Positions 1-64,000 of a DNA stretch of 64,000 nucleotides are shown in pieces. Both the position numbers and the translations under genes were made by a program. The notes beneath the pieces were generated by a model. That model did no database searches. It was given only the letters and a program-made list of their open reading frames with translations, and had not been told where the DNA came from. Each line of letters starts with the position of its first letter. Within the stretch, counting starts at the first letter, position 1. Origin of the DNA: Patescibacteria group bacterium (GTDB lineage Bacteria; Patescibacteriota; Minisyncoccia; Phycocordibacterales; XYD1-FULL-46-19); the NCBI GenBank assembly GCA_048617235.1, contig JBMCHT010000003.1, positions 81,958-145,957 of the forward strand. Reading direction: 5' to 3'.

Positions 1-100
1 AAGACCAACCGGCTCCTAAAATGGCTCGACGGATATCCGCCTCAGCCACCCCGTCTCTCAATTGGTTTTTTATATATTTAATTAAATCTAAATTGGCCAT
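1..100 (-). CDS. partial ORF (N-terminal ~33 codons) of an unknown protein, running off the window start
   Basis: ATG at 98-100 on the minus strand, open frame MANLDLIKYIKNQLRDGVAEADIRRAILGAGW... to position 1. No family recognisable from the fragment and no obvious SD. Confidence 0.2.
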   Translation of the reverse strand, partial: MANLDLIKYIKNQLRDGVAEADIRRAILGAGWS

Positions 101-150
101 AGAAAATAAGATTAATTTTTAAAAAATAAGAAAGTAACAATTACCGCTAA

Positions 151-300
151 TTAAGCGGCTGTTAATTTTTCTTGATGACGACCATCTTCACACATACACG
201 GCCTCAGTTCTTGTTCATATTGAGAACAAGTAGGATTTTTGCAAACTCCCGGATCATCGGCCTGACCACCGCAATCTCCGAGACAAACATAATGATTCAT
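151..300 (-). CDS. small cysteine-rich protein (49 aa, 7 Cys); possible metal-binding or zinc-ribbon-like peptide
   Basis: Own translation of the minus strand: MNHYVCLGDCGGQADDPGVCKNPTCSQYEQELRPCMCEDGRHQEKLTAA. ATG 298-300, TAA 151-153. Below the 60-aa cutoff of the ORF track. Cys spacing is C-x3-C, C-x4-C, C-x-C. Confidence 0.35.
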   Translation of the reverse strand: MNHYVCLGDCGGQADDPGVCKNPTCSQYEQELRPCMCEDGRHQEKLTAA

Positions 301-744
301 ACTTATCATTATAACCGAATTATTTTAAAACTCCGATAAAGTTATCAACAAAATACACAAATTTGAAGCTTTATTAATTTTAAATATTTTAAAAAATAAA
401 AATAGAATTAATTTAACTTATTTTTATCTTTAACTTGCCAATTTATTTCAAAGGAAATAGAATACTTATTTGGTATTTTCCATTTAGAAAATCTTAAAAA
501 AAAGAATTGGAATTTATTTTCAGAAATCCTGCCAAAACCAAATCTATTTAGTGTTAATTCAATATCAATAACCATATTTGTAATTTATATACTATATTTA
601 AAATTATGATTTTTCTCTTAAAATATTAATTTCATTAATTTTAATTATTTTATCTCCGGTTCTTCCGTAATTCAACAAAAATAAATTAGAAATATCTTTA
701 AATTATAACAAAAACCCTTAAAATAGTTTTTATTTCTTTTATAT

Positions 745-820
745 TGGTCGGGCTGCCGGGATTCGAACCCGGAGTCACTCGCTCCCAAAGCGAGCATGTT
801 AGCCGTTACACCACAGCCCG
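745..820 (-). tRNA. tRNA-Pro (anticodon TGG)
   Basis: Cloverleaf on the minus strand: acceptor CGGGCTG/CAGCCCG, anticodon stem CTCGC/GCGAG with loop TTTGGGA (G37), T-arm GGTTCGAATCC, 3' ACCA encoded. Confidence 0.85.
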
Positions 821-936
821 TTAAAACAATACCCTCAACTATAACTTAAAAAAACCAATTCTACCAGAAAAACTAAAAGACAGACATAAAAGACATTATT
901 TTGTCTCTTTATAAAAGACATAGAGGACATCCTTAA

Positions 937-1473
937 TTAATTTCCTAACCAAATATTTTTAATAATTTCCATGTCCTTTATATCCCCTGATCCGTCTATT
1001 TTTACCAAAACCAAATCAAATGACCAGCGATTATCTGTTGAATTTTTAATTATTAAATAATTTTTAACGGTTTTTAATAAAATTCTTCTTTTGGCATGAT
1101 TAAATTTAAAAACCAAAGGTGGTTCATCTTTTTTATTTTCTGCTATTAATCTGGTTTTTACCTCCACTATAGTTAAAAAGGTTTCACGACAAACATCATC
1201 ATCTTGTTTTTCAGAAACTATCAAATCCAACTCCCCTTTTCGAAATGACCAATTTTTATCTAATATCCTAAAACCTTTTTTCCGGTATTCCAATTCGGTT
1301 AATTTTTCACCATAATTCCCTATCGTCTTTTTTCTTAAATTAGGAAAAAATTGGCAAATTAGGGAATATTTTAACTTGAAATTGATCTTTATTAAATACT
1401 GTTTCACGACAAACAGTTTTTTTGAATAAAACATTCTTTTTATTTTAACAACAAAAGGTTTCATATAAAACAC
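937..1473 (-). CDS. YraN family (UPF0102) endonuclease; true start probably internal (the N-terminal ~60 aa of the ORF look like read-through of the upstream spacer)
   Basis: Motifs GEKLTELEYRKKGFRILDKNWSFRKGELDLIV...FLTIVEVKTR match the YraN/UPF0102 core (G-E-x-A-x-x-Y-L, R-G-E-I-D-L-I, VEVK). Family members are ~120 aa. Confidence 0.6.
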   Translation of the reverse strand: MFYMKPFVVKIKRMFYSKKLFVVKQYLIKINFKLKYSLICQFFPNLRKKTIGNYGEKLTELEYRKKGFRILDKNWSFRKGELDLIVSEKQDDDVCRETFLTIVEVKTRLIAENKKDEPPLVFKFNHAKRRILLKTVKNYLIIKNSTDNRWSFDLVLVKIDGSGDIKDMEIIKNIWLGN

Positions 1474-1962
1474 CTTTAAAATTGTTTCTTAAGTAACAAT
1501 TTTAGGAAAATCTTTGAAAAACCCTTATTTTACAACATATTTATCTAAAATTTGCTCAAAAAACGGTATTTTTACCTATTTTTTAGCCCAAAAACCTTTA
1601 TTTTAAAACAGATAATAACAAAAACCACTTTAAAAGACCGGTTTATTGGACAAAAATAACTGTCCGTTATACACATTTCCCCATAGTTATCCACATAAAA
1701 CCGCCTATTTAAAAGAAAAAAGGCTTTAAAAGGTAATTACTTGGGACAAGTGTCCGATTAGTATTAGACAAAAATCAATCTAAATATATTTTTTAAAAGT
1801 CCTTTTAATGTCTTTAGGAATTAGTTAAATAAAAGAATTAATGAGCTTAATTTAAAACAAAAAAGACAATAATCTAATGTTTGTCATGAAACAAAAATCA
1901 ACGATAATTATTTGATGTTTGTCGTGAAACAAAATCAGTTTTTCAAAAACAAGAAAATCTAT

Positions 1963-2036
1963 TGGTGCGGGTAGGGAGAATCGAACTCCCGTTTTATCCT
2001 TGGCAAGGATACGTCATACCACTAAACTATACCCGC
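1963..2036 (-). tRNA. tRNA-Gly (anticodon GCC)
   Basis: Minus-strand cloverleaf: acceptor GCGGGTA/TACCCGC, anticodon stem ATCCT/AGGAT with loop TTGCCAA, T-arm GGAGTTCGATTCTCC, CCA encoded. Confidence 0.85.
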
Positions 2037-2089
2037 AACAGAAAAATTATAACAGAACCGAACTTTTTAGCAAATTAAAAATTAAAAAT

Positions 2090-2112
2090 GCCGGAAAGAG
2101 GACTTGAATCTT
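2090..2112 (-). repeat. degenerate copy of the tRNA-Leu 3' end (T-arm plus acceptor 3' strand); pseudo-tRNA fragment or att-like scar
   Basis: gccggaaagaggacttgaatc (2090-2110) matches gccggagagaggacttgaacc at the 3' end of tRNA-Leu (2243-2263) at 19 of 21 positions, then diverges. No cloverleaf can be built. Extra GTTCAAGT T-loop-like motifs sit at ~2166 and ~2232. Confidence 0.45.
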
Positions 2113-2241
2113 ACTGATTCTGTTCAGATTTTCGCTATATTTATAAAAAATAGTTGAAAAACCTTGTTCAAGTCCACCTGACACTCAGTTAAAAAGAGGA
2201 GCTAGGCCTCTTCGTCATCAATTTTCACTGCGTTCAAGTTG

Positions 2242-2325
2242 TGCCGGAGAGAGGACTTGAACCTCCAAGCCCTTGCGGGCACTACGTCCTGAACGTAGCG
2301 TGTTTACCAATTTCACCACTCCGGC
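2242..2325 (-). tRNA. tRNA-Leu (anticodon CAG), long variable arm
   Basis: Minus strand: acceptor GCCGGAG/CTCCGGC, 3-bp D stem, anticodon stem CTACG/CGTAG with loop TTCAGGA (G37), variable arm GCCC-GCAA-GGGC, T-arm GGAGGTTCAAGTCCTCT. CCA not encoded. Confidence 0.8.
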
Positions 2326-2340
2326 TATTTAAAACAATTG

Positions 2341-2413
2341 TGCACCCGGAGGGACTCGAACCCCCAACCTTCGCGTCCGAAGCGCGACGCTCTATCCATT
2401 GAGCCACGGGTGC
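2341..2413 (-). tRNA. tRNA-Arg (anticodon TCG)
   Basis: Minus strand: acceptor GCACCCG/CGGGTGC, D-arm GCTCAATGGATAGAGC, anticodon stem TCGCG/CGCGA with loop CTTCGGA, T-arm GGGGGTTCGAGTCCCTC. CCA not encoded. Confidence 0.8.
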
Positions 2414-2486
2414 AAATAAAATAAACTAAAGATAATGGTATTAGAAAATTGGTAAAAAAGCAAAGATTAAGCTAAAATTACAGTTA

Positions 2487-3974
2487 ATGACTACTGTCAA
2501 CATATCCTTAACCGCTATACCAAAGCTGGTTAAAAATATTATAAACACATTGGAAAAAAAGGGTTATCCGGCTTATTTAGTCGGTGGTTGTGTACGTGAT
2601 TTAATACTTAATCGCGAACCTAAAGATTGGGATATTACCACCTCAGCCACACCGGAGGAAATTATAACCTTGTTTGATAAAACAGTTTATGAAAATGATT
2701 TTGGCACAGTAACGGTTGTGCACGAAACAGAAAAGCCAACAAGCTCTTTAAGAGAAGTGGAAATCACTCCCTTTAGAGTGGAAACAGATTATTCAGATAA
2801 TCGACGACCGGATCAAGTTACCTTCACTCCTAATTTGGAAGAAGATTTAAAAAGAAGAGATTTTACCATCAACGCTTTAGCTTATAGACCAACAACCGAA
2901 ACTTTAACCGATCTTTTTGATGGAATAAAAGATCTTAAAAACAAAGCCATTAAAACGGTCGGGGAGCCGGTAGATAGATTAAAAGAGGATTATTTAAGAA
3001 TGTTAAGAGCTGTTAGGTTGGCCACTGAATTGGAATTTGCATTAGAAAAAGAGACGGCTCAAGCAATTAAAACCACGGCTGAAAACATTAAAAGAATATC
3101 TCCTGAACGAATAAGAGATGAATTGGTAAAAATTATTATGTCTAAACAGCCTCTGATGGGATTTACTCTTTTAAGAGAATTAAATATAGAAGCACATATT
3201 TTACCCGAACTCCATCAAGCTTATGGAGTCACTCAAAGAGGAGCTCATATTTTTGATGTTTGGGAACACTCATTACGCGCCCTTCAACATGCAGCCGATA
3301 AAAATCTACCCCTGGAATTAAGATTGGCTGTTTTATTCCATGATATTGGGAAACCACCAACTAAAAGATACGATTCTCAAAAAAAGACCGTTACTTTCTA
3401 TGGCCACGAGGTGGTGGGAGCCAGAATGGCTCAAAAAATATTAACAGATTTAAAATTCTCTAAAAAAACCATAGATAAAGCAATAAAATTAATAAGATAC
3501 CATATGTTTTTTATGGATACCGATCAATTAACCTTATCTGCCGTTAGAAGATTGGTGGCTAAAGTAGGACCGGAAAATGTTTGGGATTTAATGAATATTA
3601 GAGCTTGTGATCGGATTGGAATGGGTCGACCCAAAGAAACTCCTTATCGTTTGCGTAAATACAAAGCTATGATTGAAGAAGCTACTCGAGCCCCCACTTC
3701 TGTCGGGATGTTAAAAATTGACGGTGATCAATTAATGAAACAACTAAAACTGTCTCCCGGACCACAAATCGGTAAATTACTCCAAGCTTTATTGGGCTTA
3801 GTTTTAGATCAACCGGAATTAAACACTCAAGAAAAATTACTGGCTAAAGCTAAGGAATTAAATCAATTACCACCTGAAAAATTACAAAAACTGGTCCAAG
3901 CGGGAAAAGCCAAAACTGAAGATAAAGAACAAACAGAATTGGAAACCATTAATAAAAGACATCATGTCTCATAA
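2487..3974 (+). CDS. cca: CCA-adding enzyme / tRNA nucleotidyltransferase (PolyA_pol head plus HD domain)
   Basis: N-terminal GGCVRDLIL...DWDI nucleotidyltransferase motif and an HD motif (LAVLFHDIGKP) in the translation. The 495 aa length is typical. Confidence 0.85.
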   Translation: MTTVNISLTAIPKLVKNIINTLEKKGYPAYLVGGCVRDLILNREPKDWDITTSATPEEIITLFDKTVYENDFGTVTVVHETEKPTSSLREVEITPFRVETDYSDNRRPDQVTFTPNLEEDLKRRDFTINALAYRPTTETLTDLFDGIKDLKNKAIKTVGEPVDRLKEDYLRMLRAVRLATELEFALEKETAQAIKTTAENIKRISPERIRDELVKIIMSKQPLMGFTLLRELNIEAHILPELHQAYGVTQRGAHIFDVWEHSLRALQHAADKNLPLELRLAVLFHDIGKPPTKRYDSQKKTVTFYGHEVVGARMAQKILTDLKFSKKTIDKAIKLIRYHMFFMDTDQLTLSAVRRLVAKVGPENVWDLMNIRACDRIGMGRPKETPYRLRKYKAMIEEATRAPTSVGMLKIDGDQLMKQLKLSPGPQIGKLLQALLGLVLDQPELNTQEKLLAKAKELNQLPPEKLQKLVQAGKAKTEDKEQTELETINKRHHVS

Positions 3975-4012
3975 AAATATTTTGTCTTTTTATAAAGGAC
4001 AATAATTAAATA

Positions 4013-4927
4013 TTAATCCTTTTTATGACGGCTATGAAATTTTTTGTGAGTTTGTCTTAATTCTTTATCTGTAAAATGAGTATAAATTTGAGTGGTAGAA
4101 ACATCAGCATGACCCAAAAGCATTTGAACTGATCTAATATCCGCTCCATTGCGTAATAAATCTGTAGCATAAGCATGTCGCAGAGAGTGAGGAGTCACTG
4201 CTTTAGCAATTCCAGCTTCAATCGCTCGTCGGGAGATCATTTTTTCTATACTCCGAGGCGTTAAACGACTTCTTTTTTCCGGCTTGGTTGATAAATTAAC
4301 AAATAGAGCTTCATGCATATCTGTTCTTTTGTCTAAATATTTTTTAATTGATGTTTGAGCAGTAATGGTTAAAAACACCGGCCGAATCTTTCCCCCTTTA
4401 CCCAAAACCGCCAATTCTTCTCTTTTAGTATCAAAATGTCGGCGATCTAGGGCGGTTAATTCGGATATACGCAAACCGGTAGCGAATAATAATTCTAAAA
4501 TAGCCTTATTTCTCAAAGACTTTTCATCTTGACCTTCTAATTTTAATAAACGATTAAGTTCATCTTGTTCCAAAAAATTTATTTGGCGATCGGGAGTTTT
4601 GGCTAATTCCACCCTTTCAGCCGGCAAAGACTGTATTTCCATCCGGGCTAAATACTTTAAAAAAGAACGCAGGGCGATTAAATAGTAATTTTGAGTAACT
4701 CGTTTTAATGGTTGGCCGGAATTGGTAATTTGCCTATTTAAATATAAACGGAAAAACTTAACTGTCTCATCTGTAATATCTTTGGCTTTTTCAACTCCGG
4801 TTATCGCTAAAAAACGACTAAGATAACGATCGTAATTTTCCACTGTTTTTAAACTACGCCCCTTCTCCACTTCCACATGTTCTAAAAAGGAAGTCTTTAA
4901 CTTTTCTATTTCCGTTATTTTTGACAT
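4013..4927 (-). CDS. site-specific tyrosine recombinase, XerC/XerD family
   Basis: C-terminal catalytic box HSLRHAYATDLLRNGADIRSVQMLLGHADVSTTQIYTH (R..H..R..Y). 304 aa is typical Xer size. Confidence 0.85.
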   Translation of the reverse strand: MSKITEIEKLKTSFLEHVEVEKGRSLKTVENYDRYLSRFLAITGVEKAKDITDETVKFFRLYLNRQITNSGQPLKRVTQNYYLIALRSFLKYLARMEIQSLPAERVELAKTPDRQINFLEQDELNRLLKLEGQDEKSLRNKAILELLFATGLRISELTALDRRHFDTKREELAVLGKGGKIRPVFLTITAQTSIKKYLDKRTDMHEALFVNLSTKPEKRSRLTPRSIEKMISRRAIEAGIAKAVTPHSLRHAYATDLLRNGADIRSVQMLLGHADVSTTQIYTHFTDKELRQTHKKFHSRHKKD

Positions 4928-5099
4928 AGAACCATTATAGCAAAATTAAAGCCCTAATGCCGTTTTATAAAAATAAGAGGGTAGGGGCTTGCTAAAAACA
5001 GTTAAATATGATATTCTTTAGAATAATCGCTTAGAAACAAAGGCGGTCTGGCGGTTTTTTGTAGCTTAAATTATACAAAATTAAATCCCATTTAATACT

Positions 5100-5357
5100 A
5101 TGCTAACCAGTAAAAAGAAGAAAAATATTATTAAAAAAAATCAAATTCATGAAGAAGATACCGGCTCTTCAGAGGTTCAAGTTTCTGTTTTAACAGAAAG
5201 GATAAATGAGCTAGCTAATCATTTGAAAAAAAATAAAAAAGATATTCACTCTCGACGAGGTTTGTTAAAATTGGTTTCTAAAAGACGTTCTCATTTAAAG
5301 TTTTTAGAAGGTAAAAACAAGAAAAAAGTAGCCACAACCACAGAAGAAAAAAAATAA
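5100..5357 (+). CDS. rpsO: 30S ribosomal protein S15
   Basis: [48 protein letters not shown] is the canonical S15 core. It lies in an rpsO-pnp operon context. Confidence 0.9.
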
Positions 5358-5397
5358 AAACTTCCTCAATCTTATTTTTAAAAAATTAATTTAACTT

Positions 5398-5946
5398 ATG
5401 TCTACCATCAAACACAAAGACCAACGAGTCGGTGTTTTTATTGATGCTCAAAACCTATATCATTGTGCTAAAAACCTTTACCGCGCTCGGGTTAATTTTC
5501 AAGCTATTTTAAAAACAGTAGTCGGTAACCGTAGTTTAATCAGAGCCAGAGCTTATGTTATTACCACCGAATCCGGTGAGGAAAAAGCTTTTTTTGAAGC
5601 TCTGCAAAAAATGGGTATAGAAATAAAAACCAAGGATTTACAAATATTTTTAGGCGGAGCCAAAAAAGCTGATTGGGATGTCGGTTTGGCAGTTGATGCT
5701 ATTAGATTGGCTTCTAAATTAGATGTAGTGGTTATTGCCTCCGGTGATGGCGACTTCATCCCTTTGGTAGAATTTTTACAAAACCATTCCGGAGTTCAAG
5801 TAGAAGTAGCCGCTTTTGGTAAAAATACCTCCAGTCGCTTAAAAGAAGTAACGGATGATTTTTTGGATTTGGATCAAGATCAAAAGAAATATTTAATCCG
5901 CAATCATAGTCCTAAAAATAAAGGTTTATCTAAAAATAAAAAATAA
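5398..5946 (+). CDS. NYN-domain (LabA-like, PIN-related) predicted RNase
   Basis: VGVFIDAQNLYH...ARAY...DVGLAVDAI...VVIASGDGDFIPLV. Acidic residues sit at the NYN catalytic positions and the GDGDF motif is present. Confidence 0.65.
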   Translation: MSTIKHKDQRVGVFIDAQNLYHCAKNLYRARVNFQAILKTVVGNRSLIRARAYVITTESGEEKAFFEALQKMGIEIKTKDLQIFLGGAKKADWDVGLAVDAIRLASKLDVVVIASGDGDFIPLVEFLQNHSGVQVEVAAFGKNTSSRLKEVTDDFLDLDQDQKKYLIRNHSPKNKGLSKNKK

Positions 5947-6041
5947 AATTGTCAATTATATTATCCCGTGTTACCTTTTAAAAAGAAACAATTATTAGTT
6001 TAAAAAATTGGATGTAGAAAGATAGGTTTCAAAGACAGACT

Positions 6042-8198
6042 TTGAGATCTAAAATCTGCATCCAAACTTTAAAAAACATTATGGAAAAAAGAGAATATTC
6101 TCTGAAAATAGGTGAGGAAACTTTAACCGCTGTTTTTTCAGACTTAACCAATAGAACCAATGGTTCGGTTACCATTAAATACGGCAACACTATTGTTTTG
6201 GTTACGGCCGTTATGTCCGATAAACAAAGTTCGGCTCCTTATTTCCCTTTAGTGGTAGATTATGAGGAAAAATTTTATGCCGCCGGCTTAATTTTAGGTG
6301 GACGCTTTATTAAAAGAGAAGGTCGGCCGAGTGAAGAAGCGATTTTAGCCGCTCGAGTGATCGACAGAACCATTAGACCTTTATTTGATCACTATATTCG
6401 TCGAGATATTCAAATAGTGGCTACTGTTTTGTCTATTGATGAAAAAAATGACCCTGATATCCCGGCGGTAATTGGAGCTTCTTTGGCTTTGGGAGTATCA
6501 GATATCCCTTGGCGAGGACCGGTGGGGGCTGTCCGTTTGGGTCTGCCAACAACAGAAGATAAAAACTTTGTTATTAATCCAGACTATAACCAATCCGGTC
6601 AAATGGCTTTGGAGTTATTGGTTTGCGGTAAAGATCATAAAGTTAATATGATAGAAGCCGAGGGTAAAGAAATAAAAGAAGAAATAATAGAACAAGCTTT
6701 AGCGGAAACGGAAGAGATTATCACTGAAATTGAAAACTGGCAAAAAGAAATTATAACCAAAGAAGGAAAAACCAAGCAAGAAATTCCGGCTCCGGTTTTA
6801 CCTCAGGATTTGGTGGATTCATTTGAAGAAAAAATAAAACCGGAATTAACCAAAGCAATTTTTTCCGGTCCCGGTGATTATAATATAAAAACCGTAAATA
6901 AAAAGTGGCAAGAAATAGTGGAAGCCGGTGATCCGGATAATGATGTCCGTTTAGCCGCTGATAATCACTTTGAAGATGCTGTTGATAAACTCTTAAGAGA
7001 AGCAGCCACTGAAAACAATCGTCGAGCCGACGGTCGCCAATTAGACGAAGTCCGGTCTCTATACGCCGAAGTGGATAATCTATCTCCGATTGTTCACGGT
7101 TCAGGTATATTCTATCGCGGAGGTACCCATATCTTATCGGTTCTAACCTTATCCGGCCCTGATGACTCTCAAATCATTGACGGAATGGAAACTCAAGGAA
7201 AAAAATATTTTATGCATCATTATAATTTTCCACCTTTTTCCGTCGGAGAAACCGGCCGTTTAGGAGGTATTAATCGTCGCTCAATCGGTCACGGAGCTTT
7301 GGCTGAAAAATCTCTACGAGGAGTTTTACCGGATAGAGAAACTTTTCCTTATACTATTAGGCTGGTATCTGAAGCTTTGGCCTCCAATGGCTCCACTTCT
7401 ATGGGTTCGCTTTGTGCTTCCAGTTTAGCCTTAATGGACGGGGGAGTACCTATTTCCGGACCGGTAGCCGGTATTGCTATGGGCTTAATGATAAATCCAA
7501 ACACTAATAAACAAGCTATTTTAACAGACATTCAAGGGCCGGAAGATTCTCACGGTGATATGGATTTTAAAATAGCCGGCACCACCGAAGGAGTTACCGG
7601 TTTACAATTGGATATTAAATTAGACGGAATCCCCAGAGCTATTTTAAGTCAAGCTTTAAACGACGGCCGCCAAGCCAGACTCAAAATTTTAGAAGTTATT
7701 ACCGCAGCTTTACCTAAACCACGACCCCAAGTTAAAGAATCTGCCCCGGGAATAACCATTTTAACTATTCCTATAAGTAAAATCGGAACAGTTATCGGCC
7801 CCGGTGGTAAAATGATACAGTCTATTATTGAAAAAACCGGAGCTGAAATAAAAATAGAAGACGATGGTAAAGTTTTCCTAACCGGTTCACAAACGGGAAT
7901 CGCCGAAGCCGAAAAAGTTATTAAAGAATTAACCAGAGAATATAAAGCCGGGGAGGAATTTACCGGCGAAGTGGTTGGAATTAAAGATTTTGGAGCCTTT
8001 GTCCGAATTGGTAAAGAAACGGAAGGACTGGTTCATATTTCCGAAATTGCTCCTTTCCGCATAGATAAAACCGAAGATGTTTTAATTATTGGTCAAAAAG
8101 TTCCGGTTAAGATTTTAGCGGTAGACAATCAAGGAAAAATTAAACTATCCATCAAAGCAGTAAATCCTGATTTCATTAAACCCCATTCTCAAAAATAA
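6042..8198 (+). CDS. pnp: polynucleotide phosphorylase (PNPase); the likely true start is the ATG at 6081 (MEKREYSL...)
   Basis: Two RNase PH-like domains plus a KH domain (ITILTIPISKIGTVIGPGGKMIQSI) and an S1 domain (GEVVGIKDFGAFVRIG) in the translation. It follows rpsO. Confidence 0.95.
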   Translation: MRSKICIQTLKNIMEKREYSLKIGEETLTAVFSDLTNRTNGSVTIKYGNTIVLVTAVMSDKQSSAPYFPLVVDYEEKFYAAGLILGGRFIKREGRPSEEAILAARVIDRTIRPLFDHYIRRDIQIVATVLSIDEKNDPDIPAVIGASLALGVSDIPWRGPVGAVRLGLPTTEDKNFVINPDYNQSGQMALELLVCGKDHKVNMIEAEGKEIKEEIIEQALAETEEIITEIENWQKEIITKEGKTKQEIPAPVLPQDLVDSFEEKIKPELTKAIFSGPGDYNIKTVNKKWQEIVEAGDPDNDVRLAADNHFEDAVDKLLREAATENNRRADGRQLDEVRSLYAEVDNLSPIVHGSGIFYRGGTHILSVLTLSGPDDSQIIDGMETQGKKYFMHHYNFPPFSVGETGRLGGINRRSIGHGALAEKSLRGVLPDRETFPYTIRLVSEALASNGSTSMGSLCASSLALMDGGVPISGPVAGIAMGLMINPNTNKQAILTDIQGPEDSHGDMDFKIAGTTEGVTGLQLDIKLDGIPRAILSQALNDGRQARLKILEVITAALPKPRPQVKESAPGITILTIPISKIGTVIGPGGKMIQSIIEKTGAEIKIEDDGKVFLTGSQTGIAEAEKVIKELTREYKAGEEFTGEVVGIKDFGAFVRIGKETEGLVHISEIAPFRIDKTEDVLIIGQKVPVKILAVDNQGKIKLSIKAVNPDFIKPHSQK

Positions 8199-8257
8199 AA
8201 AGTTATTCCAAAAAAAGTCTTGCCCTAAAGACCTAATCACCTTTATAATGTTATTTA

Positions 8258-9616
8258 ATGACAGATACAAAAAACAATTCAGCCGATGAATCAACTGAAA
8301 AGTCCGAGGAGGTGAAAAAAACAGACGACAATTCCGAAAGTAAACAAGTGCCTACAGCAAAAACAGAGACTGAAGAAAAACCCAACCCCACTGATCAAAC
8401 AGAGGGGATGGCTTCAGTTACAGAAACAACAACCCCAGCAGACGACAATAAAAAAGAACAAGCAGAAAATAAAATATCGGAAGAAGATGTAAGCACCTTA
8501 CCCGACCAAGACTTGCAAGAAAAAATCAGATTGGCTCGATTGGCTATGGAAGGACCAGAAAGAACCGCCAAAAGAGAAAGAGAAGAAAGTAAAAGAAAAA
8601 TTGAAAAAGAAAAACAAGAACTGGAAACCAAACTGATTAAAATAAATAAAGAAAAGGAATCTCTGGAAATATCTTGGGTAGTCTTAGATAATAAGAGGAG
8701 CGATTTTCAAGAACTGTTAAAGCCGGTTAAAGAAGAAGAAGAAAGCTTGGAGTTGAAAGAAGAAAAAATAGAAAATGAAGAAAGAACAGCCGTTGGTGCC
8801 AAAAACAGACAAGCAGTTGAAAAGAAGCGTTGGGCCGTTCAAGACAAAAGAAAGGAAATAGAAAAAAAGAAATGGGTGATTGAAGATAAAATATTAGAAA
8901 CCGAACAAGCTTTGGAAAAAAATACCAAAGCTTATCAAGAGTTATTAGATCAAGAAGAAAAAATTCAAGATCAATTAAATAATTTAGAAAAAGAAGAATT
9001 AATTTTAGTAGAAGAAATAAAAACAGAAGAAGAAGAAAACAAAAGAGCCGAATTGGCTCGCTTGGAATCAGAAGAAAAAAGGCGCAGAGAAACAGTAAGT
9101 CAATACCAAACCGAGAGTGAAGTTAAAAAACAAGAAGAATTAAAAACCGAAGCCGAAGCCGAAGCTCAAAAGAGAAAAGAAAAAGAGGCCAAACAAAAAG
9201 CCGAAACCGAAGCTCAAAAGAGAGAAGAGGAGGAAGCTAAGAAAAAAGCCGAAGCCGAAGCTCAAAAGAGAAAAGAAGAAGAGGCCAAACAAAAAGCCGA
9301 AACCGAAGCTCAAAAGAGAGAAGAGGAAAGAAAACAAAAAATGGAAGAAATGCGGAAGCGAGCCGAAAAAGAGATGAAAAGACAAGAAGCAGCTCGTCTG
9401 ACAACCGAGGCCAAAAGACAAAGTCAGATATCAGATAAGAGACCGGCTGCTCCGGCGCCACCGCCACAACAACCACCGCCACAACCAACCACCGCCTCTT
9501 CTACTCCAGAAGAGAAACCAGAAGATAAAAAAGAAAAAACAAATTCCGAAAAAGAATTGCCAAAAATGAGGACTATGCAATCGGATATGGATAAAGCCAA
9601 GCACTTAAATTCTTAG
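8258..9616 (+). CDS. Glu/Lys-rich coiled-coil protein with 16-aa tandem repeats and a Pro-rich C-terminus (hypothetical)
   Basis: Low-complexity charged sequence. Repeats KAE(T/A)EAQKR(K/E)EEEAK(Q/K)K x4, then PAAPAPPPQQPPPQP. No TM segment. Confidence 0.5.
   Translation: MTDTKNNSADESTEKSEEVKKTDDNSESKQVPTAKTETEEKPNPTDQTEGMASVTETTTPADDNKKEQAENKISEEDVSTLPDQDLQEKIRLARLAMEGPERTAKREREESKRKIEKEKQELETKLIKINKEKESLEISWVVLDNKRSDFQELLKPVKEEEESLELKEEKIENEERTAVGAKNRQAVEKKRWAVQDKRKEIEKKKWVIEDKILETEQALEKNTKAYQELLDQEEKIQDQLNNLEKEELILVEEIKTEEEENKRAELARLESEEKRRRETVSQYQTESEVKKQEELKTEAEAEAQKRKEKEAKQKAETEAQKREEEEAKKKAEAEAQKRKEEEAKQKAETEAQKREEERKQKMEEMRKRAEKEMKRQEAARLTTEAKRQSQISDKRPAAPAPPPQQPPPQPTTASSTPEEKPEDKKEKTNSEKELPKMRTMQSDMDKAKHLNS
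9152..9343 (+). repeat. in-frame tandem repeat, 48-nt unit in two alternating variants (96-nt higher-order unit x2)
   Basis: gccgaagccgaagctcaaaagagaaaagaa... recurs at 9152, 9200, 9248 and 9296. Confidence 0.8.
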
Positions 9617-9624
9617 TTTTTAAT

Positions 9625-11178
9625 ATGGATAAATCTGACTTAAATGACAGTCAAATTGAAGCCAGATTAGCTGCCGCTCGCACAGCTATGGGAGGTAATC
9701 GTTTGCTAAAAAAACAAGAAGCTAAAGAAAAAGACTGGGAAGAAAAAAGAAAGCTGGCGGCTTTGAGTATGGCCGGTCCGGCCTATAGAAAAAAACAAAA
9801 ACAAAAAGAGGCAGAATTACAAAAAAGAAGAGGTGAGGCTCGAGCGGCTATGATTGGAACAGACAAAATAATTAAACAAAAACAAAAAGAATCAACTTTA
9901 GAAAAATTAAAAGCATTAAGAAAAAAAGAAAAAGAAAAAAATCAACAAAAAAAAGTAAAATCAGATACCCCGACACAAGAACCGATAAATGATAAACTTG
10001 ACTCCGAAAAAAAAGAAAAGCTACAAATCAAATCGGATCCAGAAAAAGAAAAAGTTAAACAAGAAGCCCAAAAATTAATTAAAAAATTATCAAAAAATCC
10101 GGAAAGCGATCTAAAGCCTTATCGAACCCTGGAAACAGATACCTATTCTTCTGTTATTAAAAATAAATTATCAGCCGCCGATATCTCCATGACTGAAACG
10201 AAAAAAAGAGAAAGGGGAGCAGATCCTGAAACCAAACTGCCAACCAAATCCAGATTGATTCGATCTTTAGTCATAGTGTTTGTCGGTTTATTAACCCTTA
10301 GTGGAGCCGGCTTAGGGTTTTTCATTTACTGGCAATACCAGCAACCAGAAGAAAATATAAACATAAATGAAAACGGTCTCTTACCGGCAGATAAAAATAT
10401 CGCCCTAGATACTACTAACAAAAACCGGGATCAAATAATTAAAGAAATAACAACAATAACTACCAGACCAGGTTTAAATCATATTTATTTTATCTATCAA
10501 GCAGGACCGGAATCAAGACCAACCAGAGCCGGCCTTTCTGTTGTTAATAATATTATCGACTTAAATTGGCCCGATAATTTTACCAGATTCTTAACTGAAA
10601 ACTTTATGTTGGGGCAATTAACTGAAAACTCAACCGAAGGATTTTTTATTCTTTTACAGTCAAGATCAATAAATCACACTTTTGAAAATTTACTCAATTC
10701 CGGAAAAGAATTAACAGCTGAATTTTGGAATACTTTAGATATTACCTGGCCCGAAAACGAATTGGAATCCGGTCAGTTTGAAGATGTTTTAATATCCAAT
10801 ATAAATGTCAGACACTGGGTTAATACCGTCGAAACAGACAACCTTTCAAATGAAACCAATGAAACAGAGACAGATACAGATACACAAGAAACAGATACAG
10901 ATACACAAGAAACAGATACAGATACAGATACACAAGAAACAGAGACAGATACAGATACACAAGAAACAGATACAGATACAGATACACAAGAAACAGATAC
11001 AGATACAGATACACAAGAAACAGATACAGATACAGATACACAAACAGAAACTAATCCAACAAATACTACTAAAATTAACGGTCCGGCTTATGCTATTTTA
11101 GATGCTCACACCATAGCTATTACCGAAAACTTGGAAACCATGCGTTTGTTAATAGAAATTAAACAAAGTGGTAACTAA
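9625..11178 (+). CDS. single-pass membrane protein with a Lys-rich cytoplasmic N-domain, an extracytoplasmic domain and a C-terminal (E-T-D-T-D-T-Q)n repeat tail (hypothetical)
   Basis: TM segment LIRSLVIVFVGLLTLSGAGLGFFIYW at ~aa 215-240. C-terminal repeats TDTDTQETDTDTQ... Shares an A-x-x-A-M-x-G-P motif with the upstream protein. Confidence 0.5.
   Translation: MDKSDLNDSQIEARLAAARTAMGGNRLLKKQEAKEKDWEEKRKLAALSMAGPAYRKKQKQKEAELQKRRGEARAAMIGTDKIIKQKQKESTLEKLKALRKKEKEKNQQKKVKSDTPTQEPINDKLDSEKKEKLQIKSDPEKEKVKQEAQKLIKKLSKNPESDLKPYRTLETDTYSSVIKNKLSAADISMTETKKRERGADPETKLPTKSRLIRSLVIVFVGLLTLSGAGLGFFIYWQYQQPEENININENGLLPADKNIALDTTNKNRDQIIKEITTITTRPGLNHIYFIYQAGPESRPTRAGLSVVNNIIDLNWPDNFTRFLTENFMLGQLTENSTEGFFILLQSRSINHTFENLLNSGKELTAEFWNTLDITWPENELESGQFEDVLISNINVRHWVNTVETDNLSNETNETETDTDTQETDTDTQETDTDTDTQETETDTDTQETDTDTDTQETDTDTDTQETDTDTDTQTETNPTNTTKINGPAYAILDAHTIAITENLETMRLLIEIKQSGN
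10861..11045 (+). repeat. in-frame tandem repeat (unit gaaacagatacagatacacaa, 21 nt with gataca insertions) encoding (ETDTDTQ)n
   Basis: Direct reading of the sequence. About 8 units with variable numbers of TD dipeptides. Confidence 0.85.
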
Positions 11179-11227
11179 TCTCTCTTCCTCTTGTATTCCG
11201 GCTGAGAAACAGTTATGATGAATTTAT

Positions 11228-11599
11228 ATGGATACAAACAAATTCAAACAAATGCTGGAGACAGAAAAAAAATTATTGGAGTCGGAATTGGAAAATATAG
11301 GGATTAAAAATCCAGATAATTCAGAAGACTGGCAAGCAGTACCTTCAGAAAGAGGTGAAGTGGATACTCGTGATGAAATCGCTGTCCGGTTTGATAGTTT
11401 TGAGGAAAAGCAAGCCGCCGAGAGATCATTAGAAAAAAGATGGCGCAAAGTTAAGTTAGCTTTAGAAAAGATAGAAAAAGGAGAATACGGTATTTGCGAA
11501 ATTAGTGGCCAGCCCATAGAAGAAGACAGACTGGGAGCTAATCCGGCTGCTCGAACCAATAAAGCCAATATGGACAAGGAGGAAGAATTACTTATCTAA
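11228..11599 (+). CDS. DksA/TraR-family protein with a degenerate (Cys-less) zinc finger
   Basis: N-terminal coiled-coil. C-terminal EKIEKGEYGICEISGQPIEEDRLGANPAARTNKAN aligns to the DksA/TraR C4 finger, but only 1 of 4 Cys is retained. Confidence 0.5.
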   Translation: MDTNKFKQMLETEKKLLESELENIGIKNPDNSEDWQAVPSERGEVDTRDEIAVRFDSFEEKQAAERSLEKRWRKVKLALEKIEKGEYGICEISGQPIEEDRLGANPAARTNKANMDKEEELLI

Positions 11600-11614
11600 A
11601 ACAAGAAATTAATT

Positions 11615-13159
11615 ATGCATACCAGTTTGAATGCTATTCAATTATTAGGATTGAAGGCCAAACCGGTAGAAGTGGAAGTAGATATCAGGCCGGGCTTACC
11701 GGCCTTTAGTATTATCGGTTTACCTGATCGTTCAATGGAAGAAGCTCGGGATCGTATTATGGCCGCCTTAACCAACACTGGTTTTAAATCACCTAATCAT
11801 CTTAATCAAAAAATAACTGTATCTTTAGCTCCGGCTGATGTTAAAAAAACCGGCAGTCATTTAGATACAGCTATCGCGATTGGTTTATTAATAGCCGAAA
11901 AACAAATTCCAGACATTAACGTAAAAGAAAAAATATTTATTGGAGAACTAGGTTTAAATGGCAATCTTAAAAGAACTACTGGAGTTCTACCTTTAGTCAA
12001 AGCGGCAGCTGATCTTGGTTTTAAAGAAATTTATATTCCGGAAGCCAATGCCGAAGAAGCTTCTCTGGTTAGAAAAATAAAAATTTTACCTGTTAAAAAT
12101 CTCCGTCAACTACTTTATCATCTAAAAGAGCCGGCGGCTTTTACTATCTCTCCATTACCGGTTTACAAAAAAACCAAAACTGAAAATTATTCAACTATAA
12201 CCTTAGACGATATCGTTGGCCAACAACCGGCCAAAAGAGCGGTTTTGATTGCGGCTTCCGGTGGTCATCATCTGGCTCTTTTTGGACCACCGGGAGCCGG
12301 TAAAACTTTATTAGCCAAAGCCTTAACCGGTTTATTACCAACTCCGGATTTAAACGATACAGCTGAAATCACTACCGTTTATTCAGCCGCCGGCTTATCT
12401 CAAGGTCAAATAATAAAAGACAGACCTTTTCGTTGCCCTCATCACACCGCCAGCTCGCCGGCCATCACCGGTGGCGGTAATATTCCTAAACCTGGAGAAA
12501 TCACTCTGGCACACAAAGGAGTTTTATTTATGGATGAATTTACCGAGTTTGATCAAAAAATTTTAGAAGCGTTACGCGAACCCTTGGAAACTAAAAATGT
12601 TACTGTAGCTCGCTCTCGTTACTCCGCCACTTTTCCGGCAAATTTTATTTTAGTAGCCGCTTTCAATCCTTGTCCTTGTGGCCACCGCTTATCTGAAACC
12701 AAACCCTGCACTTGCTCTCCGGCCACTCTTTATCGTTACGATAAAAAAATATCCGGACCTATAATCGACCGTTTAGATTTGTGGACTTATTTACCACCGG
12801 TTCCTATTAAACAATTGGCAAAAAGTAAAAAAGATGATCATCACCAAGAACAAACAGAAGCTAAATTAAAAATTAAAAAAGCCAGAGACTGTCAAAAACA
12901 AAGATTTATCTCTAATAAAAATCTAAAACTAAATGCGGACTTAGAACCAAATAATTTAGAACAATATGCTAAAATGACACCTAAAACCAAAGTCAACCTA
13001 ACCCAAGCAGCTGAAAAGTTAGAATTATCAGCCCGGGTTTATCATAAATTGATAAAAATTGCCCGAACCATAGCCGATTTGGAAGAATCAGATAAAATTA
13101 AACCGGAACACATGATGGAAGCTCTTCAATATCGTCACACTACCATAAATAGTCGCTAG
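11615..13159 (+). CDS. YifB/ComM family Mg-chelatase-like AAA+ ATPase
   Basis: N-terminal Lon-protease-like domain, Walker A GPPGAGKT, Walker B VLFMDEF, C-terminal Mg_chelatase_C region. Confidence 0.85.
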   Translation: MHTSLNAIQLLGLKAKPVEVEVDIRPGLPAFSIIGLPDRSMEEARDRIMAALTNTGFKSPNHLNQKITVSLAPADVKKTGSHLDTAIAIGLLIAEKQIPDINVKEKIFIGELGLNGNLKRTTGVLPLVKAAADLGFKEIYIPEANAEEASLVRKIKILPVKNLRQLLYHLKEPAAFTISPLPVYKKTKTENYSTITLDDIVGQQPAKRAVLIAASGGHHLALFGPPGAGKTLLAKALTGLLPTPDLNDTAEITTVYSAAGLSQGQIIKDRPFRCPHHTASSPAITGGGNIPKPGEITLAHKGVLFMDEFTEFDQKILEALREPLETKNVTVARSRYSATFPANFILVAAFNPCPCGHRLSETKPCTCSPATLYRYDKKISGPIIDRLDLWTYLPPVPIKQLAKSKKDDHHQEQTEAKLKIKKARDCQKQRFISNKNLKLNADLEPNNLEQYAKMTPKTKVNLTQAAEKLELSARVYHKLIKIARTIADLEESDKIKPEHMMEALQYRHTTINSR

Positions 13160-13161
13160 AA

Positions 13162-13869
13162 TTAAAAATGACGAACCGGGGTTTCTTTTATTAAAGAAAT
13201 AGCCTCATCTAAATTATCAGTTATATAATAAATTTTACGATTTTCTTGATAAATGGTTTTATATTTTTCTTCCAAAATTTCTTTAATGAAATTATCCAAA
13301 GGTTGCCAGTAATCAAGACCTATTAATATTATCGGTACAGGCGAAATTTTATGGGTTTGGATTAAAGTTATAATCTCAAAAAACTCATCCAAAGTACCAA
13401 AACCACCCGGAAAATAAACAAAGGCTTCAGCTGAAAAAGTCAAACAAACCTTACGACTAAAAAAATAATAAAAATCAACATTGTCTTTAACATAAGGATT
13501 AGTCACTTGTTCATGGGGTAATTCAATTGAAAAACCAACCGATTGACCTCCGGCTTCGTAAGCACCCCGATTAGCTCCCTCCATAATACCCGGACCACCT
13601 CCGGTTACCACAGAAAAACTTTCAATTGCTAATTTAAAAGCTAAATCTTTAGCTTGTTGATAATACTTATTATTTTCATCAAAACGGGCTGATCCAAAAA
13701 AGGTAACTGACTTAGGATGTCTGGCCACTAAATGCAATCCGTCCTTAAAATCACTTTGAATTACACCTAAACGACGCTCAATATCTTCCAATATTTCTTC
13801 TTTAATTAAAGGCTTTATTGGTAATTCCACCTCCGGTATATTAACCACCGGTTTTTTATCATCAGACAT
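13162..13869 (-). CDS. LOG family (TIGR00730) Rossmann-fold nucleotide-binding protein
   Basis: GGGPGIMEGANRGAYEAGGQSVGF...PGGFGTLDEFFE motifs are characteristic of LOG/YvdD. Confidence 0.8.
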   Translation of the reverse strand: MSDDKKPVVNIPEVELPIKPLIKEEILEDIERRLGVIQSDFKDGLHLVARHPKSVTFFGSARFDENNKYYQQAKDLAFKLAIESFSVVTGGGPGIMEGANRGAYEAGGQSVGFSIELPHEQVTNPYVKDNVDFYYFFSRKVCLTFSAEAFVYFPGGFGTLDEFFEIITLIQTHKISPVPIILIGLDYWQPLDNFIKEILEEKYKTIYQENRKIYYITDNLDEAISLIKETPVRHF

Positions 13870-13937
13870 ATAAATAAAAAATTAATCGATTAAGTTTTTA
13901 CACTTTAACATAAATCAATTAATTAAAGTAGATTTTA

Positions 13938-14906
13938 TTAAAAAGGATTAGTAGCCCCTCTGACTTCAAAATGAAGGTGGGGACCGGTAGAACGGCCGGT
14001 GGAACCCATTAAACCAATAACTTGACCTTGACTAACTTGCTGACCAACAGAAACCGAATTACGACTCAAATGAGAATACAAAGTTTGGGTACCGTTGGAA
14101 TGACTGATAACAACATAATTACCATAACCTCCATTCCAACCACCGACCTGACTAACCGTTACCCGACCGGCAGCGGCGGCATAAATTTCCGCTCCTTGAG
14201 CTGAAGCCAAGTCTACCGCATTATAACCATGTAAACCTTGAGTTTTAACTCCACCGGCTATTGGCCTCATATAGTAACCACTGCTTGTTTCTTGCCCAAC
14301 GGCAACCTTTGATTGAGTAGTTGATTGAGATGAAGTTGGAATTTGACCACCGGGAATAATTATTTCCATCCCTATTTCCAATTCTTTTTCGGAAAGTAAA
14401 TTATTATAGCTTAAAATTTCTGCCGCATCACCTTCGTATTTTTTCGCTAATTTATCAAGAGTATCTTCGGGTTTTATTTTATGTTTAACCCCGGAAATAG
14501 GTAAAATTACCAGAGTTTGACCTTCTTTTATTAAATCACCTCGACTGATATCATTAGCCCAAACAATAGTATTAACCGAGACTGAAAACATTTCTGCCAC
14601 TTGAGATAAAGTATCTTCTGCTTGAACCACATAAATACTTATTTCTCCACCCTCCTCTCCTTCTAAAACCTCCTTAACTAAACCGGCCGGACCCACTTCA
14701 GATACTAAAGCATTATCCATATTTTTTACCTCAGCCCCACCTAAAGCAGCTCCGATATCAAAATTGGGAGTAGATTCCAATAAAGACATCGTTTGGATAT
14801 TGTTAATATTTTTTCTGTTTTTTAAACCATTATTTGTTTGTTCGGCTGACTGAGCAGCCTCCACTGAGCCATGCAAAAACAACGCCAAGGTTAAAAACAA
14901 AACCAA
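13938..14906 (-). CDS. LysM-domain M23 family peptidoglycan endopeptidase (secreted)
   Basis: Signal peptide. LysM segments (DTLSQVAEMF, DTLDKLAKKY). M23 active-site block GYGNYVVISHSNGTQTLYSHLS...GSTGRSTGPHLHFEV. Confidence 0.8.
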   Translation of the reverse strand: MVLFLTLALFLHGSVEAAQSAEQTNNGLKNRKNINNIQTMSLLESTPNFDIGAALGGAEVKNMDNALVSEVGPAGLVKEVLEGEEGGEISIYVVQAEDTLSQVAEMFSVSVNTIVWANDISRGDLIKEGQTLVILPISGVKHKIKPEDTLDKLAKKYEGDAAEILSYNNLLSEKELEIGMEIIIPGGQIPTSSQSTTQSKVAVGQETSSGYYMRPIAGGVKTQGLHGYNAVDLASAQGAEIYAAAAGRVTVSQVGGWNGGYGNYVVISHSNGTQTLYSHLSRNSVSVGQQVSQGQVIGLMGSTGRSTGPHLHFEVRGATNPF

Positions 14907-15174
14907 AGATAAAATAATTCGATTTAAGTTCTTTATGTCCGATACCCGAACACTACCACCCGGGTCATCATCTTGGATTTTAAGTAAAATAAGCCTTAAA
15001 AATAATATTATAATACAAAACTCTCCATTTCAACCTTATTTTTAGCCATTTATGACTAAAAAGTCATCATCATTATCCTGCTACTGACAATAGAATTGTA
15101 ATCAACTATTTTTAAAAAAGCAACCTAAAAAAGTCTATCTGTGGATAATTTTTTAGACTCTAAAATTACTTATT

Positions 15175-17544
15175 TTACTGACGCATTCGTTTGAAAATCT
15201 CCTCCTCCACTTCTTGAAGATCGCGACCATAAGTTAAACGAGATAATTCTTTCAATTGATTTTTAAGCTGGTCATTCCCGGCTTGCACGGTAGCGGTTTT
15301 TATATTAAAAGGTTTAGCCGGTTCACCATTGATTAACATTTTTATAAAAGCATGTCTGTTTTCAACCGACAATAAATCATTCTCGGTAAAGGTTGAACCA
15401 TAATGTTTAAGTAGAGTCTCGGTATCAGTTGGGCCAACTCTGAAAGCGGCCATAGATCCCACATTACCCATAACGGATTCTCTAATACCATCTGTTAATT
15501 GAGAAATATACTGATGAGCTAAAATTAAATTTAATTTATACTTTCTGGCTTCAGATAAAATAGTAGAAATGGAATCAGTAGTAAAATTCTGAAACTCATC
15601 TATATATAAATAAAAATCTCTTCTGGTTTTTTCATCAGCATCGGCTCGAGATAAAGCTGCTTGCAATATTTTACCGGTAATAATCATACCCAAAAGAGAA
15701 GCATTAAGATCACCAATTCGGCCTTTAGATAAATTAACCAATAAAATTTTACCTTCATCCATAACCTCCCTGAAATTGAAAGCTGATTTAGCTTGCCCAA
15801 TAATCGGTCTAACATAATCATTAGCTATAAAACTACCAAATTTAGAAGTAACATAAGGAGAAACATTGGCTAAAGACTGATCGCCGGTAGTTTGAGAAGC
15901 CTCTTTTTCCCAAAAATTAACCACCGAGGGATTGGCACATCTGGCTAATTTTCGAGCTCGATACTCTTCATCAGTAAAAACTCGAGGAATATCGGCTAAG
16001 GTGCCCGGTTCATGTTTGGCATCTTCCATTAACAACAAAAGAGCGTTACGCATAAATAGTTGGAAAACCGGACCCAAGCCTTCCGGTTGTTTTTCATATA
16101 AACGATTCAAAATAGATTGAACCTCATCTACAATAAAAGTCTTCTCCTCCGGTCGCTCCAGGTTATATTCCAGCATATTCATACCCAAAGGCCGAGAAAC
16201 ATCACCCGGATCAAAAACAATCACATCTTCCGCCCGATCTGAAGGCACTCTTTCCAAAATATCGCTAACAACATCACCATGAGGATCAATCACACATAAA
16301 CCTTTCCCATTATTAATATCCTGAACCGCCTGGTTTAAAATAAAAAAAGATTTACCGGTACCGGTTTGACCAATAATATAAAAATGACGCCGCCTGTCTT
16401 CATCAGCTAAATAAACCGGCCTTTTTTGGCCTCTAAATTGATTTTCTCCCAATAATAAACCGGAAGTCGGCAAATCATCCGGAGCCGCCACTTCTTTAGT
16501 TTTAAACCATTTAATAAAAGGAATATCGGTAGAAACGGTGGGAAAATGAAATAAACTGGCCACTTCTTCACTGTTTAATAGTATACCTTGTTCTTCTTTA
16601 AATTCTCTAAAAATATAGTGATTAATCAATTTTCGCAAACGAGAGGGTTTAACTGCTCTTAGTTTATTGCGAACCGGTGAAGATAATTGAGTAAAAGCCC
16701 CGACTGCCGACATTAAATTATCTTGAACTCGGTAATTATCGGTTGAAGCGGCCACCACTCTTATATTAGCTTGGAATAAAGTCTTAGATTGCTTATTATT
16801 TATAGCTTCCACTGCTTTATCGTCAATATCTTTAGTTTCAAGCTGATCTTCTCCTTTATTTTGAAAGGATTTTTTCGCTTCTTTAGCAAAAGTTTTCCAA
16901 CCCCCGGATATATCTTGTAAACTTTTACCTTGACGTAATTCTTTTAAAACCGATTCTATTCTCTTTTTAATTCCGGCGGGTGGGGAATTCAAGATTATTT
17001 GTATAGCCAGACCCTCTCCGGTTTCCGCCAACTTAGATAAAGCTCCCAAAATGGGGGCGAAAGTGTCCACCTCACTCTCTTTATAAGTTCTCAGAGGTAA
17101 AATATCCGGTTGTTCAAATTCTAAATAAGCGGCCTCTTGGTGGCCATGATCAGCAAAAATAGTATAATCTCCGGAAATATCCACTTGAGATTCCGGAAAT
17201 AAACTTTGAATCTGTCTAATAGTAAAATCCACCTGCAATCTGGGAACCGCCAAATAAAAATATATCTCCTGACCAAAATTATGAACAGCTGTCTCTAAAG
17301 CTATTGGTTCTTTAATATTTGATAAAGCCGATAATAATTGTTCAAAACGATTAATCTCTTCTAAAAAATTATTCTCTTGCTTGTCGCCGGTAGATTGTTG
17401 GGGCATATAAACAGACAATAAAGACAAATGCCAAGCCGGGTTTTTTTTAATTTTATTTTTTCGCCACCACATAAGACCAAAAATTATTACCAATAACAAT
17501 AAACCGACGACAACAATTGCAAATAAAAAGAGTAAATCTATCAT
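15175..17544 (-). CDS. VirD4/TraG/TraD-like type IV coupling-protein-family ATPase (membrane-anchored)
   Basis: N-terminal TM helix. P-loop YIIGQTGTGKSF. A DEF Walker B region (LYIDEFQNF). Size and architecture match T4SS coupling proteins or DNA translocases. Confidence 0.6.
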   Translation of the reverse strand: MIDLLFLFAIVVVGLLLLVIIFGLMWWRKNKIKKNPAWHLSLLSVYMPQQSTGDKQENNFLEEINRFEQLLSALSNIKEPIALETAVHNFGQEIYFYLAVPRLQVDFTIRQIQSLFPESQVDISGDYTIFADHGHQEAAYLEFEQPDILPLRTYKESEVDTFAPILGALSKLAETGEGLAIQIILNSPPAGIKKRIESVLKELRQGKSLQDISGGWKTFAKEAKKSFQNKGEDQLETKDIDDKAVEAINNKQSKTLFQANIRVVAASTDNYRVQDNLMSAVGAFTQLSSPVRNKLRAVKPSRLRKLINHYIFREFKEEQGILLNSEEVASLFHFPTVSTDIPFIKWFKTKEVAAPDDLPTSGLLLGENQFRGQKRPVYLADEDRRRHFYIIGQTGTGKSFFILNQAVQDINNGKGLCVIDPHGDVVSDILERVPSDRAEDVIVFDPGDVSRPLGMNMLEYNLERPEEKTFIVDEVQSILNRLYEKQPEGLGPVFQLFMRNALLLLMEDAKHEPGTLADIPRVFTDEEYRARKLARCANPSVVNFWEKEASQTTGDQSLANVSPYVTSKFGSFIANDYVRPIIGQAKSAFNFREVMDEGKILLVNLSKGRIGDLNASLLGMIITGKILQAALSRADADEKTRRDFYLYIDEFQNFTTDSISTILSEARKYKLNLILAHQYISQLTDGIRESVMGNVGSMAAFRVGPTDTETLLKHYGSTFTENDLLSVENRHAFIKMLINGEPAKPFNIKTATVQAGNDQLKNQLKELSRLTYGRDLQEVEEEIFKRMRQ

Positions 17545-18080
17545 ATTAATAAAAAGAGTAAAAAGAGAACCAATAAAACAGATAATGTGATTATAAGAAT
17601 AATGTAAACAAAATTACCGCCGGAGGAACGAGCCGGTTTAATATATCCTCCGGCTACCAAATCCTCATATAAACGAGAGGAGGTTAAAATATCATGAAAA
17701 GCATCCAAAATAAGGGGATCTTTCATTTTTTCTATCTCAACCACCACCCGACCCAAACCGTTTTTAGGAATAAGATCTATCATTTCGTTTAGTTGATCTA
17801 CTTTATCTTCACTGACTAGCTTGGAATTTTTCAAATATTCGGGAGTAATAATCACCTGAGCCGCCTGTTCCAGGCCGGGAAAATCATCCGCCTGCTCGGG
17901 TTTACCGGTTTGAATTCTATTTTTTTCAGTATCAATTTGATTTTTATCTTCATCAGCTTGCACTAAATTAACCGCCTGTTCCTGGTCTTGACGCACTTTA
18001 TCTATTAATTGACTTAATCGTTCTTGCTCGGCCTCTAAATCAGTTAATGTTAATTTGTGTTGTTCTAAAGATTCAGGCAT
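17541..18080 (-). CDS. hypothetical coiled-coil protein with a C-terminal TM anchor; translationally coupled to the VirD4-like gene (ATGA overlap)
   Basis: 4-nt overlap with the downstream ORF start. C-terminal hydrophobic FVYIILIITLSVLLVLFLLFLLI. Confidence 0.45.
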   Translation of the reverse strand: MPESLEQHKLTLTDLEAEQERLSQLIDKVRQDQEQAVNLVQADEDKNQIDTEKNRIQTGKPEQADDFPGLEQAAQVIITPEYLKNSKLVSEDKVDQLNEMIDLIPKNGLGRVVVEIEKMKDPLILDAFHDILTSSRLYEDLVAGGYIKPARSSGGNFVYIILIITLSVLLVLFLLFLLI

Positions 18081-18139
18081 AATAACTTTATATATAAATA
18101 AATGACTGTTTTATTATAACAGATTCTTAATATAAAAAA

Positions 18140-18880
18140 ATGACAGAGAAATTTTCATTACAACCAGAGAAGAAAACCCCTTCCAAGGTCTCTTCGGAAA
18201 ACCGTTTTCAATCAAATAAACCACCGGAAGAAAAAGTTAAACTACAAGAAGAAGATCAACCCCAACCTCTTCCACCAACTGAACTGATAGAAAGCAGAAG
18301 GAGGCAACAACCTCCAACCTTATCCAGAGAAGATTTTTTAACTTTTGACAAAAGACACTTTGATGCCGATAAGGCTAAATCCTTACCGGATTTGATAGAC
18401 ATGATCCGTCAAGTGGGCATTATTACCAATCAAAACGGAGTGGAAACTCCGGCTGAGGATATTATCAGCCTTATTTACGATAGATTATTAAACCCTCAAA
18501 CCGGAGACTGGACCAAAATTACCTTGAGGCACAATCTTAGAAAAAGAGTCTACGAGCTGGCTAAGGATTATCAAAAAACCAAAGAATATCAACAACTGGC
18601 CGGCTTAAATTTACATCCTAATCTTAATTACAAACAATTGGTTCAAGAAATTAAAAAACAGACTTTATTACCCACCAAAGCCGGTAATCTAGTTGATGCC
18701 AATCAAATTATTAAATGGATTAAAAATAAAGAATGGGATAATTTGCCGATTCCTTTGGTTTTTAAATTAGAGTCACTGGAAAGAAGAAAACTTCAGACCA
18801 AATTGGAAAAAGAAGTAAAAAATAAACAAAAAACAAACTTCTTTAAAAAAATATTTAAAAAATTCCGCCGTCATAAATAA
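18140..18880 (+). CDS. hypothetical basic protein (no TM segment)
   Basis: Long ORF with good coding periodicity. No recognisable motifs. Confidence 0.4.
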   Translation: MTEKFSLQPEKKTPSKVSSENRFQSNKPPEEKVKLQEEDQPQPLPPTELIESRRRQQPPTLSREDFLTFDKRHFDADKAKSLPDLIDMIRQVGIITNQNGVETPAEDIISLIYDRLLNPQTGDWTKITLRHNLRKRVYELAKDYQKTKEYQQLAGLNLHPNLNYKQLVQEIKKQTLLPTKAGNLVDANQIIKWIKNKEWDNLPIPLVFKLESLERRKLQTKLEKEVKNKQKTNFFKKIFKKFRRHK

Positions 18881-18893
18881 AAATTGACCTAAA

Positions 18894-20849
18894 ATGACTA
18901 TAAACAAATCTCCGAATAGCCAGTTTTTAATTGACCTTAATCCCGAACAAAAAAAAGCCGTGCTTTGCCTATCGGGACCTTTATTGATTATCGCCGGTGC
19001 CGGTGCCGGTAAAACAAAAACTTTAACCTCTCGTATCGGTTATTTAATGGAATCGGGATTACCACCGGAAAATATTCTGGCGGTTACTTTTACCAATAAA
19101 GCAGCTCAAGAAATGAAGGAAAGAGTCGGATTAAAAACCAAGCACTCGTTTAAAACCGAACCACAGATAGGAACTTTCCACTCACTGGGTTTAAAGTTAT
19201 TAAAACAATATGGTCAAGTGATAGATTTGCCATCTTTTGCCATAATAGATCGTTATGACCAAACAAAAATAATTAAAGAAGTTTTTACTCAGGTCGGTTA
19301 CGACCCTAAACAAATAGAGCCCAAAAAAGCTTTAAATATTATCAGTCGCCAAAAAGGGGATAATAAAAGTTTCCAAGATTTAAACAATTTGGATATGAGC
19401 GATCGTTGGCGAACCATTTTAGAAAAAGTCTGGCCTCTTTATGATAAAAAACTAAAACAAAACCGTTTTTTAGATTTTGATGATTTGTTAATTAAACCTT
19501 TAAAATTGTTAAAGCAAAACTCCGATATCCTTAAAACTTGTCAGGAAAAATTCAAATATATTCATATAGACGAATACCAAGATACCAATACGATTCAATA
19601 TGAATTATCTAAAATTTTAACCGGGGACGAACAAAATATTTGTGTCGTCGGCGATCAAGATCAAGCTATTTACGGTTGGCGGGGAGCCGATGACCGTAAT
19701 ATTCTTAAATTCCGCCAAGATTTTCCTCAACATAAACTGATTATCTTAAATAGAAATTATCGATCCAGTGGAAATATTTTAGCGGCCGCCAATCAAGTGA
19801 TTGAAAAAAATCCGGAACGAGAGCCCAAAAACCTAATCACCGACAAAGAAGCCGGTTCTCCAATCAGATTATTGTCTGCTTTGGACGGTTCAACTGAAGC
19901 TGAAACCGTCGCCCAAGAAGTTAGTATTTTATTAAATCAAAACCATAAACCGGAAGAAATAGCCATTCTTTTCAGAACCAATTTTCAATCACGCTTACTG
20001 GAAGAGGCTTTTAATAAAAACAATATTCCTTATCAAGTGGTGGGAACCAAATTCTTTGATCGTAAAGAAATAAAAGATTTGACCGCTTTTGTTAGAGTAG
20101 CTTTTAATCAAACCGATCTAATCAGTTTAGCCAGAATCCTATCGGTTCCTAAAAAAAGAGGAATAGGAAAAATTACTTTCAATCATTGGGTTAATAATCA
20201 AACAGACAAATTATCAACCGGAGCTCAGACTAAAATTAAAAATTTTCAAATTCTCCTAAATGATTTAAAAGAAAAAATTTATCAAAAACCGGCCAGTGAA
20301 GCTTTACTTTATATTGTAAAACAAACCGGCTGGGAACAAGAATGTAAAAAACAAGGTGAAATCGGCTTAAGCGTTTTAGCCAACTTAAATGAATTTATCG
20401 GCCTGGCAGATGCTTATAATCATTTACCTCCACCGGAAGGACTCCAAACCATGATGTTGGAAAAAGCCCTGATGTCCGATCAGGATAATTTAAAAACCGA
20501 ACCGGCTTCAGGGGTGAAGTTAATGACGGTTCATGCCGCCAAAGGTTTAGAATTTAAAACGGTTTTTGTTGTCGGCCTGGAACAAGAATTATTTCCCTTG
20601 GTTTCTCCGTTTGACCAGTCTAAAAACATAAATGAAGAAAGGCGATTGTTTTATGTAGCTATGACCAGAGCCCGAGAAAATTTGATTTTATCTTATGCTC
20701 AAATCAGAAATGTTTTCGGCCAACAAAAAATAAACCAACCATCGGAATTTCTCCTGGATATAGAAGAAGACCTATTAGCTACCGACCAAGAAGTAAATTC
20801 CCATTCCGGTTATTTGGATGAATTTTTAACAGACATCAGATATGAATAA
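18894..20849 (+). CDS. UvrD/PcrA/Rep-family ATP-dependent DNA helicase
   Basis: Walker A AGAGAGKTKTLT, motif II DEYQDTN, motif III VVGDQDQAIYGWRGA, helicase C-terminal VHAAKGLEF. Confidence 0.85.
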   Translation: MTINKSPNSQFLIDLNPEQKKAVLCLSGPLLIIAGAGAGKTKTLTSRIGYLMESGLPPENILAVTFTNKAAQEMKERVGLKTKHSFKTEPQIGTFHSLGLKLLKQYGQVIDLPSFAIIDRYDQTKIIKEVFTQVGYDPKQIEPKKALNIISRQKGDNKSFQDLNNLDMSDRWRTILEKVWPLYDKKLKQNRFLDFDDLLIKPLKLLKQNSDILKTCQEKFKYIHIDEYQDTNTIQYELSKILTGDEQNICVVGDQDQAIYGWRGADDRNILKFRQDFPQHKLIILNRNYRSSGNILAAANQVIEKNPEREPKNLITDKEAGSPIRLLSALDGSTEAETVAQEVSILLNQNHKPEEIAILFRTNFQSRLLEEAFNKNNIPYQVVGTKFFDRKEIKDLTAFVRVAFNQTDLISLARILSVPKKRGIGKITFNHWVNNQTDKLSTGAQTKIKNFQILLNDLKEKIYQKPASEALLYIVKQTGWEQECKKQGEIGLSVLANLNEFIGLADAYNHLPPPEGLQTMMLEKALMSDQDNLKTEPASGVKLMTVHAAKGLEFKTVFVVGLEQELFPLVSPFDQSKNINEERRLFYVAMTRARENLILSYAQIRNVFGQQKINQPSEFLLDIEEDLLATDQEVNSHSGYLDEFLTDIRYE

Positions 20850-21624
20850 AAGGGCACCCAAATGGGGACAAAACTTTTTAACTTGTACTTGGCCGATAGA
20901 TTTAATGATCAAAGCCGGTCAAATAAAAACAGGGGATAATGTGTTGGAAATTGGCTCAGGTAAAGGAATTTTAACAACCTCTTTGTTAAAAACCGGAGCT
21001 ATCGTTACCGCTATTGAGAAAGACTCTGAATTAGTAAAAATACTAAAAGAAAAATTTATCTCCGAATTAGAAAATAAAAAAATGTTTCTAATAGAAACAG
21101 ACATTCGAGATTGGTTAAAACAAAAAAAACTACCTCTTAATACTCCCTATAAAGTGGTAGCCAATATTCCTTATTACTTGACCGGCCATTTGTTAAAAAA
21201 TCTATTGACAGCCACCCCCCAACCTCAAACCATTATTTTATTAATTCAACAGGAAGTAGCTCAAAGAATCACTGAAACGAAAAAAAACAATATTTTAAAA
21301 TTAGCTATAGAAGCCTACGGTAAGCCAAAAATCATTAAAAAAGTTCCAGCCGGTTGTTTTCAGCCACCGCCAAAGGTAGATTCGGCAATTTTAGCCATAA
21401 CCGATATTAATCAATCTTTTTTTAAAGATTTTTCACCTGAATACTTTTTTTCTATTTTAAAACAAGGTTTTGGCTCTAAACGACAAATACTAAAAAAACA
21501 AATCGGCTTAACGGAAAAAGATTTAACTCAACTTGATCTACCACTTATGGTTAGAGCCGAAGACTTAGATTTGGAAAAATGGAAAAAATTAACTTTATAT
21601 GTTAAAAATAAAAATAATGATTAA
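20842..21624 (+). CDS. rsmA: 16S rRNA (adenine1518/1519-N6)-dimethyltransferase
   Basis: WGQNFL start, SAM-binding LEIGSGKGILT, NIPYYLT motif. Confidence 0.85.
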   Translation: MNKRAPKWGQNFLTCTWPIDLMIKAGQIKTGDNVLEIGSGKGILTTSLLKTGAIVTAIEKDSELVKILKEKFISELENKKMFLIETDIRDWLKQKKLPLNTPYKVVANIPYYLTGHLLKNLLTATPQPQTIILLIQQEVAQRITETKKNNILKLAIEAYGKPKIIKKVPAGCFQPPPKVDSAILAITDINQSFFKDFSPEYFFSILKQGFGSKRQILKKQIGLTEKDLTQLDLPLMVRAEDLDLEKWKKLTLYVKNKNND

Positions 21625-22066
21625 AGAAATATTTAAAATTTCAGCAGGGATTTTGATTTTAATTATCATTGCTTTGGTCGGTTTAACTTTTAAACATTTT
21701 CAACAAGAAAATAATCCAATTGAAAAAAATAAAAAAACAGAAACTGAACAAAACTTGTCTTTACCTATTTTTCATGAACCGCAAACCGGCCTAAATTTAT
21801 ACTTAGCCCAAGAACAAAAAGACCTGATTCGCGGTTTATCCGGCTTATCTGCACTACAAAATAATCACGGTTTATTAATGATCTATAAGCAAGAGGATTA
21901 TCATGGCATTTGGATGCCCGATATGAATTTTGCTATTGATGTTTTATGGTTAAATGAAGACGGAATAATTACTGATCGCCAAATAAATATGAAACCGGGA
22001 TCTTACCCTGAAGTTTTTACCCCACCGAACCGGCCAAGTTCGTTCTGGAAATCCCGGCCGGCTTAG
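21599..22066 (+). CDS. DUF192 domain protein
   Basis: HGIWMPDMNFAIDVLWLNEDGIITD matches the DUF192 core. N-terminal TM helix. Confidence 0.55.
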   Translation: MLKIKIMIKEIFKISAGILILIIIALVGLTFKHFQQENNPIEKNKKTETEQNLSLPIFHEPQTGLNLYLAQEQKDLIRGLSGLSALQNNHGLLMIYKQEDYHGIWMPDMNFAIDVLWLNEDGIITDRQINMKPGSYPEVFTPPNRPSSFWKSRPA

Positions 22067-22132
22067 CCGAACAATTAAAATTAGAACCAGGTGTCCAAAT
22101 ATCTTCCTTAAAAGATTTAATCAAATAGTGAT

Positions 22133-22501
22133 TTATCTTGAAGTCCCGACCATAAAAATCAAAGGGGCTTTGGTTTTACGATCACAATCACTACCTCTAA
22201 TACAAATAGAAAACCCTTCATGGGTGCCCAAAACTTGAGCTCCTTCTTTAATCTGACGATATTGATACAAAATACTGACCCCCGGCTGGTAAATAACCTC
22301 ATCCGGCAACCAAGAAGCAGCCGGTTTAAGAGTTAATAAAAAATTATTACTGCAACTGCAATATTTAAGCTCAGTTATTAGACCTCCGAAGGGTTTATTA
22401 CTTACTGCAAACACTAATCCGGTCCCTAAACCCAAAATAATAAATAATAAAAATAAAATTTTAAAAACATTCCGAGATAACATAAATATAATTTTAATCA
22501 A
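22133..22501 (-). CDS. small secreted or membrane Cys-containing hypothetical protein
   Basis: N-terminal hydrophobic helix. Overlaps the upstream ORF by 8 nt (operon). Confidence 0.4.
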   Translation of the reverse strand: MIKIIFMLSRNVFKILFLLFIILGLGTGLVFAVSNKPFGGLITELKYCSCSNNFLLTLKPAASWLPDEVIYQPGVSILYQYRQIKEGAQVLGTHEGFSICIRGSDCDRKTKAPLIFMVGTSR

Positions 22502-23291
22502 TTATTAAATCAAACTCTAAAGCATTACTAAAGCCGGCGCTATTTTCCACATACACCCACATGGGGATTTTTTCCGGCCTATCTATACCCACTAAGTGTT
22601 TTTTATCTATCGATTCTATATCCGCCGCCCAGGGTAAATCAATTGGAAAAGATAAATAATCATCTGAGGTTTCCTGAGCCGGTAAACTAAAAAAAGTAGT
22701 GTGAACTATAACCGGCTCTGCTGTTAGATTTTTTCCATAAACCCTAACTTTGGTTCCCGGTGATCCGAAAGTTGGTTCCAAATTATTTAAAATAATTTTT
22801 TTTGAAACAGATGAAGAACTTTTAGTCTTTGTATTATCTGACAACTCTTTATTACTTTTACTCACCACTTCTTCTTCCAGCGGTTTAGGGGGAACAATCT
22901 CTATACTGTTACTCCGATTAACAACTTGCTGATCACCAAAAACCGTCTTCAATCTATTCCAAGTTAATATATCTACCATCCCTGTCGGATTGAACAAACC
23001 TTGAGGTTTTAAAATATAAGTTGCTTGTTGTCTTTGAAAACGCCGTACCGCCGCTTCTGTTAGAGGGCCATAGTAATTTGTTTCCTGACCGGAAGAACCC
23101 GGGCCAGAGACTGCTAAGCGAGTTACCGAATCCTGATTCAACCACTGTTGTAATTGTTTAACCGAAGTATTTTTATCTCCAAGAGATAAAAAAACATCTG
23201 AAAAAGCATAAGTTAAACCGATTTTTCCTCCCCCCAAGACAATTACTGTCGTCAAGATTATTAAAATTAAAAAAGAAGATAACTTTTTCAT
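22494..23291 (-). CDS. secreted protein with a peptidoglycan-binding (PG_binding_1-like) domain
   Basis: Signal peptide. VKQLQQWL...LAVSGPGSSGQETNYYGPLTEAAVRRFQ fits the PG-binding repeat pattern (D/G-x-FG-x-T-x-x-AV-x-x-FQ). Confidence 0.5.
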   Translation of the reverse strand: MKKLSSFLILIILTTVIVLGGGKIGLTYAFSDVFLSLGDKNTSVKQLQQWLNQDSVTRLAVSGPGSSGQETNYYGPLTEAAVRRFQRQQATYILKPQGLFNPTGMVDILTWNRLKTVFGDQQVVNRSNSIEIVPPKPLEEEVVSKSNKELSDNTKTKSSSSVSKKIILNNLEPTFGSPGTKVRVYGKNLTAEPVIVHTTFFSLPAQETSDDYLSFPIDLPWAADIESIDKKHLVGIDRPEKIPMWVYVENSAGFSNALEFDLIID

Positions 23292-23353
23292 TACTGATAT
23301 GATAAAATAAACCTTAAGAAAAAGAAAGTTTTAAAGTTTTACTGAAAATTATT

Positions 23354-24082
23354 ATGATCACTTCTGCCAATAAAAAGATTTTAACAATTATAATTATTGT
23401 AATAATAATTTCCTTTGTCATTTTCTTGTGGTGGTTGGGGGGACGCAATATTGAAACAAAAAACAACCTCTCCGAACCAAACAACCTCAATTTCAGTGAG
23501 ACAGAAATAGAAAAAGCCCAAGAAAGAGAAAAAACTTTATCTTCTTTACTTGAAAATAAAAATAAAGAAAATTTACCAAGCACATCTTTTCCCACTAAAT
23601 CTTTTACAGAAAAAGATTTAAAACAAACTCAAACAAACAGCCAAGATTTTTACCAAGAATATGCCAAAAAAATGACTGAAACAATTTCTCCTTTATCAGA
23701 TTTTGATACTCCTCCGGCTGAAATAATAATAAATGCCATAGAACGAAATGATTTTTCACAAATTGTTTATTTGGAGAAGAGGTTAAAAGTAAATATTGAT
23801 ATGATAAACAATTTACTGGAAATCACTGTTCCGAATGAAGCAATTAAACATCATTTATCTTTAATTAATTCTCTGGTCTATCTTAACCAACCTTTATTTA
23901 ATATGTCTCAAATTGAATCCGATATTGCCAAAGCTTTAACCGGAGCGGAAAGATATCAAAAAGAAATTTTAAAAACTTTTAAAATTATTAATAAATTTAA
24001 TCAATTTTTTAACGATAAAGGAATAACTATAGACAATAATGTGGATAAGCAAACCGAAAGTAATTGGCAAGAGACTAATTAA
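23354..24082 (+). CDS. hypothetical membrane-anchored protein (N-terminal TM); first gene of the T4SS-like block
   Basis: TM helix ILTIIIIVIIISFVIFLWWLGG. No recognisable motifs. Confidence 0.4.
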   Translation: MITSANKKILTIIIIVIIISFVIFLWWLGGRNIETKNNLSEPNNLNFSETEIEKAQEREKTLSSLLENKNKENLPSTSFPTKSFTEKDLKQTQTNSQDFYQEYAKKMTETISPLSDFDTPPAEIIINAIERNDFSQIVYLEKRLKVNIDMINNLLEITVPNEAIKHHLSLINSLVYLNQPLFNMSQIESDIAKALTGAERYQKEILKTFKIINKFNQFFNDKGITIDNNVDKQTESNWQETN

Positions 24083-24114
24083 GTATTAAAATAGATCAAA
24101 GAAGCAATAATTAA

Positions 24115-27100
24115 ATGAAAAATAAATTTTCTCAAACAATTATCTTTTCACTGATAATACTGGTGATTTTAATTCCCTTGCTGGGTTTTGGTTTAAAAAA
24201 ATTATCTGCTTTCCAAACTCAAGCTATACCGGAGCCCGGTTTTGGTGCTGGTTACGATTACCAAACCGAGGTAGACAATCCCAGAGCAGATGACATCAGC
24301 CAACAAGCAGCCGAAGAAGCCAGAGCTCTCCAAGAAAGAACAGAAAACAATGCCTCAGCCTCTCAAGCGGCTGCCAGCAGACTAGCTGAATTGCAACAAC
24401 AAGACCTAGAACAATGTACCGCCGAAGTAACCGGACAAACTCCTCCTCAAGGACCAATGGCAGATACAGTAAATGATTCAGTAGAAGGGGCAATTAATAA
24501 TCATGTGCAAGAAAATTTTCAAGATACTTTTACAGAAGAAATGGATGATACCTTACCCCAAGAAACCCAAAACTTAGTTGAAGAATCTTTTCCTCAAGAG
24601 CTAGATAATGCCACTCAAGAAATACTTCAAGATAACCCCCAAATAGAATTATTAGATGCAGATGATCCGGCTTCAGTTATTGAAAACGGATCTTTGGATT
24701 TTAATCGAGCAGAATTAGATGAAGCCGCAGACGCATATCAAAATTATTTTGGTGACAATTGGCGTGAAGATATTCTAGATGAGGAAAATAGAGCGTCTTT
24801 TACTGAAAATCTATTCGAAGAAACCGTTCAAAGTGTCACTCCAGAAGTTTTTGAACAAGTTTTAACCGATAATTTACCTCAAGTCCTAGAAAACACCATG
24901 GAATCAGCTTTTTCCGAAACCACAGAATCTATTTTTAACCCCGATCAACTAAAAGAAGTATTTACAGATAGAAACTTTCAAAATAACTTAGAGGGAGGAC
25001 TATCTACTGTCGCCTCTGATACCGTCAATGGAGCATTAAGTGGTTTAGAAAACTTAAATGAAAGCGATTTGAGAGAAACCTTGGGTTTACCTGAAAGACC
25101 TCGCGCTGTTAGACCCGTGTCTCAATATGATGAAGATGGTTATTTTACAGGTTATACATATGAAACAGGAGGCTACGAACCCGGCACCAATCTTAATTTA
25201 GACGATATAAGAGAGGTGACAACTCAAAGCATGGAAGATAATATTTCCCAAAATATAACCGACAATTTACTTAAGGATGAAAATTTGACCAATCTATCAA
25301 CCAATATGATGGAATCAATGAATCTAAACAGTGATCAAATAGTAGGTGAAATGCTAGACGGTTTAAGTATGGATGGTTTAACTGAAAACTTAAATTTAGA
25401 CAGTTTAACTGAAAACTTAGATTTAGACAGTTTAAATTTTGATCAGGCTTTTGGTGATATATTAAACGATTTTGATATTGATAGTGTGTTAGACGGTTTT
25501 GATATTGATAATATATTAGGCGATTTTGGTGGCATAGGTGATATTGTTGGTGATTTTTCCAACCAAATAACCGACATGGCCGGAGATGTTTTTGGCGACA
25601 TAACCGGAGACATGATGGGTGATCTTAATGATCTTGGTATTGGCTTAGATTTAGACAGCCTCCCCGGACCTTTAAATGATATAGCCGGTGATATAACCGG
25701 GGGTTTAGATGGGTCTTTACCCGGTGCCGGAGGTTTTGGTGGCGGTGGTAATTATGTACCGGTTAAAGAAGTTGACGGTCCTTTACTGTCCACTACTCAA
25801 GAAATAGATGCCACCACCAAAAGAATGGAACAATTATTAATTCAAATTTGTACTTACCAAAAATCCATCCAAAGAATCCAAACCGCCTTTGAACAAAAAG
25901 AATTTATGGAAGATGTTCAACTTCGTCAATCGGCCAGTGATGAGGTGGAGCGTTATCGTCAGGAAGTTTTTGATCTAACTAATCGCGGTTATGACCCTGA
26001 TGGTCAAGGAGCCGAACAACCGCTATATGTCACCAACTTGGATTCTCACCTCCAGCAAGTTAAAAACGAAACCCGCTCTGTTTATTTAAATCATTTTGGC
26101 CACACTGAAAATGCTTTTGCCGAACAAGTAACAAATGCCATAATGAACAACCCTGATGTCCCGGCTTTACCGGAATCCACCATTACCGTAGATGAATATG
26201 AACGCTTCTTTACCGGTCAAATCGCCGATGCTGAAGAATATCGCCGTATTGCTAGAGAAGTTTATAATCCCTACTTACCCAACACCCCGCAAAGAGCGGT
26301 AGATATGCATTCGGCTTTATATCGTCAAAACTTACAAGAAAAACAAGATCAAGCTGAATTGGAATTTAATACCGGTCAAGGTTATTTGCCTGTCAGAGAA
26401 TGTATTGAACACACCGATGATGGTAGTGCTTGTCTCCACTGGGAAACCATAACTCCGGCCTCTCAAATAGGCGAGCAAATAGCCGATGTTTTGAGTTATC
26501 GCCAAGAAGTTTACACTAATCCTCAAGCCGGAGATATTGTTCCCGGCTCTTCTCCGTCTGAAGCAGAACTTAGAAACTTCAGACCTTCGGCTTCCGGAGG
26601 TAGTAGCAGTGGTAGTAGTGGTGGTAGCAATTCAGCTTCTATGCCGGGATCTTCTATGCCGGGATCTTTTGATATTAATCAAGTGGTTGATATGTTATCT
26701 CAATTTATGTCCGGATTGGAAGGATCAGACCCTGATAGTAGCCCCTCAACCGCCTCCTTAGCTATGGCTAAAGAAATAATAGATGATCAAAATCAAGCGG
26801 TCATCTCTTGGTCCGGAGAAGATGTCAACAGTTGTCAAACAGATAATAATTGGATATCCGGTAATCAATTTACAATGACCGGTTCCGGTGGTATGCAAAG
26901 TTTCTTTGATCATTTTATTATAACCAAAGATGAAGGAGAGGGATTGCCTAATGCCGGTCAGAGTACTATTGACCTGCCTGTATCTTTGGATGTTCGGTTT
27001 GAAGTTATAAGAGCTTCCGGCTCTAATGCCGGAGAAAGGAGAACAATTACCGGGGGAGTAACAACCGATATAATAGATGATATTTATCAAGAAGTAACTT

Positions 27101-27396
27101 TGAATATACCGAGTGTAAATGCCGGGGATGAATTCATTATTTCTTTATTCCCGCATGTTACTAATTATCAAATAAACATAACAGCTTCTAACGGTAATGC
27201 TTCAGATTTGATAAATGAAATAAGAACTGAAATAGATGATATTATAAATAATGAAACTGGAATTTTAAAGAAGAATTTAAGCTTGTTGAATATTGAATAT
27301 AAAACAAATTCAGTAACTCTTTCTCCTAAATTAAAATATGATATAAAATGTCTAGATAATAGCGGTTCAACTATTCAAGATGGTCTAACTTTATAA
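24115..27396 (+). CDS. giant acidic secreted/anchored protein (1093 aa) with Asp/Gly-rich degenerate repeats
   Basis: N-terminal TM/signal. Extremely acidic central region with repeats LDxLTENL and GD(I/V)xGD-type motifs. Cys-poor C-terminal domain. Confidence 0.55.
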   Translation: MKNKFSQTIIFSLIILVILIPLLGFGLKKLSAFQTQAIPEPGFGAGYDYQTEVDNPRADDISQQAAEEARALQERTENNASASQAAASRLAELQQQDLEQCTAEVTGQTPPQGPMADTVNDSVEGAINNHVQENFQDTFTEEMDDTLPQETQNLVEESFPQELDNATQEILQDNPQIELLDADDPASVIENGSLDFNRAELDEAADAYQNYFGDNWREDILDEENRASFTENLFEETVQSVTPEVFEQVLTDNLPQVLENTMESAFSETTESIFNPDQLKEVFTDRNFQNNLEGGLSTVASDTVNGALSGLENLNESDLRETLGLPERPRAVRPVSQYDEDGYFTGYTYETGGYEPGTNLNLDDIREVTTQSMEDNISQNITDNLLKDENLTNLSTNMMESMNLNSDQIVGEMLDGLSMDGLTENLNLDSLTENLDLDSLNFDQAFGDILNDFDIDSVLDGFDIDNILGDFGGIGDIVGDFSNQITDMAGDVFGDITGDMMGDLNDLGIGLDLDSLPGPLNDIAGDITGGLDGSLPGAGGFGGGGNYVPVKEVDGPLLSTTQEIDATTKRMEQLLIQICTYQKSIQRIQTAFEQKEFMEDVQLRQSASDEVERYRQEVFDLTNRGYDPDGQGAEQPLYVTNLDSHLQQVKNETRSVYLNHFGHTENAFAEQVTNAIMNNPDVPALPESTITVDEYERFFTGQIADAEEYRRIAREVYNPYLPNTPQRAVDMHSALYRQNLQEKQDQAELEFNTGQGYLPVRECIEHTDDGSACLHWETITPASQIGEQIADVLSYRQEVYTNPQAGDIVPGSSPSEAELRNFRPSASGGSSSGSSGGSNSASMPGSSMPGSFDINQVVDMLSQFMSGLEGSDPDSSPSTASLAMAKEIIDDQNQAVISWSGEDVNSCQTDNNWISGNQFTMTGSGGMQSFFDHFIITKDEGEGLPNAGQSTIDLPVSLDVRFEVIRASGSNAGERRTITGGVTTDIIDDIYQEVTLNIPSVNAGDEFIISLFPHVTNYQINITASNGNASDLINEIRTEIDDIINNETGILKKNLSLLNIEYKTNSVTLSPKLKYDIKCLDNSGSTIQDGLTL

Positions 27397-27404
27397 AAAC
27401 ACTC

Positions 27405-30400
27405 ATGCTTATAACTCATAAAAAAAAGTTTATTATTACATCTTTATTGATTGTTTTTTTTGTTGTTTTATTGATTAATCCTAAAGAAACAATAGCCACT
27501 GAAGAAGAATTTTCAGATAGATATGAAAATTGTGTTAATTCCCTCGTCGATACGAGCAGGCCTCCTGATGATGATTTAGAGTCACAAATAAACTGGCTGA
27601 AAGAGCGATCTGCTTTCTATTTGGAAAAAAGTTTTGAAATTGAACCACAATTAGAAGAAATGAGAGAAAATTCTGATAATACTTTCCTAAGGCCTACTTT
27701 TGTTTGTGCTTTTGATACTGATGGCTTATGTGATTACGAGCCCAGAGATTTTTTAAACGCATCAGTTGAAACCATAGAAGGAACATTATCAAATTCTTAT
27801 ATAATATCTTTTCCTAATGGAGACTCTATAGAAACTTCCGGTAGATACTGGAATTACAACGAGTGGTTCCAAAAATCTTCAGATTATCAAAGTCTTAGAG
27901 CAGAAAGAAGTCGTTTTAATGCTCTTTCGTCCGAAATACTTCAATGTGTAAGCTTGGGAGAAACTGCTTTAAATTATGAAAATTTAAATCCAGAAGAAAT
28001 AGATGAAACAGAAGAAGAATTAATTGAACTGGAAAATTATGCTGAACAAGAAAGGAGAGAATCTTCAAACACAAGCAGGGCTCAAATAGAAAGACTGGAT
28101 GCATCTAGATTAGATATTGATAAAAGTTGGTTTTGTTTAGGGCACGGTAATATCATCGGTTTTGATTTTGGAGATCCTGTTTGTTATATAGAGCTTTTCA
28201 CTATGCTATTTGAAGTTATAAGAGATATGGTGGTTAGCATTTTAACAGAAATAATATCTCCTTTTTACGATACGGTTATCCATCATTCAGTGATAGAAAT
28301 AACCCAATTTTTAGACACTGATTCTGCAAATCAAGTCTGGATAGCTGTTAGAGATGTCGCTAATTTATTTTTTATATTTATTCTTTTATATGTTTCTTTT
28401 AGTATAACCTTACAAATAGGAGGGGCTAATGACAAACGGCTTATAGCTATGGTTATTATCATAGCTTTATTAATTAATTTTAGTGCCGCCCTTACCAAAG
28501 TAGCTATAGACGCCTCTAATATAACAGCTTTACATTTTTTGGAACAAATAGATGAAGATGGGGAGGTAGGAACAAGACTGCAGATAACCAGTAAATTTAG
28601 TACATTAAGCGCAAGTCAACTACCAGGTGGAGATAATCAAATAGAAAGAGAAGCTGCTTGGAAAAGATTAATGGCTACTGTTGCTAATATAGTCTTCGCT
28701 TTTATTTTAATAATTGCTCTTTTAGTGGGCTCTTTCTTATATTTATGGAGAGTTGTCATATTTTTAATATTAATTGTAGCTTCTCCTTTGGCGTTTGTAG
28801 GCTTTGCTTTACCTAAAATAAAGACCATGATTACAGACAAATGGCTGTCTCAACTGTTTTGTTGGTGTGCTTTCGCTCCAATATCTATGTTCTTTTTGTG
28901 GGCTAGTTTTACTTTAGCAGAAGGCACTAATCTGGAAGGGGGTTTTTTTGAATTAATGATTCATTTCTTTATTATTTGCGCCCTGGTTATCGGCTCGTTT
29001 GTTATGTCTCAAATATTATCCTGTTCCGGATCAAGCTCCATAGCCGGACGAGGAGTTGGAGCATTAAATTATACCAAAGACAAAGCTGCAACCGGCTTAA
29101 AACATGGAGCAGGAAAAACTGCCAAGTGGGCTGCTACCAGTGATACCAAAAAATATGGAGGTAAACTGGCTAATCGCATAGGTGGATTAAAAGACACAGG
29201 CTATGATATGCAGAAATCAGACAGTAGAACCAAGCGTGTATTAGGGCGAGCCTCAGAGTGGGTAGGTGATAAAGGTCAAAAAATAGCAGATAAAACAGGC
29301 CAAACTAAAGTACAAGAAAGCAAAGTAAAAAGAGCAACAGAAGTAATAAATAAAGGAGAAAATGCTGATGAAAAAGCTCGGACCTTTAATAGGTTGAACA
29401 AAATTACAGGAGCCGTCGGAATGAATAGATTAACTCAAGCCGATTGGGTGGCCAATCAATCTGGACAACAATTAGCTGAACTTGCCAATTCTATTAAAGA
29501 CCTAAAAACAAAAGAAGATTTTAGAGGAAACTTGGATAAATTACTGGCTCGAGATCCGGAAAAGAAAAAAGAATTTTTGGAAGCTTTACCTAAAGAGCAA
29601 GAAAAATCGGCTACTAAAGTTAAACCGGGAGAATTAAATAAAGAAACCGAAATTGAAAGAAATAGAGAAGCCGGTCAACAACGAGCTGCGAATGTTCTAG
29701 CTTTATCAAATGATAAAAAAGGAGAAGAGCCCAGCGAGAGACAAAAAGTTTTAGCAGAAATAGACACTGAAACCTTAGCCAATATGTTAAATAGTACCGA
29801 CAATGAAGCAGATTACCAACAACTTATAGATGATTTAAATCAGACATTAGATCCTCAAAAAATGGAGAGAGTTTTCGAAGAGATGGCTAAAGATTTAAGT
29901 AAAACTTTAAATGCTATTTCTTTTATTTCTGATCCGAATAAAAAAGAAGAATTAATGACAACAGAACTGGGAAGAGTTGGTAAAATGGATATCAATTACC
30001 AACAACAAGCCTATAACAAAACAGATGAATTAACCAGAGATGGCATCAGAGAAGCTGTCATCAGTGGAATGGCCGTAGCTGGAGTCAATATAAAAGATTT
30101 AGACCAAAAACTTCCAAAAGACAAACAAGAAAAAGAAAAAACCATAGAAAGATTAGAAGCTGAGGATAACCTTAAAAATTCAGATGCAAATACTTCCGAA
30201 GAAGATATTAAGAAATATTTAGATACCTTAACCACAGACATGAAAGTAAACTTACCGGATGAAGTTCTTAAAAAAGAAAGAGTGGTAGCCAATTTAGATA
30301 TAGCCACTATTAATAAATTAACTCAAGCTTCAAAAACACCTGATTTATTGAGAGAAATTGGTAAGGTGGTAGAAGAATTAAAAAGAAAAAAGGATCCTAA

Positions 30401-30698
30401 AGGTGATGCTTTATGGGGATCTATGAAGAGTATGACAACACAATCAATGTTTTTCAGTCACAACGATACAGGAAACACCGGTGGAGAATCCAGCCAAACA
30501 TCTAACCCACCCTCCCAAACATCTAACCAATCTACCTTAAAAGAAGATCCAAATTCATTTGAAGCAACTAAAAGAGAAAAACAAGAAAAAAGCGGAGTAT
30601 CAGAAGAAGATGAAGAAGAAGCAAATCAAAGGTTGAAAAAACTCCGAAGAGAAATGAGAAATAATAATAATAATAATAATAATAATAATCAACAATAA
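27405..30698 (+). CDS. VirB6/TrbL-like polytopic membrane protein with a large N-terminal extracytoplasmic domain and a long charged C-terminal tail ending in poly-Asn
   Basis: Signal/TM at the N-terminus. Block of ~6-7 hydrophobic helices at aa ~300-540. ~550-aa K/E-rich hydrophilic tail. Architecture resembles PrgH/TcpH/VirB6-type proteins. Placed 2 genes upstream of the PrgI-like and VirB4-like genes. Confidence 0.45.
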   Translation: MLITHKKKFIITSLLIVFFVVLLINPKETIATEEEFSDRYENCVNSLVDTSRPPDDDLESQINWLKERSAFYLEKSFEIEPQLEEMRENSDNTFLRPTFVCAFDTDGLCDYEPRDFLNASVETIEGTLSNSYIISFPNGDSIETSGRYWNYNEWFQKSSDYQSLRAERSRFNALSSEILQCVSLGETALNYENLNPEEIDETEEELIELENYAEQERRESSNTSRAQIERLDASRLDIDKSWFCLGHGNIIGFDFGDPVCYIELFTMLFEVIRDMVVSILTEIISPFYDTVIHHSVIEITQFLDTDSANQVWIAVRDVANLFFIFILLYVSFSITLQIGGANDKRLIAMVIIIALLINFSAALTKVAIDASNITALHFLEQIDEDGEVGTRLQITSKFSTLSASQLPGGDNQIEREAAWKRLMATVANIVFAFILIIALLVGSFLYLWRVVIFLILIVASPLAFVGFALPKIKTMITDKWLSQLFCWCAFAPISMFFLWASFTLAEGTNLEGGFFELMIHFFIICALVIGSFVMSQILSCSGSSSIAGRGVGALNYTKDKAATGLKHGAGKTAKWAATSDTKKYGGKLANRIGGLKDTGYDMQKSDSRTKRVLGRASEWVGDKGQKIADKTGQTKVQESKVKRATEVINKGENADEKARTFNRLNKITGAVGMNRLTQADWVANQSGQQLAELANSIKDLKTKEDFRGNLDKLLARDPEKKKEFLEALPKEQEKSATKVKPGELNKETEIERNREAGQQRAANVLALSNDKKGEEPSERQKVLAEIDTETLANMLNSTDNEADYQQLIDDLNQTLDPQKMERVFEEMAKDLSKTLNAISFISDPNKKEELMTTELGRVGKMDINYQQQAYNKTDELTRDGIREAVISGMAVAGVNIKDLDQKLPKDKQEKEKTIERLEAEDNLKNSDANTSEEDIKKYLDTLTTDMKVNLPDEVLKKERVVANLDIATINKLTQASKTPDLLREIGKVVEELKRKKDPKGDALWGSMKSMTTQSMFFSHNDTGNTGGESSQTSNPPSQTSNQSTLKEDPNSFEATKREKQEKSGVSEEDEEEANQRLKKLRREMRNNNNNNNNNNQQ
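30661..30690 (+). repeat. (AAT)10 microsatellite encoding the C-terminal poly-Asn of the VirB6-like protein
   Basis: aataataataataataataataataataat read directly. Confidence 0.9.
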
Positions 30699-30700
30699 AC

Positions 30701-31195
30701 ATGCCTTTAACCCCCGAAATAATTCAAGAAAAAACCAAAGACTTACCGGAAAAAGTCAAAGAGGCTTTCTTTTCTTCAGAAACCAGTAAAACTATTCGTG
30801 AAGTAGGTCAAAAAAACAATCTTCATATAGATCAAATAGGAATATTGGCAGATTTAACCGGACAAGTTTTATTAGGAATATTGCCGGTAAGTAGTTTTAC
30901 TCGACATCTTTCCAATTACTTGCATATAGATACCGAAACGGCTAAATTTATGGCCATTGAAATAAATGAAAAGATATTTTTACCTATCAGAGAAGATTTA
31001 AAGAAAGTTAATATTTCTAAAAAAGAAGACACTGAGCCGGAAAAGAAAAAAGCGGATTCGCCACCGCCTCCACCAACTACGGAAAAAACCGAAGAAAAAG
31101 AAACTATTAAAAAAGATTTGTATCAAGACAGAAAATCCGAATTAAGTGGTAGTATAGATAATGTAGATGATCCTTATCGAGAACCAATAGAATAA
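30701..31195 (+). CDS. hypothetical hydrophilic protein with a Pro-rich segment, in the T4SS-like operon
   Basis: Tight spacing (2 nt after the upstream stop). No TM segment. PPPPTTEKTEEKE. Confidence 0.4.
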   Translation: MPLTPEIIQEKTKDLPEKVKEAFFSSETSKTIREVGQKNNLHIDQIGILADLTGQVLLGILPVSSFTRHLSNYLHIDTETAKFMAIEINEKIFLPIREDLKKVNISKKEDTEPEKKKADSPPPPPTTEKTEEKETIKKDLYQDRKSELSGSIDNVDDPYREPIE

Positions 31196-31199
31196 AAAT

Positions 31200-31628
31200 A
31201 TGCGCTTTCAAGTTCCACAATTTATAGATATTGAAGATAAAATTTTCGGACCTTTATCTTTTAAGCAATTTATTTACATAGCCGGGGGAGCCGGGGGAGC
31301 TTATTTATCTTTTCAAATACTACCCCCTATTATTAATATATTGTTTGTAGTTGTATTCGGTGGTTTGGGTCTGGCTTTGGCTTTTTATAAAGTAAACGAG
31401 CGTCCTTTAATCTTAATAATTCAATCAGCTATCAAACATTTTTTAAACAGTAAATTGTATTTATGGGAAAAGAAAAAACCCTCTGTTCCTCAAAAACAAG
31501 AAAAAGAGGAAGGGTCTGAAGTAAAACAAGAAATTTTACCTAAAATGTCCAAAAGTAAATTAGAAGATTTATCTTGGAGTTTAGATGTTAAACAAAAACC
31601 TGAAGAACCGGAGAATGAAGCCCTGTAA
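31200..31628 (+). CDS. PrgI-family (VirB3-like) small membrane protein
   Basis: N-terminus RFQVPQFIDIEDKIFGPLSFKQFIYI follows the PrgI pattern (KVP-x-DL-x-EDRI-x-x-LS-x-RQ), followed by two TM helices. It lies immediately upstream of the VirB4 homolog. Confidence 0.5.
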   Translation: MRFQVPQFIDIEDKIFGPLSFKQFIYIAGGAGGAYLSFQILPPIINILFVVVFGGLGLALAFYKVNERPLILIIQSAIKHFLNSKLYLWEKKKPSVPQKQEKEEGSEVKQEILPKMSKSKLEDLSWSLDVKQKPEEPENEAL

Positions 31629-31664
31629 ATTTTCCTCAACTACTATAATTAAAGAAAGGCTCGG

Positions 31665-32339
31665 TTGTGTTATAATAAGATTATGTTGAATATTAATTCC
31701 AAACCAACTCAAGATTTTTTATCCATAAAAGCTATTAGAAATGACTTGGTTATTATGAAAGATAATAGTTATCGTGCTGTTTTACTAACCACCGCCACTA
31801 ACTTTGCTTTAAAATCTGATGATGAACAAATTGCTATTATCTCTCAGTATCAGAACTTTCTCAATTCTTTGGATTTTTCCATACAAATTTTTATTCAATC
31901 TCGAAGATTAGATATTAATCCCTATTTAATGACCATTAAAAAATTACAAAAAAACCAGACTAATGAATTACTAAAAATACAAACCAAAGAATATATAGAT
32001 TTTATTAAAACTTTCGTAGAAAACTCCAATATTATGTCTAAAAGTTTTTTTGTGGTTATTCCATATTATAGTACAGTTGCTTCCGATAGCGGATCTTTTT
32101 TAAGTAACACTCTCCCTTTTTTAAAACAAAAAGATGAAGGCAAGAAAAAAATGGAAACCGAAGAATATCAAGCGCAAGTAGAACAAAGAATAGGAGTAGT
32201 GGAGCAAGGTTTATCTAGAACCGGTATTAAATCAAGCCGTTTAGGTACAGAGGAATTAATAGAATTATATTTCAAAATATTTAATCCCGGAGAACAAGGA
32301 TTACCTTCTATGGATAATTTGCAACAAGCTAAAAAGTAA
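31665..32339 (+). CDS. VirB4/TrbE-family ATPase, N-terminal segment (split from the ATPase body by a frame change)
   Basis: IKAIRNDLVIMKDNSYRAVLLTTATNFALKSDDEQIAIISQYQNFLNSLDFSIQIFIQSRRLD matches the start of Gram-positive-type VirB4/PrgJ/TrsE. Ends TAA 32337-32339, immediately after an A5 run. Confidence 0.5.
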   Translation: MCYNKIMLNINSKPTQDFLSIKAIRNDLVIMKDNSYRAVLLTTATNFALKSDDEQIAIISQYQNFLNSLDFSIQIFIQSRRLDINPYLMTIKKLQKNQTNELLKIQTKEYIDFIKTFVENSNIMSKSFFVVIPYYSTVASDSGSFLSNTLPFLKQKDEGKKKMETEEYQAQVEQRIGVVEQGLSRTGIKSSRLGTEELIELYFKIFNPGEQGLPSMDNLQQAKK

Positions 32340-32344
32340 GCAAT

Positions 32345-34153
32345 ATGTGGCCTTTTACTAACAAAACAAAAGAAAAAGAGTTAACCGCTTTCTTGCCGAC
32401 AGATATTTATCAAGCCGGGATAATGGAGTTAAAAGATATTATTGCTCCATCGGCTTTAAAAATAAACAGCAACAATTTAAATCTGGGAGATAAAATTGCT
32501 AAAACTTTTTTTGTTATTTCTTACCCTCGCTTTTTAAATGAAGGTTGGTTTTCTCCTATTATTAATATGGATAGAGTTTTTGATATCTCTATTTTTATCC
32601 ATCCTATAGATTCGGCGGTAGCTTTGAAACAATTACAAAAAAAATTAGCCGAAGTTCAAAGCCAAATAAATACAAAAATGGAAAAAGGCTTTGTTCGTGA
32701 TCCAATTTTAGATACCTCTCAACAAGATATTGAATCCCTAAGAGACCAATTACAACAAGCTGAAGAAAAAATATTCAATGTTGGAGTCTACATCACTATT
32801 TATGGTCAAAATAAACAAGACTTATTTGAAGCCGAGTCTGAAATAAAATCAACCTTAGATTCTCAATTAATATATATTAAACCGGCTTTATTCCAACAAG
32901 GAGAAGGTTTTAGAAGTGTTATTCCTTTAGCTCAAGATGAACTAAAAATACATACTAAACTAAATTCCAATCCTTTATCTAGTTTATTTCCTTTTATTTC
33001 TTTTGACTTAACTTCTAATAAAGGAATTTTATTCGGCACCAACCGACACAACTCTTCTTTAGTGTTATTTGATCGCTTTTCCTTAGCAAACTATAACTCA
33101 GTCACCTTTGCCAAGTCCGGTAGTGGTAAGTCTTACACCACTAAATTGGAAATCTTAAGAAGTTTAATGTATGACACCGATGTTATTGTGATAGACCCCG
33201 AAAGAGAATATGAATTTTTATCTGAAGCTGTCGGAGGTAGATATTTTAATATTTCCTTAACTTCCGAACACCATATTAATCCTTTCGATTTACCACCACC
33301 CGGAGAAGATGAATCACCGGGAGATATTTTAAGAGGTAATATAATCAACTTAGTTGGTTTATTTAGAATAATGCTTGGCGGTTTAAATTCTGAAGAAGAT
33401 TCAATTATAGACAAAGCTATCACTGAAACTTATGCTTTAAAAGACATCACTTCCGATAATGATTTTTCTAACAAACCAACTCCATTATTATCCGACCTGG
33501 AATTAGTTTTGGCCGGTATGGAAGGAGGAGAGTCTTTGGCTCAAAGATTAACCAAATATACTCAAGGTACCTGGTCGGGCTTTCTAAACAAACCTACCAA
33601 TGTGGATATTAATAAAAATTTTGTGGTATTTTCCGTTAGAGATATGGAAGACGAATTAAAACCGGCGGTTATGTATATTGTAATGCACCATATCTGGAAT
33701 ACAGTCAGGCGAAATATTAGAAAACGTCTTTTAGTGGTTGATGAAGCCTGGTGGATGATGAAATCCGAGGATACGGCTTCTTTTTTGTACTCTTTAGTTA
33801 AAAGAGGTCGAAAATATTATTTAGGCACCGCCACTATCACTCAAGATGTAGGAGATTTCTTGCGCTCACCTTACGGTACCCCGATTATTACCAACTCTTC
33901 TTTGTATTTTTTATTAAAACAGTCTCCGGCTTCCATAGATTTGGTTCAAAAAACTTTCAATTTAACTGATGAAGAAAAATATCTTTTATTGGAATCAAAT
34001 ATTGGAGAGGGGATATTCTTTGCCGGTTTAAAAAGAGTGGCTCTTAAAGTTATTGCCTCTTATACTGAAGATCAAATAATAACTTCCGACCCTTCAGAAT
34101 TATTAAATATTAAAAAAGCCAAACAGGAATTGGAAATGGATGCAGAAAAATAA
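32345..34153 (+). CDS. VirB4/TrbE/CagE-family type IV secretion ATPase (C-terminal 602 aa)
   Basis: Walker A FAKSGSGKSYTT, Walker B LLVVDEAWWMM (the DEAW signature of VirB4/TraC). Conserved VirB4 N-proximal block IAPSALKIN...FVISYPRF. Confidence 0.7.
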   Translation: MWPFTNKTKEKELTAFLPTDIYQAGIMELKDIIAPSALKINSNNLNLGDKIAKTFFVISYPRFLNEGWFSPIINMDRVFDISIFIHPIDSAVALKQLQKKLAEVQSQINTKMEKGFVRDPILDTSQQDIESLRDQLQQAEEKIFNVGVYITIYGQNKQDLFEAESEIKSTLDSQLIYIKPALFQQGEGFRSVIPLAQDELKIHTKLNSNPLSSLFPFISFDLTSNKGILFGTNRHNSSLVLFDRFSLANYNSVTFAKSGSGKSYTTKLEILRSLMYDTDVIVIDPEREYEFLSEAVGGRYFNISLTSEHHINPFDLPPPGEDESPGDILRGNIINLVGLFRIMLGGLNSEEDSIIDKAITETYALKDITSDNDFSNKPTPLLSDLELVLAGMEGGESLAQRLTKYTQGTWSGFLNKPTNVDINKNFVVFSVRDMEDELKPAVMYIVMHHIWNTVRRNIRKRLLVVDEAWWMMKSEDTASFLYSLVKRGRKYYLGTATITQDVGDFLRSPYGTPIITNSSLYFLLKQSPASIDLVQKTFNLTDEEKYLLLESNIGEGIFFAGLKRVALKVIASYTEDQIITSDPSELLNIKKAKQELEMDAEK

Positions 34154-34174
34154 AAAATATTTTAAAATAATAAT

Positions 34175-35164
34175 ATGTCTTCTTTTTTAAAAACTCTTCT
34201 CCTTGCAATAATTTTGGTTTCTCCTGTTGTAATTGAGGCCAGATTATTGGATTCTTCAGGAGGGAGCATAGTTCCTGTTTTTAAACCGAAAAATCCCGGA
34301 CCCAATCAAGAAATAATAATAACTCTGGATGGTTACGGTTATAATATAAATCGTAGTTTAATTAGATGGGAAGAAAACAATAATGTATTAAAAGAAGGGG
34401 TAGGAGAAAAACAACTTAATTTTACCACTGGAGCAATCGGCTCTAAACATTTCATTAATGTAACTATTTTAACCGATACCGGCCGACAAGTTACCGGTCA
34501 AATATTATTGGATCCGGCTGAAGTAGATATGGTTTGGGAAGGGTTGACTGTTAATCGCCCAAATTATCAAGGAGGTAATTTAGCTTTAGATGGGGGAGAG
34601 GTAAGAGTGGTGGCTATACCTCAGATGACTGATTCTCAAGGTCAATTAATGGCAAATGATGAATTATTATATGAATGGCGAATTGATGGCCAAAAAGTAA
34701 TAAACATAGATAATAAACAAAAATATTTAGATGTTCGTTTAAGAATAGACAGGCCAATAAGAGTTAGGGTAACCGTTACCAACCCGGTAACCGAAACTAA
34801 AACTAGTAATTTACTTATTTTAAGATCCAAACAAAAACCGGTTTTAGCGATTTATGAAGTTAAACCTTTAATGGGACCTATCTACAACCGAGGAATAAGA
34901 AATATTTTTGAAATAGATTCACCAGAAACTGTTTTAAAAGCCGAGCTTTATCACTTACCACCTGATATTAGTAACAAAATAAGATTTAACTGGCTAATGG
35001 AAGATAAAAAGATAGCCAGCTCCGGCTCTGGTGGGGAATTATTAGGAATAGAAGCTCCTGCCACCTTAAGTGAATCTATACCCATAACAGTTGAAGCCCT
35101 CTTTCCGGAAGGAAATAATATTACAAAAAGTTTTATGATTAAACCCCAAGTAATAGATTTTTAA
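34175..35164 (+). CDS. secreted hypothetical protein (signal peptide, beta-rich)
   Basis: Signal peptide MSSFLKTLLLAIILVSPVVIEA. No recognisable motifs. Confidence 0.4.
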   Translation: MSSFLKTLLLAIILVSPVVIEARLLDSSGGSIVPVFKPKNPGPNQEIIITLDGYGYNINRSLIRWEENNNVLKEGVGEKQLNFTTGAIGSKHFINVTILTDTGRQVTGQILLDPAEVDMVWEGLTVNRPNYQGGNLALDGGEVRVVAIPQMTDSQGQLMANDELLYEWRIDGQKVINIDNKQKYLDVRLRIDRPIRVRVTVTNPVTETKTSNLLILRSKQKPVLAIYEVKPLMGPIYNRGIRNIFEIDSPETVLKAELYHLPPDISNKIRFNWLMEDKKIASSGSGGELLGIEAPATLSESIPITVEALFPEGNNITKSFMIKPQVIDF

Positions 35165-35167
35165 GTT

Positions 35168-36019
35168 ATGAATTTTTTATCTACAGAAAAAGCTTTGGCT
35201 CAAGTGGTTAGTAGATACCAATTATTAGAACAGACAATTGTCGGTGAGACGGTTTCTAGCTTTCCTGAATATTTGAGTCAAATTTATACTGTTTTTTTAA
35301 CTGTAGTTACTGTTTTAGCGGTTTTAATTTTAGTTTATGGTGGGATTGAATATTCAATTAGTGAAGCTTTTAGTACTAAAGAAAATGCTAAAAAAAGAAT
35401 GCAATCAGCTTTATTTGGTTTACTTTTGGCTTTATCTTCGGCTTTACTCTTACAAACTATTAATCCGGAATTATTGAATCTGGAAATTGAAATGGAAGCC
35501 TTGGATCCGGTAGGGAGTGGACAGTCTGCAGTTACAGACGGTAGTAATCCTGAATTTCAATCAGAACCTAACCCTCAGGCTCCAATAGAATCGTCAGGAG
35601 ATATACAAAAAGATATTTATAATGCAGCCAAAGCATATGAAAATAGTAGTACCAGTGCAGGACCAGGAAATGGCGTCGTAGCTTGCGCTTGGGCAGTAAA
35701 TAATGTTATCACAAAAGCCGGCTACCAATCGGTTAATGGTGATGCAGTTAAAAGCATGAAATCAGTATTAGACGGTAGTAGAGGGCAAGAAATAAATAAA
35801 AGTGAAGCTAGGCCTGGTGATATTGCTATAGTAACCGATGCTCCTTCAAAAGAGAGTGGCAAATTAGGAAATCATGTTGGGATATGTACAGATAATGGAT
35901 GTAATCGTGTTTTATCCAATTCAAGCAGTAGAGCTCAGTTTGATTACACAGGTGGATTTGGTTTTCCTGAAGCTTATAATGAAGGTGGTAATGAGTATGT
36001 TTATAGATTAAATAATTAA
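35168..36019 (+). CDS. membrane-anchored (helical hairpin) CHAP/NlpC-P60-like peptidoglycan hydrolase; VirB1-like functional slot
   Basis: Two hydrophobic helices (IYTVFLTVVTVLAVLILVYGG; ALFGLLLALSSALLLQTI). C-terminal domain with candidate catalytic Cys (VVACAWAVNNV) and His (GNHVGICTDNG) spaced as in CHAP domains. Confidence 0.5.
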   Translation: MNFLSTEKALAQVVSRYQLLEQTIVGETVSSFPEYLSQIYTVFLTVVTVLAVLILVYGGIEYSISEAFSTKENAKKRMQSALFGLLLALSSALLLQTINPELLNLEIEMEALDPVGSGQSAVTDGSNPEFQSEPNPQAPIESSGDIQKDIYNAAKAYENSSTSAGPGNGVVACAWAVNNVITKAGYQSVNGDAVKSMKSVLDGSRGQEINKSEARPGDIAIVTDAPSKESGKLGNHVGICTDNGCNRVLSNSSSRAQFDYTGGFGFPEAYNEGGNEYVYRLNN

Positions 36020-36030
36020 ATTATTATTTT

Positions 36031-36531
36031 ATGAAAAACCAAAATTATATATATTATATTATACTGGGGATTTTGATTATTGTTGCCGGTATTGTCTTAG
36101 GTATAATAAATAACTCAAAAAAAGAACCGGAAATAATTACTCCTCCGGAAACTACAAACAATAATGATATAGAAACCGACAATAATGGACAAGAAATAGT
36201 TGAATTAAATAAAGATGAAAAAGAAGAAATGGTTCAACAAATTAAAGAACAAATTAAAAAAGATTTTAATTTGGAAAATAATATAGAAGAAGAAAACAAT
36301 CAAGATGATTTTATTTTAGAAGAGACTTTTATTTCCTTCCCTTATGCTGTACAAATTTGGACGACAGAACATACAGGAGGATTTGTTGTTCTAAAATTTT
36401 CTGAAACAAATAATGAGTGGACTTCTTTAGATTCAGACGGTGGAGCTCCATATACTCAATATTTAATGGACTTTTATAATATACCACAAAAAAATGCCGA
36501 AGATTTGGTTAATAAAATTTATAATTTATAA
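36031..36531 (+). CDS. hypothetical N-terminally anchored membrane protein
   Basis: TM helix YIYYIILGILIIVAGIVLGII. Acidic linker. Confidence 0.4.
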   Translation: MKNQNYIYYIILGILIIVAGIVLGIINNSKKEPEIITPPETTNNNDIETDNNGQEIVELNKDEKEEMVQQIKEQIKKDFNLENNIEEENNQDDFILEETFISFPYAVQIWTTEHTGGFVVLKFSETNNEWTSLDSDGGAPYTQYLMDFYNIPQKNAEDLVNKIYNL

Positions 36532-36534
36532 AAT

Positions 36535-37842
36535 ATGAAAATAACAACCGGGGATATATTAAAATATTTAATAATCACTATTATTTTCTTAATGCTTTTT
36601 GTTTTAGGATTTTTAATGTCCGGCTTATTAACTAAAAACGGAGAGAAACAAGAAACTAAAAAAGAAAATCTTTTCCCGGAAGGAGGAGAATCTGTAAATA
36701 CTCAAACCGACACCCCTTCTTTTAATAATATATCAACAATGGAAGATTCTGATGATTTAAATGGAGAAGATCCAGAACTTGAAGAAGATGATCTTGTTTC
36801 TAATCAAATAATCACCTTTAAACCTTTATTAATAGAAGACAAATTATCTGTTTTATATATAAGTCAAACTGACGGACATATTTATTTAGTAAAAAATATA
36901 AACTTAATAAAAGATAATAAAATTAACAATCTTGAAAAAATATTAATTTCCAATAAAACTTTTAAAGATATTATTTCCGCTTATTGGGTTATAAATAATA
37001 ATCAAATAACTGCTATATTAAATGATAAAAATAATAGTTATTCTTTAACTTTTAGTTTAAATGATCTTGAAGAAGAAGAAGAAGAAGAAATAGAAAATAA
37101 TAACGAAATAGAGGTTATTAAAAGAAATCTGCCAATAAAAATATTGGAGGTAAAAGATTTGGGAGGACAAATTTTTGTTTTATCTAATCAATTAAGAGAA
37201 GATGATCAAAAAATAACTAATATTAAGGGTACAGTTGGTTATTTAGTAGATTCTGATTTAAATGATTGGCAAACAATTTTTATTTCAGATCATAAAACTT
37301 TAACTCTAAATCCAGGAAAACAAACAAATAATATTTATATTCAAAACAAACCTTCTAATCAATTTCCCAGTTTTCTTTATAGGGTGGATTTAGATACCGG
37401 AGTATTACAAAAAATAATGGGGGATATTTTAGGAGGAGTTTTTTTAGTTAATCCCAATGGCACTAAAGTTTTATATAATGAAAAAACTAACAATTCTTTT
37501 GATTTAAAAATATTTAATTTAAAAAACAAAAACAATAAAAACTTAGGTTTTAAAACTTTGATTGAAAAATGTTTTTGGGTGGATGAATCTAATTTTTATT
37601 GTGCTGCTCCTGAAAATATATACTTAAATAACAACTATCCGGATGTTTGGTATATAGGGGAAATACCAACCGAAGATAGTTTGTTATATAAATATAATTT
37701 AGAACAGGAATCATTTAACACCAGTAGATATTGGAATAATCAAAAAAATGTATTTAATTTAGATATAGATAATCAAAATAATATTTTATTTTATCAAGAT
37801 ATGATGAATAAAAATCTATATTTATTTAATATTTTGTTCTGA
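36535..37842 (+). CDS. hypothetical N-terminally anchored membrane protein with an Asn-rich beta-rich ectodomain
   Basis: TM helix LKYLIITIIFLMLFVLGFLMSGLL. EEEEEEEE stretch. Last gene of the block before yidC (opposite strand). Confidence 0.4.
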   Translation: MKITTGDILKYLIITIIFLMLFVLGFLMSGLLTKNGEKQETKKENLFPEGGESVNTQTDTPSFNNISTMEDSDDLNGEDPELEEDDLVSNQIITFKPLLIEDKLSVLYISQTDGHIYLVKNINLIKDNKINNLEKILISNKTFKDIISAYWVINNNQITAILNDKNNSYSLTFSLNDLEEEEEEEIENNNEIEVIKRNLPIKILEVKDLGGQIFVLSNQLREDDQKITNIKGTVGYLVDSDLNDWQTIFISDHKTLTLNPGKQTNNIYIQNKPSNQFPSFLYRVDLDTGVLQKIMGDILGGVFLVNPNGTKVLYNEKTNNSFDLKIFNLKNKNNKNLGFKTLIEKCFWVDESNFYCAAPENIYLNNNYPDVWYIGEIPTEDSLLYKYNLEQESFNTSRYWNNQKNVFNLDIDNQNNILFYQDMMNKNLYLFNILF

Positions 37843-38574
37843 TTCTACTTGATCTTCCTTTTTCCTCTTAACCATCAAAAACTGACCTAAAGAAAAGACA
37901 TTACTGGTAATCCAATATATACCAACAGCTGCCGGAAAGGTAGTGGCTATAATTCCTATTACCCCGGGTAAAACATAACGCATTTGGGTTTGCATTCCTC
38001 TAACCATATCTTCTTGAAAATTAGGTTTGTTGTCGGATTTTTTAGTTTTAGGTGAAGGTTTAGGTAAAGTTATATTCATTTGTAAATACTGAGAAGCAGC
38101 CACTAAAAAGGCTATTATAAAACTTCTTTGAGTTATATCCAAAAAACCTAAAAGTTGAGTATTAACTACTTCCGGCTGACTAATAAAGCTATAAAGTATA
38201 TCTAAATTTAAATCAAAGCCACGAGAAAAAACAAAAAACATAGATAGAATAATGGGAATTTGAATTAAAGTGACCAAAATCCCACTAAAAGGATTCATAT
38301 TATGTTCTTTATACAACTCCAATATCGCTTCTGCTTGTTTTTGTTTTTCCGCTTTATATTTTTCTTTAATCTTTTTAATTTCTGGCTGAACTAGAGCCAT
38401 TTGTTTTTGGTTATTGATGGTTTTTTGGTAAAGAGGAAAAAGAATAATTCTAACTATTACAGTTAAAAGTATTATAGCCAAACCAACATTAGCCCCCGGT
38501 AAAATACCGGTTAAAAAAACCAAAGCATTATATAAAGGCTCAAATAATATTAAATTAAAAATACTTTTTATCAT
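37822..38574 (-). CDS. yidC: membrane protein insertase YidC (short, Oxa1-like form)
   Basis: ~250 aa with 5 TM helices. Conserved C-terminal YWITSNVFSLGQ motif. Located next to rnpA-rpmH. Confidence 0.8.
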   Translation of the reverse strand: MIKSIFNLILFEPLYNALVFLTGILPGANVGLAIILLTVIVRIILFPLYQKTINNQKQMALVQPEIKKIKEKYKAEKQKQAEAILELYKEHNMNPFSGILVTLIQIPIILSMFFVFSRGFDLNLDILYSFISQPEVVNTQLLGFLDITQRSFIIAFLVAASQYLQMNITLPKPSPKTKKSDNKPNFQEDMVRGMQTQMRYVLPGVIGIIATTFPAAVGIYWITSNVFSLGQFLMVKRKKEDQVESEQNIK

Positions 38575-38578
38575 AAAG

Positions 38579-38917
38579 TTATTCTATTATACCTGATTTT
38601 TCAAAAACCTTAATTATATCTTTTTTTAGATCTTGATAATTAAAATGTTTATGATTGTTTTTAATAAAAATAACCACCCCCAATCCGGGCTTAATTTGAG
38701 AAAAAACTTCAACTACAGCACATTTTACTCTTCTTTTTAATAAAACCCTCTGAGTGGCCTTTTTGAAGCTTTTTGAGGGTACACAAACAGCTACAGCTTT
38801 AGTAGAAGGAGAAATATTAAGGAATTTAATATAAACAAAATCACCGGTTTGTTTATAACCTTCTTTTAATACTTTTTTTATTAAAAAAGGTGTTAATCGG
38901 TATTTTTTAGACAACAT
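38579..38917 (-). CDS. rnpA: ribonuclease P protein component
   Basis: MLSKKYRLT...F..V basic ~112-aa protein. Start ATG overlaps the rpmH stop (TAATG). Canonical rpmH-rnpA arrangement. Confidence 0.75.
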   Translation of the reverse strand: MLSKKYRLTPFLIKKVLKEGYKQTGDFVYIKFLNISPSTKAVAVCVPSKSFKKATQRVLLKRRVKCAVVEVFSQIKPGLGVVIFIKNNHKHFNYQDLKKDIIKVFEKSGIIE

Positions 38918-39051
38918 TAAACACTTAATTTTTTACGGTTTTTTCTCCTTCGTCTTAAAATTACCATCCGACCGGTGGCCTTTTTTTGTCTGGATAAAAA
39001 ACCGTGAGTTTTATTCCTTTTTCTATTTTTTGGTTGGTAGGTTATAGACAT
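38917..39051 (-). CDS. rpmH: 50S ribosomal protein L34 (44 aa; absent from the ORF track because it is <60 aa)
   Basis: Own translation of the minus strand: [44 protein letters not shown] is the canonical L34 pattern (TYQP..RKR...HGF..R......GR.VL..RR.KGRK.L). Confidence 0.85.
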
Positions 39052-39163
39052 TCCGTTAATCTACCATATTATATTTTTTTTTCAAGTTTCTTTTCAAAGA
39101 ATTTGTTTTATAATTTTAAACATATCCACTTGTTATCAACAAAATTAAAGGTTTTTAAGTTGA
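39052..39163. promoter_or_regulatory. rpmH/dnaA divergent spacer with DnaA-box-like sites (ATATCCACT, TGTTATCAACA); candidate oriC segment or dnaA promoter
   Basis: Sites read at 39122-39143. AT-rich. Position between divergently transcribed rpmH and dnaA. Confidence 0.45.
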
Positions 39164-40564
39164 TTGGTTAATATCTTTATAAGTATTATAATATGGCTAT
39201 TATATATGGATTTAAATGAATTATGGCAAAAAACTCTAGTAGATATAGAAAACAATATATCTAAAGCCAGTTTTGGGACTTGGTTTAAAAATACTTCTAT
39301 TGAAAAAATAGAGGATAATATTATTTTTCTTAAAACCCCTAATACTTTTGTAAAAGATTGGTTATTTAATAAATATCATAAATTAATTTTAAAGTCTTTA
39401 AGAAACCATTCTCAAGATATTAGAAATATTGAGTATTTAATAGGTAAAACAGACACTCAAAAACAAGAAGTTAAAATTAAAAAAGAAGAACCTGAAAAAA
39501 CCTTTAATAATCTTGGTTTGAATGATTTATATATTAATAGAGAAAGTAATTTAAACCCTAAATATACTTTTGAAAGTTTTGTGGTTGGATCTTTTAATGA
39601 AGTGGCTTTTGCTGCTGCTCAAGCAGTACTTAAAAACTTAGGAGTAAATTATAATCCTTTATATATTTACGGCACCACCGGAGTGGGGAAGACGCATTTA
39701 ATTCAATCTATTGGTAATAAAATAAAAGAATTAAACCAAGAAAAACAAATTTATTATTTAACTTCTGAAAATTTTACCAATGATTATATAAAATCTGTTC
39801 AAAATAATAAAATTAATATTTTTAAAGAAAAATACAGAAAATATGATTTATTAATAATGGATGATATACAATTCTTCTCCAAAAAAGAAAAAACTCAAGA
39901 AGAATTATTTCATTTATTTAATAGTCTTTATGATAATAATAAACAAATAATATTTTCATCAGATAAACCTCCAAAATATATTACTAACCTTGAAGAAAGA
40001 TTGAGATCTAGATTTGAAGGGGGGATGATTGTAGATATTGGAAGACCGGATTATGAATCCAGAGTAGCTATAATAAAAACTAAAATTAAAGATAAAAACC
40101 ATTTAATTAATGATGATGTTGTTAATTATTTAGCTGAGTGTGTTCAAGATAATATTAGAGAAATAGAAGGGACTTTAAATTCAATTTTCTTTCAAGCTCA
40201 AGCTAAAAAAAGACCTTTATCTTTAAACGAAGTTAAAAATTTAATAAAAGATAGTATAAAACCTAAAAAAGTTATCTCTTATAAAGAAGTTTTAAAAGTA
40301 GTTTCTGAATATTACAATATAAATGAAAAAATTATTCAAGAAAAAACCAGAAAAAAAGAAGTAGTTAAACCAAGACAAATAATAATGTATATATTAAGAG
40401 AAGATTTCAATACTTCTTACCCTTATATTGGGCAACAATTAGGTGGAAGAGATCATACTACTGTTATACACGCTTGTGAAAAAATTAAAAAAGAAATAAA
40501 AGATAATAATAATCTAAACAGAGAAATTGAAGAAATTAGAGATATAATTTATAAAGAAAATTAA
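39164..40564 (+). CDS. dnaA: chromosomal replication initiator DnaA (the likely true start is the ATG at 39206, MDLNELWQ...)
   Basis: AAA+ Walker A GTTGVGKTHL, Walker B LLIMDDIQFF, C-terminal DNA-binding helix QIIMYILRE...IGQQLGGRDHTTVIHACEKI. Confidence 0.95.
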   Translation: MVNIFISIIIWLLYMDLNELWQKTLVDIENNISKASFGTWFKNTSIEKIEDNIIFLKTPNTFVKDWLFNKYHKLILKSLRNHSQDIRNIEYLIGKTDTQKQEVKIKKEEPEKTFNNLGLNDLYINRESNLNPKYTFESFVVGSFNEVAFAAAQAVLKNLGVNYNPLYIYGTTGVGKTHLIQSIGNKIKELNQEKQIYYLTSENFTNDYIKSVQNNKINIFKEKYRKYDLLIMDDIQFFSKKEKTQEELFHLFNSLYDNNKQIIFSSDKPPKYITNLEERLRSRFEGGMIVDIGRPDYESRVAIIKTKIKDKNHLINDDVVNYLAECVQDNIREIEGTLNSIFFQAQAKKRPLSLNEVKNLIKDSIKPKKVISYKEVLKVVSEYYNINEKIIQEKTRKKEVVKPRQIIMYILREDFNTSYPYIGQQLGGRDHTTVIHACEKIKKEIKDNNNLNREIEEIRDIIYKEN

Positions 40565-40808
40565 TGAATAAGTATATGGATAAGTTGTTTAAAATTATCA
40601 ATAAAATGTGTAAAACAATAAAGTTATTAACATTATAAAATAAAAAATTTTAAAAGTTTAAGTTTTAAAGGTTTTATAAAATTACAACAACAATTAATTA
40701 ACAAATTAAAATCTTATTTCAACTTCTAAAATAAAGTTATTTTTAAGTTATCAAGTTATCAACAAGACTAAATATAATAAATAAGTATATATATAATATA
40801 TTAATAAA
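40565..40808. promoter_or_regulatory. dnaA-dnaN intergenic region: candidate oriC with degenerate DnaA boxes (TGGATAAG at 40577; TTATCAATA at ~40595; GTTATCAAGTTATCAACAAG at 40747-40766) and a very AT-rich putative unwinding element (40770-40808)
   Basis: Motifs read directly. 244-bp non-coding, >80% AT. Confidence 0.5.
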
Positions 40809-41906
40809 ATGAATTTTAAAATAAAAACTCAGAATTTAATAAAAGCTCTTCAAAGAGCAGAAAAGACAGTTGGTAAAAATTTTAATTTACCAATACTGTC
40901 TAATGTTTTTATTAAAACATTAAAAGATAAAATAGAAATAAGATCAACTAATTTAGAAATAGGATTGTCTGAATTAATAAAAGCAGAAATTAAAGAAGAA
41001 GGAGAGATAACTATTAAACCGGGAATAATTTTATCTGTTTTAAATCAATTAAAAAATTCTTCAGATTTGGAATTATTTTTAAAAGATAATAATTTACAAA
41101 TTAATGGAGATTTTGGTAAAACAAAAATAAAAACAGAATCAACTGAAGATTTTCCTCAATTACCTAAAATTAATTCTGATAAAATCATTAAAATTAACTT
41201 TAATGATTGGTTTCAAGGTATAAGATCGGTTGTTTTTTCAGCGGCCACCTCAGATATTAAACCGGAAATATCCAGTGTATATATTTATTCCGATAATAAT
41301 AAATTATTTTTCGTTTCCACTGATTCTTTAAGATTGGCCGAAAAAAATATAAATTTTAAAAAAGAAGATGAAATTCCGGGAATTATTATTCCTTATAAAA
41401 ACGCTTTGGAAATTAATCGTATATTTGAAGGTAGTGAAGAAATTAGTTTTAAAAATGATGGTGATAAATTAGAAATTAAAAATAATTTTATAACTTTAAT
41501 ATCTAGAACAATAGAAGGTGTTTATCCTGATTATCGGCAAATTATACCTAAATCTTTTAAAACAGAGATTTATGTAGATAAAACAGAGTTTTTAGATAAA
41601 TTAAAAATAGCCGGTGTTTTTGCTGATAAGTTAAACCATATTAAATTAAATATTAAACCTAAAGATAAATCTTTAATTATAGAGTCAGAAAATCAAGAGG
41701 TGGGAGAGAGTCATTTAGAAATTAAGAGTGAAATAATCGGTGAAGAATTAGAAGTTAGTTATAATTATAGATATATTAATGAGGTTTTTCAGTCTATATT
41801 TAGTGATAAAATTTTTCTAGGTTTTAATGATAAAAATAAACCTTTATTAATTTCCGGTGCTAATGATCCTAGTTTTATTTATTTAGTTATGCCTATAAAC
41901 AAATAA
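40809..41906 (+). CDS. dnaN: DNA polymerase III beta subunit (sliding clamp)
   Basis: 365 aa. Three-domain clamp pattern. Typical start MNFKIKTQNLIKALQ. Position after dnaA. Confidence 0.9.
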   Translation: MNFKIKTQNLIKALQRAEKTVGKNFNLPILSNVFIKTLKDKIEIRSTNLEIGLSELIKAEIKEEGEITIKPGIILSVLNQLKNSSDLELFLKDNNLQINGDFGKTKIKTESTEDFPQLPKINSDKIIKINFNDWFQGIRSVVFSAATSDIKPEISSVYIYSDNNKLFFVSTDSLRLAEKNINFKKEDEIPGIIIPYKNALEINRIFEGSEEISFKNDGDKLEIKNNFITLISRTIEGVYPDYRQIIPKSFKTEIYVDKTEFLDKLKIAGVFADKLNHIKLNIKPKDKSLIIESENQEVGESHLEIKSEIIGEELEVSYNYRYINEVFQSIFSDKIFLGFNDKNKPLLISGANDPSFIYLVMPINK

Positions 41907-41913
41907 CCTTATT

Positions 41914-42171
41914 ATGGATTTAATAAATAATTTATTAAGTCGTTATAAAAAAATTAAAAATAATCCTTTATTTATTAAAGAAGAAATAATTGCTTTTTTA
42001 AAATTAAATCTAGATATTAATATTAAACCGGAAGATATAAAAATTAATATTAAAGATAATAAATTATTTATTCAAACCAAACCAATAATAAAAAATGAAA
42101 TAATTTTAAATAAAGATAAGATTATAGATTTTTTAAATAAAAAAAATATTTTAATTAAAGAAATAATTTAG
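41914..42171 (+). CDS. small hypothetical protein downstream of dnaN (possibly a DUF721/S4-like RNA-binding type, as often found at this position)
   Basis: 85 aa, Lys/Ile-rich. Assignment by position only. Confidence 0.3.
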   Translation: MDLINNLLSRYKKIKNNPLFIKEEIIAFLKLNLDINIKPEDIKINIKDNKLFIQTKPIIKNEIILNKDKIIDFLNKKNILIKEII

Positions 42172-42180
42172 ATTATAATT

Positions 42181-44724
42181 TTATAATCTATCAAAAACAT
42201 TATCTATTAATATATTTTTATCAGAATCTTGCTCTTGGTTTTTATAATCAAGAATAGTAAAATCTTCTATTTTTTCAGCTTTATTTTTTGCTTGATCATA
42301 AATAACTAATTTAATTTGATTATGGTATTGTAGTATATCTAAATTACCAAGTTCAATATTAAAATTAATCGGTTTACTTTTTGTTGTATTTATTAAAACA
42401 TTATTAATAAATAAATCAGCTTGAGTGAAAGGAAGAGTACTTTCTACTTTTACTTCTATAATAAGATTTTCATCTATTTTTAATTCTTTTTTATTTAGGT
42501 CTAAATCAATTTTTGGTTTATTTTCAGGAGTGTGAATATTATCGTATTCAGTTGGTATTTTACTCTCGTCCTCATCATTTAAACCTTGTTCTGAAGCCCA
42601 TTTTAAAACCGGTTCATTCCATAAGTTAAATTGAGGGTCATTTTCAGGATTTTTCGGTTTAGGTCCTAGAGGGTTATTTTTATCTACCCAATATAGAATA
42701 CTTCGAACCTTTGTTATAGTCTTTTCTTCGGTTAAATCCGATGGAGTATGTTCATTGGCTAATTTTCCGGAAATACTATCTATTAAATAAGTTTCTCCAC
42801 CAAGCCAGTTGCCTTTTAAAATAGGTTTAATGTTTTCAGGTGTTGGCTCTGGTTCCGGAAAAGTCTCTGTTGATTTATCAGATAAATAACTTCTCATAAA
42901 AGAGTTCCAAATGGGGGCTAGGGCAACACTTGAAGATAATCCGGTGGTGGGGGTATTATCATTATTTCCGGCCCATAAACCTACTGTAATTGATGGGGTA
43001 TAACCGATTATCCAAACATCTCTGGAATTATTAGTGGTTCCGGTTTTAACAGCTATATTTTTATCAGAAATATTTAAGTTAGAATTAGCTCCAAAAACCG
43101 GAGTTCTAGCTTCATTGTCTGATAAAATATCGGAGATTAGTCTAGAGGTATTAGCCGGTAAAACTTTTTTAGAATTAGCTTGCCACTCTTTTATAATATT
43201 ACCATCATTATCTGTGATTTTAATTATTCCAATTGTTTCATTTTTTACACCATCATTAGCAAAAACCCCAAAAGCACCGGTCATATCCAATAAAGTAACT
43301 TCTCCTCCACCTAAAACTAAAGTTAAACCATATCTTTTCCAATTATCTAATGTTGTTATACCCATAGATTCGGCTGTTGTAATAGAATCAGCCATTCCAG
43401 CTAAATAAAAAGTTTTTACCGAAGGAATATTTTTAGATTGAGCTAAAGCATTTCTTAAATTAATAGGCCCTGAAAAAGTACCGTCAAAGTTTTTTGGACT
43501 GTAACATTCGGGTGGACAATTAGTACTAAATTCGGTTTCAAGATCAAAAACAACCGTTTCCGGAGTGTAACCTTTATTAAAAGCAGTGGCGTAGATAAAA
43601 GGTTTAAAAGCTGATCCTGGTTGTCTTTTGGCTAAAGCAATATTAAAATTTCCATTATTTTCGGTATCAAAATAATCAAAAGAACCAACCATTGATAAAA
43701 TATGTCCATTTCTAGGATCTATAGCTACCAGTCCGGCATTTCCTATATTATAGTTTTGGCTATATTGACTATATTTTTTTAATTCAGTTTCAGCCAGTTG
43801 TTGGGTTTCCCAATCTAGGGTGGTAATAATATTAAAACCACCATTTTCAATTATTTCTTCTCCCATTTCTTTTTTTATTTGGTTTAAAATATAAAATACA
43901 AAATGGGGAGCTTTTATATTTTGATCAGTTATATTATTAAACTCAACTTCTTCAACTAAAGCTTCTTCATATTCTTCTTGATTAATATAATTTAATTCCT
44001 TCATTTTTTGAAGAACTAAATTTTTTCTGTTTTCTAAACTGTTTCGATTGTTACCTTCAGGTGATAAAAAACTGGGAGCTTGGGGAAGAGCAGCTAAATA
44101 AGCAGCTTCAGCTATAGTTAGATCTAAGGCAGATTTACTAAAATATCCCTTAGAAGCTTCTTCTATACCATAAATATTTCCACCGTAAGGAGCCTCGTTT
44201 AGATATAAATTTAAAATTTCATCTTTAGATTTAACTTGTTCTAATTTTAAAGCCATTAAAGCTTCTTTAATTTTTCTGGAGATTTTTTTATCTTGTGTTA
44301 AAAGGGTGTTTTTTATTAATTGTTGGGTAATAGTGGAGCCACCCTGACTAATATCTCTGGTTAAAATATTCTTCCATAAAGCTCTTAAAATAGCTTGCGG
44401 TTGAACGCCTTTATGATTATAAAAATCAGCATCTTCAATTGCAATAGTAGCTTGTTTTATATTGTCGGATATTTTTTCAAAAGGAATTATTGTTCTTTTT
44501 ACATTATCATGAACATTATAAAGTAAAATTTCTCCACTATTGTCATAAATTTTAGTACTTTGAGCTACTATTCTCTCATTGAAAAAAGTATTAAAATCCG
44601 GGATAGGTAGGGTTACAATCCAAACAATTAAAGCTATTCCGGTTATTAAAAATAATAAAATAAATACTACTAAGAATCGTAGCAACCAAGCGAATAATTT
44701 ATTTTTAAATATTTTTTTAGACAT
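42181..44724 (-). CDS. class A penicillin-binding protein (PBP1A-type bifunctional glycosyltransferase/transpeptidase)
   Basis: GT51 motifs EDADFYNHKGV and GGSTITQQL. Transpeptidase motifs SAFKP, SKN, KTGTT. N-terminal TM anchor. Confidence 0.9.
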   Translation of the reverse strand: MSKKIFKNKLFAWLLRFLVVFILLFLITGIALIVWIVTLPIPDFNTFFNERIVAQSTKIYDNSGEILLYNVHDNVKRTIIPFEKISDNIKQATIAIEDADFYNHKGVQPQAILRALWKNILTRDISQGGSTITQQLIKNTLLTQDKKISRKIKEALMALKLEQVKSKDEILNLYLNEAPYGGNIYGIEEASKGYFSKSALDLTIAEAAYLAALPQAPSFLSPEGNNRNSLENRKNLVLQKMKELNYINQEEYEEALVEEVEFNNITDQNIKAPHFVFYILNQIKKEMGEEIIENGGFNIITTLDWETQQLAETELKKYSQYSQNYNIGNAGLVAIDPRNGHILSMVGSFDYFDTENNGNFNIALAKRQPGSAFKPFIYATAFNKGYTPETVVFDLETEFSTNCPPECYSPKNFDGTFSGPINLRNALAQSKNIPSVKTFYLAGMADSITTAESMGITTLDNWKRYGLTLVLGGGEVTLLDMTGAFGVFANDGVKNETIGIIKITDNDGNIIKEWQANSKKVLPANTSRLISDILSDNEARTPVFGANSNLNISDKNIAVKTGTTNNSRDVWIIGYTPSITVGLWAGNNDNTPTTGLSSSVALAPIWNSFMRSYLSDKSTETFPEPEPTPENIKPILKGNWLGGETYLIDSISGKLANEHTPSDLTEEKTITKVRSILYWVDKNNPLGPKPKNPENDPQFNLWNEPVLKWASEQGLNDEDESKIPTEYDNIHTPENKPKIDLDLNKKELKIDENLIIEVKVESTLPFTQADLFINNVLINTTKSKPINFNIELGNLDILQYHNQIKLVIYDQAKNKAEKIEDFTILDYKNQEQDSDKNILIDNVFDRL

Positions 44725-44819
44725 TATATAAACTGTAACATATTAGGTTTCATTCTTTATAATTTAAATTAGTATTATACAATAATATAAATGATTTTCA
44801 AGTTTAATTAAACAAATAA

Positions 44820-44844
44820 AAAACCGTTTTAAAAACGGTTTTTT
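44820..44844 (-). terminator. rho-independent terminator-like hairpin (AAAACCG-loop-CGGTTTT) flanked by A/T runs on both sides, downstream of ruvC
   Basis: aaaaccgttttaaaaacggtttttt read directly. Confidence 0.5.
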
Positions 44845-45078
44845 ATTTATTAAAATACTACTACTGTTATTCTTCTTCCTCAGTTTCTTCATCTTCCTCT
44901 TCTTCTATTTCTTCATCTATTGGATTTAAATCATCCATATTTTTACAAAATTAAGTGTAAAAACTACTAATTCCGGAAACTGGTTCCGGTACGACCTTTG
45001 TATATCTAAACTTATATTTTTTAACAAAAAAAACACCATCTTGGCAATACAAAAAAAGTTTTAGGTGTGGATAATTTT

Positions 45079-45558
45079 TTAATTATATTTTGCTAAAGCC
45101 AAACCGGTTAGGGCAATCATAATAGCATCAAATTCATCGTCATATTTGACCGGTTTTTTAATATCGGTTATTTGTTGAATAGTCTTTATAACTTGGTTTT
45201 TTTCAGCTCTACCGTAACCGGTAATTATTTTTTTGGCTTCCAAAGGGGTATATTCTTCAGTTGAAATATTATTTTGACAAGCTAAAAATTTAATTATTCC
45301 TTTGACCTCTATTACTCCAATTGCAGTGTTTCTACTTTGGTTAAAAATAATACTTTCTAAAACCACTAAATCGGGTTGATGTTTTTTTATTAAACTTTCA
45401 AAAAAAAGACCAACTGATTTTAGTCTTTGGTTAAAATCTTCTTTTTTGTCGGTAGTAAAGCATCCGGAGTCAATTATTTCAGGTTTATTTTTTTCTTTTT
45501 TAAGTATTGCCCAACCTAATCTGTCATAACCGGGGTCTATGCCTATTATTTTATTCAT
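45079..45558 (-). CDS. ruvC: crossover junction endodeoxyribonuclease RuvC
   Basis: IIGIDPGYDRLGWAIL start. Catalytic acidic residues and 159 aa as in RuvC. Adjacent to yebC and ruvB. Confidence 0.85.
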   Translation of the reverse strand: MNKIIGIDPGYDRLGWAILKKEKNKPEIIDSGCFTTDKKEDFNQRLKSVGLFFESLIKKHQPDLVVLESIIFNQSRNTAIGVIEVKGIIKFLACQNNISTEEYTPLEAKKIITGYGRAEKNQVIKTIQQITDIKKPVKYDDEFDAIMIALTGLALAKYN

Positions 45559-46099
45559 TATCTTCTGTCTTTACATTAACTAATACTTCGTCAACATCAT
45601 CGTGTTCTTCCAATTCATCTATTAAGTTTATTAGTTGTTTTAAACCGGTTTCAGATAAATCCAAATAGTTTATAGCTTGCCATTTATTATCAGGTAGTTT
45701 TTCAAAGGCCCACATTACCGAGCCTTGTTCTCCCAGTTTACTGTTATGAGTGGATAATAAATGTTTAATTTCGGAAGTAGTTCTGTTTTTATTATCAGTA
45801 ATACCTAAAATTAAAAGAGCACACCCTTCAGAACCATAGGCTTCGTAGCTGACTTCTTCTAAATTATCAGCTTCACTCCCTGTTCCTTTCTTAACCGCTT
45901 TTTCTATATTAGTCGATGGCATATTAACTGATTTAGCTTTGTCAATTATCGCTTTTAGTGAAGGATTATTTATATCTCCACCGGCCTTTTTAGATTCCAC
46001 TGTAATACTTCTGACTAAATTTGAAAATAATTTACTTTTTTTTGCATCTTCAGATGCTTTTCTGTGTTTTATTTTTGACCATTTATTATGACCTGACAT
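45551..46099 (-). CDS. YebC/PmpR family DNA-binding regulator (short form, 182 aa)
   Basis: MSGHNKWSKIKHRKASEDAKKSKLFS...AIIDKAKSVNMP is the canonical YebC N-terminus. Confidence 0.85.
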   Translation of the reverse strand: MSGHNKWSKIKHRKASEDAKKSKLFSNLVRSITVESKKAGGDINNPSLKAIIDKAKSVNMPSTNIEKAVKKGTGSEADNLEEVSYEAYGSEGCALLILGITDNKNRTTSEIKHLLSTHNSKLGEQGSVMWAFEKLPDNKWQAINYLDLSETGLKQLINLIDELEEHDDVDEVLVNVKTEDNE

Positions 46100-46128
46100 A
46101 TTAAAAATTATTTATTATTTATTAATTA

Positions 46129-47154
46129 TTAATCAAAAAGGTTAGCTGGGGGGTTAATCTTTAAATGTTCATAAGTTTTAGGGGTAGCCATTCTTCCTTT
46201 ATGAGTTCTCTTAATTAAACCGTTTTGAATTAAAAACGGTTCATATACCTCTTCTAAAGTGGATTGTTCTTCAGCTAAAGCGGCGGCCAAAGTGTTTAAA
46301 CCTGCCGGCCCACCGTTGAATTTTTCAACCAAAACCGATAATAATTGTCTATCTGATCCGGTTAAACCTAAATCGTCTAGTCCTATAAGATTCATAGCGG
46401 CTAAAATAGTTTCTGAATTTATTATTCCTTCTTTATTTATTTCGGCATAATCTCGACATCTTTTTAATAAATGGTTGGCGATGCGAGGGGTATGACGGCT
46501 TCTTTTGGATATTTCTTCAACAGCTGGATTTTCTATTTTTATATTTAATATATCGGAAGATCTTTTAACAATTTCATTTATTTCTTCATTAGAATAAAAA
46601 TTTAATCGAAAAGTACCTCCGGAAAAACGAGATCTTAAAGGAGAAGATAAAAGGGCTATTCTGGTAGTAGCGGCCACTAAAGTAAAGGGAGGTAAATCTA
46701 GTTGCACTATTCTGGCTCCTGGTCCTTTACCAATTACAATATTAAGATAACCGGATTCCATGGCCGGATATAGAATTTCTTCTATCATTTTGTTTAAACG
46801 GTGAATTTCATCTATAAATAAAACATCCCCAGGATTTAAATTTGTTAAAATAGAAGCTAAATCTCCAACTTTTTCAACTGCCGGACCGGAAGTGATTTTT
46901 ATATCGACTTCCAGTTCTTTGGCAATTAAATGAGATAGGGTGGTTTTTCCTAAACCGGGAGGGCCGTAAAATAATATATGTTCAGGGGATTGCTTGCGAT
47001 TTTTGGCTGCTTCTATTAAAATACGGAGGTTGTTTTTTATATCGGCTTGACCGATATATTCATTCCAACCGCCCGGACGTAATGAACGATCCAGGGAGTT
47101 TTCTGGTTTTAAGTCTTTTTGGGTTTTGTTGATATCTATCCAATCACTTGACAT
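46129..47154 (-). CDS. ruvB: Holliday junction branch-migration helicase RuvB
   Basis: Walker A GPPGLGKTTL, Walker B LFIDEIHRL, sensor and arginine fingers, C-terminal winged helix. Confidence 0.95.
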   Translation of the reverse strand: MSSDWIDINKTQKDLKPENSLDRSLRPGGWNEYIGQADIKNNLRILIEAAKNRKQSPEHILFYGPPGLGKTTLSHLIAKELEVDIKITSGPAVEKVGDLASILTNLNPGDVLFIDEIHRLNKMIEEILYPAMESGYLNIVIGKGPGARIVQLDLPPFTLVAATTRIALLSSPLRSRFSGGTFRLNFYSNEEINEIVKRSSDILNIKIENPAVEEISKRSRHTPRIANHLLKRCRDYAEINKEGIINSETILAAMNLIGLDDLGLTGSDRQLLSVLVEKFNGGPAGLNTLAAALAEEQSTLEEVYEPFLIQNGLIKRTHKGRMATPKTYEHLKINPPANLFD

Positions 47155-47400
47155 ATTTTATATTATGTGATAGACTCTGATAAAGCTGTTAAAAAAGTTT
47201 ATCAAGCTCACAAACCTCTAAGCAATTTAGGTCTCTGGCGAGATTTAACGGGTTTATTTGACAGGACGTGTTGGTGGTTGATTTTTATTAACTTAACTGA
47301 CGCTATCCTGGATAATAATTCTAGCTTTATTATGACGTAATAAAGAGATTGCTTAGAGGTTTATGGTCTTGATTGTTAAAGAAACCGCCTTATCTGTGAT

Positions 47401-49146
47401 TTAAATAATGTCTTCGTTTAAATCAACTACTCGTCCAACTTCTTTTAAAGAAGTTACTCCTTCCAAAACTTTTAAAATACCATCCTGACGCATATCTAAT
47501 ATTCCTTGAGGAATAGCAGCCATTTTTATTTCTTTTTCATTAGGGTTTTCTATGGCTACTTTAGATACCGCTTCATCCATTAGAATGGCTTCAAATAAAC
47601 CTTGGCGTCCACTGTAGCCGGTATGATGGCATTTTTCGCATCCTTTCTCTGAGGCTACAAAAACTTCCTCCGGAACAATCGCATCAATGTTTGGTTTCTT
47701 TTTTTTAATGCTTGCCATTATTTTTTCAAACAAATCTTTTTCCCAGTCGGAAATCGGAGCTTTTTGTTTGCAATTTTGACACAGTTTTCTAACCAACCTT
47801 TGAGCAATAGGCATAGTTAAGCCGGAAGTTAAAATCTTAGGATTTATTTTTAGATCTATCAGTCTGGGTATAGCTCCGGCGGCGTTATTGGTGTGAAGGG
47901 TGGAAAAGACCATATGGCCGGTCAATGAGGCATTGATAGCGACATTAGCGGTTTCCGGATCTCTGATTTCTCCGACCATTATTACATCCGGATCTTGACG
48001 TAAAGCAGCTCGTAATCCGGATAAAAAAGTATAATTCTTTTTATGATCAACTTGAGTTTGATTTATTCCCGCCAAATGGTACTCAATCGGATCTTCAATG
48101 GTAATGGTTTTATTTTCCGAAGTGTTAATTTTTCTTAGAAAAGCATACAAAGTGGTGGTTTTACCGGAACCAGTTGGTCCGGTTAAAAGAACCATACCGT
48201 TGGGTTTTCGAATTTCTCTATCAAATATTTCAAATAGTTCTTTATCTATTCCCAGATCTTCAAAAGAGACTTTAATAGATTCAGGATTTAAAATTCTCAT
48301 AACCACCGATTCACTATAGGGTCCGGGAACAACTGAAGTTCTGATTTCTATCTCATTATCGCCGGCTTTAATACTAAAGCGTCCATCTTGAGATGTTTTG
48401 GTAATATTTAATTTTAAACCGGAAACTAGTTTAATTCTGGATAAAATTTGTTTATATATTTTTAAATTAAATTTAGATACTATTTGTAATATTCCATCTA
48501 TACGATAACGCAGGCGAACTACTTCTTCATCCGGCTCTAGATGAATATCTGAAGCTCCGGTAGCTAAACCACCGGATAATATTATTTCCAATAAATCCGA
48601 AATTCCACCGGATTGTAGGTTTTTTTCAACTGATTGATTTATTTCTTTTTCAATATCTGAAATATTATTCAGTTTATTTATAATATCATTTATGGCTTCA
48701 TCTGAAATATCTATTAAACCACCTTCGGTTTTTTCAGACTTAGATATTTCACCGTAATATTTCCAAGCAGACTCTAAACTATTAGTTGAAGAAACATATA
48801 TAATTACCTTAAAATTATTTCTTTCAAAATCTTTTATTATTTCTTTAACTTTATCTTTTTCAGGTGAATTAACAGCTATGGATAACTTTTTTCCGTTAAT
48901 ACTAAAACAAGCCGCTCCGGCTGCTCTGGCTTCTTCTTTGGGGATCATTTTAAGAGCATCGGTATTGATCGATATTTTAGAAAGATCAACATATGGTAGA
49001 TTGTAACGATTAGAAATTATTTGAGCCAACTCTTCGGCTTCTTTAGCGTGAAGATCTGCTAATTTTTTTTTGTATTCAGATTCTTTTTTTTCGTCTTTAA
49101 AAGTGGTCATGTGTTTTATTTTAACTTTTTTGGACTTTTTACTCAA
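47401..49146 (-). CDS. pilB: type IV pilus / type II secretion assembly ATPase (PilB/GspE family)
   Basis: N-terminal GSPII_E_N-like region. Walker A LLTGPTGSGKTTT. Asp and His boxes. C-terminal tetracysteine CQNC...CEKCHHTG. Confidence 0.85.
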   Translation of the reverse strand: MSKKSKKVKIKHMTTFKDEKKESEYKKKLADLHAKEAEELAQIISNRYNLPYVDLSKISINTDALKMIPKEEARAAGAACFSINGKKLSIAVNSPEKDKVKEIIKDFERNNFKVIIYVSSTNSLESAWKYYGEISKSEKTEGGLIDISDEAINDIINKLNNISDIEKEINQSVEKNLQSGGISDLLEIILSGGLATGASDIHLEPDEEVVRLRYRIDGILQIVSKFNLKIYKQILSRIKLVSGLKLNITKTSQDGRFSIKAGDNEIEIRTSVVPGPYSESVVMRILNPESIKVSFEDLGIDKELFEIFDREIRKPNGMVLLTGPTGSGKTTTLYAFLRKINTSENKTITIEDPIEYHLAGINQTQVDHKKNYTFLSGLRAALRQDPDVIMVGEIRDPETANVAINASLTGHMVFSTLHTNNAAGAIPRLIDLKINPKILTSGLTMPIAQRLVRKLCQNCKQKAPISDWEKDLFEKIMASIKKKKPNIDAIVPEEVFVASEKGCEKCHHTGYSGRQGLFEAILMDEAVSKVAIENPNEKEIKMAAIPQGILDMRQDGILKVLEGVTSLKEVGRVVDLNEDII

Positions 49147-49266
49147 ATTAATTTTCTTTACTCATTACTAACATTGGCGAGTGACGAAAGCAATCTTGAC
49201 TGATCTCTTTTTAAACTTTACGATTTTAAAAGTGAATTTAATTATTATTTCTTATATAATTAATTT

Positions 49267-49698
49267 ATGTTTGAAGATAGAAAATATGATTTAGAAGAAT
49301 TGCCGGATGTGGCTAGTTGTTTATTGGCTGAAATTAAAAAAAATAATTGGTCGGTTGTCGGTTTATCCGGTCAACTAGGAGTCGGTAAGACCACTTTAGT
49401 GCAAGAAGTAGCCAAACAGTTTGGGATTTTGGAAAAAGTAACCAGTCCCAGTTTTGTGGTGGGACAATTTTATAATTTACCAACTGGTGATTGGCAGAGA
49501 TTGGCTCATTTTGATTTTTATCGTTTAAATTCTCAAGCAGATGTGGCGTTTATTGGTTGGCCGGAGGTGGTTAATGATAAAAATATTTTAAGCTTGGTGG
49601 AGTGGCCGGAAAACATAAACCAGAAACAATGGCCTGTAGAAGCTCCTATTTTTAAAATGTCGGTTTTGGATAAAGGAAAGAGGCTTATAAAGTTATAG
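49267..49698 (+). CDS. tsaE: tRNA t6A37 threonylcarbamoyladenosine biosynthesis protein TsaE
   Basis: P-loop GLSGQLGVGKTTLV and the HFDFYRL motif. Confidence 0.8.
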   Translation: MFEDRKYDLEELPDVASCLLAEIKKNNWSVVGLSGQLGVGKTTLVQEVAKQFGILEKVTSPSFVVGQFYNLPTGDWQRLAHFDFYRLNSQADVAFIGWPEVVNDKNILSLVEWPENINQKQWPVEAPIFKMSVLDKGKRLIKL

Positions 49699-49699
49699 T

Positions 49700-52093
49700 T
49701 TGCTGTTTGGTAATCATAGCGGTAGAATGTTCTTAATGGTTAAAAAAACCGCTATTTCTTTACCTGAAAATTATAAAGCCAGATTGGTTATTTTAGATAC
49801 CCACGCTATTCTACATCGAGCCTATCATGCTTTACCGGATTTAACCGATTCGGCCGGCCAACCATCCGGAGCTCTTTACGGTTTAATTGCAATTTTAATA
49901 AAATTAATTGGAGAATTACAGCCTGATTATATTATTGCCGCTTATGATCGACCGGAAGAAACTTTCAGAAAACAAATTTATGGAGAGTATAAAGCCGGTC
50001 GAGCTAAAACGGATGATTCTTTAATTAATCAAATAAATCGTTCAGTGGAGGTTTTGGAAGCTTTTGGAGTTAAAATTTATTCTGCCGCCGGTTTTGAGGC
50101 AGACGATATCATCGGTACCATAATTAAACAATGTCTTAAAACCAAAACATTGCAGACTGTAATCGTTTCCGGCGATTTAGATACTTTACAATTGGTTTTA
50201 GATGATCAAGTGGTGGTTTATACTATGCGCAAAGGTATAAAAGATACTGTTTTATATAATGAAAAAGAAGTAATTAACAGGTTTGGTTTTAAACCGGACA
50301 AATTACCGGATTACAAAGGTCTACGAGGTGATCCTTCGGATAATATTATTGGAATTGCCGGTATTGGAGAAAAAACAGCTACTGATTTAGTAATTAAATT
50401 CGGTAGTATGGAAAATTTATATACTGTCTTAAATAAAAATCCTCAAGAATTGGAAAAGCAAGGATTTAAGCCAAGAGTAATAAAATTATTGACCGAAGGA
50501 GAAGAAGAGGCTTTATTTTCAAAAACTTTAGCTGAAATACGTAAAGATGCTCCTATAAATTTTGTTTTACCGGAATCTAAATGGTTGATTGACGACAACA
50601 GTTTGACAGCGGAAACCAAAATGGCCAATCTCGGTTTTAGAAGTTTAATTGAACGCTGGCGTTCTTTAACTGCTAAAGAATTTTCTCAGGATACTCAAAT
50701 AAATGTGCCGGAAAAAGAGTGGCCAAGTTTAAAAATAGCTACTTGGTTGTTGTGTTCGGATTTGACAGATCCTTCAGCTGAGGATGTTTTTCGTTTGGCT
50801 GAAACTTCAATTTGGCCGGATGTTAAAAACAATTTGGAAAAAAAATTACAAGACTTCGATTTATTAAAAATCTATAAAGATATAGAATTACCTTTATATC
50901 CAATTATTCAAAAAGCGGTTGAGAGAGGTTTTTTAATAAATGTTGAACATTTTCAAAAATTAAAAAAGAAATACAAACAAAAATTAAATAAAGCAGAGAC
51001 AAAAATATATAAATTAATCGGTCGAGAATTTAATATTTCCTCGCCCAAACAATTGGGTGAAATTTTATTTCAAGATTTGGGTTTATCTAAAAAAGGTTTA
51101 AAAAAAACAGCCGGTGGTAATCAATCTACCAGAGAATCTGAATTAATTAAATTAAAAGATGAACATCCTGTAATTCCTTTAATTTTAGAATACCGTGGTT
51201 TATTTAAAATATTAACTACTTACGTTGAAGCTATTTTGGAATTAACAGATAAAAATAATTGCCTACACACTCATTTGCATCAAACGGGTACTACCACCGG
51301 TCGTTTTTCTTCTACTAATCCCAATTTACAAAATATACCGGTGGGGGAGGAATACGGTCAAGACATTAGACAGGGTTTTATTGCCAGGCCAGGCTTTGTT
51401 TTTTTGAGTGCCGATTATTCTCAAATAGAATTGAGAATAATGGCGGTTTTAGCCAAAGATCAAGATTTAAAAAATGTTTTTGTTCAAAATCAAGACATCC
51501 ATACTTCCGTGGCTTCTAGAGTTTTTAAAGTTGAGCCGGAAGCGGTAACCAAAGAAATGCGCCGACAGGCTAAAGTAATAAACTTTGGCATAATTTATGG
51601 TATGGGTATTAGAGCTTTAAAAGATAATTTAGGGGTGGGAATAGAAGAGGCTAAAATATTTTATGAGCAATATTTTAAGTCGTTTCCTCAGATTAAAAAA
51701 TATATTGAAGGAACAATAACTGAAGTAGCCACTAAGGGTTTTACAGAAACTTTATATGGTCGCAAAAGATTTTTGCCGGAAATTAATTCCAGTGTTCCTT
51801 TTATTAAAGCCTCAGCTGAAAGACAAGCAATCAATGCTGCTATTCAGGGTACGACTGCTGATTTAATTAAAATAGCCACTATTAATATAGATAGAGAATT
51901 AAAAAGGTTGGAATTAGACGATAAATGTTTCTTTTTGTTGCAAATACATGATGAATTAATATATGAAATAAAAGAAACCGCTTATAAAAAAGTAGAAGCT
52001 ATTGTTAAAAATACTATGGAGTCGGTTTGGAAAGAAGAATTACCTCTTAAGGTGGATATTTCATTTGGTTCCACTTGGGCGGATTTGATTTAA
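49700..52093 (+). CDS. polA: DNA polymerase I (5'-3' exonuclease plus polymerase domains; no obvious 3'-5' exo domain)
   Basis: 5' nuclease N-terminus (LVILDTHAILHRAYHAL). Pol A motifs RRQAKVINFGIIYGM and LLQIHDELIYE. Confidence 0.9.
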   Translation: MLFGNHSGRMFLMVKKTAISLPENYKARLVILDTHAILHRAYHALPDLTDSAGQPSGALYGLIAILIKLIGELQPDYIIAAYDRPEETFRKQIYGEYKAGRAKTDDSLINQINRSVEVLEAFGVKIYSAAGFEADDIIGTIIKQCLKTKTLQTVIVSGDLDTLQLVLDDQVVVYTMRKGIKDTVLYNEKEVINRFGFKPDKLPDYKGLRGDPSDNIIGIAGIGEKTATDLVIKFGSMENLYTVLNKNPQELEKQGFKPRVIKLLTEGEEEALFSKTLAEIRKDAPINFVLPESKWLIDDNSLTAETKMANLGFRSLIERWRSLTAKEFSQDTQINVPEKEWPSLKIATWLLCSDLTDPSAEDVFRLAETSIWPDVKNNLEKKLQDFDLLKIYKDIELPLYPIIQKAVERGFLINVEHFQKLKKKYKQKLNKAETKIYKLIGREFNISSPKQLGEILFQDLGLSKKGLKKTAGGNQSTRESELIKLKDEHPVIPLILEYRGLFKILTTYVEAILELTDKNNCLHTHLHQTGTTTGRFSSTNPNLQNIPVGEEYGQDIRQGFIARPGFVFLSADYSQIELRIMAVLAKDQDLKNVFVQNQDIHTSVASRVFKVEPEAVTKEMRRQAKVINFGIIYGMGIRALKDNLGVGIEEAKIFYEQYFKSFPQIKKYIEGTITEVATKGFTETLYGRKRFLPEINSSVPFIKASAERQAINAAIQGTTADLIKIATINIDRELKRLELDDKCFFLLQIHDELIYEIKETAYKKVEAIVKNTMESVWKEELPLKVDISFGSTWADLI

Positions 52094-52160
52094 AATATCT
52101 TGTTAAACTAAATAAGGTTGCTGGTTTTTAACAAAAATGTTAAACTTCGTTTAGCCTTTT

Positions 52161-52487
52161 ATGGTTGGAAAAGGTCGGTTTAAATTAAAATATTTAATAA
52201 AAAATAATATGAATAAAAACGCTATAATTTCTATTATAATAGTAGCTGTTTTGGTGGTAGGTGCGATTTGGTTCTTTTCTAATCGTGATGATGTTATGTC
52301 TGAAGATTTAGTAGATGACTTCTCGGAAGTTAATGAAGGAGAGGTTGAGGAAGGACAGTTGGTTACACCTCCGGCTCCAGTAGTTGATGATGAAGAAGGG
52401 GAAAATGATGAGAATATGGTTGAAGACGATGGAATGGACGATGGAGATCAAATGACTGAAGAAGAAGAAGAGGAAGAGGAGGAATAA
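52161..52487 (+). CDS. small membrane-anchored, highly acidic protein (hypothetical)
   Basis: TM helix IISIIIVAVLVVGAIWFF, then D/E-rich tail ending in poly-Glu. Confidence 0.4.
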   Translation: MVGKGRFKLKYLIKNNMNKNAIISIIIVAVLVVGAIWFFSNRDDVMSEDLVDDFSEVNEGEVEEGQLVTPPAPVVDDEEGENDENMVEDDGMDDGDQMTEEEEEEEEE

Positions 52488-52505
52488 TCTAAGTTACTAA
52501 AAATC

Positions 52506-52535
52506 AAAACCGTCCTTTAGAGGACGGTTTTTGTT
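52506..52535 (+). terminator. rho-independent terminator (aaaaccgtcc-tttagag-gacggttttt plus T-run)
   Basis: Perfect 9-bp GC-containing stem with a T-tract, read directly. Confidence 0.7.
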
Positions 52536-52598
52536 TTTAAGTTTGTGTTATAATTACCTTGTAAATAAGTTGTAATTTAAAAACTAAGAGAAAAGTTT

Positions 52599-53216
52599 AT
52601 GGCTTTAAACTATACTCAGGAGTTAAAAAAAATAAAAGAAGAAGTTTTGAATTTAAAAGAATCCCCTTTGTTTGTTTATCGGACTGAAAATAAATACTTA
52701 CCGGTAGTTGGAGAAGGTAACCATCAAGCTGGAATAATGTTGGTTGGAGAAGCCCCAGGTTTAAATGAAGCCAAAAGCGGACGTCCTTTTTGTGGGTCTG
52801 CCGGTAAATTGTTAGATGAGCTTTTAGAAGGAGCCGGTTTGCAACGTTCTGCTGTTTATATTACTAACATTCTTAAAGATAGACCGCCTGCTAATCGTGA
52901 TCCTTTACCACAGGAGATGGTTATTTATACTCCTTTTCTTGATCGTCAGATAGACATTATAGAACCAAAAATTATAGTTGGTTTGGGGCGTTTTTCTTCT
53001 CATTATTTATTAAAGAAATTTGGATTTGAAGCTGAAGCTCAAATGACTATTGGAAATATCCAAGGAAAACTTTTCAAAATTTCAGAATTATCTAAAACCA
53101 AAGTTATAATACCAATGTATCATCCAGCAGCTGCTATTTATAATAGAAAATTATTAACGGAATTAAGTCAAGGGTTTAAAAAAATTAATAAATATTATAC
53201 CGAGTTAATAAAATGA
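52599..53216 (+). CDS. uracil-DNA glycosylase, family 4
   Basis: GEAPGLNEAKSGRPFCGSAGKLLDELL is the family-4 UDG signature. C-terminal HPAAAIY. Confidence 0.8.
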   Translation: MALNYTQELKKIKEEVLNLKESPLFVYRTENKYLPVVGEGNHQAGIMLVGEAPGLNEAKSGRPFCGSAGKLLDELLEGAGLQRSAVYITNILKDRPPANRDPLPQEMVIYTPFLDRQIDIIEPKIIVGLGRFSSHYLLKKFGFEAEAQMTIGNIQGKLFKISELSKTKVIIPMYHPAAAIYNRKLLTELSQGFKKINKYYTELIK

Positions 53217-53989
53217 AATCCCAATCTATTATTTCTTGGAATGTTAATGGGCTCCGGGCTTCTTACCGGAAAGGTTTTTTGGATTTTTTAAATCAGCAAC
53301 AACCGGATATTATTTGTTTGCAAGAAACTAAAATAGACAGTCCTAAACTTTTACCTTCAACTTTAACTCCACCGGGGGGTTATTTGGATTATTGGTCATG
53401 TGCCACCGAAAAAAAAGGTTATAGTGGAGTGGGAATTTTGTCTAAAATTAAGCCACTTAAAATAAAAACAGATTTTGGTCAAAGTTTATTGTCTACTGAA
53501 GGGAGAATTATTCAATTGGAGTTTAAGAACTTTATTTTATTAAATATATATTTCCCTAATGGGGGAGGGGGGCAAGCCAGGTTGGAATACAAACTGAAAT
53601 TCTTTTCTCAATTTTTAACTTATATTAAAAAACAAACAAAAATAAAACCGATATTATTTTGTGGAGATGTTAATATTGCTCATCAGGAAATGGATTTAGC
53701 TCGACCAAAAGAGAATAAAAACAGCATTGGCTTTTTACCGGAAGAAAGATTATGGTTGGATAAAATGGAAGTAGCCGGTTTTTTGGATGTTTTTCGTAGT
53801 TTTTATCCGGATAAAGTGGAATACAGTTGGTGGGATTATAAAACCAGAGCCAGAGACAGGAATGTTGGCTGGCGTTTGGATTATTTTTTTGCAGATAAAA
53901 AATTATTATCTAAAATAAAAAATATAGAAATTATGACAGAGATTCTAGGCTCCGATCACGCTCCGGTTAAATTGGAATTTAAACAATAA
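53213..53989 (+). CDS. xth: exodeoxyribonuclease III (AP endonuclease)
   Basis: ISWNVNGLRA...ICLQETK...GSDHAPV motifs. 4-nt overlap with the upstream gene. Confidence 0.9.
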   Translation: MKSQSIISWNVNGLRASYRKGFLDFLNQQQPDIICLQETKIDSPKLLPSTLTPPGGYLDYWSCATEKKGYSGVGILSKIKPLKIKTDFGQSLLSTEGRIIQLEFKNFILLNIYFPNGGGGQARLEYKLKFFSQFLTYIKKQTKIKPILFCGDVNIAHQEMDLARPKENKNSIGFLPEERLWLDKMEVAGFLDVFRSFYPDKVEYSWWDYKTRARDRNVGWRLDYFFADKKLLSKIKNIEIMTEILGSDHAPVKLEFKQ

Positions 53990-53990
53990 T

Positions 53991-54710
53991 ATGTTTTATA
54001 TAATCACTGGAGATGATGAAAGTAAGAGTTTATCAAAACTACAAGATTTAATTAGTGCTTTAAGGGTTAAACATTCCCAAGCAGTAATTAGAAAGATGTC
54101 AGCTGAGGATTTTGAACCGACTACTTTTAATGAATTAATTGGAGCTGAAGATTTGTTTACCGATAAAAGACTGGTAATTTTTAAAAGAATTTTAACAAAC
54201 AAAAATTCTGAAAAGTTTGTTTGGGGTCATATAAAATCATTGGCGGCCTCTAAACATATTTTTATTTTTTGGGAACCGGAATTGAGTTCGGAGGTAGAAT
54301 CCAAGCTTCGGCCACTGGCTGTTGGTTTTAAAAAATATGATAAAAAAATTAAAGAAAAAGTTGAAAATAAAAAAGACATTTTTAGATTAAGTGATACTTT
54401 TAGTCAAAAAAATAAAAAAGCTCTGTGGTTGGTTTATCACAGTTTAAGGCAATCAGGTTATGATCCAGAGGAACTTTTTTGGTCTTTATATCGTCAGGTT
54501 AAATCTTTATTGCTGGTAAAAAACAGTCACCAACTTAAAAGTTTAAAATGGCATCCCTTTTTTTTAAAAAAACAACAGCAATCCTCGGCTAATTTTACTA
54601 AAGAAGAATTGGCTATAATTATAACCAAATTATCCATCTTGTATTCTCAAGTAATCTTTGAAAAGAAAGACTGGGATGAATCTATGGAGGATTTTATTTT
54701 TAATTTTTAG
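53991..54710 (+). CDS. possible DNA polymerase III delta subunit (HolA-like), short
   Basis: N-terminus MFYIITGDDESKSL...FNELIGAEDLFTDKRLVIFKRIL resembles the HolA N-terminal pattern. Weak overall. Confidence 0.4.
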   Translation: MFYIITGDDESKSLSKLQDLISALRVKHSQAVIRKMSAEDFEPTTFNELIGAEDLFTDKRLVIFKRILTNKNSEKFVWGHIKSLAASKHIFIFWEPELSSEVESKLRPLAVGFKKYDKKIKEKVENKKDIFRLSDTFSQKNKKALWLVYHSLRQSGYDPEELFWSLYRQVKSLLLVKNSHQLKSLKWHPFFLKKQQQSSANFTKEELAIIITKLSILYSQVIFEKKDWDESMEDFIFNF

Positions 54711-54713
54711 TTT

Positions 54714-54789
54714 TGGTGCCCCGTGAGGGATTTGAACCCCCGACCGTTTGCTTAAAAGGCAACTGCTCTACCAACTGAGCTAACGGGGC
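54714..54789 (-). tRNA. tRNA-Lys (anticodon TTT)
   Basis: Minus strand: acceptor GCCCCGT/ACGGGGC, D-arm AGCTCAGTTGGTAGAGC, anticodon loop CTTTTAA, T-arm GGGGGTTCAAATCCCTC, CCA encoded. Confidence 0.85.
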
Positions 54790-54867
54790 AAAATAGACTA
54801 ATGTTTATTAAGATACAAGAAAAATAAAACTTTGTCCAATTAAAAAATTGGTATAGAGTAAGAAATA

Positions 54868-55350
54868 ATGGAAAAGAGATTCAATATTATTTTAATTCTA
54901 TATAATCTACGAAGCGAATATAATGTCGGAGCTATTTTTAGAACCGCAGAGGGGGCTGGTGTGTCTAAAATATATTTAGTGGGAACCACCCCAACCCCAA
55001 AAGATCGTTTTAAAAGATTAAATAAAAGTATTACTAAGACTGCTCTAGGGGCGGAGAAGAATGTAGCCTGGGAATATCATAAAACACTTAAATCAATAAT
55101 TAATATTCTAAAAAAAGAAAAAATCCCTTTAGTGGCTTTAGAGCAAGATAAAAAAAGTCTGGATTATCGTTGTTTTAAACCAAGCACCACAACAGCTGTA
55201 ATTGTGGGATCGGAAGTCAAAGGGTTGTCATCGGCAATTTTAAATTATTGTCAACAAATATTGGAAATTCCTATGCAAGGCCAAAAAGAATCTTTGAATG
55301 TATCAGTGGCAGTCGGAGTTTTATTGTTTCGTTTAAACGATTATTTTTGA
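54868..55350 (+). CDS. SpoU/TrmH-family RNA 2'-O-methyltransferase (SPOUT)
   Basis: RSEYNVGAIFRTAEGAGV...LVGTT and C-terminal LNVSVAVGVLLF SPOUT motifs. Confidence 0.75.
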   Translation: MEKRFNIILILYNLRSEYNVGAIFRTAEGAGVSKIYLVGTTPTPKDRFKRLNKSITKTALGAEKNVAWEYHKTLKSIINILKKEKIPLVALEQDKKSLDYRCFKPSTTTAVIVGSEVKGLSSAILNYCQQILEIPMQGQKESLNVSVAVGVLLFRLNDYF

Positions 55351-56207
55351 CATTTAGAACAAAAATGGGTACCTCGACCGATATGATTTATTTTTTTAAT
55401 TGGAGTTTGGCAATTAAGACAGGGTTTTTTCTCCCTGCCATAAACTTTTAAAAAGTGAACAAAATTACCCGGTTGACCGGAGGTGGTAACATAATTTTTA
55501 GAAGAAGTACCTTTGTGTTTTATGGCTAATTTTAAAATTTTAATTATATTTTGATATAATTTTTTAATTTGAGTTTCAGTTAAAGTGTAAGTTTTTCTAT
55601 CCGGTCTTAGGCCGGTTAAAAAACAAATCTCATCAACATATATATTTCCCAGACCGGCTATTTGAGTTTGATCTAATAATAGCTTTTTTAGACTGCGTTT
55701 AGGGTATTTTTTTATAATCTCTTTAAATTTATTAAAGGTAAATTCTTTAGACAAAGGTTCAATTCCTAATTTTTTTAATGAATTATCCAAATCTTCTTTA
55801 GTAACCAGTCTAACCCAACCAAATTTACGCATATCGTTAAAATAGAGAATTGAGTTATCTGTAAAATAAAAAATCAAGCGAGTAAATTTGTTGGGTAAAT
55901 TTACTTCTCCATCGGGTTGGGGGTGGCCTCCGGTAATTAATAAGTTGTTGGGTATAGAATAAATTAACTGGCCGGTCATTTTTAGGTGGATCAAGATGTA
56001 ATCATCGTTGTTTAATTTAAAGATAATAATTTTAGCTCGACGTTTTATGTCTGTGATAGATTTGTTTTGCAGTTTAAGTGAAAAAGATCGAGGTTTTAGA
56101 GGATGAACTGTTTTAGAGTTTTTAATCTTCACTTGTTGTATGGTTTTTAGAATTAAAACCTTTTTTAATTCTCGAGTGATAGTTTCCACTTCAGGTAATT
56201 CCGGCAT
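55341..56207 (-). CDS. mutM: formamidopyrimidine-DNA glycosylase (Fpg/MutM; Fpg/Nei family)
   Basis: MPELPEVETI N-terminus (catalytic P2/E3), H2TH region, C-terminal zinc finger CLNC...CSKCQ. Confidence 0.85.
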   Translation of the reverse strand: MPELPEVETITRELKKVLILKTIQQVKIKNSKTVHPLKPRSFSLKLQNKSITDIKRRAKIIIFKLNNDDYILIHLKMTGQLIYSIPNNLLITGGHPQPDGEVNLPNKFTRLIFYFTDNSILYFNDMRKFGWVRLVTKEDLDNSLKKLGIEPLSKEFTFNKFKEIIKKYPKRSLKKLLLDQTQIAGLGNIYVDEICFLTGLRPDRKTYTLTETQIKKLYQNIIKILKLAIKHKGTSSKNYVTTSGQPGNFVHFLKVYGREKKPCLNCQTPIKKINHIGRGTHFCSKCQK

Positions 56208-56211
56208 ATAT

Positions 56212-57237
56212 TTAAAATCTGTCTTTTTTAAAATCTTTAATTAATCTTAATCCACGATAGATTTGAAATGGTAAATAACGATTAATCAAAAAATACCCCG
56301 AACCGTAATTTTCAACAATACCCGGAAATTTTCTTTTAAAAGTAGATAAATTGTCTGTATTTTTGTTTTTTATACCGCCAAAACTATAAGTGCTAGCTTT
56401 TTGTTTTAAAGCCCATTTTAATCCATGCCAATGAATCAAATAAGAAGCTTGAAGAGTGCGGGCTTTGGAGTCTGTGCCCCCAAATAAATATAAAACCCTG
56501 TTGCCGAATTTAACCAAAATAACCGTGGCAATAATTTGATCTTCATATTCAGCATTAATTAAAACTTTAGTTTCATTTTCTTCAGCAAGAAAAAATTTGA
56601 GATAATAATCCTTAGGGTGTAGATTAAAATGTTGCCTTTGAGCAGTGTCTGTCATTAAACGATAAAAATTTTCAAAATGGTCTTCTAAATTGGAAGAATA
56701 TTCTTTTATTTTTACTTTATTTTTTTCAGCCTTGCGAATAAGATTACGAGCTTGGCTTTTAAAGTTTAGCCACATTTTGTCTTCATCTTCGGTTAAAGAT
56801 ACCACCCATTCTAATTGAGGTTGGCTCCCGGTTGGTTTTGGTTGCCAATTTCCGGCCGGTTTAGCTTCCGGCCAAATTATATTATTTGTTTTTATTTGAG
56901 GATCAAAATAAATGAACAAACATTGATTTTTTGTCATAATTTCTTTAAGAGATTGGTTGAGCATTTTTTTTATTTCCGGGGAATCGTCTGCTATAATCGG
57001 TCCATGGGGGATTATTAAATAAGATTGTCTGATTGGTAAGTTATATTTAAAACCTTGCCAAAAAGCGACCGGTTGATTGTTTTGATTATAAATAGTTTGT
57101 CTGAAACATTTACGGCCAAAATCTTTTTGCCAATTGAAATAAGCCGGACTTTGAGTGAAATGAGCTTGTTGTTCTTCCAGCCATTTTAAAGGAATATTAT
57201 TTCGGTCTGTTTTTTTGCAAAAGTAGTTCATAATCAA
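56212..57237 (-). CDS. FemAB-family peptidyltransferase (peptidoglycan interpeptide-bridge formation)
   Basis: YLIIPHGPI, a PRGP-like motif, and a bipartite GNAT-like fold of ~340 aa typical of FemABX/MurM. Confidence 0.5.
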   Translation of the reverse strand: MIMNYFCKKTDRNNIPLKWLEEQQAHFTQSPAYFNWQKDFGRKCFRQTIYNQNNQPVAFWQGFKYNLPIRQSYLIIPHGPIIADDSPEIKKMLNQSLKEIMTKNQCLFIYFDPQIKTNNIIWPEAKPAGNWQPKPTGSQPQLEWVVSLTEDEDKMWLNFKSQARNLIRKAEKNKVKIKEYSSNLEDHFENFYRLMTDTAQRQHFNLHPKDYYLKFFLAEENETKVLINAEYEDQIIATVILVKFGNRVLYLFGGTDSKARTLQASYLIHWHGLKWALKQKASTYSFGGIKNKNTDNLSTFKRKFPGIVENYGSGYFLINRYLPFQIYRGLRLIKDFKKDRF

Positions 57238-57809
57238 TGTCCGGAATTTAAATTTTTTAAAGCCGCTTTTATTTTTTCGTTAACTGTCTTTATATCCGGA
57301 GATATTTTCTGTAAAGCATTGTAAGCTTCTCGACCGGAAAAACCCAAGGCTTTTAGAGCCGATAAAGCTTCCGTGTCTTCATCGTTAATATTTTCATTAG
57401 TGGTTAAATTTTTTAGTTTATCTTTTAATTCCAAAATTATTTTTTGAGCGCTCTTGGGTCCGATACCGGAAATCTCCTTCAAGTAATCTACTTGACCGGA
57501 AGCGGTTGCTTTTTGTAACACCTCCGGGGAAGCTACACTTAATATATTTAAAGCCCCTTTAGGACCGACTCCGGAGACTTTTAATAATAACTTAAAAAAA
57601 GTTAATTCTTCGTTATCTATAAAACCATAAAGATCCAGAGTGTCTTCTCGAACCACTAAATAAGTTAAAAGTTCTATATCTTTTTTTTTAATTAACTCAG
57701 TTTTGGTCGGACTGGTAACATAAATCATATATCCAACCCCTCCGGCTGTATTTATAATCACTGTTTTTTCGTCTATATGGTTTATAGAACCTGTTATTTT
57801 CCCTATCAT
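57234..57809 (-). CDS. ruvA: Holliday junction DNA helicase subunit RuvA
   Basis: MIGKITGSI...GGVGYMIYV OB-fold start, HhH pairs (LLKVSGVGPKGALNIL; ISGIGPKSAQKIILEL). Confidence 0.9.
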   Translation of the reverse strand: MIGKITGSINHIDEKTVIINTAGGVGYMIYVTSPTKTELIKKKDIELLTYLVVREDTLDLYGFIDNEELTFFKLLLKVSGVGPKGALNILSVASPEVLQKATASGQVDYLKEISGIGPKSAQKIILELKDKLKNLTTNENINDEDTEALSALKALGFSGREAYNALQKISPDIKTVNEKIKAALKNLNSGH

Positions 57810-57903
57810 TATAAAAGATAATAACTCATTTTATCTTAATTTCCCAGTATTGCTTTTTAATTTAAGTTCTGTTACTATGTGGCGGTAATAAATTTTAAAG
57901 ATT

Positions 57904-58167
57904 ATGCCTATAACAAAATCTGCTAAAAAAGAAATGAGAGGGTCAACCAGACGTAAGGTTTTTAATGATCGTCGCCGAACAGTTATGAAAGAAATGGTTA
58001 AAAAGGTTCGTAAATTAGTGGAAACCGGTCAAGTAGATCAAGCTAAAGAATTAATCCCAAAAACTTATAAAGCGATAGATAAGTCTGCTAAAAAAGGAGT
58101 CATTAAAGCTAATACAGCTGATCGTAAAAAATCTCGTTTAGCTAAACTGGTTAGTAAAAATTCTTAG
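57904..58167 (+). CDS. rpsT: 30S ribosomal protein S20
   Basis: MPITKSAKKEMRGSTRRKVFNDRRR... is the typical S20 basic helical protein, 87 aa. Confidence 0.9.
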   Translation: MPITKSAKKEMRGSTRRKVFNDRRRTVMKEMVKKVRKLVETGQVDQAKELIPKTYKAIDKSAKKGVIKANTADRKKSRLAKLVSKNS

Positions 58168-58247
58168 TTTAAGAACAAAAAACATCGCCTAAAAAATGGT
58201 GTTTTTTGCTATTTAGATTTTAATATCTTCTATTTGTTTTATTCATG

Positions 58248-58319
58248 TCCCCTCGGCAGGAATCGAACCTGCATTACAAGCTCCGCAAGCCTGCGTTCTA
58301 TCCATTAAACTACGAGGGG
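58248..58319 (-). tRNA. tRNA-Arg (anticodon reads GCG); CCA not encoded
   Basis: Minus strand: acceptor CCCCTCG/CGAGGGG, D-arm GTTTAATGGATAGAAC, anticodon stem CAGGC/GCTTG (one G-U pair) with loop TTGCGGA, T-arm GCAGGTTCGATTCCTGC. A GCG anticodon is unusual but complements the TCG Arg tRNA at 2341. Confidence 0.65.
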
Positions 58320-58359
58320 TATATATTTAAGTTCTCAATTTGTTTATAGCACAAAAAAA

Positions 58360-58896
58360 TTAAAAACCCAAAAATCTTAATAATTCTTCCGCTAATGACA
58401 ATCGGAATTCTTCCTCCGGAATAAATTCGGATAGAATCTCTTTTATCTCCATCGGATCAATATCTGAAGGTAGGGTTAAGATGATGTGAGGTAAAAATAA
58501 CCTATCTATGTGAATAGACATTCTGGTTGTGTCTTCTTCCTCTTCTAAAGCGAAAGCTTGAATATTTTTAAATAAATATAAATTAGAATCTATTAAAATA
58601 CCATTTTCAGTTATAGCAAAATCTATTATTCGAGGTGGGGTTAAAGCCATAAAAATAAGAGAGGCGAATCCGATGGCTAAAATCAGGGCTAGTAAAAAAT
58701 TAGCCAAGACTATGGTAATAATTACTCCTAAAATTACCGCTAAGCCGACTAACCAAACCCAATTTTTACTTTTTTCTTGATGTTCATATTCCGGTCCTTG
58801 CCATTTTATTATTATTTCACCTGTTAGGTTTTTTTTATTTTTCAATAGGTCTTTCGATGTCTCCAAACCGGGTTCATTTTCTAAATATTCTTGCAT
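58360..58896 (-). CDS. hypothetical membrane protein (2 central TM helices)
   Basis: Hydrophobic WVWLVGLAVILGVIITIVLANFLLALILAIGFASLIFMAL. Confidence 0.4.
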   Translation of the reverse strand: MQEYLENEPGLETSKDLLKNKKNLTGEIIIKWQGPEYEHQEKSKNWVWLVGLAVILGVIITIVLANFLLALILAIGFASLIFMALTPPRIIDFAITENGILIDSNLYLFKNIQAFALEEEEDTTRMSIHIDRLFLPHIILTLPSDIDPMEIKEILSEFIPEEEFRLSLAEELLRFLGF

Positions 58897-58914
58897 ATTA
58901 GTTGAAAATTAAAA

Positions 58915-59961
58915 TTATTTTACTAAATGAATAGTTTGAGTGGGGAAGGCCATGTCTACCTTTATTTTTTCAAGACTGTCTTTTAATCGAAGATTAATTT
59001 CTTGTTGAGCATTCATATAATCATTATAATCGGCTGAGGCAGTATAATAAACAGTTTCAAAATCTAGAGATGATTCCTCAAATTTAAAAAAATGAGACCT
59101 GTCAAACCTGACTCCATCTATTGAATTTATTATTTCCTCAACTAATTCAGGAATTTGGCGTAATTTTTTTGTCGGAGTGTCATAGGTAACTCCAAAATGA
59201 AAAACTATTCGTCTTTCGGCCATTTTTTTAAAATTCTGAATTTGAGCATTGGTTAACTCTTGATTAGAGATAACTATTTCCTCTCCTTGGAGGGAACGAA
59301 GACGAGTAGTTTTGATGCCAATTTTTTCAACAGTCCCTAATTTGTCTCCAATAATAATAAAATCTCCAGCCACAAAAGGTTTGTCAAAGAAGATAGCAAA
59401 AGAAGAAAATAAATCGCTTAAAATATTTTGGAGTGCCAGAGCTACCGCTATGCCACCGATACCTAAACCGGCCATAGCTGAAGTTACATTAACGCCCATA
59501 TTAGATAAAACAAAAAGTGCGCCTAAAACCCATAAAGAGGCTTTGGCAATTTTGGTCAGAATACCTAAAGCTTGTTCGGCACTAGGGTCTTCGGTTTTTA
59601 TTTTTTTATTGACAATATAATCAATTAAAGTTTGAGCGGCTTTGATGGCTAGAATGACTGCCCAAATTATTAGAATCCAGTTAATAATTTGTGATCCCGG
59701 TTCCGGAAAGTCTAAATTTCGGACAGCTAAATAAAAAGCCAAAAAAACATAAAAACCCGGCCTAATGGAGGTGATGATATTTAAAACGGTATCATCAATA
59801 TCTGTTGGAGTTTTTTCTGCCCATTGTTTTAATTTTCTTAAAATAATACTTTGAATGATTTTGAAAATAATCAAGAAGATTATTAACCAAAGAAGGGCTA
59901 TTAAATAATCCCAAGTGGTGTTATTAAAAAGAGAGTAATCAAAAATGTTTGTTATGGTCAT
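58915..59961 (-). CDS. small-conductance mechanosensitive channel (MscS family)
   Basis: 3 TM helices then the MscS beta-domain signature FVAGDFIIIGDKLGTVEKIGIKTTRLRSLQGEEIVISNQEL. Confidence 0.85.
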   Translation of the reverse strand: MTITNIFDYSLFNNTTWDYLIALLWLIIFLIIFKIIQSIILRKLKQWAEKTPTDIDDTVLNIITSIRPGFYVFLAFYLAVRNLDFPEPGSQIINWILIIWAVILAIKAAQTLIDYIVNKKIKTEDPSAEQALGILTKIAKASLWVLGALFVLSNMGVNVTSAMAGLGIGGIAVALALQNILSDLFSSFAIFFDKPFVAGDFIIIGDKLGTVEKIGIKTTRLRSLQGEEIVISNQELTNAQIQNFKKMAERRIVFHFGVTYDTPTKKLRQIPELVEEIINSIDGVRFDRSHFFKFEESSLDFETVYYTASADYNDYMNAQQEINLRLKDSLEKIKVDMAFPTQTIHLVK

Positions 59962-59976
59962 TATCGATGTGGTTGA

Positions 59977-60339
59977 TTATTTTTTTGATTGATAATTCTC
60001 AGCTAAAATTTTTTGTAAAATATTAGCCATCAAAGCTCTAAAAGTCATTCTTGATGTTTGAGTAGTTGGTTGAATTCTAACACTATAATCTTCAAATTCT
60101 TCCACAATTTTATCTATCTCTTCTTGAGAGTGATTGCCTGATTTGAAATCATTAATTTGTTTCCACATTGATAAATCTTCTTCAGTTAAGTCTTTAGGGC
60201 AGATTTCTGGCCAGTGAGGATCATTACTTTCTTTTTTTATTTTCGCCATAGAACGCCGAAAATCTTCTAATAAAGAATTTGTTTGACGGTTGTCTTTATC
60301 TTTATCGTTAAAATCTTCCATATAGCGTAATTTTAACAT
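59977..60339 (-). CDS. hypothetical cytoplasmic protein
   Basis: Clean ORF with no recognisable motifs. Confidence 0.35.
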   Translation of the reverse strand: MLKLRYMEDFNDKDKDNRQTNSLLEDFRRSMAKIKKESNDPHWPEICPKDLTEEDLSMWKQINDFKSGNHSQEEIDKIVEEFEDYSVRIQPTTQTSRMTFRALMANILQKILAENYQSKK

Positions 60340-60688
60340 CTATTTTGTAATAATAAAAGTTTATTTAGTGATGTGTATGTTCTTTTAATACTTTTTATTA
60401 AATTTAATAAATGTGTCAAAAGTATACAAAGAGAGATGTATGGATGACCTCAATCAATTATTAAGAAAGAACTTAAAATAAGCCAGCTAATCAAATAAAT
60501 CGGTTTAAACTGGAACAGTTGAAATATTTCATTGAGAAGTTCAAGATAGATTTTATGAGAAAAACAGATTTAAAAAGGAAAATATATTTGGAATGATTAT
60601 TATAGCAATCTGGAATATTGCTCTCTAGACAAAAAGCTTTTAATTGAATGTTATATTTATTAGTGATAAAAAGTGTGCCTAAAACAAT

Positions 60689-61432
60689 TTGCAATTTTTA
60701 TTTTATGGTTTATTATATATAGTGTTAATAGTTAATATTAAATTTATTATGACTACAAGTTCAAAAATAGGATTAAGTGTAATTATAATTGCTTTATTAG
60801 TGGCTTTGGGTTGGGTTGTTTACAATAATTTCGGAGATGAATTAATTTCTCCTGAATTTGATTCAACTGATAATTCTGAAGTGGTAGCCGTTGTTAATGG
60901 GGAAAACATTACCCAAAACGAATTAGAGCAAGGAATGGAACAAATGCGTTCTATGATAGAGGCTTATTCTCCTGATCAAGCTTTAAGTGAAGAAGAATTA
61001 AAAGAAACGGTTTTAGATGAATTAATTAGCGGTGTATTGTTGTATCAAGAAGCAAAAAACCAAGGATTAGAATTGGATCAAGCGGAAGTTGAAGCTGAAT
61101 ATGAAGCTATGCTTGAACAGCAAGGAGAAGAACAATTGACAGAATTAATGGCTGAGGCCGGATTAAGCACTGAGGAGTTAAAAGAAGAAATAAGCAGAAA
61201 TTTAACTATCAATGCTTATATTAATTATTTGGGAGAGCAAGAAGGAATAGAAGTAACAGAGGCTGAAGTAGAAGAAATGTATGAACAATTAACAGAAGGA
61301 CAAGAAGAAGCCCCAGCTTTAGAGGAAGTAGCAGAAGAGGTTAGAAGTCAGCTTTTACAAGAAAAATCAAACTTACTTATTTCTGAAATGTTGGAAGAGC
61401 TTAAAAATAATGCTGAGATAGAAATACTCTAG
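60689..61432 (+). CDS. N-terminally anchored, highly acidic protein; possibly a SurA-N-like chaperone domain
   Basis: TM helix IGLSVIIIALLVALGWVVY. Helical E/L-rich body. Weak resemblance only. Confidence 0.35.
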   Translation: MQFLFYGLLYIVLIVNIKFIMTTSSKIGLSVIIIALLVALGWVVYNNFGDELISPEFDSTDNSEVVAVVNGENITQNELEQGMEQMRSMIEAYSPDQALSEEELKETVLDELISGVLLYQEAKNQGLELDQAEVEAEYEAMLEQQGEEQLTELMAEAGLSTEELKEEISRNLTINAYINYLGEQEGIEVTEAEVEEMYEQLTEGQEEAPALEEVAEEVRSQLLQEKSNLLISEMLEELKNNAEIEIL

Positions 61433-61453
61433 TTTTGTTTAAGAAGCATTAAT

Positions 61454-61486
61454 AATCGATCGGCTATCAGCCGATCGATTTTGTTT
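61454..61486 (+). terminator. rho-independent terminator (perfect palindrome aatcgatcggct-atc-agccgatcgatt plus TTTGTTT)
   Basis: Read directly. 12-bp perfect stem. Confidence 0.7.
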
Positions 61487-61492
61487 AAATAA

Positions 61493-62335
61493 ATGGCTCA
61501 AGATAAATATACAGCAGTTTGGGTGTCTCATTCTTCTATTGGGGATTTTTTAAAATGCCCTCGAGCTTATTATTTAAACAATATATATAAAGATCCGACA
61601 AGCGGTCGGAAAATTGGTTTAGTTAGTCCGGCTATGTCTTTAGGGCAAGCAGTTCATCAAGTTTTAGAAGATTTAATTCAATATCCGGCAGATGAAAGAA
61701 TAAAACAACCATTATTGGATCAATTAGAGACAGTGTGGATATCTGTTTCCGGCCGTCGAGGTGGTTTTGCTGATAAAACTCAAGAAAAGGAATATAAAGA
61801 AAGAGGAAGAGAGATGATAAAACGAGTAATAAAAAATCCCGGACCACTGGCAAACAAAACGGTCAAATTAAAAACCGAAGGAGATATGGATTTACCTCAT
61901 ATCTATTTATCTGAAACCGATAATATTATTTTATGCGGTAAGGTAGATTGGTTGGAATACAGAGAAGAGGATGATAGTGTTAGAATTTTGGATTTTAAAA
62001 CAGGCAAGCACGATGAGAAGGAAGATTCATTGCAATTGCCGATTTATAATTTATTGGTGTCTAATTTGCAACCCAGAAAAATATCCGGGGCTTATTATTG
62101 GTATTTAGATAAAAGCGATCAGCCGGATTTTGTTTCTTTGCCGGATATGAAAGAGGGGAGAGACAGGGTTTTGCAAATAGCCAAAGAAATTAAAACCGCC
62201 AGAGAAAATGAAGATTTTCAATGTCCTCGCGGTGGTTATTGTTTTGCTTGTTCTCCATTTGAAAAGATAATAAACAATCAAGCCGAGTTTGTTGGCAAAG
62301 GTCCTTATAAAAAAGATTTGTATGTGGTGGAGTAG
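61493..62335 (+). CDS. PD-(D/E)XK nuclease, Cas4/RecB-like, with a four-Cys (Fe-S-type) arrangement
   Basis: Motif II ILCGKVDW, motif III ILDFKTGK (D-x-K of the D-Y-K-T-G type). Cys at FLKCPRAY plus C-terminal CPRGGYCFAC, the Cas4/AddB-like 1+3 Cys pattern. Confidence 0.65.
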   Translation: MAQDKYTAVWVSHSSIGDFLKCPRAYYLNNIYKDPTSGRKIGLVSPAMSLGQAVHQVLEDLIQYPADERIKQPLLDQLETVWISVSGRRGGFADKTQEKEYKERGREMIKRVIKNPGPLANKTVKLKTEGDMDLPHIYLSETDNIILCGKVDWLEYREEDDSVRILDFKTGKHDEKEDSLQLPIYNLLVSNLQPRKISGAYYWYLDKSDQPDFVSLPDMKEGRDRVLQIAKEIKTARENEDFQCPRGGYCFACSPFEKIINNQAEFVGKGPYKKDLYVVE

Positions 62336-62507
62336 ATTTAAATAAAGATCTGAGTCCGGTTTTTTAAAAAGTTCTTAAATAATCTAGTATTTTTTCTAAA
62401 ATTTTTGATTCAGTGAGGTTTTAATATTGTTAGGTGGATATGACAATTTAGTGTTAAAATGATAATATTGTATTATAGAGATTTTTATAAGGAATAAATA
62501 TAATATT

Positions 62508-64000
62508 ATGGATAAATCAAAATTTAAAAGTGAAAAGCCACTAAACTCGGAGGAAATATCTTCCAAACAAAGGGAAGATTATCAACATTACCGTGGTCTG
62601 GAAAAAAATGTTCAAAGTGAGAAGTTTGAAGAAAAGAAAAGTTTAAAAAAAAGTGGTGATATATATAAACAAGTTGATAAGGAGAGTGAATTAATTGAAA
62701 CAATAGCAGGCAGAGAACCAGAAGAAGATTCTATTTTAAACAAAGAAATAAAAAGTCCTGCTTCAGCAGAGTCGGAAAAAGAAATGAGTGATTTAAGGGA
62801 GGTTTTAGGTGAATCTCAGATGAAACAATTAGAGAGTGAGGCCTTTTCCAGGTTAATGAATGCTGTTCGAAAAATTAAGAAATTGGAAGGAGCTAAGCAT
62901 CGTTTAAAACAATATGAAGAGGAGTTAATTAGGCGATTATATGAAGATGTCGATTTAAAAGAGTCTTTGTCCGTCAATGAACGAATTAGTTTAGTATCTA
63001 AAAAAATAACTAGAGTCAACGAAGTGCTTAAAAAAATATCTCGAGAAAGCCCCGAGGCTTTTAAAGCATTCCATTTACTCAGATTACGAGATTACAAAAG
63101 ACAGTTTGAAGAAAGTGGTATGATAGAAACACCTTGGATTGAAGATCACTATTCTGAACTAACAAGTCATGTTCGTAAAACAATGGAGGGTAATAACCGT
63201 GTTTGTACACTTCTTGGGCCAACCGGTTCGGGTAAAACAGTTATGGCGGAACGAGTAGCTAAAACTCTCTCCCCTAATGGTGATTATGAGTTTGTCAGCG
63301 CTCATTCTAAAATGGATCCGGATGATCTTCTTTGGAGGCAAGGTATCCAGGTGGAATCTATTACACCTGAGACCGCACCGGAAATTGCAGAAAAAGCTAA
63401 ACAGGCGTTTAGGGAAAATAATCCTAATATGGATGAAGTTGAATTAATTGACCGTGAGAGATATATTGAAGAAGTTGTTAAAAATCAGGCGGGGCAAAAG
63501 GCTTTCAAGACTGAAATTATTCCACAAGCTATAGCTCGAGCTGCCAGTGAAGGCAAGGTGGTTGTAGTAGATGAATTCAATTATCTACCACCACAAACTT
63601 TAGCGGCTCTTAATAAATTATTGGATGCTAAAGCTGAAAAGAGAGCCGGGGAAAAAGTTAAGGTGGATATAGATGATGAATCCGGACAAACTCAATCCTA
63701 TGAGGTTACTGAAGGTTTTGGAGTTATTTTGACGGGTAATATAGGTTCGGAGTATTTAGGTCGCAACCAAAAACTTGATCCGGCTTTGTATAGCCGTATT
63801 TTATCAGGCGTTATACAGTATGATCATCCACCCCAAGAATTAAAAGGATCTCTTGAAAATTCAATAAAAACTGATAATGAATTAGCTGAAGGACAAGAGC
63901 CACCACCACGAGAACTTTTTCTTGCTTCTCTTGTTCAGTTAATTGACGAAAAAGGAAATTTAAGTGCGCCGATTGGGGCAATGGAAGATATTTGGCATTT
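62508..64000 (+). CDS. AAA+ ATPase of the MoxR/AAA_5 (McrB/dynein-related) type with a ~230-aa coiled-coil N-terminal extension; partial, runs off the window end (not in the ORF track)
   Basis: Own translation from ATG 62508 is open to position 64000. Walker A LLGPTGSGKTV, Walker B VVVVDEFNY, sensor-1 ILTGN, MoxR-like LDPALYSRI. Confidence 0.6.
   Translation, partial: MDKSKFKSEKPLNSEEISSKQREDYQHYRGLEKNVQSEKFEEKKSLKKSGDIYKQVDKESELIETIAGREPEEDSILNKEIKSPASAESEKEMSDLREVLGESQMKQLESEAFSRLMNAVRKIKKLEGAKHRLKQYEEELIRRLYEDVDLKESLSVNERISLVSKKITRVNEVLKKISRESPEAFKAFHLLRLRDYKRQFEESGMIETPWIEDHYSELTSHVRKTMEGNNRVCTLLGPTGSGKTVMAERVAKTLSPNGDYEFVSAHSKMDPDDLLWRQGIQVESITPETAPEIAEKAKQAFRENNPNMDEVELIDRERYIEEVVKNQAGQKAFKTEIIPQAIARAASEGKVVVVDEFNYLPPQTLAALNKLLDAKAEKRAGEKVKVDIDDESGQTQSYEVTEGFGVILTGNIGSEYLGRNQKLDPALYSRILSGVIQYDHPPQELKGSLENSIKTDNELAEGQEPPPRELFLASLVQLIDEKGNLSAPIGAMEDIWH

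Follow-up and report, generated by a model that had tools for sequence, protein, structure and literature searches.

Organization of the gene pair

The 64,000-nt stretch of Patescibacteria DNA analysed here (the window) carries, on its minus strand, the gene for a 789-aa ATPase and, immediately upstream, that for a 179-aa partner protein (Table 1). Both ORFs, with the motifs ascribed to them by a first-pass annotation, are in the ORF list, and the ATGA overlap described between the ATPase start and the partner stop is visible in the DNA (...tta ata tga tag...). The 246-aa gene said to diverge from the pair indeed does so, across a 59-bp spacer, and its product is basic (pI 9.8). The ATPase and partner genes are not chance ORFs, as a database homology search returned >2,500 ATPase homologues and sequences identical to those of the window were found in an NCBI MAG and a Logan assembly.

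From its N-terminus, the ATPase comprises a TM helix, a DUF8128 domain predicted to be VirB4-NTD-like, and a VirD4-like nucleotide-binding domain bearing a predicted all-alpha insertion. A phmmer search with the 789-aa protein against all ORFs of the window identified no paralogue. Promoter and terminator scanning of positions 14700-18400 revealed no enrichment over shuffled sequences, and an Rfam scan of the window returned tRNAs only.

Table 1. Features of the ATPase-partner locus and of the T4SS cluster in the same window
Feature	Position	Strand	Basis
789-aa T4CP-type ATPase	15175..17544	-	ORF list; Pfam and NCBIfam matches
ATPase N-terminal TM helix, residues ~1-30	17455..17544	-	Hydropathy scan
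DUF8128 domain, residues 36-345, predicted VirB4-NTD-like fold	16510..17439	-	AF2 model and Foldseek
T4CP-like motor domain, residues 363-789	15178..16458	-	Pfam; TrwB sequence and structure matches
ATPase Walker A	16348-16371	-	GQTGTGKS, residues 392-399
ATPase helical AAD-like insertion, residues ~465-573	15826-16152	-	Predicted secondary structure
ATPase Walker B (DEF)	15592-15600	-	D649-E650-F651 within YLYIDEFQNF
179-aa acidic partner (class-1 family)	17541..18080	-	ORF list; jackhmmer family
Partner C-terminal helical domain motif LDAFHD..L	17691-17705	-	Family alignment
Partner C-terminal hydrophobic tail, residues 152-179, lineage-specific	17544..17627	-	DNA read directly
Basic 246-aa hypothetical, divergent; neighbour outside the module	18140..18880	+	No family match, no homologue
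Chromosomal MPF-FATA-like T4SS cluster	24115..37842	+	Pfam matches; beside yidC-rnpA-dnaA-dnaN
PrgI/VirB3 of T4SS cluster	31200	+	Pfam
VirB4 of T4SS cluster	32345-34153	+	Pfam P-loop_TraG and AAA_10
T4SS_pilin and CHAP protein of T4SS cluster	35168	+	Pfam

Family assignment of the ATPase

On sequence evidence, the 789-aa protein classifies as a VirD4/T4CP-type ATPase and not as HerA or FtsK. Four T4CP-related Pfam families exceed their gathering cut-offs, including T4SS-DNA_transf (35.1 bits; cut-off 20.1), TrwB_AAD_bind (27.6 bits; cut-off 20.5; spanning residues 383-686) and TraG-D_C (23.6 bits; cut-off 22). TraD and VirD4-like families were the best NCBIfam matches, and a sequence search of the PDB placed TrwB and DotL first, with VirB4 never among the matches. 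An AF2 model of the full-length protein (pLDDT 77) aligned structurally with TrwB at a TMt of ~0.5, and Cagbeta-CagZ was among the structural matches of the motor. NCBI lists the protein as a 'type IV secretory system conjugative DNA transfer family protein' that carries PF26449/DUF8128. In a 20-sequence family alignment, Walker A (G392-Q-T-G-x-G-K398) and Walker B (D649-E650-F651) were invariant, and secondary structure prediction set six helices (residues 465-573) between the core strands.

The preference of the first-pass annotation for VirD4/TraG over HerA/FtsK is borne out by the profile scores: in contrast to the T4CP profiles, FtsK_SpoIIIE (13.6 vs. 24 bits) and the HerA equivalog model (15.6 vs. 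970 bits) stayed below their cut-offs, while Pfam and NCBIfam scans gave nothing that matched the N-terminal region of HerA. DUF87, the HerA central domain, scored above its cut-off (31 bits) within residues 375-455 around the P-loop, and the PADLOC mad8 model (54 bits) matched the motor domain only. The VirB4 families AAA_10, P-loop_TraG and CagE_TrbE_VirB were absent from the Pfam scan of the ATPase, and TIGR00929, with its cut-off of 643 bits, reached 23.3 bits.

With the VirD4/TrwB coupling proteins (TrwB of R388, PDB 1E9R; DotL; Cagbeta), the ATPase shares Walker A GxxGxGKS, Walker B DE and an N-terminal membrane anchor, and with TrwB also the T4CP Pfam profiles, likeness in sequence and structure, and possibly the all-alpha domain, at the place of which a helical insertion is predicted. 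It differs from them in that a single TM helix and the 310-residue VirB4-NTD-like domain precede the motor, instead of the canonical two-helix TM domain directly before it, and in that its gene is chromosomal, vertically inherited, mostly far from virB4 and without a relaxase nearby.

A predicted VirB4-like domain between anchor and motor

The hydrophobic helix of the ATPase (residues ~3-25) is followed by the basic stretch WWRKNKIKKN, and because of this stretch and the positive-inside rule the protein is predicted to adopt an N-out/C-in topology with its remainder in the cytoplasm. The helix is kept in 69 of 79 relatives and missing in the 10 fused forms described below. What the first-pass annotation overlooked between this helix and the P-loop is DUF8128, to which Foldseek assigns a VirB4-NTD fold. 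When the domain was modelled alone (pLDDT 82.6, pTM 0.85), TrwK/VirB4 structures made up the whole of the top 14 Foldseek matches in the PDB, with E values from 4e-8 to 4e-6 and a TMq of ~0.5, and the first match after this set followed at E 4e-3; the full-length model had full-length TrwK/VirB4 as its best PDB matches, over ~860 alignment columns. At the level of fold, DUF8128 is predicted to resemble the N-terminal domain of VirB4/TrwK.

In sequence searches, the DUF8128 profile matched neither PDB sequences nor the VirB4 proteins of Streptomyces and of the window, and hhalign comparisons of DUF8128 with the window's VirB4 and with the 224-aa ORF upstream of VirB4 were negative. The domain was present in all 120 ATPase homologues among the matches listed, and a search with its profile found 2,461 clusters at 50% identity. 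Since residues 36-345 match in fold only the VirB4/TrwK N-terminal domain, the modelled architecture is that of a hybrid, composed of TM helix, VirB4-like NTD and T4CP motor. VirB4/TrwK (R388, PDB 7O42/8RTD) likewise has two domains, the same predicted NTD fold being followed by a RecA-like motor; unlike VirB4/TrwK, the ATPase has a T4CP-like motor and no sequence-profile likeness to that family, and the window has its own gene for a bona fide VirB4 besides.

A literature search for 'DUF8128' retrieved no paper, and neither the VirB4-like front half of the ATPase nor its small helper was found described in the searchable literature.

The small partner is conserved upstream of, or fused to, the ATPase

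The partner is an acidic protein (pI 4.5) with an amphipathic, coiled-coil-like N-terminal helix that a low-complexity linker joins to a C-terminal helical domain. Used alone as the query of a word-index homology search, the 179-aa sequence retrieved nothing but itself, and the family was recovered by positional analysis combined with jackhmmer and profile searches. jackhmmer assigned 39 upstream ORFs to the family; extending the search to all ORFs of the loci raised this to 42 directly upstream and added in-frame fusions. The profile search collected 172 proteins, all of them 'hypothetical' and free of Pfam domains. The partner itself had no family match in Pfam, NCBIfam or PHROG; a PADLOC LmuB match (15 bits, E 0.0024) was judged to be noise.

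Across 79 related loci, a partner of this family (class 1) lies upstream of the ATPase in 44, a second, unrelated family (class 2) occupies the same position in 18, and the partner is fused to the ATPase in 10, which upholds the conserved two-gene module suggested earlier. hhalign detected no relation between the two classes (probability 1.4%). Class-1 partners are separated from the ATPase by -7 to +255 nt, many by -4 to +12 nt, and the class-2 partners among the loci listed are spaced similarly. The fused forms are monophyletic and restricted to one clade; in these, the partner is in frame with the ATPase and the TM helix has been lost. By profile and positional searches, the small partner is genuine and conserved, and it had previously gone unannotated.

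In the window, the partner ends in a hydrophobic tail of 25-28 residues that would anchor the protein in the membrane. The label 'small membrane partner' does not hold for the family, however: the tail was absent from 22 other aligned members as well as from the other 119 of 120 family members screened, among which it appears unique to this genome, the family is predicted to be cytoplasmic, and in the fused form the partner replaces the TM helix of the ATPase. An N-terminal TM segment in the partner of one related locus (L039) is probably a start-codon artefact of the ORF caller. The membrane-tethered variant of the window presumably resembles a membrane protein that recruits the T4CP, as in pIP501.

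In concept, the partner recalls the small T4CP accessories (CagZ-Cagbeta, PDB 8DOL; pIP501 TraI/TraJ; DotM/DotN-DotL; TraM and the TraD C-terminus), i.e. a dedicated regulator or localiser adjacent to a T4CP. It differs from these in showing no Pfam, NCBIfam or PHROG likeness and in that two unrelated families share its position across Patescibacteria lineages.

Genomic neighbourhood and relatives in conjugative elements

The window also contains a T4SS cluster, which in addition to the genes listed in Table 1 holds two mutually unrelated proteins of ~1,095 aa and the 224-aa ORF, and which is a candidate for the machine served by the ATPase. Such an arrangement near dnaA is known for Patescibacteria, according to a survey (PMC12102498). 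Of the 6-kb distance to a 'VirB4 block' given in the first-pass annotation, what stands is the interval to the first gene of the cluster (24115), while the virB4 gene itself is 14.3 kb off. At the level of the locus, co-occurrence with the T4SS is lineage-specific, being found for the window and one further locus (L002); in the other 78 of the 80 related loci, the 10 kb around the ATPase are free of T4SS genes. The scan for relaxase domains, which covered ORFs of at least 100 aa between 937 and 56207, yielded none. As for the divergent 246-aa gene, its product matched no Pfam, NCBIfam or PADLOC family and it had a homologue in none of the 80 related loci; it was ruled out as a module member, not being conserved.

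The conserved neighbours of the ATPase are instead housekeeping genes, namely dnaX (1-4 genes downstream in 24 loci), cysS, dnaK and ftsI. Near the ATPase there were no defence genes such as those for methyltransferases or nucleases, its context being core housekeeping. In class-2 lineages, a 213-aa gene directly downstream was considered as a degenerate Replic_Relax relaxase and rejected, as it had no Pfam match.

Annotated full-length relatives were found in conjugative elements of monoderm bacteria. An 814-aa ORF on p1 of Streptomyces sp. BHT-5-2 aligned with residues 27-750 by tblastn (28% identity, E 1e-65), in the gene order PrgI-VirB4-homologue-Replic_Relax-NlpC/P60. On the B. subtilis plasmid NZ_CP032854, an 886-aa 'DUF87 domain-containing protein' aligned with residues 93-749 (tblastn, E 2e-33), in the order homologue-Replic_Relax-conjugal transfer protein-TcpE-ATPase. 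The DUF8128 profile matched the N-termini of both (54 and 28 bits). Homology to the ATPase thus covers NTD and motor, and both homologues belong to FATA-like T4SS sets in which PrgI, TcpE and VirB4 occur; unlike the ATPase, these homologues abut Replic_Relax and VirB4 on mobile elements, and no class-1 or class-2 partner was seen upstream. That of B. subtilis further differs in having no TM helix and a long acidic C-terminal tail. In Patescibacteria, the gene is vertically inherited, single-copy and near-universal, and the ATPase appears to represent a monoderm-type T4CP lineage that has turned into a chromosomal gene. ATPase-only relatives exist outside any T4SS context, one of which, in a viral contig, adjoins a PLD nuclease.

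T4CP homologues in Patescibacteria have been surveyed before. A 2025 study (Quinonero-Coronel et al., PMC12102498) reports them in 2,918 of 3,035 genomes, mostly far from virB4, and VirB4 in 2,417, both being near-universal in the phylum; it also states that T4CP genes often lie apart from virB4 in bona fide systems. A coupling protein located away from VirB4, as pointed out in the first-pass annotation, was hence already on record. The t4cp1-profile matches of the survey, which are not near virB4, are probably the same proteins as the DUF8128 ATPases; its available text makes no mention of the DUF8128/VirB4-like domain, of partner families upstream or of fusions. In the same source, the T4CP homologue of Southlakia epibionticum (a candidate for the DUF8128 type) is reported to be non-essential and the T4SS genes essential, and the authors raise the exaptation of T4CP homologues. 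Essentiality of the Patescibacteria T4SS for epibiotic growth is reported elsewhere, too (PMC10633639, PMC12857230).

Possible roles of the ATPase-partner pair

The explanation that we favour, and to which we give an even chance, is that of a conjugation-derived monoderm T4CP with a VirB4-like NTD and an acquired small partner, which together serve a T4SS. The analysis shows what the ATPase is and how it is built, and that the pair is conserved and, in one clade, fused. The ATPase, with its N-terminal anchor, cytoplasmic DUF8128 module and TrwB/VirD4-like hexameric motor, would stem from the monoderm conjugation-derived VirD4 lineage; standing beside a Replic_Relax relaxase and VirB4 in Bacillus and Streptomyces elements, it would have become chromosomal, vertically inherited and relaxase-free in Patescibacteria. 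There, a small cytoplasmic partner would have been gained that is translationally coupled, fused (one clade) or tail-anchored (this genome only). We infer that the partner acts as an adaptor or docking protein, contacting the ATPase close to its NTD or its membrane-proximal N-terminus. The hexamer may then recruit cargo, either protein or relaxase-free nucleic acid, and feed it to the origin-proximal VirB4 T4SS using ATP. For service to a T4SS count the complete FATA-like system inside the same window and the near-universality of both VirB4 and T4CP homologues in the phylum; against it count the larger number of genomes with T4CP homologues than with VirB4, the reported non-essentiality of the Southlakia homologue beside essential T4SS genes, and the 78 of 80 loci without a T4SS gene within 10 kb, whose neighbours are housekeeping genes.

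The genome counts and the loci without nearby T4SS genes equally suit an exapted, T4SS-independent machine of T4CP descent, possible though on the unlikely side, that would act as a membrane-associated housekeeping translocase or remodeller (e.g. in DNA/RNA handling or envelope biogenesis). Synteny with dnaX, cysS, dnaK and ftsI, the absence of a TM anchor in the fused clade, the ATPase-only relatives outside T4SS contexts and, from the survey, the reported non-essentiality of the Southlakia homologue and the authors' own suggestion of exaptation point the same way (PMC12102498). However, bona fide systems often encode their T4CP away from virB4 according to that source, MAG incompleteness could account for 2,918 vs. 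2,417 genomes, the closest annotated full-length relatives sit in conjugation modules, and no conserved functional neighbour points to an alternative pathway.

Quite improbable is a second, divergent VirB4-type assembly ATPase, i.e. a paralogue that, instead of choosing substrates, would assemble or power the pilus or the inner-membrane complex of the T4SS. Its two-domain layout, the VirB4/TrwK structures as best full-length matches and an NTD whose structural matches are VirB4 alone speak for it, as does the resemblance of the N-terminal TM helix plus NTD to what we take to be the arrangement of VirB3-VirB4 fusions. Yet the VirB4 Pfam families are absent and TIGR00929 scores far below its cut-off, sequence profiles choose TrwB and DotL, the DUF8128 profile has no match in the window or Streptomyces VirB4, and the Streptomyces and B. 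subtilis homologues coexist with a separate VirB4 and abut the relaxase, the classical T4CP position.

A HerA/FtsK-type helicase or anti-phage defence ATPase (e.g. MADS mad8-like) unrelated to secretion, for which the ~80-residue DUF87 match, HerA structures among the Foldseek matches, the mad8 score on the motor and the viral relative beside a PLD nuclease could be cited, is largely refuted by the profiles and very improbable, given FtsK_SpoIIIE and HerA equivalog scores below cut-off, no HerA N-terminal match, an NTD fold that is VirB4-like and not a barrel, no nearby defence gene, no other PADLOC defence match and none of the eight-gene mad operon, and a near-universal, vertically inherited single-copy gene unlike defence islands.

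Returning to a conjugation-derived T4CP that serves a T4SS, a more specific version is doubtful but worth stating: the pair could be what the essential Patescibacteria T4SS is missing, a module that selects cargo independently of a relaxase, with the partners deciding which cargo passes between epibiont and host and the NTD docking the motor. The lineage-variable partners, sometimes fused or membrane-tethered, would be adaptors for protein effectors or host-derived nucleic acid, and the VirB4-like NTD would, unlike in canonical VirD4, attach the motor to the inner-membrane complex of VirB3 and VirB4.

Implications

As the ATPase was already annotated and surveyed, what is new here is the two-gene variant with its helper and VirB4-like NTD, a moderate increment. 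As Patescibacteria T4SSs are without relaxases and have no coupling protein encoded in their clusters, neither their cargo nor its selection has had an explanation. With the near-universal T4CP homologue of the phylum recognised as a probable hybrid of a VirB4-like NTD and a VirD4-like motor, the ATPase and its partner become testable candidates for cargo selection. Should the pair prove independent of the T4SS, it would clearly exemplify how a minimal-genome phylum has recruited a conjugation ATPase into a core cellular function. If, on the other hand, the cargo-selection reading is true, the family would represent a T4CP lineage that retains a VirB4 NTD, with a bearing on the divergence of VirD4 and VirB4.

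An overlapping gene pair for a coupling ATPase and a small partner

The window, a Patescibacteria chromosome segment of ~35% GC rich in housekeeping genes, encodes an ATPase of the type IV coupling protein (T4CP) kind and a small partner, both present exactly as described in the first-pass annotation, including the ATGA in which, as read directly from the DNA, the ATPase start overlaps the partner stop. At the N-terminus of the ATPase a basic cluster (WWRKNKIKKN) comes after a hydrophobic helix, so that, by the positive-inside rule, the rest of the protein would be cytoplasmic; the ATPase motifs GQTGTGKS (residues 392–399) and DEF (residues 649–651) are invariant in a 20-member alignment. The partner is acidic (pI 4.5), with an amphipathic N-terminal segment and a C-terminal hydrophobic tail of 25–28 residues. 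The divergent 246-aa ORF is basic (pI 9.8) and has a homologue in none of the 80 species-representative related loci.

Features of the window and of related loci (L-numbers denote other loci or contigs with ATPase relatives)
Feature	Location	Strand	Remarks
E/K-rich ORFs	8258–11178		452 and 517 aa, adjacent
ATPase ORF	15175–17544	-	789 aa
Partner ORF	17541–18080	-	179 aa
T4SS cluster	24115–37842		chromosomal, complete-looking, directly upstream of yidC-rnpA-dnaA-dnaN
virB4	32345–34153		602 aa
yidC-rnpA-dnaA-dnaN	38–42 kb
PilB/GspE-type T2SSE ATPase	47401–49146	-	387 bits
Tandem ATPase paralogues	L039:10001–15465		820 and 737 aa, 259-aa ORF between
Genes downstream of the ATPase (examples)	L057:12559–13200; L053:13199–14719		class-2 loci, within L042–L081
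Fused ATPases	L049, L052, L055, L061, L064, L068, L073, L075, L077, L080		~910–968 aa
ATPase-only relative and PLD-family nuclease	L082:4950–6248 and 6363–7004		side by side
SPO1 gp27.4 homologue	L089:4179–6899		phage family phrog_5156
C. botulinum plasmid pRSJ20_1 locus	L090:7585–10388		homologue with TrbC/VirB2 pilin-like membrane protein upstream

Two partner families and a fusion

As a direct homology search with the partner matched only the partner itself, 80 species-representative loci were analysed by position. Nearly all have, on the same strand, an ORF of 125–200 aa whose end lies only a few bases from where the ATPase begins. Starting from the window partner, jackhmmer identified one family (class-1) in 42 adjacent upstream ORFs, built of a coiled-coil-like N-terminal helix, a low-complexity linker and a helical C-terminal domain with the motif LDAFHD..L...LY..L..RG. 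Eighteen further loci, with more divergent ATPases, carry at the same position a basic family (class-2; motif WL..IPGVN.FFLEQEAKIKAD), for which hhalign revealed no relatedness to class-1. In another ten loci the class-1 domain lies inside the ATPase ORF as an in-frame N-terminal fusion, and the TM helix is absent. Totals over 79 loci were 44 class-1, 18 class-2, 10 fused and 7 with none assigned; the earlier proposal of a conserved two-gene module thus holds, a partner being beside or fused to the ATPase in most loci. A class-1 profile search returned 172 proteins, all annotated as 'hypothetical' and none with a Pfam domain. The 'membrane' attribute of the partner, by contrast, is peculiar to the window genome and no family trait, the hydrophobic tail occurring in 1 of 23 aligned and 1 of 120 screened members.

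The fused forms group together in a motor-domain neighbour-joining tree, pointing to one retained fusion event; this monophyletic clade includes genomes labelled Taylorbacteria and Campbellbacteria. Given partner fusion and loss of the TM helix, the T4CP of this clade is predicted to be soluble or peripherally recruited. The fusion also puts the partner domain in the cytoplasm, where it adjoins the membrane-proximal N-terminus of the ATPase. Adjacency, overlap and fusion mark the partner as dedicated to the ATPase, and judging from sequence it stays beside the motor by one of three means: translational coupling, fusion or, in the window genome, a separate tail anchor.

Genomic setting of the pair

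The distance of 6 kb to the 'VirB4 block' in the first-pass annotation is right for the start of the T4SS cluster, but virB4 itself lies 14.3 kb away. Besides virB4, the cluster holds PrgI/VirB3, a 224-aa, possibly TrsD-like ORF abutting virB4, a protein with a T4SS_pilin domain and a weak CHAP match (under the Pfam cut-off), and two mutually unrelated ~1,095-aa proteins without a Pfam match. It ends right at a GC dip (22–29% around dnaA/dnaN, 39164–41906, in the interval 36000–46000), consistent with a replication origin. Elsewhere in the window, the T2SSE ATPase sits amid DNA repair and replication genes (ruvC, yebC, ruvB, tsaE, polA), with no further pilus genes among the adjoining scanned ORFs. 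The two E/K-rich ORFs are extremely biased, of low complexity and unmatched in Pfam; one of them contains a (TDTDTQE)n repeat as well as a TM helix, and the AT skew of the region is very high (0.495).

Window synteny (giant T4SS protein, UvrD, partner, ATPase, M23 peptidase, ComM) is common to a single other locus, L002. In 78 of the 80 loci examined, no homologue of VirB4, PrgI, the pilin or other T4SS cluster genes lies within 10 kb of the ATPase; co-occurrence with the T4SS at locus level is lineage-specific. The literature agrees that the T4CP mostly lies apart from virB4: a survey reports T4CP homologues in 2,918 of 3,035 Patescibacteria genomes, only 148 of 5,713 hits being near virB4, with VirB4 detected in 2,417 and relaxases in 103 of the genomes (PMC12102498), and in the T4SS cluster of Southlakia neither coupling protein nor relaxase is recognisable (Wang et al. 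2023, PMC10633639).

Instead, recurring neighbours are dnaX, a GtrA-like protein, cysS, ftsI, dnaK and a putative ArnT/PMT-like glycosyltransferase, judged from sequence alone. In class-2 lineages, a conserved ~213-aa protein without a Pfam match directly follows the ATPase in 15 loci, and dnaX comes 1–4 genes after the ATPase in 24 loci (several class-1), which suggests a larger conserved block. This housekeeping-gene synteny, the wider occurrence of T4CP homologues compared with VirB4, and the report that in Southlakia the T4CP homologue is non-essential and the T4SS genes essential (PMC12102498) speak for the main alternative, exaptation to a T4SS-independent housekeeping role, which we regard as possible though rather unlikely.

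A VirD4-like motor behind a VirB4-like domain

Three T4CP families in Pfam matched the ATPase above cut-off, namely T4SS-DNA_transf (35.1 bits; cut-off 20.1), TrwB_AAD_bind (27.6; 20.5) and TraG-D_C (23.6; 22), and FtsK_SpoIIIE remained below (13.6; 24), upholding the original assignment to VirD4/TraG rather than HerA/FtsK. A DUF87 match is confined to ~80 residues around the P-loop. In NCBIfam, TraD and VirD4-like families rank top, with VirB4, HerA and Ced models far weaker, and the closest solved structures by sequence are TrwB and DotL, VirB4 being absent from the list. Homologues exceed 2,500 at E ≤ 1e-5, and the named sources among the 120 listed are all Patescibacteria lineages. The ATPase is a T4CP-lineage protein with intact catalytic motifs.

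The initial picture of a TM helix plus motor motifs was incomplete: ~340 residues separate helix and P-loop, and precomputed annotation assigns this overlooked region to DUF8128 (PF26449; residues 36–345). An AlphaFold model of the whole ATPase (pLDDT 77) had full-length TrwK/VirB4 as its best PDB matches (~860 alignment columns, E 1.9e-16); HerA ranked lower, as did TrwB, whose alignment was limited to the motor (TMt ~0.5). Modelled alone (pLDDT 82.6, pTM 0.85), residues 36–345 retrieved exclusively TrwK/VirB4 chains as the top 14 matches (E 4e-8 to 4e-6, TMq ~0.5), the next falling to E 4e-3. Since TrwB, HerA and FtsK, expected if a RecA-like motor were matched, are missing here, we infer that the match falls on the VirB4 N-terminal domain; profile comparisons, including hhalign, detected no DUF8128–VirB4 similarity at sequence level. 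Combined with the motor profiles, the modelled fold points to a layout of TM helix, VirB4-NTD-like domain and VirD4-like motor. A DUF8128 profile search yielded 2,461 clusters at 50% identity, the domain starting at ~residue 35–65 or ~residue 145. One locus carries two DUF8128 ATPase paralogues in tandem.

A role as VirB4 paralogue is disfavoured by the profile evidence and appears improbable; HerA, FtsK or defence roles, disfavoured likewise, are barely credible. The PADLOC mad8 (MADS defence) model does match the motor (54 bits), and ATPase-only relatives (411–582 aa, 31–37% identical over residues ~365–787) occur in viral or proviral IMG/VR contigs (L082–L087; 34–60% GC), but as the window lacks a defence context we treat both as side branches.

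Relatives in conjugation modules and a proposed role

The family extends beyond Patescibacteria: tblastn with the ATPase matched 336 plasmid records, 33 of them with coverage of 80% or more, and 77 phage records (e.g. SPO1 gp27.4). In Streptomyces sp. BHT-5-2, a homologue (28% identity, E 1e-65, residues 27–750) stands in the order PrgI-domain protein, VirB4, homologue, Replic_Relax relaxase (142 bits), NlpC/P60 hydrolase. On a B. subtilis plasmid of 24.7 kb, the homologue is followed by Replic_Relax, a conjugal transfer protein, TcpE and an ATPase. On C. botulinum plasmids, the TrbC/VirB2-like protein overlaps the homologue start by 4 nt, a different kind of small partner from the Patescibacteria families. 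With the DUF8128 profile, N-terminal matches were obtained in the proteins from Bacillus (54 bits), SPO1 (31) and Streptomyces (28), and in none of the VirB4s in the same comparison. Full-length homologues in conjugation modules with such N-termini indicate that the window protein belongs to a T4CP lineage of monoderm conjugation systems, in agreement with the reported derivation of Patescibacteria T4SSs from MPF-FATA machinery (PMC12102498).

Among phages, phrog_5156 (function unknown) matches residues 80–787 (E 1e-75), and homologues in large lytic Bacillus phages (SPO1, SP-10, JL, CampHawk and others) align in some cases over most of the protein, DUF8128 region included.

The ATPase itself is already annotated (in NCBI, an identical sequence carries the name 'type IV secretory system conjugative DNA transfer family protein'), represented in Pfam by DUF8128 and T4CP domains, and surveyed as a T4CP homologue in Patescibacteria. 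A literature search for 'DUF8128' returned no paper, and the available text of the survey does not mention the partner (PMC12102498). Apparently undescribed are the likeness of the DUF8128 fold to VirB4, both partner families with their fusion, and the explicit full-length homology to those T4CPs that lie beside relaxases in Bacillus and Streptomyces elements. With middling confidence, we propose that the ATPase forms a membrane-tethered hexameric motor that would dock via its NTD to the VirB3/VirB4 inner-membrane complex of the T4SS, with the partner as a putative adaptor or docking factor, and that may carry protein or relaxase-free nucleic acid as cargo.

Follow-up and report, generated by a model that had tools for sequence, protein, structure and literature searches.

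Eleven co-oriented ORFs on the plus strand occupy positions 23354-37842 of the 64,000-nucleotide stretch of Patescibacteria DNA analyzed here, which is called the window in the following. They are separated by intergenic gaps of 2-36 nt and encode, in this order, proteins of 242, 1093, 1097, 164, 142, 224, 602, 329, 283, 166 and 435 aa. Co-orientation and dense packing had been recognized in an initial sequence-only reading, which, however, counted ten genes; its housekeeping flanks were borne out, with rsmA upstream and yidC, rnpA, dnaA and dnaN downstream. Searches with Pfam and NCBIfam HMMs gave matches above the curated cut-offs for PrgI, VirB4 CD1110, T4SS_pilin and T4SS-DNA_transf, with TrsD as the exception, and the support extends beyond the VirB4 ATPase, for example to PrgI/VirB3 and the PF18895 pilin. 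The assignment of the block to the monoderm-type (MPF_FATA-related) T4SSs, with VirB3, VirB4, a probable VirB6 and a cell-wall hydrolase domain, is supported by these results. For comparison, 584 VirB4 relatives were confirmed in genome contigs, and the best 80 of these loci, with VirB4 identities of 71-79%, all belong to CPR MAGs of the Paceibacteria/Parcubacteria. Besides the core, five envelope-associated proteins and a small 164-aa protein are encoded. Class-wide conservation was seen for five of the six, i.e. the TM-anchored 242-aa protein, the hypervariable 1093-aa protein, the 164-aa protein ending in DPYRE, the 329-aa protein with three Ig-like domains and the 435-aa TolB-like propeller.

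Motor and membrane core

The two-TM protein of 142 aa (31200..31628, +) belongs to the PrgI (VirB3-like) family as initially proposed, because it matches PF12666 with 35.4 bits at a gathering score of 27; the family is present in 77 of the 80 loci with a median identity of 46%. The VirB4 ATPase with its DEAW Walker B was likewise confirmed. Its core of 602 aa (32345..34153, +) falls into the CD1110 family NF045971 with 373.8 bits at a cut-off of 325, contains the Walker A motif AKSGSGKS and the Walker B motif LLVVDEAW, and also matches PF19044, PF12846 and PF01935. It shares 26% identity over 568 aa with PrgJ of pCF10 (E 1e-44), and the alignment starts only at PrgJ residue 216. Directly upstream lies a TrsD-type gene for 224 aa (31665..32339, +), which matches positions 99-245 of the 894 positions of NF045975 (E 4.9e-10), TrsD NF041427 (E 5.4e-4), and positions 2-134 of the CD1110 VirB4 model (E 1.1e-4). 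As judged from these matches, this ORF is the VirB4 N-terminal domain, detached as a gene of its own, and a separate TrsD ORF (median 214 aa) occurs in 79 of the 80 loci. The split between TrsD and VirB4 had been overlooked in the sequence-only reading.

The protein of 1097 aa (27405..30698, +) is probably an extended VirB6-like channel protein. An N-terminal signal or TM segment is followed by an outer domain of about 290 aa and, between residues 318 and 535, by six predicted TM helices; the C-terminal part is a hydrophilic, charged tail of about 560 aa with poly-Asn at its end. The polytopic architecture seen before was thus recovered, while the proposed homology to VirB6/TrbL/PrgH turned out weak but consistent. 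No Pfam family matched the window protein itself. VirB6 is indicated by three signals, all weak, that overlap within a single TM region (residues 413-557): a match to the NCBIfam CD3337/EF1877 mobilome membrane protein at residues 413-557 (E 2.4e-4), matches of TrbL/VirB6 PF04610 to five of 56 orthologues (best E 2.6e-4), and an hhalign alignment of the family with pCF10 PrgH (probability 42%, E 2.6e-4, residues 440-540 against PrgH 146-264). Moreover, the gene lies two genes upstream of prgI-virB4, much like prgH in pCF10, and the family was detected in 60-61 of the 80 loci. No VirB8-like component, such as a counterpart of PrgL or PrgD of pCF10, was found.

Orphan and surface-associated proteins

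The first gene of the operon (23354..24082, +) encodes the 242-aa protein with one N-terminal hydrophobic segment, either an anchor or a signal. It matches no Pfam or NCBIfam family, and neither the VirB8-like PrgL or PrgD of pCF10 nor any chain in the PDB is similar to it, but an iterated HMM found relatives in 53 of the 80 loci, whose start always lies 5.8-9.9 kb ahead of virB4. The following acidic surface or secreted protein of 1093 aa (24115..27396, +) was described correctly from the sequence, with a pI of 4.05, a D+E content of 17.6% and a single N-terminal hydrophobic segment. Family searches gave no match. By tblastn relatives were seen in five loci only, while the iterated HMM detected a relative at the corresponding position in 54 of the 80 loci. 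Most of the protein is hypervariable; the conserved block corresponds to residues 751-850, where alone the alignment occupancy reaches 0.75-0.82, and the positional equivalents mostly have 320-1150 aa.

Our analysis added to the picture three orphan components that are conserved, i.e. the secreted protein with three Ig-like domains, the membrane-anchored TolB-like propeller and the small protein ending in DPYRE; no description of the three was found in the published accounts of Patescibacteria T4SS that were consulted. The DPYRE protein of 164 aa (30701..31195, +) combines an N-terminal domain of about 100 aa with a Pro/Lys/Glu-rich linker and the near-invariant motif at its C-terminus. Its orthologues sit between the VirB6-like gene and prgI in 58 of the 80 loci, and among 49 sequences D157, P158 and Y159 are invariant while E161 is kept in at least 90%; a Pfam or PDB relative was not found. 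The conserved secreted or anchored protein of 329 aa (34175..35164, +) carries three tandem Ig-like beta-sandwich domains and is identical to the NCBI entry ACOCU8_02725 of a 'Patescibacteria group bacterium'. The conserved 435-aa protein (36535..37842, +; identical to ACOCU8_02740 of the same designation) has an N-terminal TM helix and probably a TolB-like (PD40-type) beta-propeller, since profile positions 193-316 of its family match PDB TolB beta-propeller chains (E 1.1e-5 to 5e-4); the AF2 model, with a pLDDT of 46.6, was too poor for use. The family possesses an invariant Cys pair (C346, C356) and represents the final gene ahead of yidC in 57-59 of the 80 loci. Lineage-specific is the very acidic 166-aa protein with an N-terminal TM segment (36031..36531, +). 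It gave no match in family searches and has no homologue in any of the 80 genome loci, whereas the first 132 nt of its gene are present at 83-96% identity on a contig of a close strain (L163).

A pilin joined to a CHAP-like domain

The 283-aa protein (35168..36019, +) had been read as a membrane-anchored CHAP hydrolase. A hydrolase-like domain is indeed present, with a CHAP match of 20.2 bits that stays under the gathering score of 26, but the N-terminal half is a VirB2-like pilin (PF18895, 31.6 bits, gathering score 26.6), which had been missed. The pilin hairpin at about residues 29-103 consists of two TM helices with a basic loop. The linker behind it (about 104-145) is acidic and Pro-rich, and residues from about 146 to 283 make up a CHAP/NlpC-P60-like Cys-His domain with Cys173 and His236. 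No recognizable cleavable leader was identified. The two TM helices are joined by a loop with K/R residues, from which an outside location of the C-terminal enzyme domain is predicted. No other ORF in the window has a pilin domain.

The CHAP-like tail found no sequence match in the PDB. Over 97% of its length it shares 30% identity (E 1e-8) with one domain of a cyanophage protein of 968 aa, which is annotated as 'endolysin / GPD', and an alignment of four sequences shows invariant Cys and His residues together with an invariant Asn and PGD motif. Between two close strains, the tail is a hot spot of divergence, where DNA identity drops from 93-100% to 48-82%, a decrease confined to this part of the gene. 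Fusions of a pilin to an enzyme are recurrent, and their tails are of many unrelated kinds: the orthologue tails form at least 31 unrelated clusters, in which all recognizable tails are peptidoglycan enzymes, while one quarter of the orthologues at this position are plain short pilins of 104-166 aa.

It might be argued for this gene that a VirB1/PrgK-like hydrolase opening the wall of the symbiont itself is simply anchored in the membrane by the two helices of the hairpin, and that no enzyme-bearing pilus is made. Monoderm T4SSs need a membrane-anchored hydrolase encoded directly after virB4, such as PrgK in pCF10, and the uniform nature of the recognizable tails would fit such a role. Moreover, some Patescibacteria have been reported to parasitize archaea, which are devoid of peptidoglycan. 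The 2025 survey ties VirB1 homologues to virB4 specifically in the Paceibacteria (PMC12102498). However, the hairpin family resembles pilins, with PF18895 matched by 52 of 64 orthologues and TrbC/VirB2 PF04956 by five, and shows no similarity to the PrgK N-terminus. Plain pilins at the same position also speak against a mere anchor, the variety of tails and the strain-level hot spot would be unexpected for a housekeeping wall enzyme, and the closest annotated relative of the tail is a phage tail-associated lysin acting on the target cell from outside. We regard the anchor as a serious alternative that falls somewhat short of an even chance.

Genomic setting, proposed function and relation to known systems

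The gene order uvrD-rsmA-[T4SS]-yidC-rnpA-dnaA-dnaN recurs in most of the 80 best loci, and the inner order is conserved as well (VirB6-like, 164-aa protein, PrgI, TrsD, VirB4, Ig-like, pilin, propeller, then yidC). Most of the genomes, whose VirB4 is 71-79% identical, hence share the synteny of the block and both flanks, and this points to vertical inheritance. In a scan of the window ORFs with 100 aa or more, which covered all but five of them, neither a relaxase nor an ICE-type integrase was found; neither a tRNA nor att-like or direct repeats were found bounding the block. The early view of a resident apparatus instead of an ICE, lacking a flanking relaxase or integrase, is therefore supported by our data.

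A VirD4-like type IV coupling protein (T4CP) of 789 aa, which had escaped the sequence-only reading, is encoded 5.8 kb upstream of the block in the same window (15175..17544, -). It matches PF02534 (35.1 bits, gathering score 20.1) and PF10412 (27.6 bits, gathering score 20.5), reaches E 6.8e-11 with NCBIfam CD1115, which is below the cut-off of that model, and consists of an N-terminal TM segment, an N-terminal domain of about 370 aa and a P-loop ATPase containing the motifs GQTGTGKS and YIDEF. BLASTP similarity to PcfC was not found. Full-length relatives with 40-54% identity occur in 80 metagenome loci, but linkage to the T4SS locus was seen in just two of 41 loci longer than 15 kb (L081 and L094). 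Its presence keeps DNA transfer conceivable as a formal possibility, and a relaxase might be encoded in a part of the genome outside the window.

The T4CP nearby, the origin of the parts from monoderm conjugation systems with a CD1110-family VirB4 and a pCF10-like gene order, and a tyrosine recombinase at 4013-4927 could be taken to mean that the block is a conjugative element or a decayed ICE remnant that happens to sit near the origin. The conserved synteny, the lack of a relaxase match among the scanned window ORFs and the missing border features stand against this assumption. Furthermore, the recombinase is 19 kb distant and scores XerC/XerD-like, albeit below the cut-offs of these models, the GC content of the block (0.32-0.37, decreasing to 0.25 over the final 1.8 kb) remains inside the range of the window, and relaxases occur in only 103 of 3,035 genomes of the 2025 survey (PMC12102498). 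That the present locus is a conjugative element or a decayed ICE is thus highly improbable. Instead, it very likely represents a chromosomal, vertically inherited T4SS of a Patescibacterium of the Paceibacteria/Parcubacteria class, i.e. an MPF_FATA derivative beside the origin genes that has lost its relaxase link.

Regarding its function, PrgI and the VirB6-like channel might provide the docking site in the cytoplasmic membrane for the TrsD/VirB4 ATPase, which would then power the assembly of a tube or stalk made from pilin. This structure would cross the wall of the symbiont itself and extend towards the host cell. Its extracellular part could be formed or decorated by the Ig-like, propeller and hypervariable proteins, which would also contact the host, while the pilin-borne CHAP-like domain outside the membrane might cut peptidoglycan at the assembly site, either in the wall of the symbiont or in that of the host. 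By analogy, the T4SS would move macromolecules between host and episymbiont rather than conjugate DNA, because Southlakia requires its T4SS for epibiotic growth (Wang et al. 2023, PMC10633639; genes SEML1_0006-0019 of Southlakia epibionticum) and tube-like host connections occur in a cultured Microgenomatia strain. Possible T4SS pili penetrating the host have been described for strain OT8 (bioRxiv 10.64898/2026.06.21.733656). Pilus formation, substrate and essentiality are all carried over from Saccharimonadia and Microgenomatia to the Paceibacteria by analogy.

Another explanation would be a DNA-uptake machine like Helicobacter ComB or archaeal Ced, which feeds nucleotides or genes to the symbiont. 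The absence of nucleotide synthesis in Patescibacteria is in favor of it, and so are the combination of VirB4 and a T4CP-like ATPase without relaxase and the weak matches of the two to the models of CedB (E 3.7e-12) and CedD (E 4.8e-5), both of which stay far under the cut-offs. In the ABY1 class, moreover, the locus is situated near comF, recG and radA (PMC12102498). However, the CedB score is 45.7 bits at a cut-off of 700, and no competence genes adjoin the block in the window. Southlakia competence needs ComEC, and the comEC mutant is viable while the T4SS is still essential (PMC12857230); hence, competence and T4SS are separable. DNA uptake thus appears unlikely, and exchange of macromolecules with the host is the reading that we prefer.

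In comparison with known systems, pCF10 Prg/Pcf of Enterococcus faecalis, the MPF_FATA prototype, shares the order VirB6-like (PrgH), VirB3 (PrgI), VirB4 (PrgJ) and hydrolase (PrgK), and both VirB4s belong to CD1110. In contrast to pCF10, the window contains no relaxase (PcfG), no PcfB/PcfF accessory factors, no PrgB match and no detected PrgL or PrgD counterpart, its VirB4 is split and the locus is not mobile. Like the diderm VirB2/TrbC conjugative pilins, the pilin of the window has two hydrophobic helices joined by a basic loop; it matches PF18895, and some of its orthologues match PF04956, but at 283 aa it is extended by 180 C-terminal aa of linker and enzyme domain. This domain resembles phage virion-associated peptidoglycan hydrolases, as its relative belongs to a cyanophage tail/baseplate protein. 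The conserved N-terminal module with many unrelated C-terminal domains and a sharp identity break at the junction recalls polymorphic effectors; this is an analogy only. Here the delivery module is a T4SS pilin, and neither an immunity gene nor a toxin-type domain was identified.

The block had been put forward as an undescribed system, which does not hold: it is the origin-proximal, relaxase-less T4SS already described as nearly universal in ultrasmall Patescibacteria, real but not new (PMC10633639, 2023; PMC12102498, 2025; review PMC12857230). The described systems lack a relaxase, are located near dnaA, dnaN, rnpA and ksgA, and comprise TrsD, PrgI, VirB6 and PF18895 VirB2-like pilins (Quinonero-Coronel et al. 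2025, PMC12102498). The same chromosomal setting, the MPF_FATA-type VirB4 with separate TrsD, PrgI/VirB3, the VirB6-like protein and the pilin were found in the window, and the order TrsD-VirB4-x-VirB2, directly preceded by a PrgI entry, is listed for the Paceibacteria genome RAAC4_OD1_1 (Table S3 in PMC12102498). Differences exist in the T4CP within 14 genes of virB4, a distance found for only 148 of 5,713 T4CPs in the survey, and in the single pilin gene compared to the arrays of 2-11 typical of Saccharimonadia and Microgenomatia (PMC12102498). Finally, the pilin of the window carries the CHAP-like domain, and a pilin with a fast-diverging cell-wall hydrolase domain is apparently an unreported detail of this T4SS.

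The block and its chromosomal setting

The region 23354-37842 comprises 11 co-oriented ORFs on the forward strand with gaps of only 2-36 nt between them, so the tight packing and common orientation claimed in the sequence-only reading stand, while its count of ten genes does not. The last ORF, encoding a 435-aa protein (K435, 36535-37842, +), runs 21 nt into the 3' end of yidC, which is convergent with it. The housekeeping flanks that had been named, rsmA on one side and yidC-rnpA-dnaA on the other, were borne out by the gene content: uvrD, rsmA/ksgA, a DUF192 gene and a PG_binding_1 gene are found upstream, and yidC, rnpA, dnaA and dnaN downstream, the dnaA start lying 1.3 kb past the block. 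The GC content of the block falls inside the range of the window, and a scan for promoters and terminators gave counts no better than chance. The PG_binding_1 protein (22494-23291, -) is encoded divergently from the T4SS operon; tblastn detected a relative in 10 of the related loci, and those with a listed position have it in this slot. Elsewhere in the window, two adjacent Lys/Glu-rich coiled-coil ORFs (8258-9616 and 9625-11178, both +) give rise to an AT skew of 0.495 in 8001-10000; a TM segment and a long TDTDTQE repeat are present in the second, and the pair matched no Pfam family, the only hit being weak, TolA-like and of low complexity.

The 602-aa protein (32345-34153, +) scored 373.8 bits with the VirB4 CD1110-family equivalog NF045971 (cut-off 325), showed further Pfam/NCBIfam matches to P-loop_TraG, AAA_10 and DUF87, and contains the Walker B sequence LLVVDEAW, which confirms the proposed VirB4 ATPase with a DEAW motif. 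Judged by sequence comparison, it is of the MPF_FATA type and groups with Patescibacteria VirB4 proteins. The suggested PrgI-family, VirB3-like protein was also verified, the 142-aa product that adjoins the virB4 region reaching 35.4 bits with PrgI PF12666 (gathering score 27). The 224-aa ORF that ends 5 nt before the virB4 start resembles the N-terminal part of VirB4 models (positions 99-245 of NF045975, E 4.9e-10; positions 2-134 of CD1110) as well as the TrsD model NF041427 (E 5.4e-4), the NF045975 and NF041427 scores both being under the curated cut-offs; from these matches we assign it to the TrsD-type proteins. Because this ORF matches the VirB4 N-terminus, and because the alignment of the 602-aa protein to PrgJ, the VirB4 of the Enterococcus faecalis conjugation system pCF10 (the MPF_FATA prototype), begins only at PrgJ residue 216, VirB4 is split over two genes. 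The split, with its separate TrsD ORF, is kept in 79 of 80 related loci.

A VirD4-like coupling protein (T4CP) is encoded at 15175-17544 (-), with PF02534 and PF10412 above their gathering scores and intact Walker motifs. It is divergent, showing no BLASTP similarity to PcfC of pCF10, and its family is widespread, with full-length relatives at 40-54% identity. Since it adjoins the T4SS locus in only two (L081 and L094) of the 41 metagenome loci longer than 15 kb, its proximity here is lineage-specific. The T4CP gene is preceded by an overlapping ORF for a 179-aa tail-anchored protein (17541-18080, -) and followed by a gene for a protein with Peptidase_M23 and LysM domains (13938-14906, -), and this trio was found again in L081 and L094. 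A role as a VirB1-type partner is conceivable for the M23/LysM protein; VirB1 matches with M23 and LysM domains were noted in a 2025 survey (Quinonero-Coronel et al. 2025, PMC12102498).

The presence of a VirD4-type T4CP in the window is what would be expected of a conjugative MPF_FATA T4SS. The reading of the block as an integrative and conjugative element was rejected on its conserved synteny and because no relaxase among the window ORFs scanned, no att repeats and no flanking tRNA gene were detected. All but 5 short ones of the window ORFs of at least 100 aa were scanned, and no match to a MOB-type relaxase or an ICE-type integrase was obtained among them, in agreement with the earlier claim that neither flanks the block; an oriT is unrecognisable in the absence of a relaxase. 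All six tRNA genes of the window lie far from the block, and the direct repeats seen are AT-rich chance matches rather than att-like sites. The sole recombinase of the window (4013-4927, -) is XerC/XerD-like, with scores under the cut-offs of those models, lies 19 kb from the block and is probably a housekeeping enzyme; it adjoins a cluster of four tRNA genes (745-2413, -). With synteny kept across genomes and no mobile-element boundaries, the apparatus is resident, as had been proposed. An archaeal Ced-type DNA-import ATPase at equivalog score was rejected as well, the scores of CedB with VirB4 (45.7 bits, cut-off 700) and of CedD with the T4CP (22.2 bits, cut-off 600) being far too low.

Conserved and variable components across related loci

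The VirB4 scan of species-representative genomes yielded at least 584 confirmed relatives, the best 80 of which all come from CPR MAGs, with 71-79% identity. These 80 are assigned to Paceibacterota, Parcubacteria, Kaiserbacteria, Nomurabacteria, Taylorbacteria, Minisyncoccia and others, and many carry the depositors' label 'Saccharibacteria'. The gene order in the 80 loci, as determined by tblastn and blastp, is nearly constant: uvrD, rsmA, a set of variable genes, the VirB6-like gene, the gene of a 164-aa protein (D164), prgI, trsD, virB4, the gene of a 329-aa protein with three Ig-like domains (H329), the pilin gene, the K435 gene, yidC(-), rnpA(-), dnaA and dnaN. NCBI has proteins identical to H329 (34175-35164, +) and K435 as ACOCU8_02725 and ACOCU8_02740, encoded on a 336-kb contig of a MAG named 'Patescibacteria group bacterium'.

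The assignment of the 1097-aa polytopic protein (27405-30698, +) as VirB6/TrbL/PrgH-like fits its topology and gene position; the homology signals are weak. The protein has an N-terminal segment and six TM helices (318-535) and ends in a long charged tail. Residues 413-557 weakly match the NCBIfam CD3337/EF1877 mobilome membrane protein (E 2.4e-4), TrbL/VirB6 PF04610 matches 5 of 56 orthologues, and hhalign of the family against PrgH, the VirB6-like protein of pCF10, gave 42% probability for an alignment of residues 440-540 to PrgH 146-264. These three independent weak signals fall in overlapping parts of one TM region (413-557), and the family profile met only coiled-coil noise from its C-terminal tail among PDB sequences. 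The three signals, the slot upstream of prgI-virB4, which is the same as in pCF10, and the 'extended VirB6' architecture described in a 2025 FEMS review (PMC12857230) make this protein a probable VirB6. Its gene ends in an (AAT)n run (30650-30690), which translates into poly-Asn with QQ after it; as a simple-sequence tract, it could differ in length from strain to strain.

The 1093-aa product (B1093) was correctly described as an acidic secreted-type protein, having a pI of 4.05 and a single N-terminal hydrophobic segment; wide sharing is confined to its residues 751-850. By BLAST, B1093 and the 242-aa product of the first gene (A242) seem lineage-specific, and iterated HMMs recover relatives from 53-54 loci, all of which occupy this upstream slot. 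Nearly every locus has there a protein of 230-350 aa followed by one of mostly 320-1150 aa, almost all with a single N-terminal hydrophobic segment, which is evidence that two putatively surface-exposed hypervariable proteins are positional constants of the operon. The A242 family profile gave nothing significant against PrgL and PrgD of pCF10 or PDB chains, including no VirB8-like signal. Homologous-protein searches with the fast-evolving block proteins returned few matches (3, 21 and 2), and a PHROGs scan of ten orphan proteins nothing useful.

Among the smaller products, D164 (30701-31195, +) has no relatives in Pfam or PDB. Its C-terminal motif DPYRE is strongly conserved, D157, P158 and Y159 being invariant and E161 being kept by at least 90% of 49 orthologues; preceded by a linker rich in proline, the motif resembles a docking peptide. 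The K435 family profile matches TolB beta-propellers (E 1.1e-5) and shows an invariant Cys pair; the AF2 model of K435, built from a 2-sequence alignment, was unusable (pLDDT 46.6). The 166-aa product J166 (36031-36531, +) has no relative in the 80 loci, yet its start is present on a close-strain contig.

A pilin fused to a peptidoglycan hydrolase-like domain

Two genes past virB4, the 283-aa protein (35168-36019, +) had been taken for a membrane-anchored CHAP hydrolase. It does carry a CHAP-like Cys-His domain, with a sub-threshold match to CHAP PF05257 (20.2 bits, gathering score 26, E 8.6e-4), while its N-terminal part turned out to be a pilin domain: residues 29-97 match T4SS_pilin PF18895 with 31.6 bits (gathering score 26.6) and form a hairpin of TM segments 42-60 and 80-98 joined by a K/R-rich loop. 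The hairpin shows no similarity to PrgK (the wall hydrolase), PrgF or PrgG of pCF10, and the tail found no match among PDB sequences. Over 97% of its length, the tail shares 30% identity (E 1e-8) with one domain of a cyanophage 'endolysin / GPD' protein of 968 aa, whose gene adjoins a tail-protein gene. When the window protein, two pilin-tail homologues and the phage lysin domain are aligned, Cys173 (ACAW), His236 (NHVG), a downstream Asn and a PGD motif are invariant. As a separate observation, the window encodes a PilB-type type IV pilus assembly ATPase (47401-49146, -; T2SSE 386.7 bits), whose immediate neighbours, ruvB on one side and tsaE on the other, include no other recognisable T4P genes.

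There is one pilin-domain ORF in the window, and the same goes for most related loci (65 with one, 5 with two). The 64 orthologues at this position range from 104 to 593 aa and are matched by PF18895 in 52 cases; at least 100 aa follow the hairpin in 42 of them, and 16 consist of a plain pilin. BLAST sorts the 44 tails of at least 80 aa into 31 clusters, and the recognised domains include NlpC/P60 (4), Peptidase_M15_4 (2), YkuD (2), VanY and Amidase_5, the CHAP-like one being that of the window protein. An exhaustive search with the hairpin only retrieved 12,389 representative relatives at E <=1e-3. Among the best 150 of these, 50 are plain; C-terminal tails of at least 100 aa occur in 62 and N-terminal extensions in 17; 31 carry 2-7 tandem pilin domains (for example P0037 with 1046 aa and 7 domains), a fraction that is inflated because multi-domain proteins rank high by summed score. 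Such tandem-pilin polyproteins suggest that processing on the outside of the membrane is part of this biology. In the 69 extended relatives among the best 150, Pfam identified only peptidoglycan enzymes (NlpC/P60, YkuD, YkuD_2, VanY, SLT, M15_3 and Amidase_5), bar a few DUF or membrane-type matches. No description of pilin-enzyme fusions was found in the searchable literature, which does not prove their absence from it.

Comparison with the close-strain contig L163 gave a DNA identity of 93-100% over the H329 end, hairpin and linker, of 48-82% over the enzyme domain (35639-35998) and again of 83-96% in the next gene. The encoded proteins differ at a single position in their first 147 residues and share about 58% identity in the tail, where the catalytic residues are retained. 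Judging from this strain pair, the CHAP-like domain of the pilin gene is a local hot spot of recombination or diversifying selection.

The hairpin would be inserted with both ends outside and the K/R-rich loop in the cytoplasm; hence, the enzyme domain is predicted to act outside the membrane. There it may open the symbiont's own wall, in the VirB1/PrgK role, which we consider somewhat more likely, or it may be displayed or released to breach the host wall, which is less likely than the own-wall role. A wider reading, which we regard as unlikely, sees the pilin as a modular delivery scaffold, the hairpin of which exports and displays, or releases after cleavage, fast-changing C-terminal domains (CHAP-like here; elsewhere NlpC/P60, M15/VanY, YkuD, SLT, Amidase_5 and many unknown domains). 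If it were true, the pilus or stalk would carry enzymes breaching the host wall, and tail turnover would track host range. The fusion provides a testable handle on how an episymbiont T4SS crosses one or two cell walls.

Proposed function and relation to described systems

In the proposed machine, PrgI and the VirB6-like channel would be the docking site of TrsD and VirB4, the extracellular part would be formed or decorated by the Ig-like, propeller and hypervariable proteins, and the T4CP may supply substrates. The homologous locus of Southlakia epibionticum (SEML1_0006-0019) is essential for epibiotic growth by Tn-seq, with pilins noted and recognisable coupling and relaxase proteins absent (Wang et al. 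2023, PMC10633639). In a cultured Microgenomatia strain (OT8) that acquires host RNA, tubes, possibly T4SS pili, are reported to pierce the host envelope (bioRxiv 10.64898/2026.06.21.733656), and the 2025 FEMS review counts these systems as a new T4SS type and raises a pilus conduit as a speculation (PMC12857230). By analogy with Southlakia and OT8, the most likely role of the machine is to sustain host-dependent growth through transport of macromolecules across the contact site, and not through conjugation. The window also encodes a PNPase (6042-8198, +) with two RNase_PH domains, KH and S1, an enzyme singled out in the proposed host-RNA-feeding metabolism of the phylum (bioRxiv 10.64898/2026.06.21.733656).

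Being near-universal in Patescibacteria, and essential in the only species among them that is open to genetics, the system bears on the biology of a large share of bacterial diversity; the literature has already acknowledged this importance, and the locus is one further instance. The present analysis adds a parts list at the level of the class Paceibacteria, including fold or motif assignments for three conserved components left unannotated by the published HMM surveys, and the finding that fusions of the pilin to peptidoglycan enzymes of various kinds are frequent, the enzyme domain being a hot spot of divergence between strains. The parts that merit follow-up are these fusions and the three conserved orphans.

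The Patescibacteria-specific VirB4 clade, nested in MPF_FATA, was reported from 2,407 of 3,035 genomes, with TrsD, PrgI/VirB3, VirB6 and, via PF18895, VirB2-like pilins as partners, almost no relaxases and T4CPs mostly distant from virB4; in Paceibacteria and Microgenomatia the loci lie near dnaA, dnaN, rnpA, ksgA and rpmH (PMC12102498). The window likewise has TrsD, PrgI/VirB3, a PF18895 pilin, no relaxase match among the ORFs scanned and a chromosomal position near dnaA, dnaN, rnpA and ksgA. Moreover, Table S3 of that study gives TrsD, VirB4, an unannotated gene and VirB2 as genes 534-537 of the Paceibacteria genome RAAC4_OD1_1, with a PrgI entry just ahead, which is the same arrangement as here. 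Because these features and this gene arrangement are those of the published Patescibacteria T4SS, the claim of an undescribed system was wrong; the same system is already in PMC12102498 and PMC10633639. The locus is an ordinary Paceibacteria representative of it, with some lineage-specific traits: the very long B1093 and VirB6-like proteins, J166, the nearby T4CP and the CHAP-like pilin tail.

Follow-up and report, generated by a model that had tools for sequence, protein, structure and literature searches.

The hydrolases PrgK (pCF10), TraG (pIP501), TcpG (pCW3) and CwlT (ICEBs1) are encoded together with VirB4, VirB3 and VirB6-like genes of type IV secretion systems (T4SSs), and they are tethered to the membrane with their catalytic domain outside the cell. 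They carry a CHAP or NlpC/P60 peptidase (a description taken partly from PMC12102498 and PMC12857230 and partly from general knowledge of these systems) and add to it a glycosidase of the SLT, lysozyme or glucosaminidase type; the anchor is a simple transmembrane (TM) segment or a lipoprotein. The known Gram-positive VirB1 homologs are all membrane-anchored, with extracellular enzyme domains (PMC12857230). A survey of T4SSs in Patescibacteria detected VirB2-like pilins in the majority of genomes and hydrolases of the VirB1 type in few; genomes with VirB2 are mostly without VirB1, so that pilus biogenesis may need none (PMC12102498). The only T4SS locus of Patescibacteria which has been studied experimentally is that of Southlakia epibionticum ML1, in which the peptidase and lysozyme homologs adjoining virB4 are essential (PMC12102498). 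SEML1_0006 from this locus is a separate multi-domain protein with two lysozyme-like domains and a peptidase, but without a pilin module. The essential pilin array has been described as the most puzzling feature of Patescibacteria T4SSs (PMC12857230).

The window, i.e. the whole 64-kb stretch of DNA analysed here, holds a gene whose product is a pilin fused to a predicted hydrolase. Like PrgK, TraG, TcpG and CwlT, this fusion is encoded with VirB4, VirB3 and VirB6-like genes, contains a peptidase of the same superfamily and is anchored, with a predicted outward orientation. In contrast to them it is a peptidase alone and much smaller, its anchor is a complete VirB2-like pilin module, it stays under the Pfam cut-offs, and it has its own S-N-S-S-S signature and a dedicated conserved partner gene. 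With VirB2/TrbC/TraA pilins and the PF18895 arrays of S. epibionticum (SEML1_0014-0019) it shares the two-helix hairpin with a basic loop, and with PF18895 pilins also the Pfam family (above threshold) and the location in a T4SS locus or in pilin arrays. However, pilins of the SEML1_0014-0019 type are about 100-190 aa long and have annotated pilin domains only, whereas the fusion adds a 47-aa linker and a 138-aa enzyme and, compared with other PF18895 pilins, has lost the signal peptide. SEML1_0006 resembles it as a protein from a Patescibacteria T4SS locus having a domain of the 'cysteine proteinases' fold, but in the fusion hydrolase and pilin are joined in one polypeptide and the glycosidase is missing. 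A search of the accessible literature for a described VirB2-hydrolase fusion found no paper. New here is the pilin-hydrolase fusion as a recurrent family which heads pilin arrays in other genomes and has a linked partner family. The gene and the parts of its product are as follows.

35168..36019, + strand: whole gene, ATG start, 283 aa; VirB2-like pilin plus predicted cysteine hydrolase of the NlpC/P60-CHAP superfamily
35168..35278, + strand: residues 1-37 (N-terminal tail), which form an amphipathic helix with a net charge of -2 and without the hydrophobic core of a signal peptide
35252..35458, + strand: match to T4SS_pilin (PF18895), residues 29-97; TM1 at about 38-62, loop SISEAFSTKENAKKRM, TM2 at about 79-98
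35462..35602, + strand: linker, residues 99-145; disordered (pLDDT <50), 10 acidic and 0 basic residues
35603..36016, + strand: residues 146-283, predicted cysteine hydrolase domain of papain-like type, modelled with pLDDT 95.2 and pTM 0.89
35684-35686, + strand: C173 codon; C173, conserved in 166/166 domains, begins helix 173-183 and is the predicted nucleophile
35819..35821, + strand: D218 codon; strand 219-227 opens with the G-D motif to which D218 belongs; G217 in 166/166, D218 in 165/166
35873..35875, + strand: H236 codon; H236 (166/166) is the predicted general base and belongs to strand 233-240
35885..35902, + strand: C240...C245 pair (HVGICTDNGC); both present or both absent across the family
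35915..35929, + strand: S250-N251-S252-S253-S254 signature; S250, N251 and S253 in 166/166

The open reading frame agrees exactly with the description in the earlier note on this DNA. It is a genuine gene and not a chance ORF, because a word-indexed search returns 56 homologs at E<=1e-3, the C-terminal domain occurs in 472 clusters at 50% identity, and C173, H236 and N251 are 100% conserved in 166 domains. With a stop codon 3 nt ahead of the ATG, a longer start is impossible. The upstream gene 34175..35164 shares the frame of the fusion, with only its TAA and one codon between the two genes. A longer ORF resulting from read-through was rejected: the C-terminus of the upstream protein is not hydrophobic, a relative with 80% identity (P0002) begins at the same Met, and TAA is no known recoded stop.

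The N-terminus had been described as two hydrophobic helices without a signal peptide, in a VirB2-like or PrgK-like anchor arrangement. The Kyte-Doolittle profile agrees with the first part, showing hydrophobic segments at about residues 38-62 (19-residue maximum 2.66) and 79-98 (1.90) and no N-terminal hydrophobic stretch (maximum 0.36 over the first 25 centres of the 19-residue average); the structure model places helices at residues 32-64 and 71-98. Of the two anchor types the VirB2-like one stands. The Pfam profile T4SS_pilin is matched with 31.6 bits against a cut-off of 26.6, with positions 2-70 of its 71 covered, and also among the homologs T4SS_pilin is matched by 22/31 and TrbC/VirB2 by 4/31. 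A PrgK-like anchor was rejected, as the PrgK anchor is a single helix and the N-terminus found here is a hairpin of the VirB2 type matching T4SS_pilin. Pilin-like matches to NCBIfam families from Mycoplasma ICEs were weak and far below the cut-offs, and were set aside. Although a single TM helix is enough as anchor in PrgK or TraG, the complete pilin module has been conserved, which hints at a role beyond anchoring.

A classical signal peptide stands at the start of nearly all other proteins of the family, and its lack sets the window protein and P0002 apart; the N-terminal tail of the window protein looks like a degenerate remnant of it (...EKALAQV). The loop between TM1 and TM2 carries four positive and two negative charges (+4/-2) and is predicted to be cytoplasmic. 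That the hairpin inserts with both ends outside and the enzyme toward the cell wall is inferred from the charges, by the positive-inside rule, and from the covariation of C240 and C245. The signal peptides of the homologs also point to an outward orientation of the catalytic domain; because this signal peptide is missing in the window protein, the charge bias alone speaks for both ends being outside there. Hairpin and enzyme are connected by a linker which varies from 30 to 204 aa across the family (median 60) and is rich in G/S/T/P.

For the C-terminal part a CHAP or NlpC/P60-like enzyme had been proposed, based on the motifs VVACAWAVNNV (C173) and GNHVGICTDNG (H236), and both motifs are present. 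The model shows the catalytic order of these enzymes: Cys opens a helix, His is on a strand, and the strand after it bears a polar residue. Here this residue is N251 (strand 248-252), likely the third member of the triad. The counterpart of G217-D218 in NlpC/P60 proteins is their 'GD(I/L)V' motif. The proposed assignment is upheld by this Cys/His/polar triad, which is invariant in the 166 domains, but not by the Pfam cut-offs for the window protein. CHAP (PF05257) reaches 20.2 bits on the full protein (cut-off 26; residues 167-242, spanning Cys and His) and 22.2 bits, still under the cut-off, on the isolated domain, and the Pfam scan of the window protein gave no match to NlpC/P60 (PF00877). 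Among the homologs 17/31 match CHAP and 7/31 NlpC/P60, and the best scores of family members are 3.1e-7 and 8.5e-8, respectively. Because the window protein misses the cut-offs while some homologs match one or the other profile, the domain is, as judged by its sequence, a divergent and unmodelled branch of the NlpC/P60-CHAP superfamily which lies outside either Pfam family as defined. The pair C240/C245 is complete in 136 of the 166 domains, absent in 20 and mixed in 10. Since a family member usually has either both residues or neither, they are likely to form a disulfide, which would be a sign of an extracytoplasmic location.

In searches against PDB sequences nothing was found with the single sequence and only profiles matched, the domain profile giving CwlO (1.2e-5), the endolysin Lys2972 (3.5e-4) and MepS/Spr (3e-3). 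Lys2972 (8tw1) is the only solved protein aligned over both the Cys and the His motif, and the alignment with CwlO covers the His-Asn half of the domain. Foldseek with the full two-domain model was noisy, the hairpin drawing unrelated helical proteins, and the run with the domain alone was used. In the PDB it matched the peptidoglycan amidase Tse1 with a probability of 0.97 and a TM-score of 0.52, all E-values being above 1e-3; the top matches are mostly papain-like enzymes of clan CA, among them staphopain, AvrRpt2 and C39-like proteins. In BFVD the best match was a cyanophage lysin (Synechococcus phage S-CAM7, E 5.6e-7, TM 0.74), followed by CHAP proteins and other lysins. Phage lysins (CHAP/Amidase_5/NlpC-P60) thereby give the best structural match of all, with an identity as low as about 23% or less; however, lysins act from within or from the virion and the fusion locus shows nothing phage-like. 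According to the model the fold is papain-like and resembles that of peptidoglycan hydrolases. Elsewhere the domain is fused to SLT, PG_binding_1 and PG_binding_3, and also to GH19. The domain would accordingly be expected to cleave peptide or amide bonds of peptidoglycan. For a glycosidase domain the fusion protein has no Pfam match and no sequence left to hold one. The view that this is an unusually small hydrolase on a hairpin anchor is therefore retained, in the form of a T4SS_pilin domain with a peptidase only.

The fusion gene is the second gene after VirB4 in a block of 11 co-directional genes with gaps of 2-36 nt, which adjoins yidC-rnpA-dnaA-dnaN. Its neighbours are the following.

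27405..30698, + strand: polytopic membrane protein, 1097 aa, at least 6 hydrophobic segments; without family match, VirB6-like by position and topology only
31200..31628, + strand: PrgI family (VirB3-like) membrane protein
31665..32339, + strand: TrsD-like protein, detached N-terminal part of VirB4; weak TraC_F_IV match only
32345..34153, + strand: VirB4-like ATPase; NCBIfam CD1110 family E 1.7e-111, Pfam TraG P-loop; matches profile positions 173-733 only
34175..35164, + strand: secreted protein, 329 aa, family unassigned, between VirB4 and the fusion
36031..36531, + strand: partner gene, 166 aa, MFW5853516.1 ('hypothetical protein ACOCU8_02735'); begins 11 nt after the fusion stop codon
36535..37842, + strand: membrane-anchored protein, 435 aa, family unassigned; a homolog follows the fusion gene in locus L007 (E 6e-16)

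The PrgI/VirB3-like, TrsD-like and VirB4 genes confirm that the fusion lies in a T4SS-like block. The earlier note had in addition placed it in the setting of conjugative T4SSs, of which the T4SS part holds; the system is of the chromosomal, origin-proximal type of Patescibacteria and not demonstrably conjugative. No relaxase was seen among the window proteins scanned, and a VirD4-like gene is located about 15 kb upstream of virB4 on the opposite strand. The window encodes another wall hydrolase, a LysM-M23 protein (13938..14906). HMMs built from the family found no further pilin or hydrolase paralogs in the 64-kb window, even at E<=10; the pilin HMM used does detect short pilins at other loci.

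Pilin-hydrolase fusions are a recurrent family in Patescibacteria and account for 95 of the 192 domain proteins retrieved. In other genomes the fusion is the first or second gene of arrays that contain 2-4 short pilin genes, and the hydrolase domain is also found as free-standing proteins of 150-200 aa in other bacteria. Pilin genes adjoin the hydrolase-domain gene in many of the 32 other loci. In the flanking DNA fetched for these loci, up to 10 kb per side, tblastn detected no VirB4; direct adjacency to VirB4 is therefore specific to this lineage. A general description of the fusion as a T4SS-block gene was rejected; it lies in such a block here and in pilin arrays elsewhere.

The partner is anchored by an N-terminal TM segment, from which an acidic linker leads to a C-terminal domain of about 70 aa, at about residues 95-166, which belongs to no known family. 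It lies downstream of the hydrolase-domain gene in 22/23 Patescibacteria loci and in one cyanobacterial locus; matches of the partner HMM are found directly downstream in 20/21 fusion loci, and likewise in two loci without pilin module (L015 and L021). Pfam, PDB-sequence and homolog-name searches for its identity were all empty, and the partner is a new, unnamed family. Its invariant residues are G, W, P, A and L only. By these features the partner looks non-enzymatic and seems to reside in the same compartment as the hydrolase.

Our preferred reading, to which we assign a probability of roughly 50%, is that the fusion is the wall-opening enzyme of the T4SS or its pilus, delivered by the pilin module and restrained by the partner. 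The pilin module would bring the enzyme into the membrane pool of pilins and to the VirB4/VirB6 assembly site, where it would open a local gap for pilus or channel by cleaving peptidoglycan at its peptide stems or at the amide bond. This would be the same job as that of VirB1, PrgK, TraG, TcpG or CwlT elsewhere. The partner most likely restrains or directs the hydrolase: its outward-facing domain would bind the enzyme and confine the cutting of the own wall to the machine. In this way the fusion may explain how Patescibacteria breach a wall without the usual separate enzyme. The missing glycosidase domain, the CHAP and NlpC/P60 results of the window protein, the weak E-values of the PDB fold matches, the missing signal peptide, the retention of a whole pilin module where one helix would do as anchor, the lack of VirB4 in the fetched flanks of the other loci and the second wall hydrolase of the window (LysM-M23) count against this reading.

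The same domains could also be directed outwards, a tentative reading that we consider rather unlikely, in which the pilin module polymerises, probably as a minor subunit between short pilins, the hydrolase sits on the surface or tip of the pilus, away from the producer, and attacks the wall of the host bacterium of the epibiont, and the partner is an immunity protein guarding the wall of the producer as long as the fusion stays in the membrane pool of pilins. The retention of a full pilin module, which goes beyond an anchor, in 95 of the 192 domain proteins and the leading position in pilin arrays speak for it, as does the gene layout. As in the effector-immunity pairs Tse1-Tsi1 (type VI) and X-Tfe/X-Tfi (Xanthomonas T4SS), a hydrolase gene is followed by the gene of a conserved small envelope protein of the same compartment, and this tightly coupled partner tracks the hydrolase domain even without pilin module. 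However, the putative immunity protein was not detected in 10/12 loci encoding the hydrolase domain without pilin module, and, unlike Tsi1 and X-Tfi, it resembles no known immunity family. Tse1, an antibacterial T6SS amidase effector, is the best fold match among solved enzymes and shares the NlpC/P60-class fold without any sequence relation. While Tse1 and X-Tfe are secreted effectors, the hydrolase of the fusion is covalently part of a pilin. In Xanthomonas the peptidoglycan hydrolases secreted by the X-T4SS have matching immunity proteins, and F-type VirB2 pilins expose both termini on the pilus exterior, which also agrees with an enzyme aimed at a host. T4SS and pilin genes are required for epibiotic growth of S. 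epibionticum (PMC10633639) and a pilus has been suggested, as a speculation, to be the conduit to the host (PMC12857230), but so far a pilus was observed in no Patescibacterium (PMC12857230). Furthermore, a VirB2-type filament would become crowded if each of its subunits bore a 15-kDa domain. A mixed pilus cannot be assumed here, because no pilin other than the fusion was detected in the 64-kb window. We are still a little more doubtful about the full scenario, in which a T4SS pilus with enzyme-bearing pilin drills into the host wall while a membrane-anchored immunity protein silences the enzyme in the pilin pool.

Two further readings separate the enzyme from the pilus or from the wall. The fusion might be a precursor whose linker is cut after membrane insertion, separating a mature short pilin from a hydrolase that becomes free and soluble, so that the fusion would serve co-expression and co-export only. 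C-terminal processing is established for some VirB2-family pilins (TrbC is trimmed at its C-terminus), and VirB1 is processed to VirB1*; the long, disordered and variable linker and the free-standing domains in other bacteria would fit as well. We nevertheless judge this improbable, as the linker shows no conserved motif for cleavage, a free enzyme would escape from a cell without outer membrane, and monoderm T4SS hydrolases are tethered as a rule (PMC12857230). Even less credible to us is that the domain acts off the wall, either as a protease which matures, for example, pilins or T4SS substrates, or as a housekeeping hydrolase whose linkage to the T4SS is incidental. Papain-like folds do include many proteases, such as the staphopain, AvrRpt2 and C39-like matches, and the absence of VirB4 from the fetched flanks outside this lineage would suit an incidental linkage. 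But the closest relatives in sequence and fold are peptidoglycan enzymes, the other fusion partners of the domain (SLT, GH19, PG-binding) are directed to peptidoglycan, and the fusion to a T4SS pilin and its position in pilin arrays are conserved.

Should the enzyme turn out to act on the host, no earlier molecular effector would be known from a Patescibacteria T4SS; a drilling pilus, if true, would be a new mode of effector delivery, with the enzyme as pilus subunit instead of secreted substrate, and a concrete mechanism for the essentiality of T4SS and pilin genes in epibiotic growth. Under the preferred reading of a wall-opening enzyme, a wall cutter built into the pilin is a testable answer to the scarcity of VirB1 in VirB2-bearing Patescibacteria (PMC12102498). 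Because the fusion yields a prediction of the destination and the substrate of the enzyme, it gives a handle on the puzzle of the pilin array (PMC12857230). The function of the partner, be it inhibitor, immunity protein or adaptor, is open to a direct test with two small recombinant domains. In GenBank the fusion protein is entered as MFW5853515.1 with the name 'MAG: pilin', and this annotation as just a pilin hides the catalytic half from database users.

The open reading frame at 35168..36019 (+) exists as the earlier note had read it. It starts with ATG and encodes 283 amino acids, with a VirB2-like pilin module followed by a C-terminal cysteine hydrolase domain (hereafter the fusion). It is clearly a real gene: a word-indexed search found 56 homologs of the protein, an exhaustive search found the C-terminal domain in 472 clusters at 50% identity, and GenBank holds the identical protein (MFW5853515.1, contig of 336 kb) as "MAG: pilin [Patescibacteria group bacterium]", i.e. 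named as a pilin only. A longer start is ruled out by a stop codon 3 nt 5' of the ATG. The preceding 329-aa frame (34175..35164) is in-frame with the fusion, the spacer being TAA plus one codon (GTT; window 35162..35170). This shared frame is treated as coincidence, and no evidence of read-through from 34175..35164 into the fusion was found.

The N-terminal part had been described as two hydrophobic helices in a VirB2-like or PrgK-like anchor arrangement, and hydropathy analysis places these helices at residues ~38-62 and ~79-98. Residues 29-97 match the Pfam family T4SS_pilin (PF18895) with 31.6 bits, which passes the curated threshold of 26.6 bits, over profile positions 2-70 of 71. Of 31 aligned homologs, 22 hit this family and four also TrbC/VirB2. 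There are four basic residues in the inter-helix loop SISEAFSTKENAKKRM, the N-terminal tail of 37 residues has a net charge of -2, and the 47 residues C-terminal of the second helix comprise ten acidic and no basic ones. The positive-inside rule, which is well established for membrane topology, would therefore put the loop in the cytoplasm and both ends outside, as in VirB2. The PrgK anchor is a single helix. Only the VirB2-like half of the proposal survives: the T4SS_pilin match shows the "hairpin anchor" to be a true pilin module of the VirB2 type, and a PrgK-like single-helix anchor is rejected.

Although the fusion belongs to T4SS_pilin by score, it has no signal peptide: in agreement with the earlier note, a signal-peptide-like core is absent from the first 30 residues by hydropathy. 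Nearly all other members of the fusion family have a classical one, e.g. MKKYFSTFALVLLFVGMPLLAFA|QA. The fusion and its 80%-identical relative P0002 start with MNFL(S/F)TEKALAQV, in which the hydrophobic core is gone, and this start looks like a remnant of the cleavage site (...ALAQV; residues 1-14, window 35168..35210). Since neither a signal-peptide core nor a longer start is available, insertion would have to depend on the first helix as a reverse signal-anchor.

In the C-terminal domain the quoted Cys and His motifs are present, with C173 encoded at 35684-35686 and H236 at 35873-35875. The suggested assignment to CHAP or NlpC/P60 holds at the level of the superfamily, by fold and triad, whereas by score the fusion belongs to neither Pfam family: CHAP matches with 20.2 bits in the whole protein and 22.2 in the domain alone, below its cut-off of 26 bits. 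This match covers residues 167-242 and therefore includes both Cys and His. Among 40 diverse domain sequences CHAP was found in 14 (best 3.1e-7), NlpC/P60 in 12 (best 8.5e-8) and Amidase_5 in two. Compared with solved structures, a domain-only profile matched the NlpC/P60 DL-endopeptidase CwlO (1.2e-5), the endolysin Lys2972 (3.5e-4; ACAW falls on the lysin Cys motif and HVGI on its HVGV) and MepS/Spr (3e-3). The domain order G-D ... H-V-G parallels the NlpC/P60 pattern GDL(V/I)F ... HVGIY in the CwlO and MepS alignments.

A conserved Cys/His/polar triad was indeed found, as C173, H236 and N251 are 100% conserved in 166 aligned domains, together with S250, S253, G217 and G238; D218 is conserved in 165. 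The AlphaFold model of the domain alone is very confident (pLDDT 95.2, pTM 0.89). In it C173 is the first residue of helix 173-183, and H236 and N251 belong to two consecutive strands (233-240 and 248-252, respectively), a predicted papain-like arrangement. Foldseek matches in the PDB are mainly clan-CA enzymes with weak E-values (>1e-3), among them the type VI peptidoglycan amidase Tse1 (probability 0.97, TM 0.52), the pseudomurein endoisopeptidase PeiR, staphopain and the phi812 CHAP domain. A search of predicted viral structures gave a significant best match, to a lysin domain of Synechococcus phage S-CAM7 (E 5.6e-7, TM 0.74); the hits next in rank are peptidoglycan hydrolases, CHAP proteins, tail lysozymes and Lysin A. 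C240 and C245 occur jointly in 136 of the 166 domains and are both missing in 20 (10 mixed), so that a disulfide, and with it an extracytoplasmic location, is suggested.

In the homolog P0193 this domain forms the C-terminus behind SLT, PG_binding_1 and PG_binding_3, and in another protein it stands C-terminal to GH19; both architectures are peptidoglycan-directed. An SLT plus CHAP-like domain is also the layout of PrgK and TraG(pIP501). We conclude that the domain represents a diverged lineage within the NlpC/P60-CHAP superfamily with an S-N-S-S-S signature, outside both Pfam models, and very probably, from sequence and model, a peptidoglycan peptidase or amidase. In P0175 (1240 aa) it forms the C-terminus, and the same protein has an nSTAND1 NTPase domain (E 9e-97), an unexpected companion for a wall hydrolase.

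The setting in a T4SS block is borne out by PrgI/VirB3-like, TrsD-like and VirB4 genes co-directional with the fusion. The block (23354-37842) comprises eleven genes with gaps of 2-36 nt.

Genes of the T4SS block and selected neighbours (window coordinates; + is the direction of the fusion)
13938..14906, -, LysM-LysM-M23 peptidase, beside the coupling-protein homolog
15175..17544, -, VirD4-like (VirD4/TrwB-like) coupling-protein homolog, upstream of the block
23354..24082, +, 242-aa protein without family match
24115..27396, +, 1093-aa secreted protein, very acidic, without family match
27405..30698, +, 1097-aa polytopic membrane protein, at least six hydrophobic segments, without family match
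30701..31195, +, 164-aa protein without family match
31200..31628, +, PrgI/VirB3-like
31665..32339, +, TrsD-like piece, 224-aa ORF with TTG start, directly 5' of VirB4
32345..34153, +, VirB4, 602 aa, CD1110 family (E 1.7e-111)
34175..35164, +, 329-aa secreted protein without known family, between VirB4 and the fusion
35168..36019, +, fusion, pilin plus hydrolase, 283 aa
36031..36531, +, partner, membrane-anchored, 166 aa, without known family
36535..37842, +, membrane-anchored protein, 435 aa, without known family
42181..44724, -, class A PBP, after dnaN

VirB4 is split: its 602-aa frame aligns with the CD1110-family profile from position 173 to 733 only, and the 224-aa ORF looks like the detached N-terminal TrsD-like part. 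By position and topology the 1097-aa protein may be VirB6-like; it has a long charged C-terminal half and a terminal poly-Asn run, and forms with the 1093-aa protein a pair of giant adjacent genes (24115..30698). The coupling-protein homolog and the LysM-M23 gene, roughly 6.5-10 kb before the gene at 24115 and on the opposite strand, could be the T4CP and a second wall hydrolase of the same system. No relaxase was found among the window proteins scanned. Just 5' of the block a 265-aa protein (22494..23291, -) carries PG_binding_1, its remainder being without family match. Type IV pilus genes are also indicated in the window, by a PilB/GspE-type ATPase at 47401..49146 (-; T2SSE, E 1e-115).

Beyond the block follow yidC (-), rnpA (-), dnaA and dnaN (37822..41906), so that it is origin-proximal, in agreement with some other Patescibacteria (PMC12102498). 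The homolog locus L007 repeats the order fusion, 435-aa-protein homolog, yidC, rnpA, dnaA, dnaN and PBP, with a fusion 31-35% identical to that of the window. In 32 other loci (flanks of at most 10 kb per side, as the contig allows) tblastn found no VirB4.

In 20 of 21 fusion loci, all but L007, a homolog of the partner (MFW5853516.1, "hypothetical protein" in GenBank) lies directly 3' of the hydrolase-domain gene and starts 0-14 nt past the end of the fusion coding sequence. Besides the window it occurs in L001-L006, L008-L010, L012-L021, L023, L025 and L026. It tracks the hydrolase domain and not the pilin, because it also follows a 724-aa Saccharibacteria protein with signal peptide and without TM hairpin (L015) and a soluble hydrolase-domain protein of a cyanobacterial MAG (L021); in the remaining ten loci with the domain but without the pilin module it was not detected. 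The homologs (137-286 aa) are membrane-anchored, with an N-terminal TM anchor, a variable linker and a ~70-aa C-terminal domain (Y-A-L-Q-x-W ... G-G-E-A-L-L ... W ... G-G-G ... G-V-P ... A-E-x-L) whose invariant residues are G, W, P, A and L only; a long form (~275-290 aa) has an additional C-terminal domain. Searches for a Pfam family, a solved relative or a named homolog found none, and the partner represents an additional unnamed family. The partner may be an inhibitor, immunity protein or adaptor, for which one would expect a non-enzymatic domain that shares the compartment of the wall hydrolase and is coupled to it in translation.

The pilin module is present in 95 of 192 retrieved hydrolase-domain proteins. 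In species-representative genomes full-length matches are restricted to Patescibacteria (Paceibacterota, Saccharibacteria, Nomurabacteria, Adlerbacteria, Minisyncoccia), and the domain without pilin is found in Proteobacteria, cyanobacteria and Myxococcales. In L001, L003, L006, L009, L012 and L014 the fusion is the first gene, or close to the first, in arrays of 2-4 short T4SS_pilin genes.

On the basis of the two-module architecture, the invariant triad, the genomic setting and the linkage to the partner, we propose with a probability of about one half that the fusion is a tethered T4SS wall-opening enzyme in the role of VirB1, restrained or directed by the partner. Its hairpin would insert with both ends outside, the pilin module would let the enzyme join the membrane pilin pool and reach the VirB4/VirB6 platform, and the tethered enzyme would cut peptide stems of the peptidoglycan around the machine, so that a channel or pilus could pass. 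Such an enzyme would take the part of VirB1, reported absent from most VirB2-carrying Patescibacteria (PMC12102498), and would agree with the membrane tethering of hydrolases in monoderm T4SSs (PMC12857230). The main competing explanation, which we consider rather unlikely, is that the fusion is built into a pilus and directs its enzyme against the host wall, the partner being the immunity protein. In its favour, the complete pilin module is conserved although a single helix would suffice as anchor, the gene occurs within pilin arrays, the layout with the partner is effector-immunity-like and the fold resembles the antibacterial effector Tse1. However, a pilus has never been observed in Patescibacteria, an enzyme domain on each subunit would crowd the filament, and the pilin HMM finds no second pilin in the window, though it detects short pilins in other loci. 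A link to host attack is plausible but unproven. That the fusion is a cleaved precursor seems improbable, and it is slightly more improbable that it is a protease with a non-wall substrate or a housekeeping hydrolase whose place here is incidental.

As a VirB1-like enzyme the fusion would act as do the wall hydrolases that are tethered to the membrane in Gram-positive T4SSs, but PrgK, TraG, TcpG and CwlT have a glycosidase domain which it lacks. In S. epibionticum ML1, the one studied Patescibacteria T4SS, the hydrolase (SEML1_0006; two lysozyme-like domains and a cysteine-proteinase domain) and the short pilins (SEML1_0014-0019) are separate proteins, whereas the window encodes a hydrolase and a pilin module in one polypeptide. 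Our literature search found no description of a VirB2-hydrolase fusion or of the partner family; the fusion suggests a specific and testable solution to one of the questions about Patescibacteria T4SS biogenesis.

In four loci the fusion follows two or three genes after another long T4SS_pilin protein of 331-349 aa (L002 8403..9410, L004 7902..8894, L005 8391..9440, L008 8178..9248). These have an N-terminal pilin domain and ~200 C-terminal amino acids without assigned family, and C-terminal cargo domains may be a more widespread feature of pilins in Patescibacteria. The additional domain seen in the long partner form also occurs in the genes of 180-195 aa adjacent to these long proteins.
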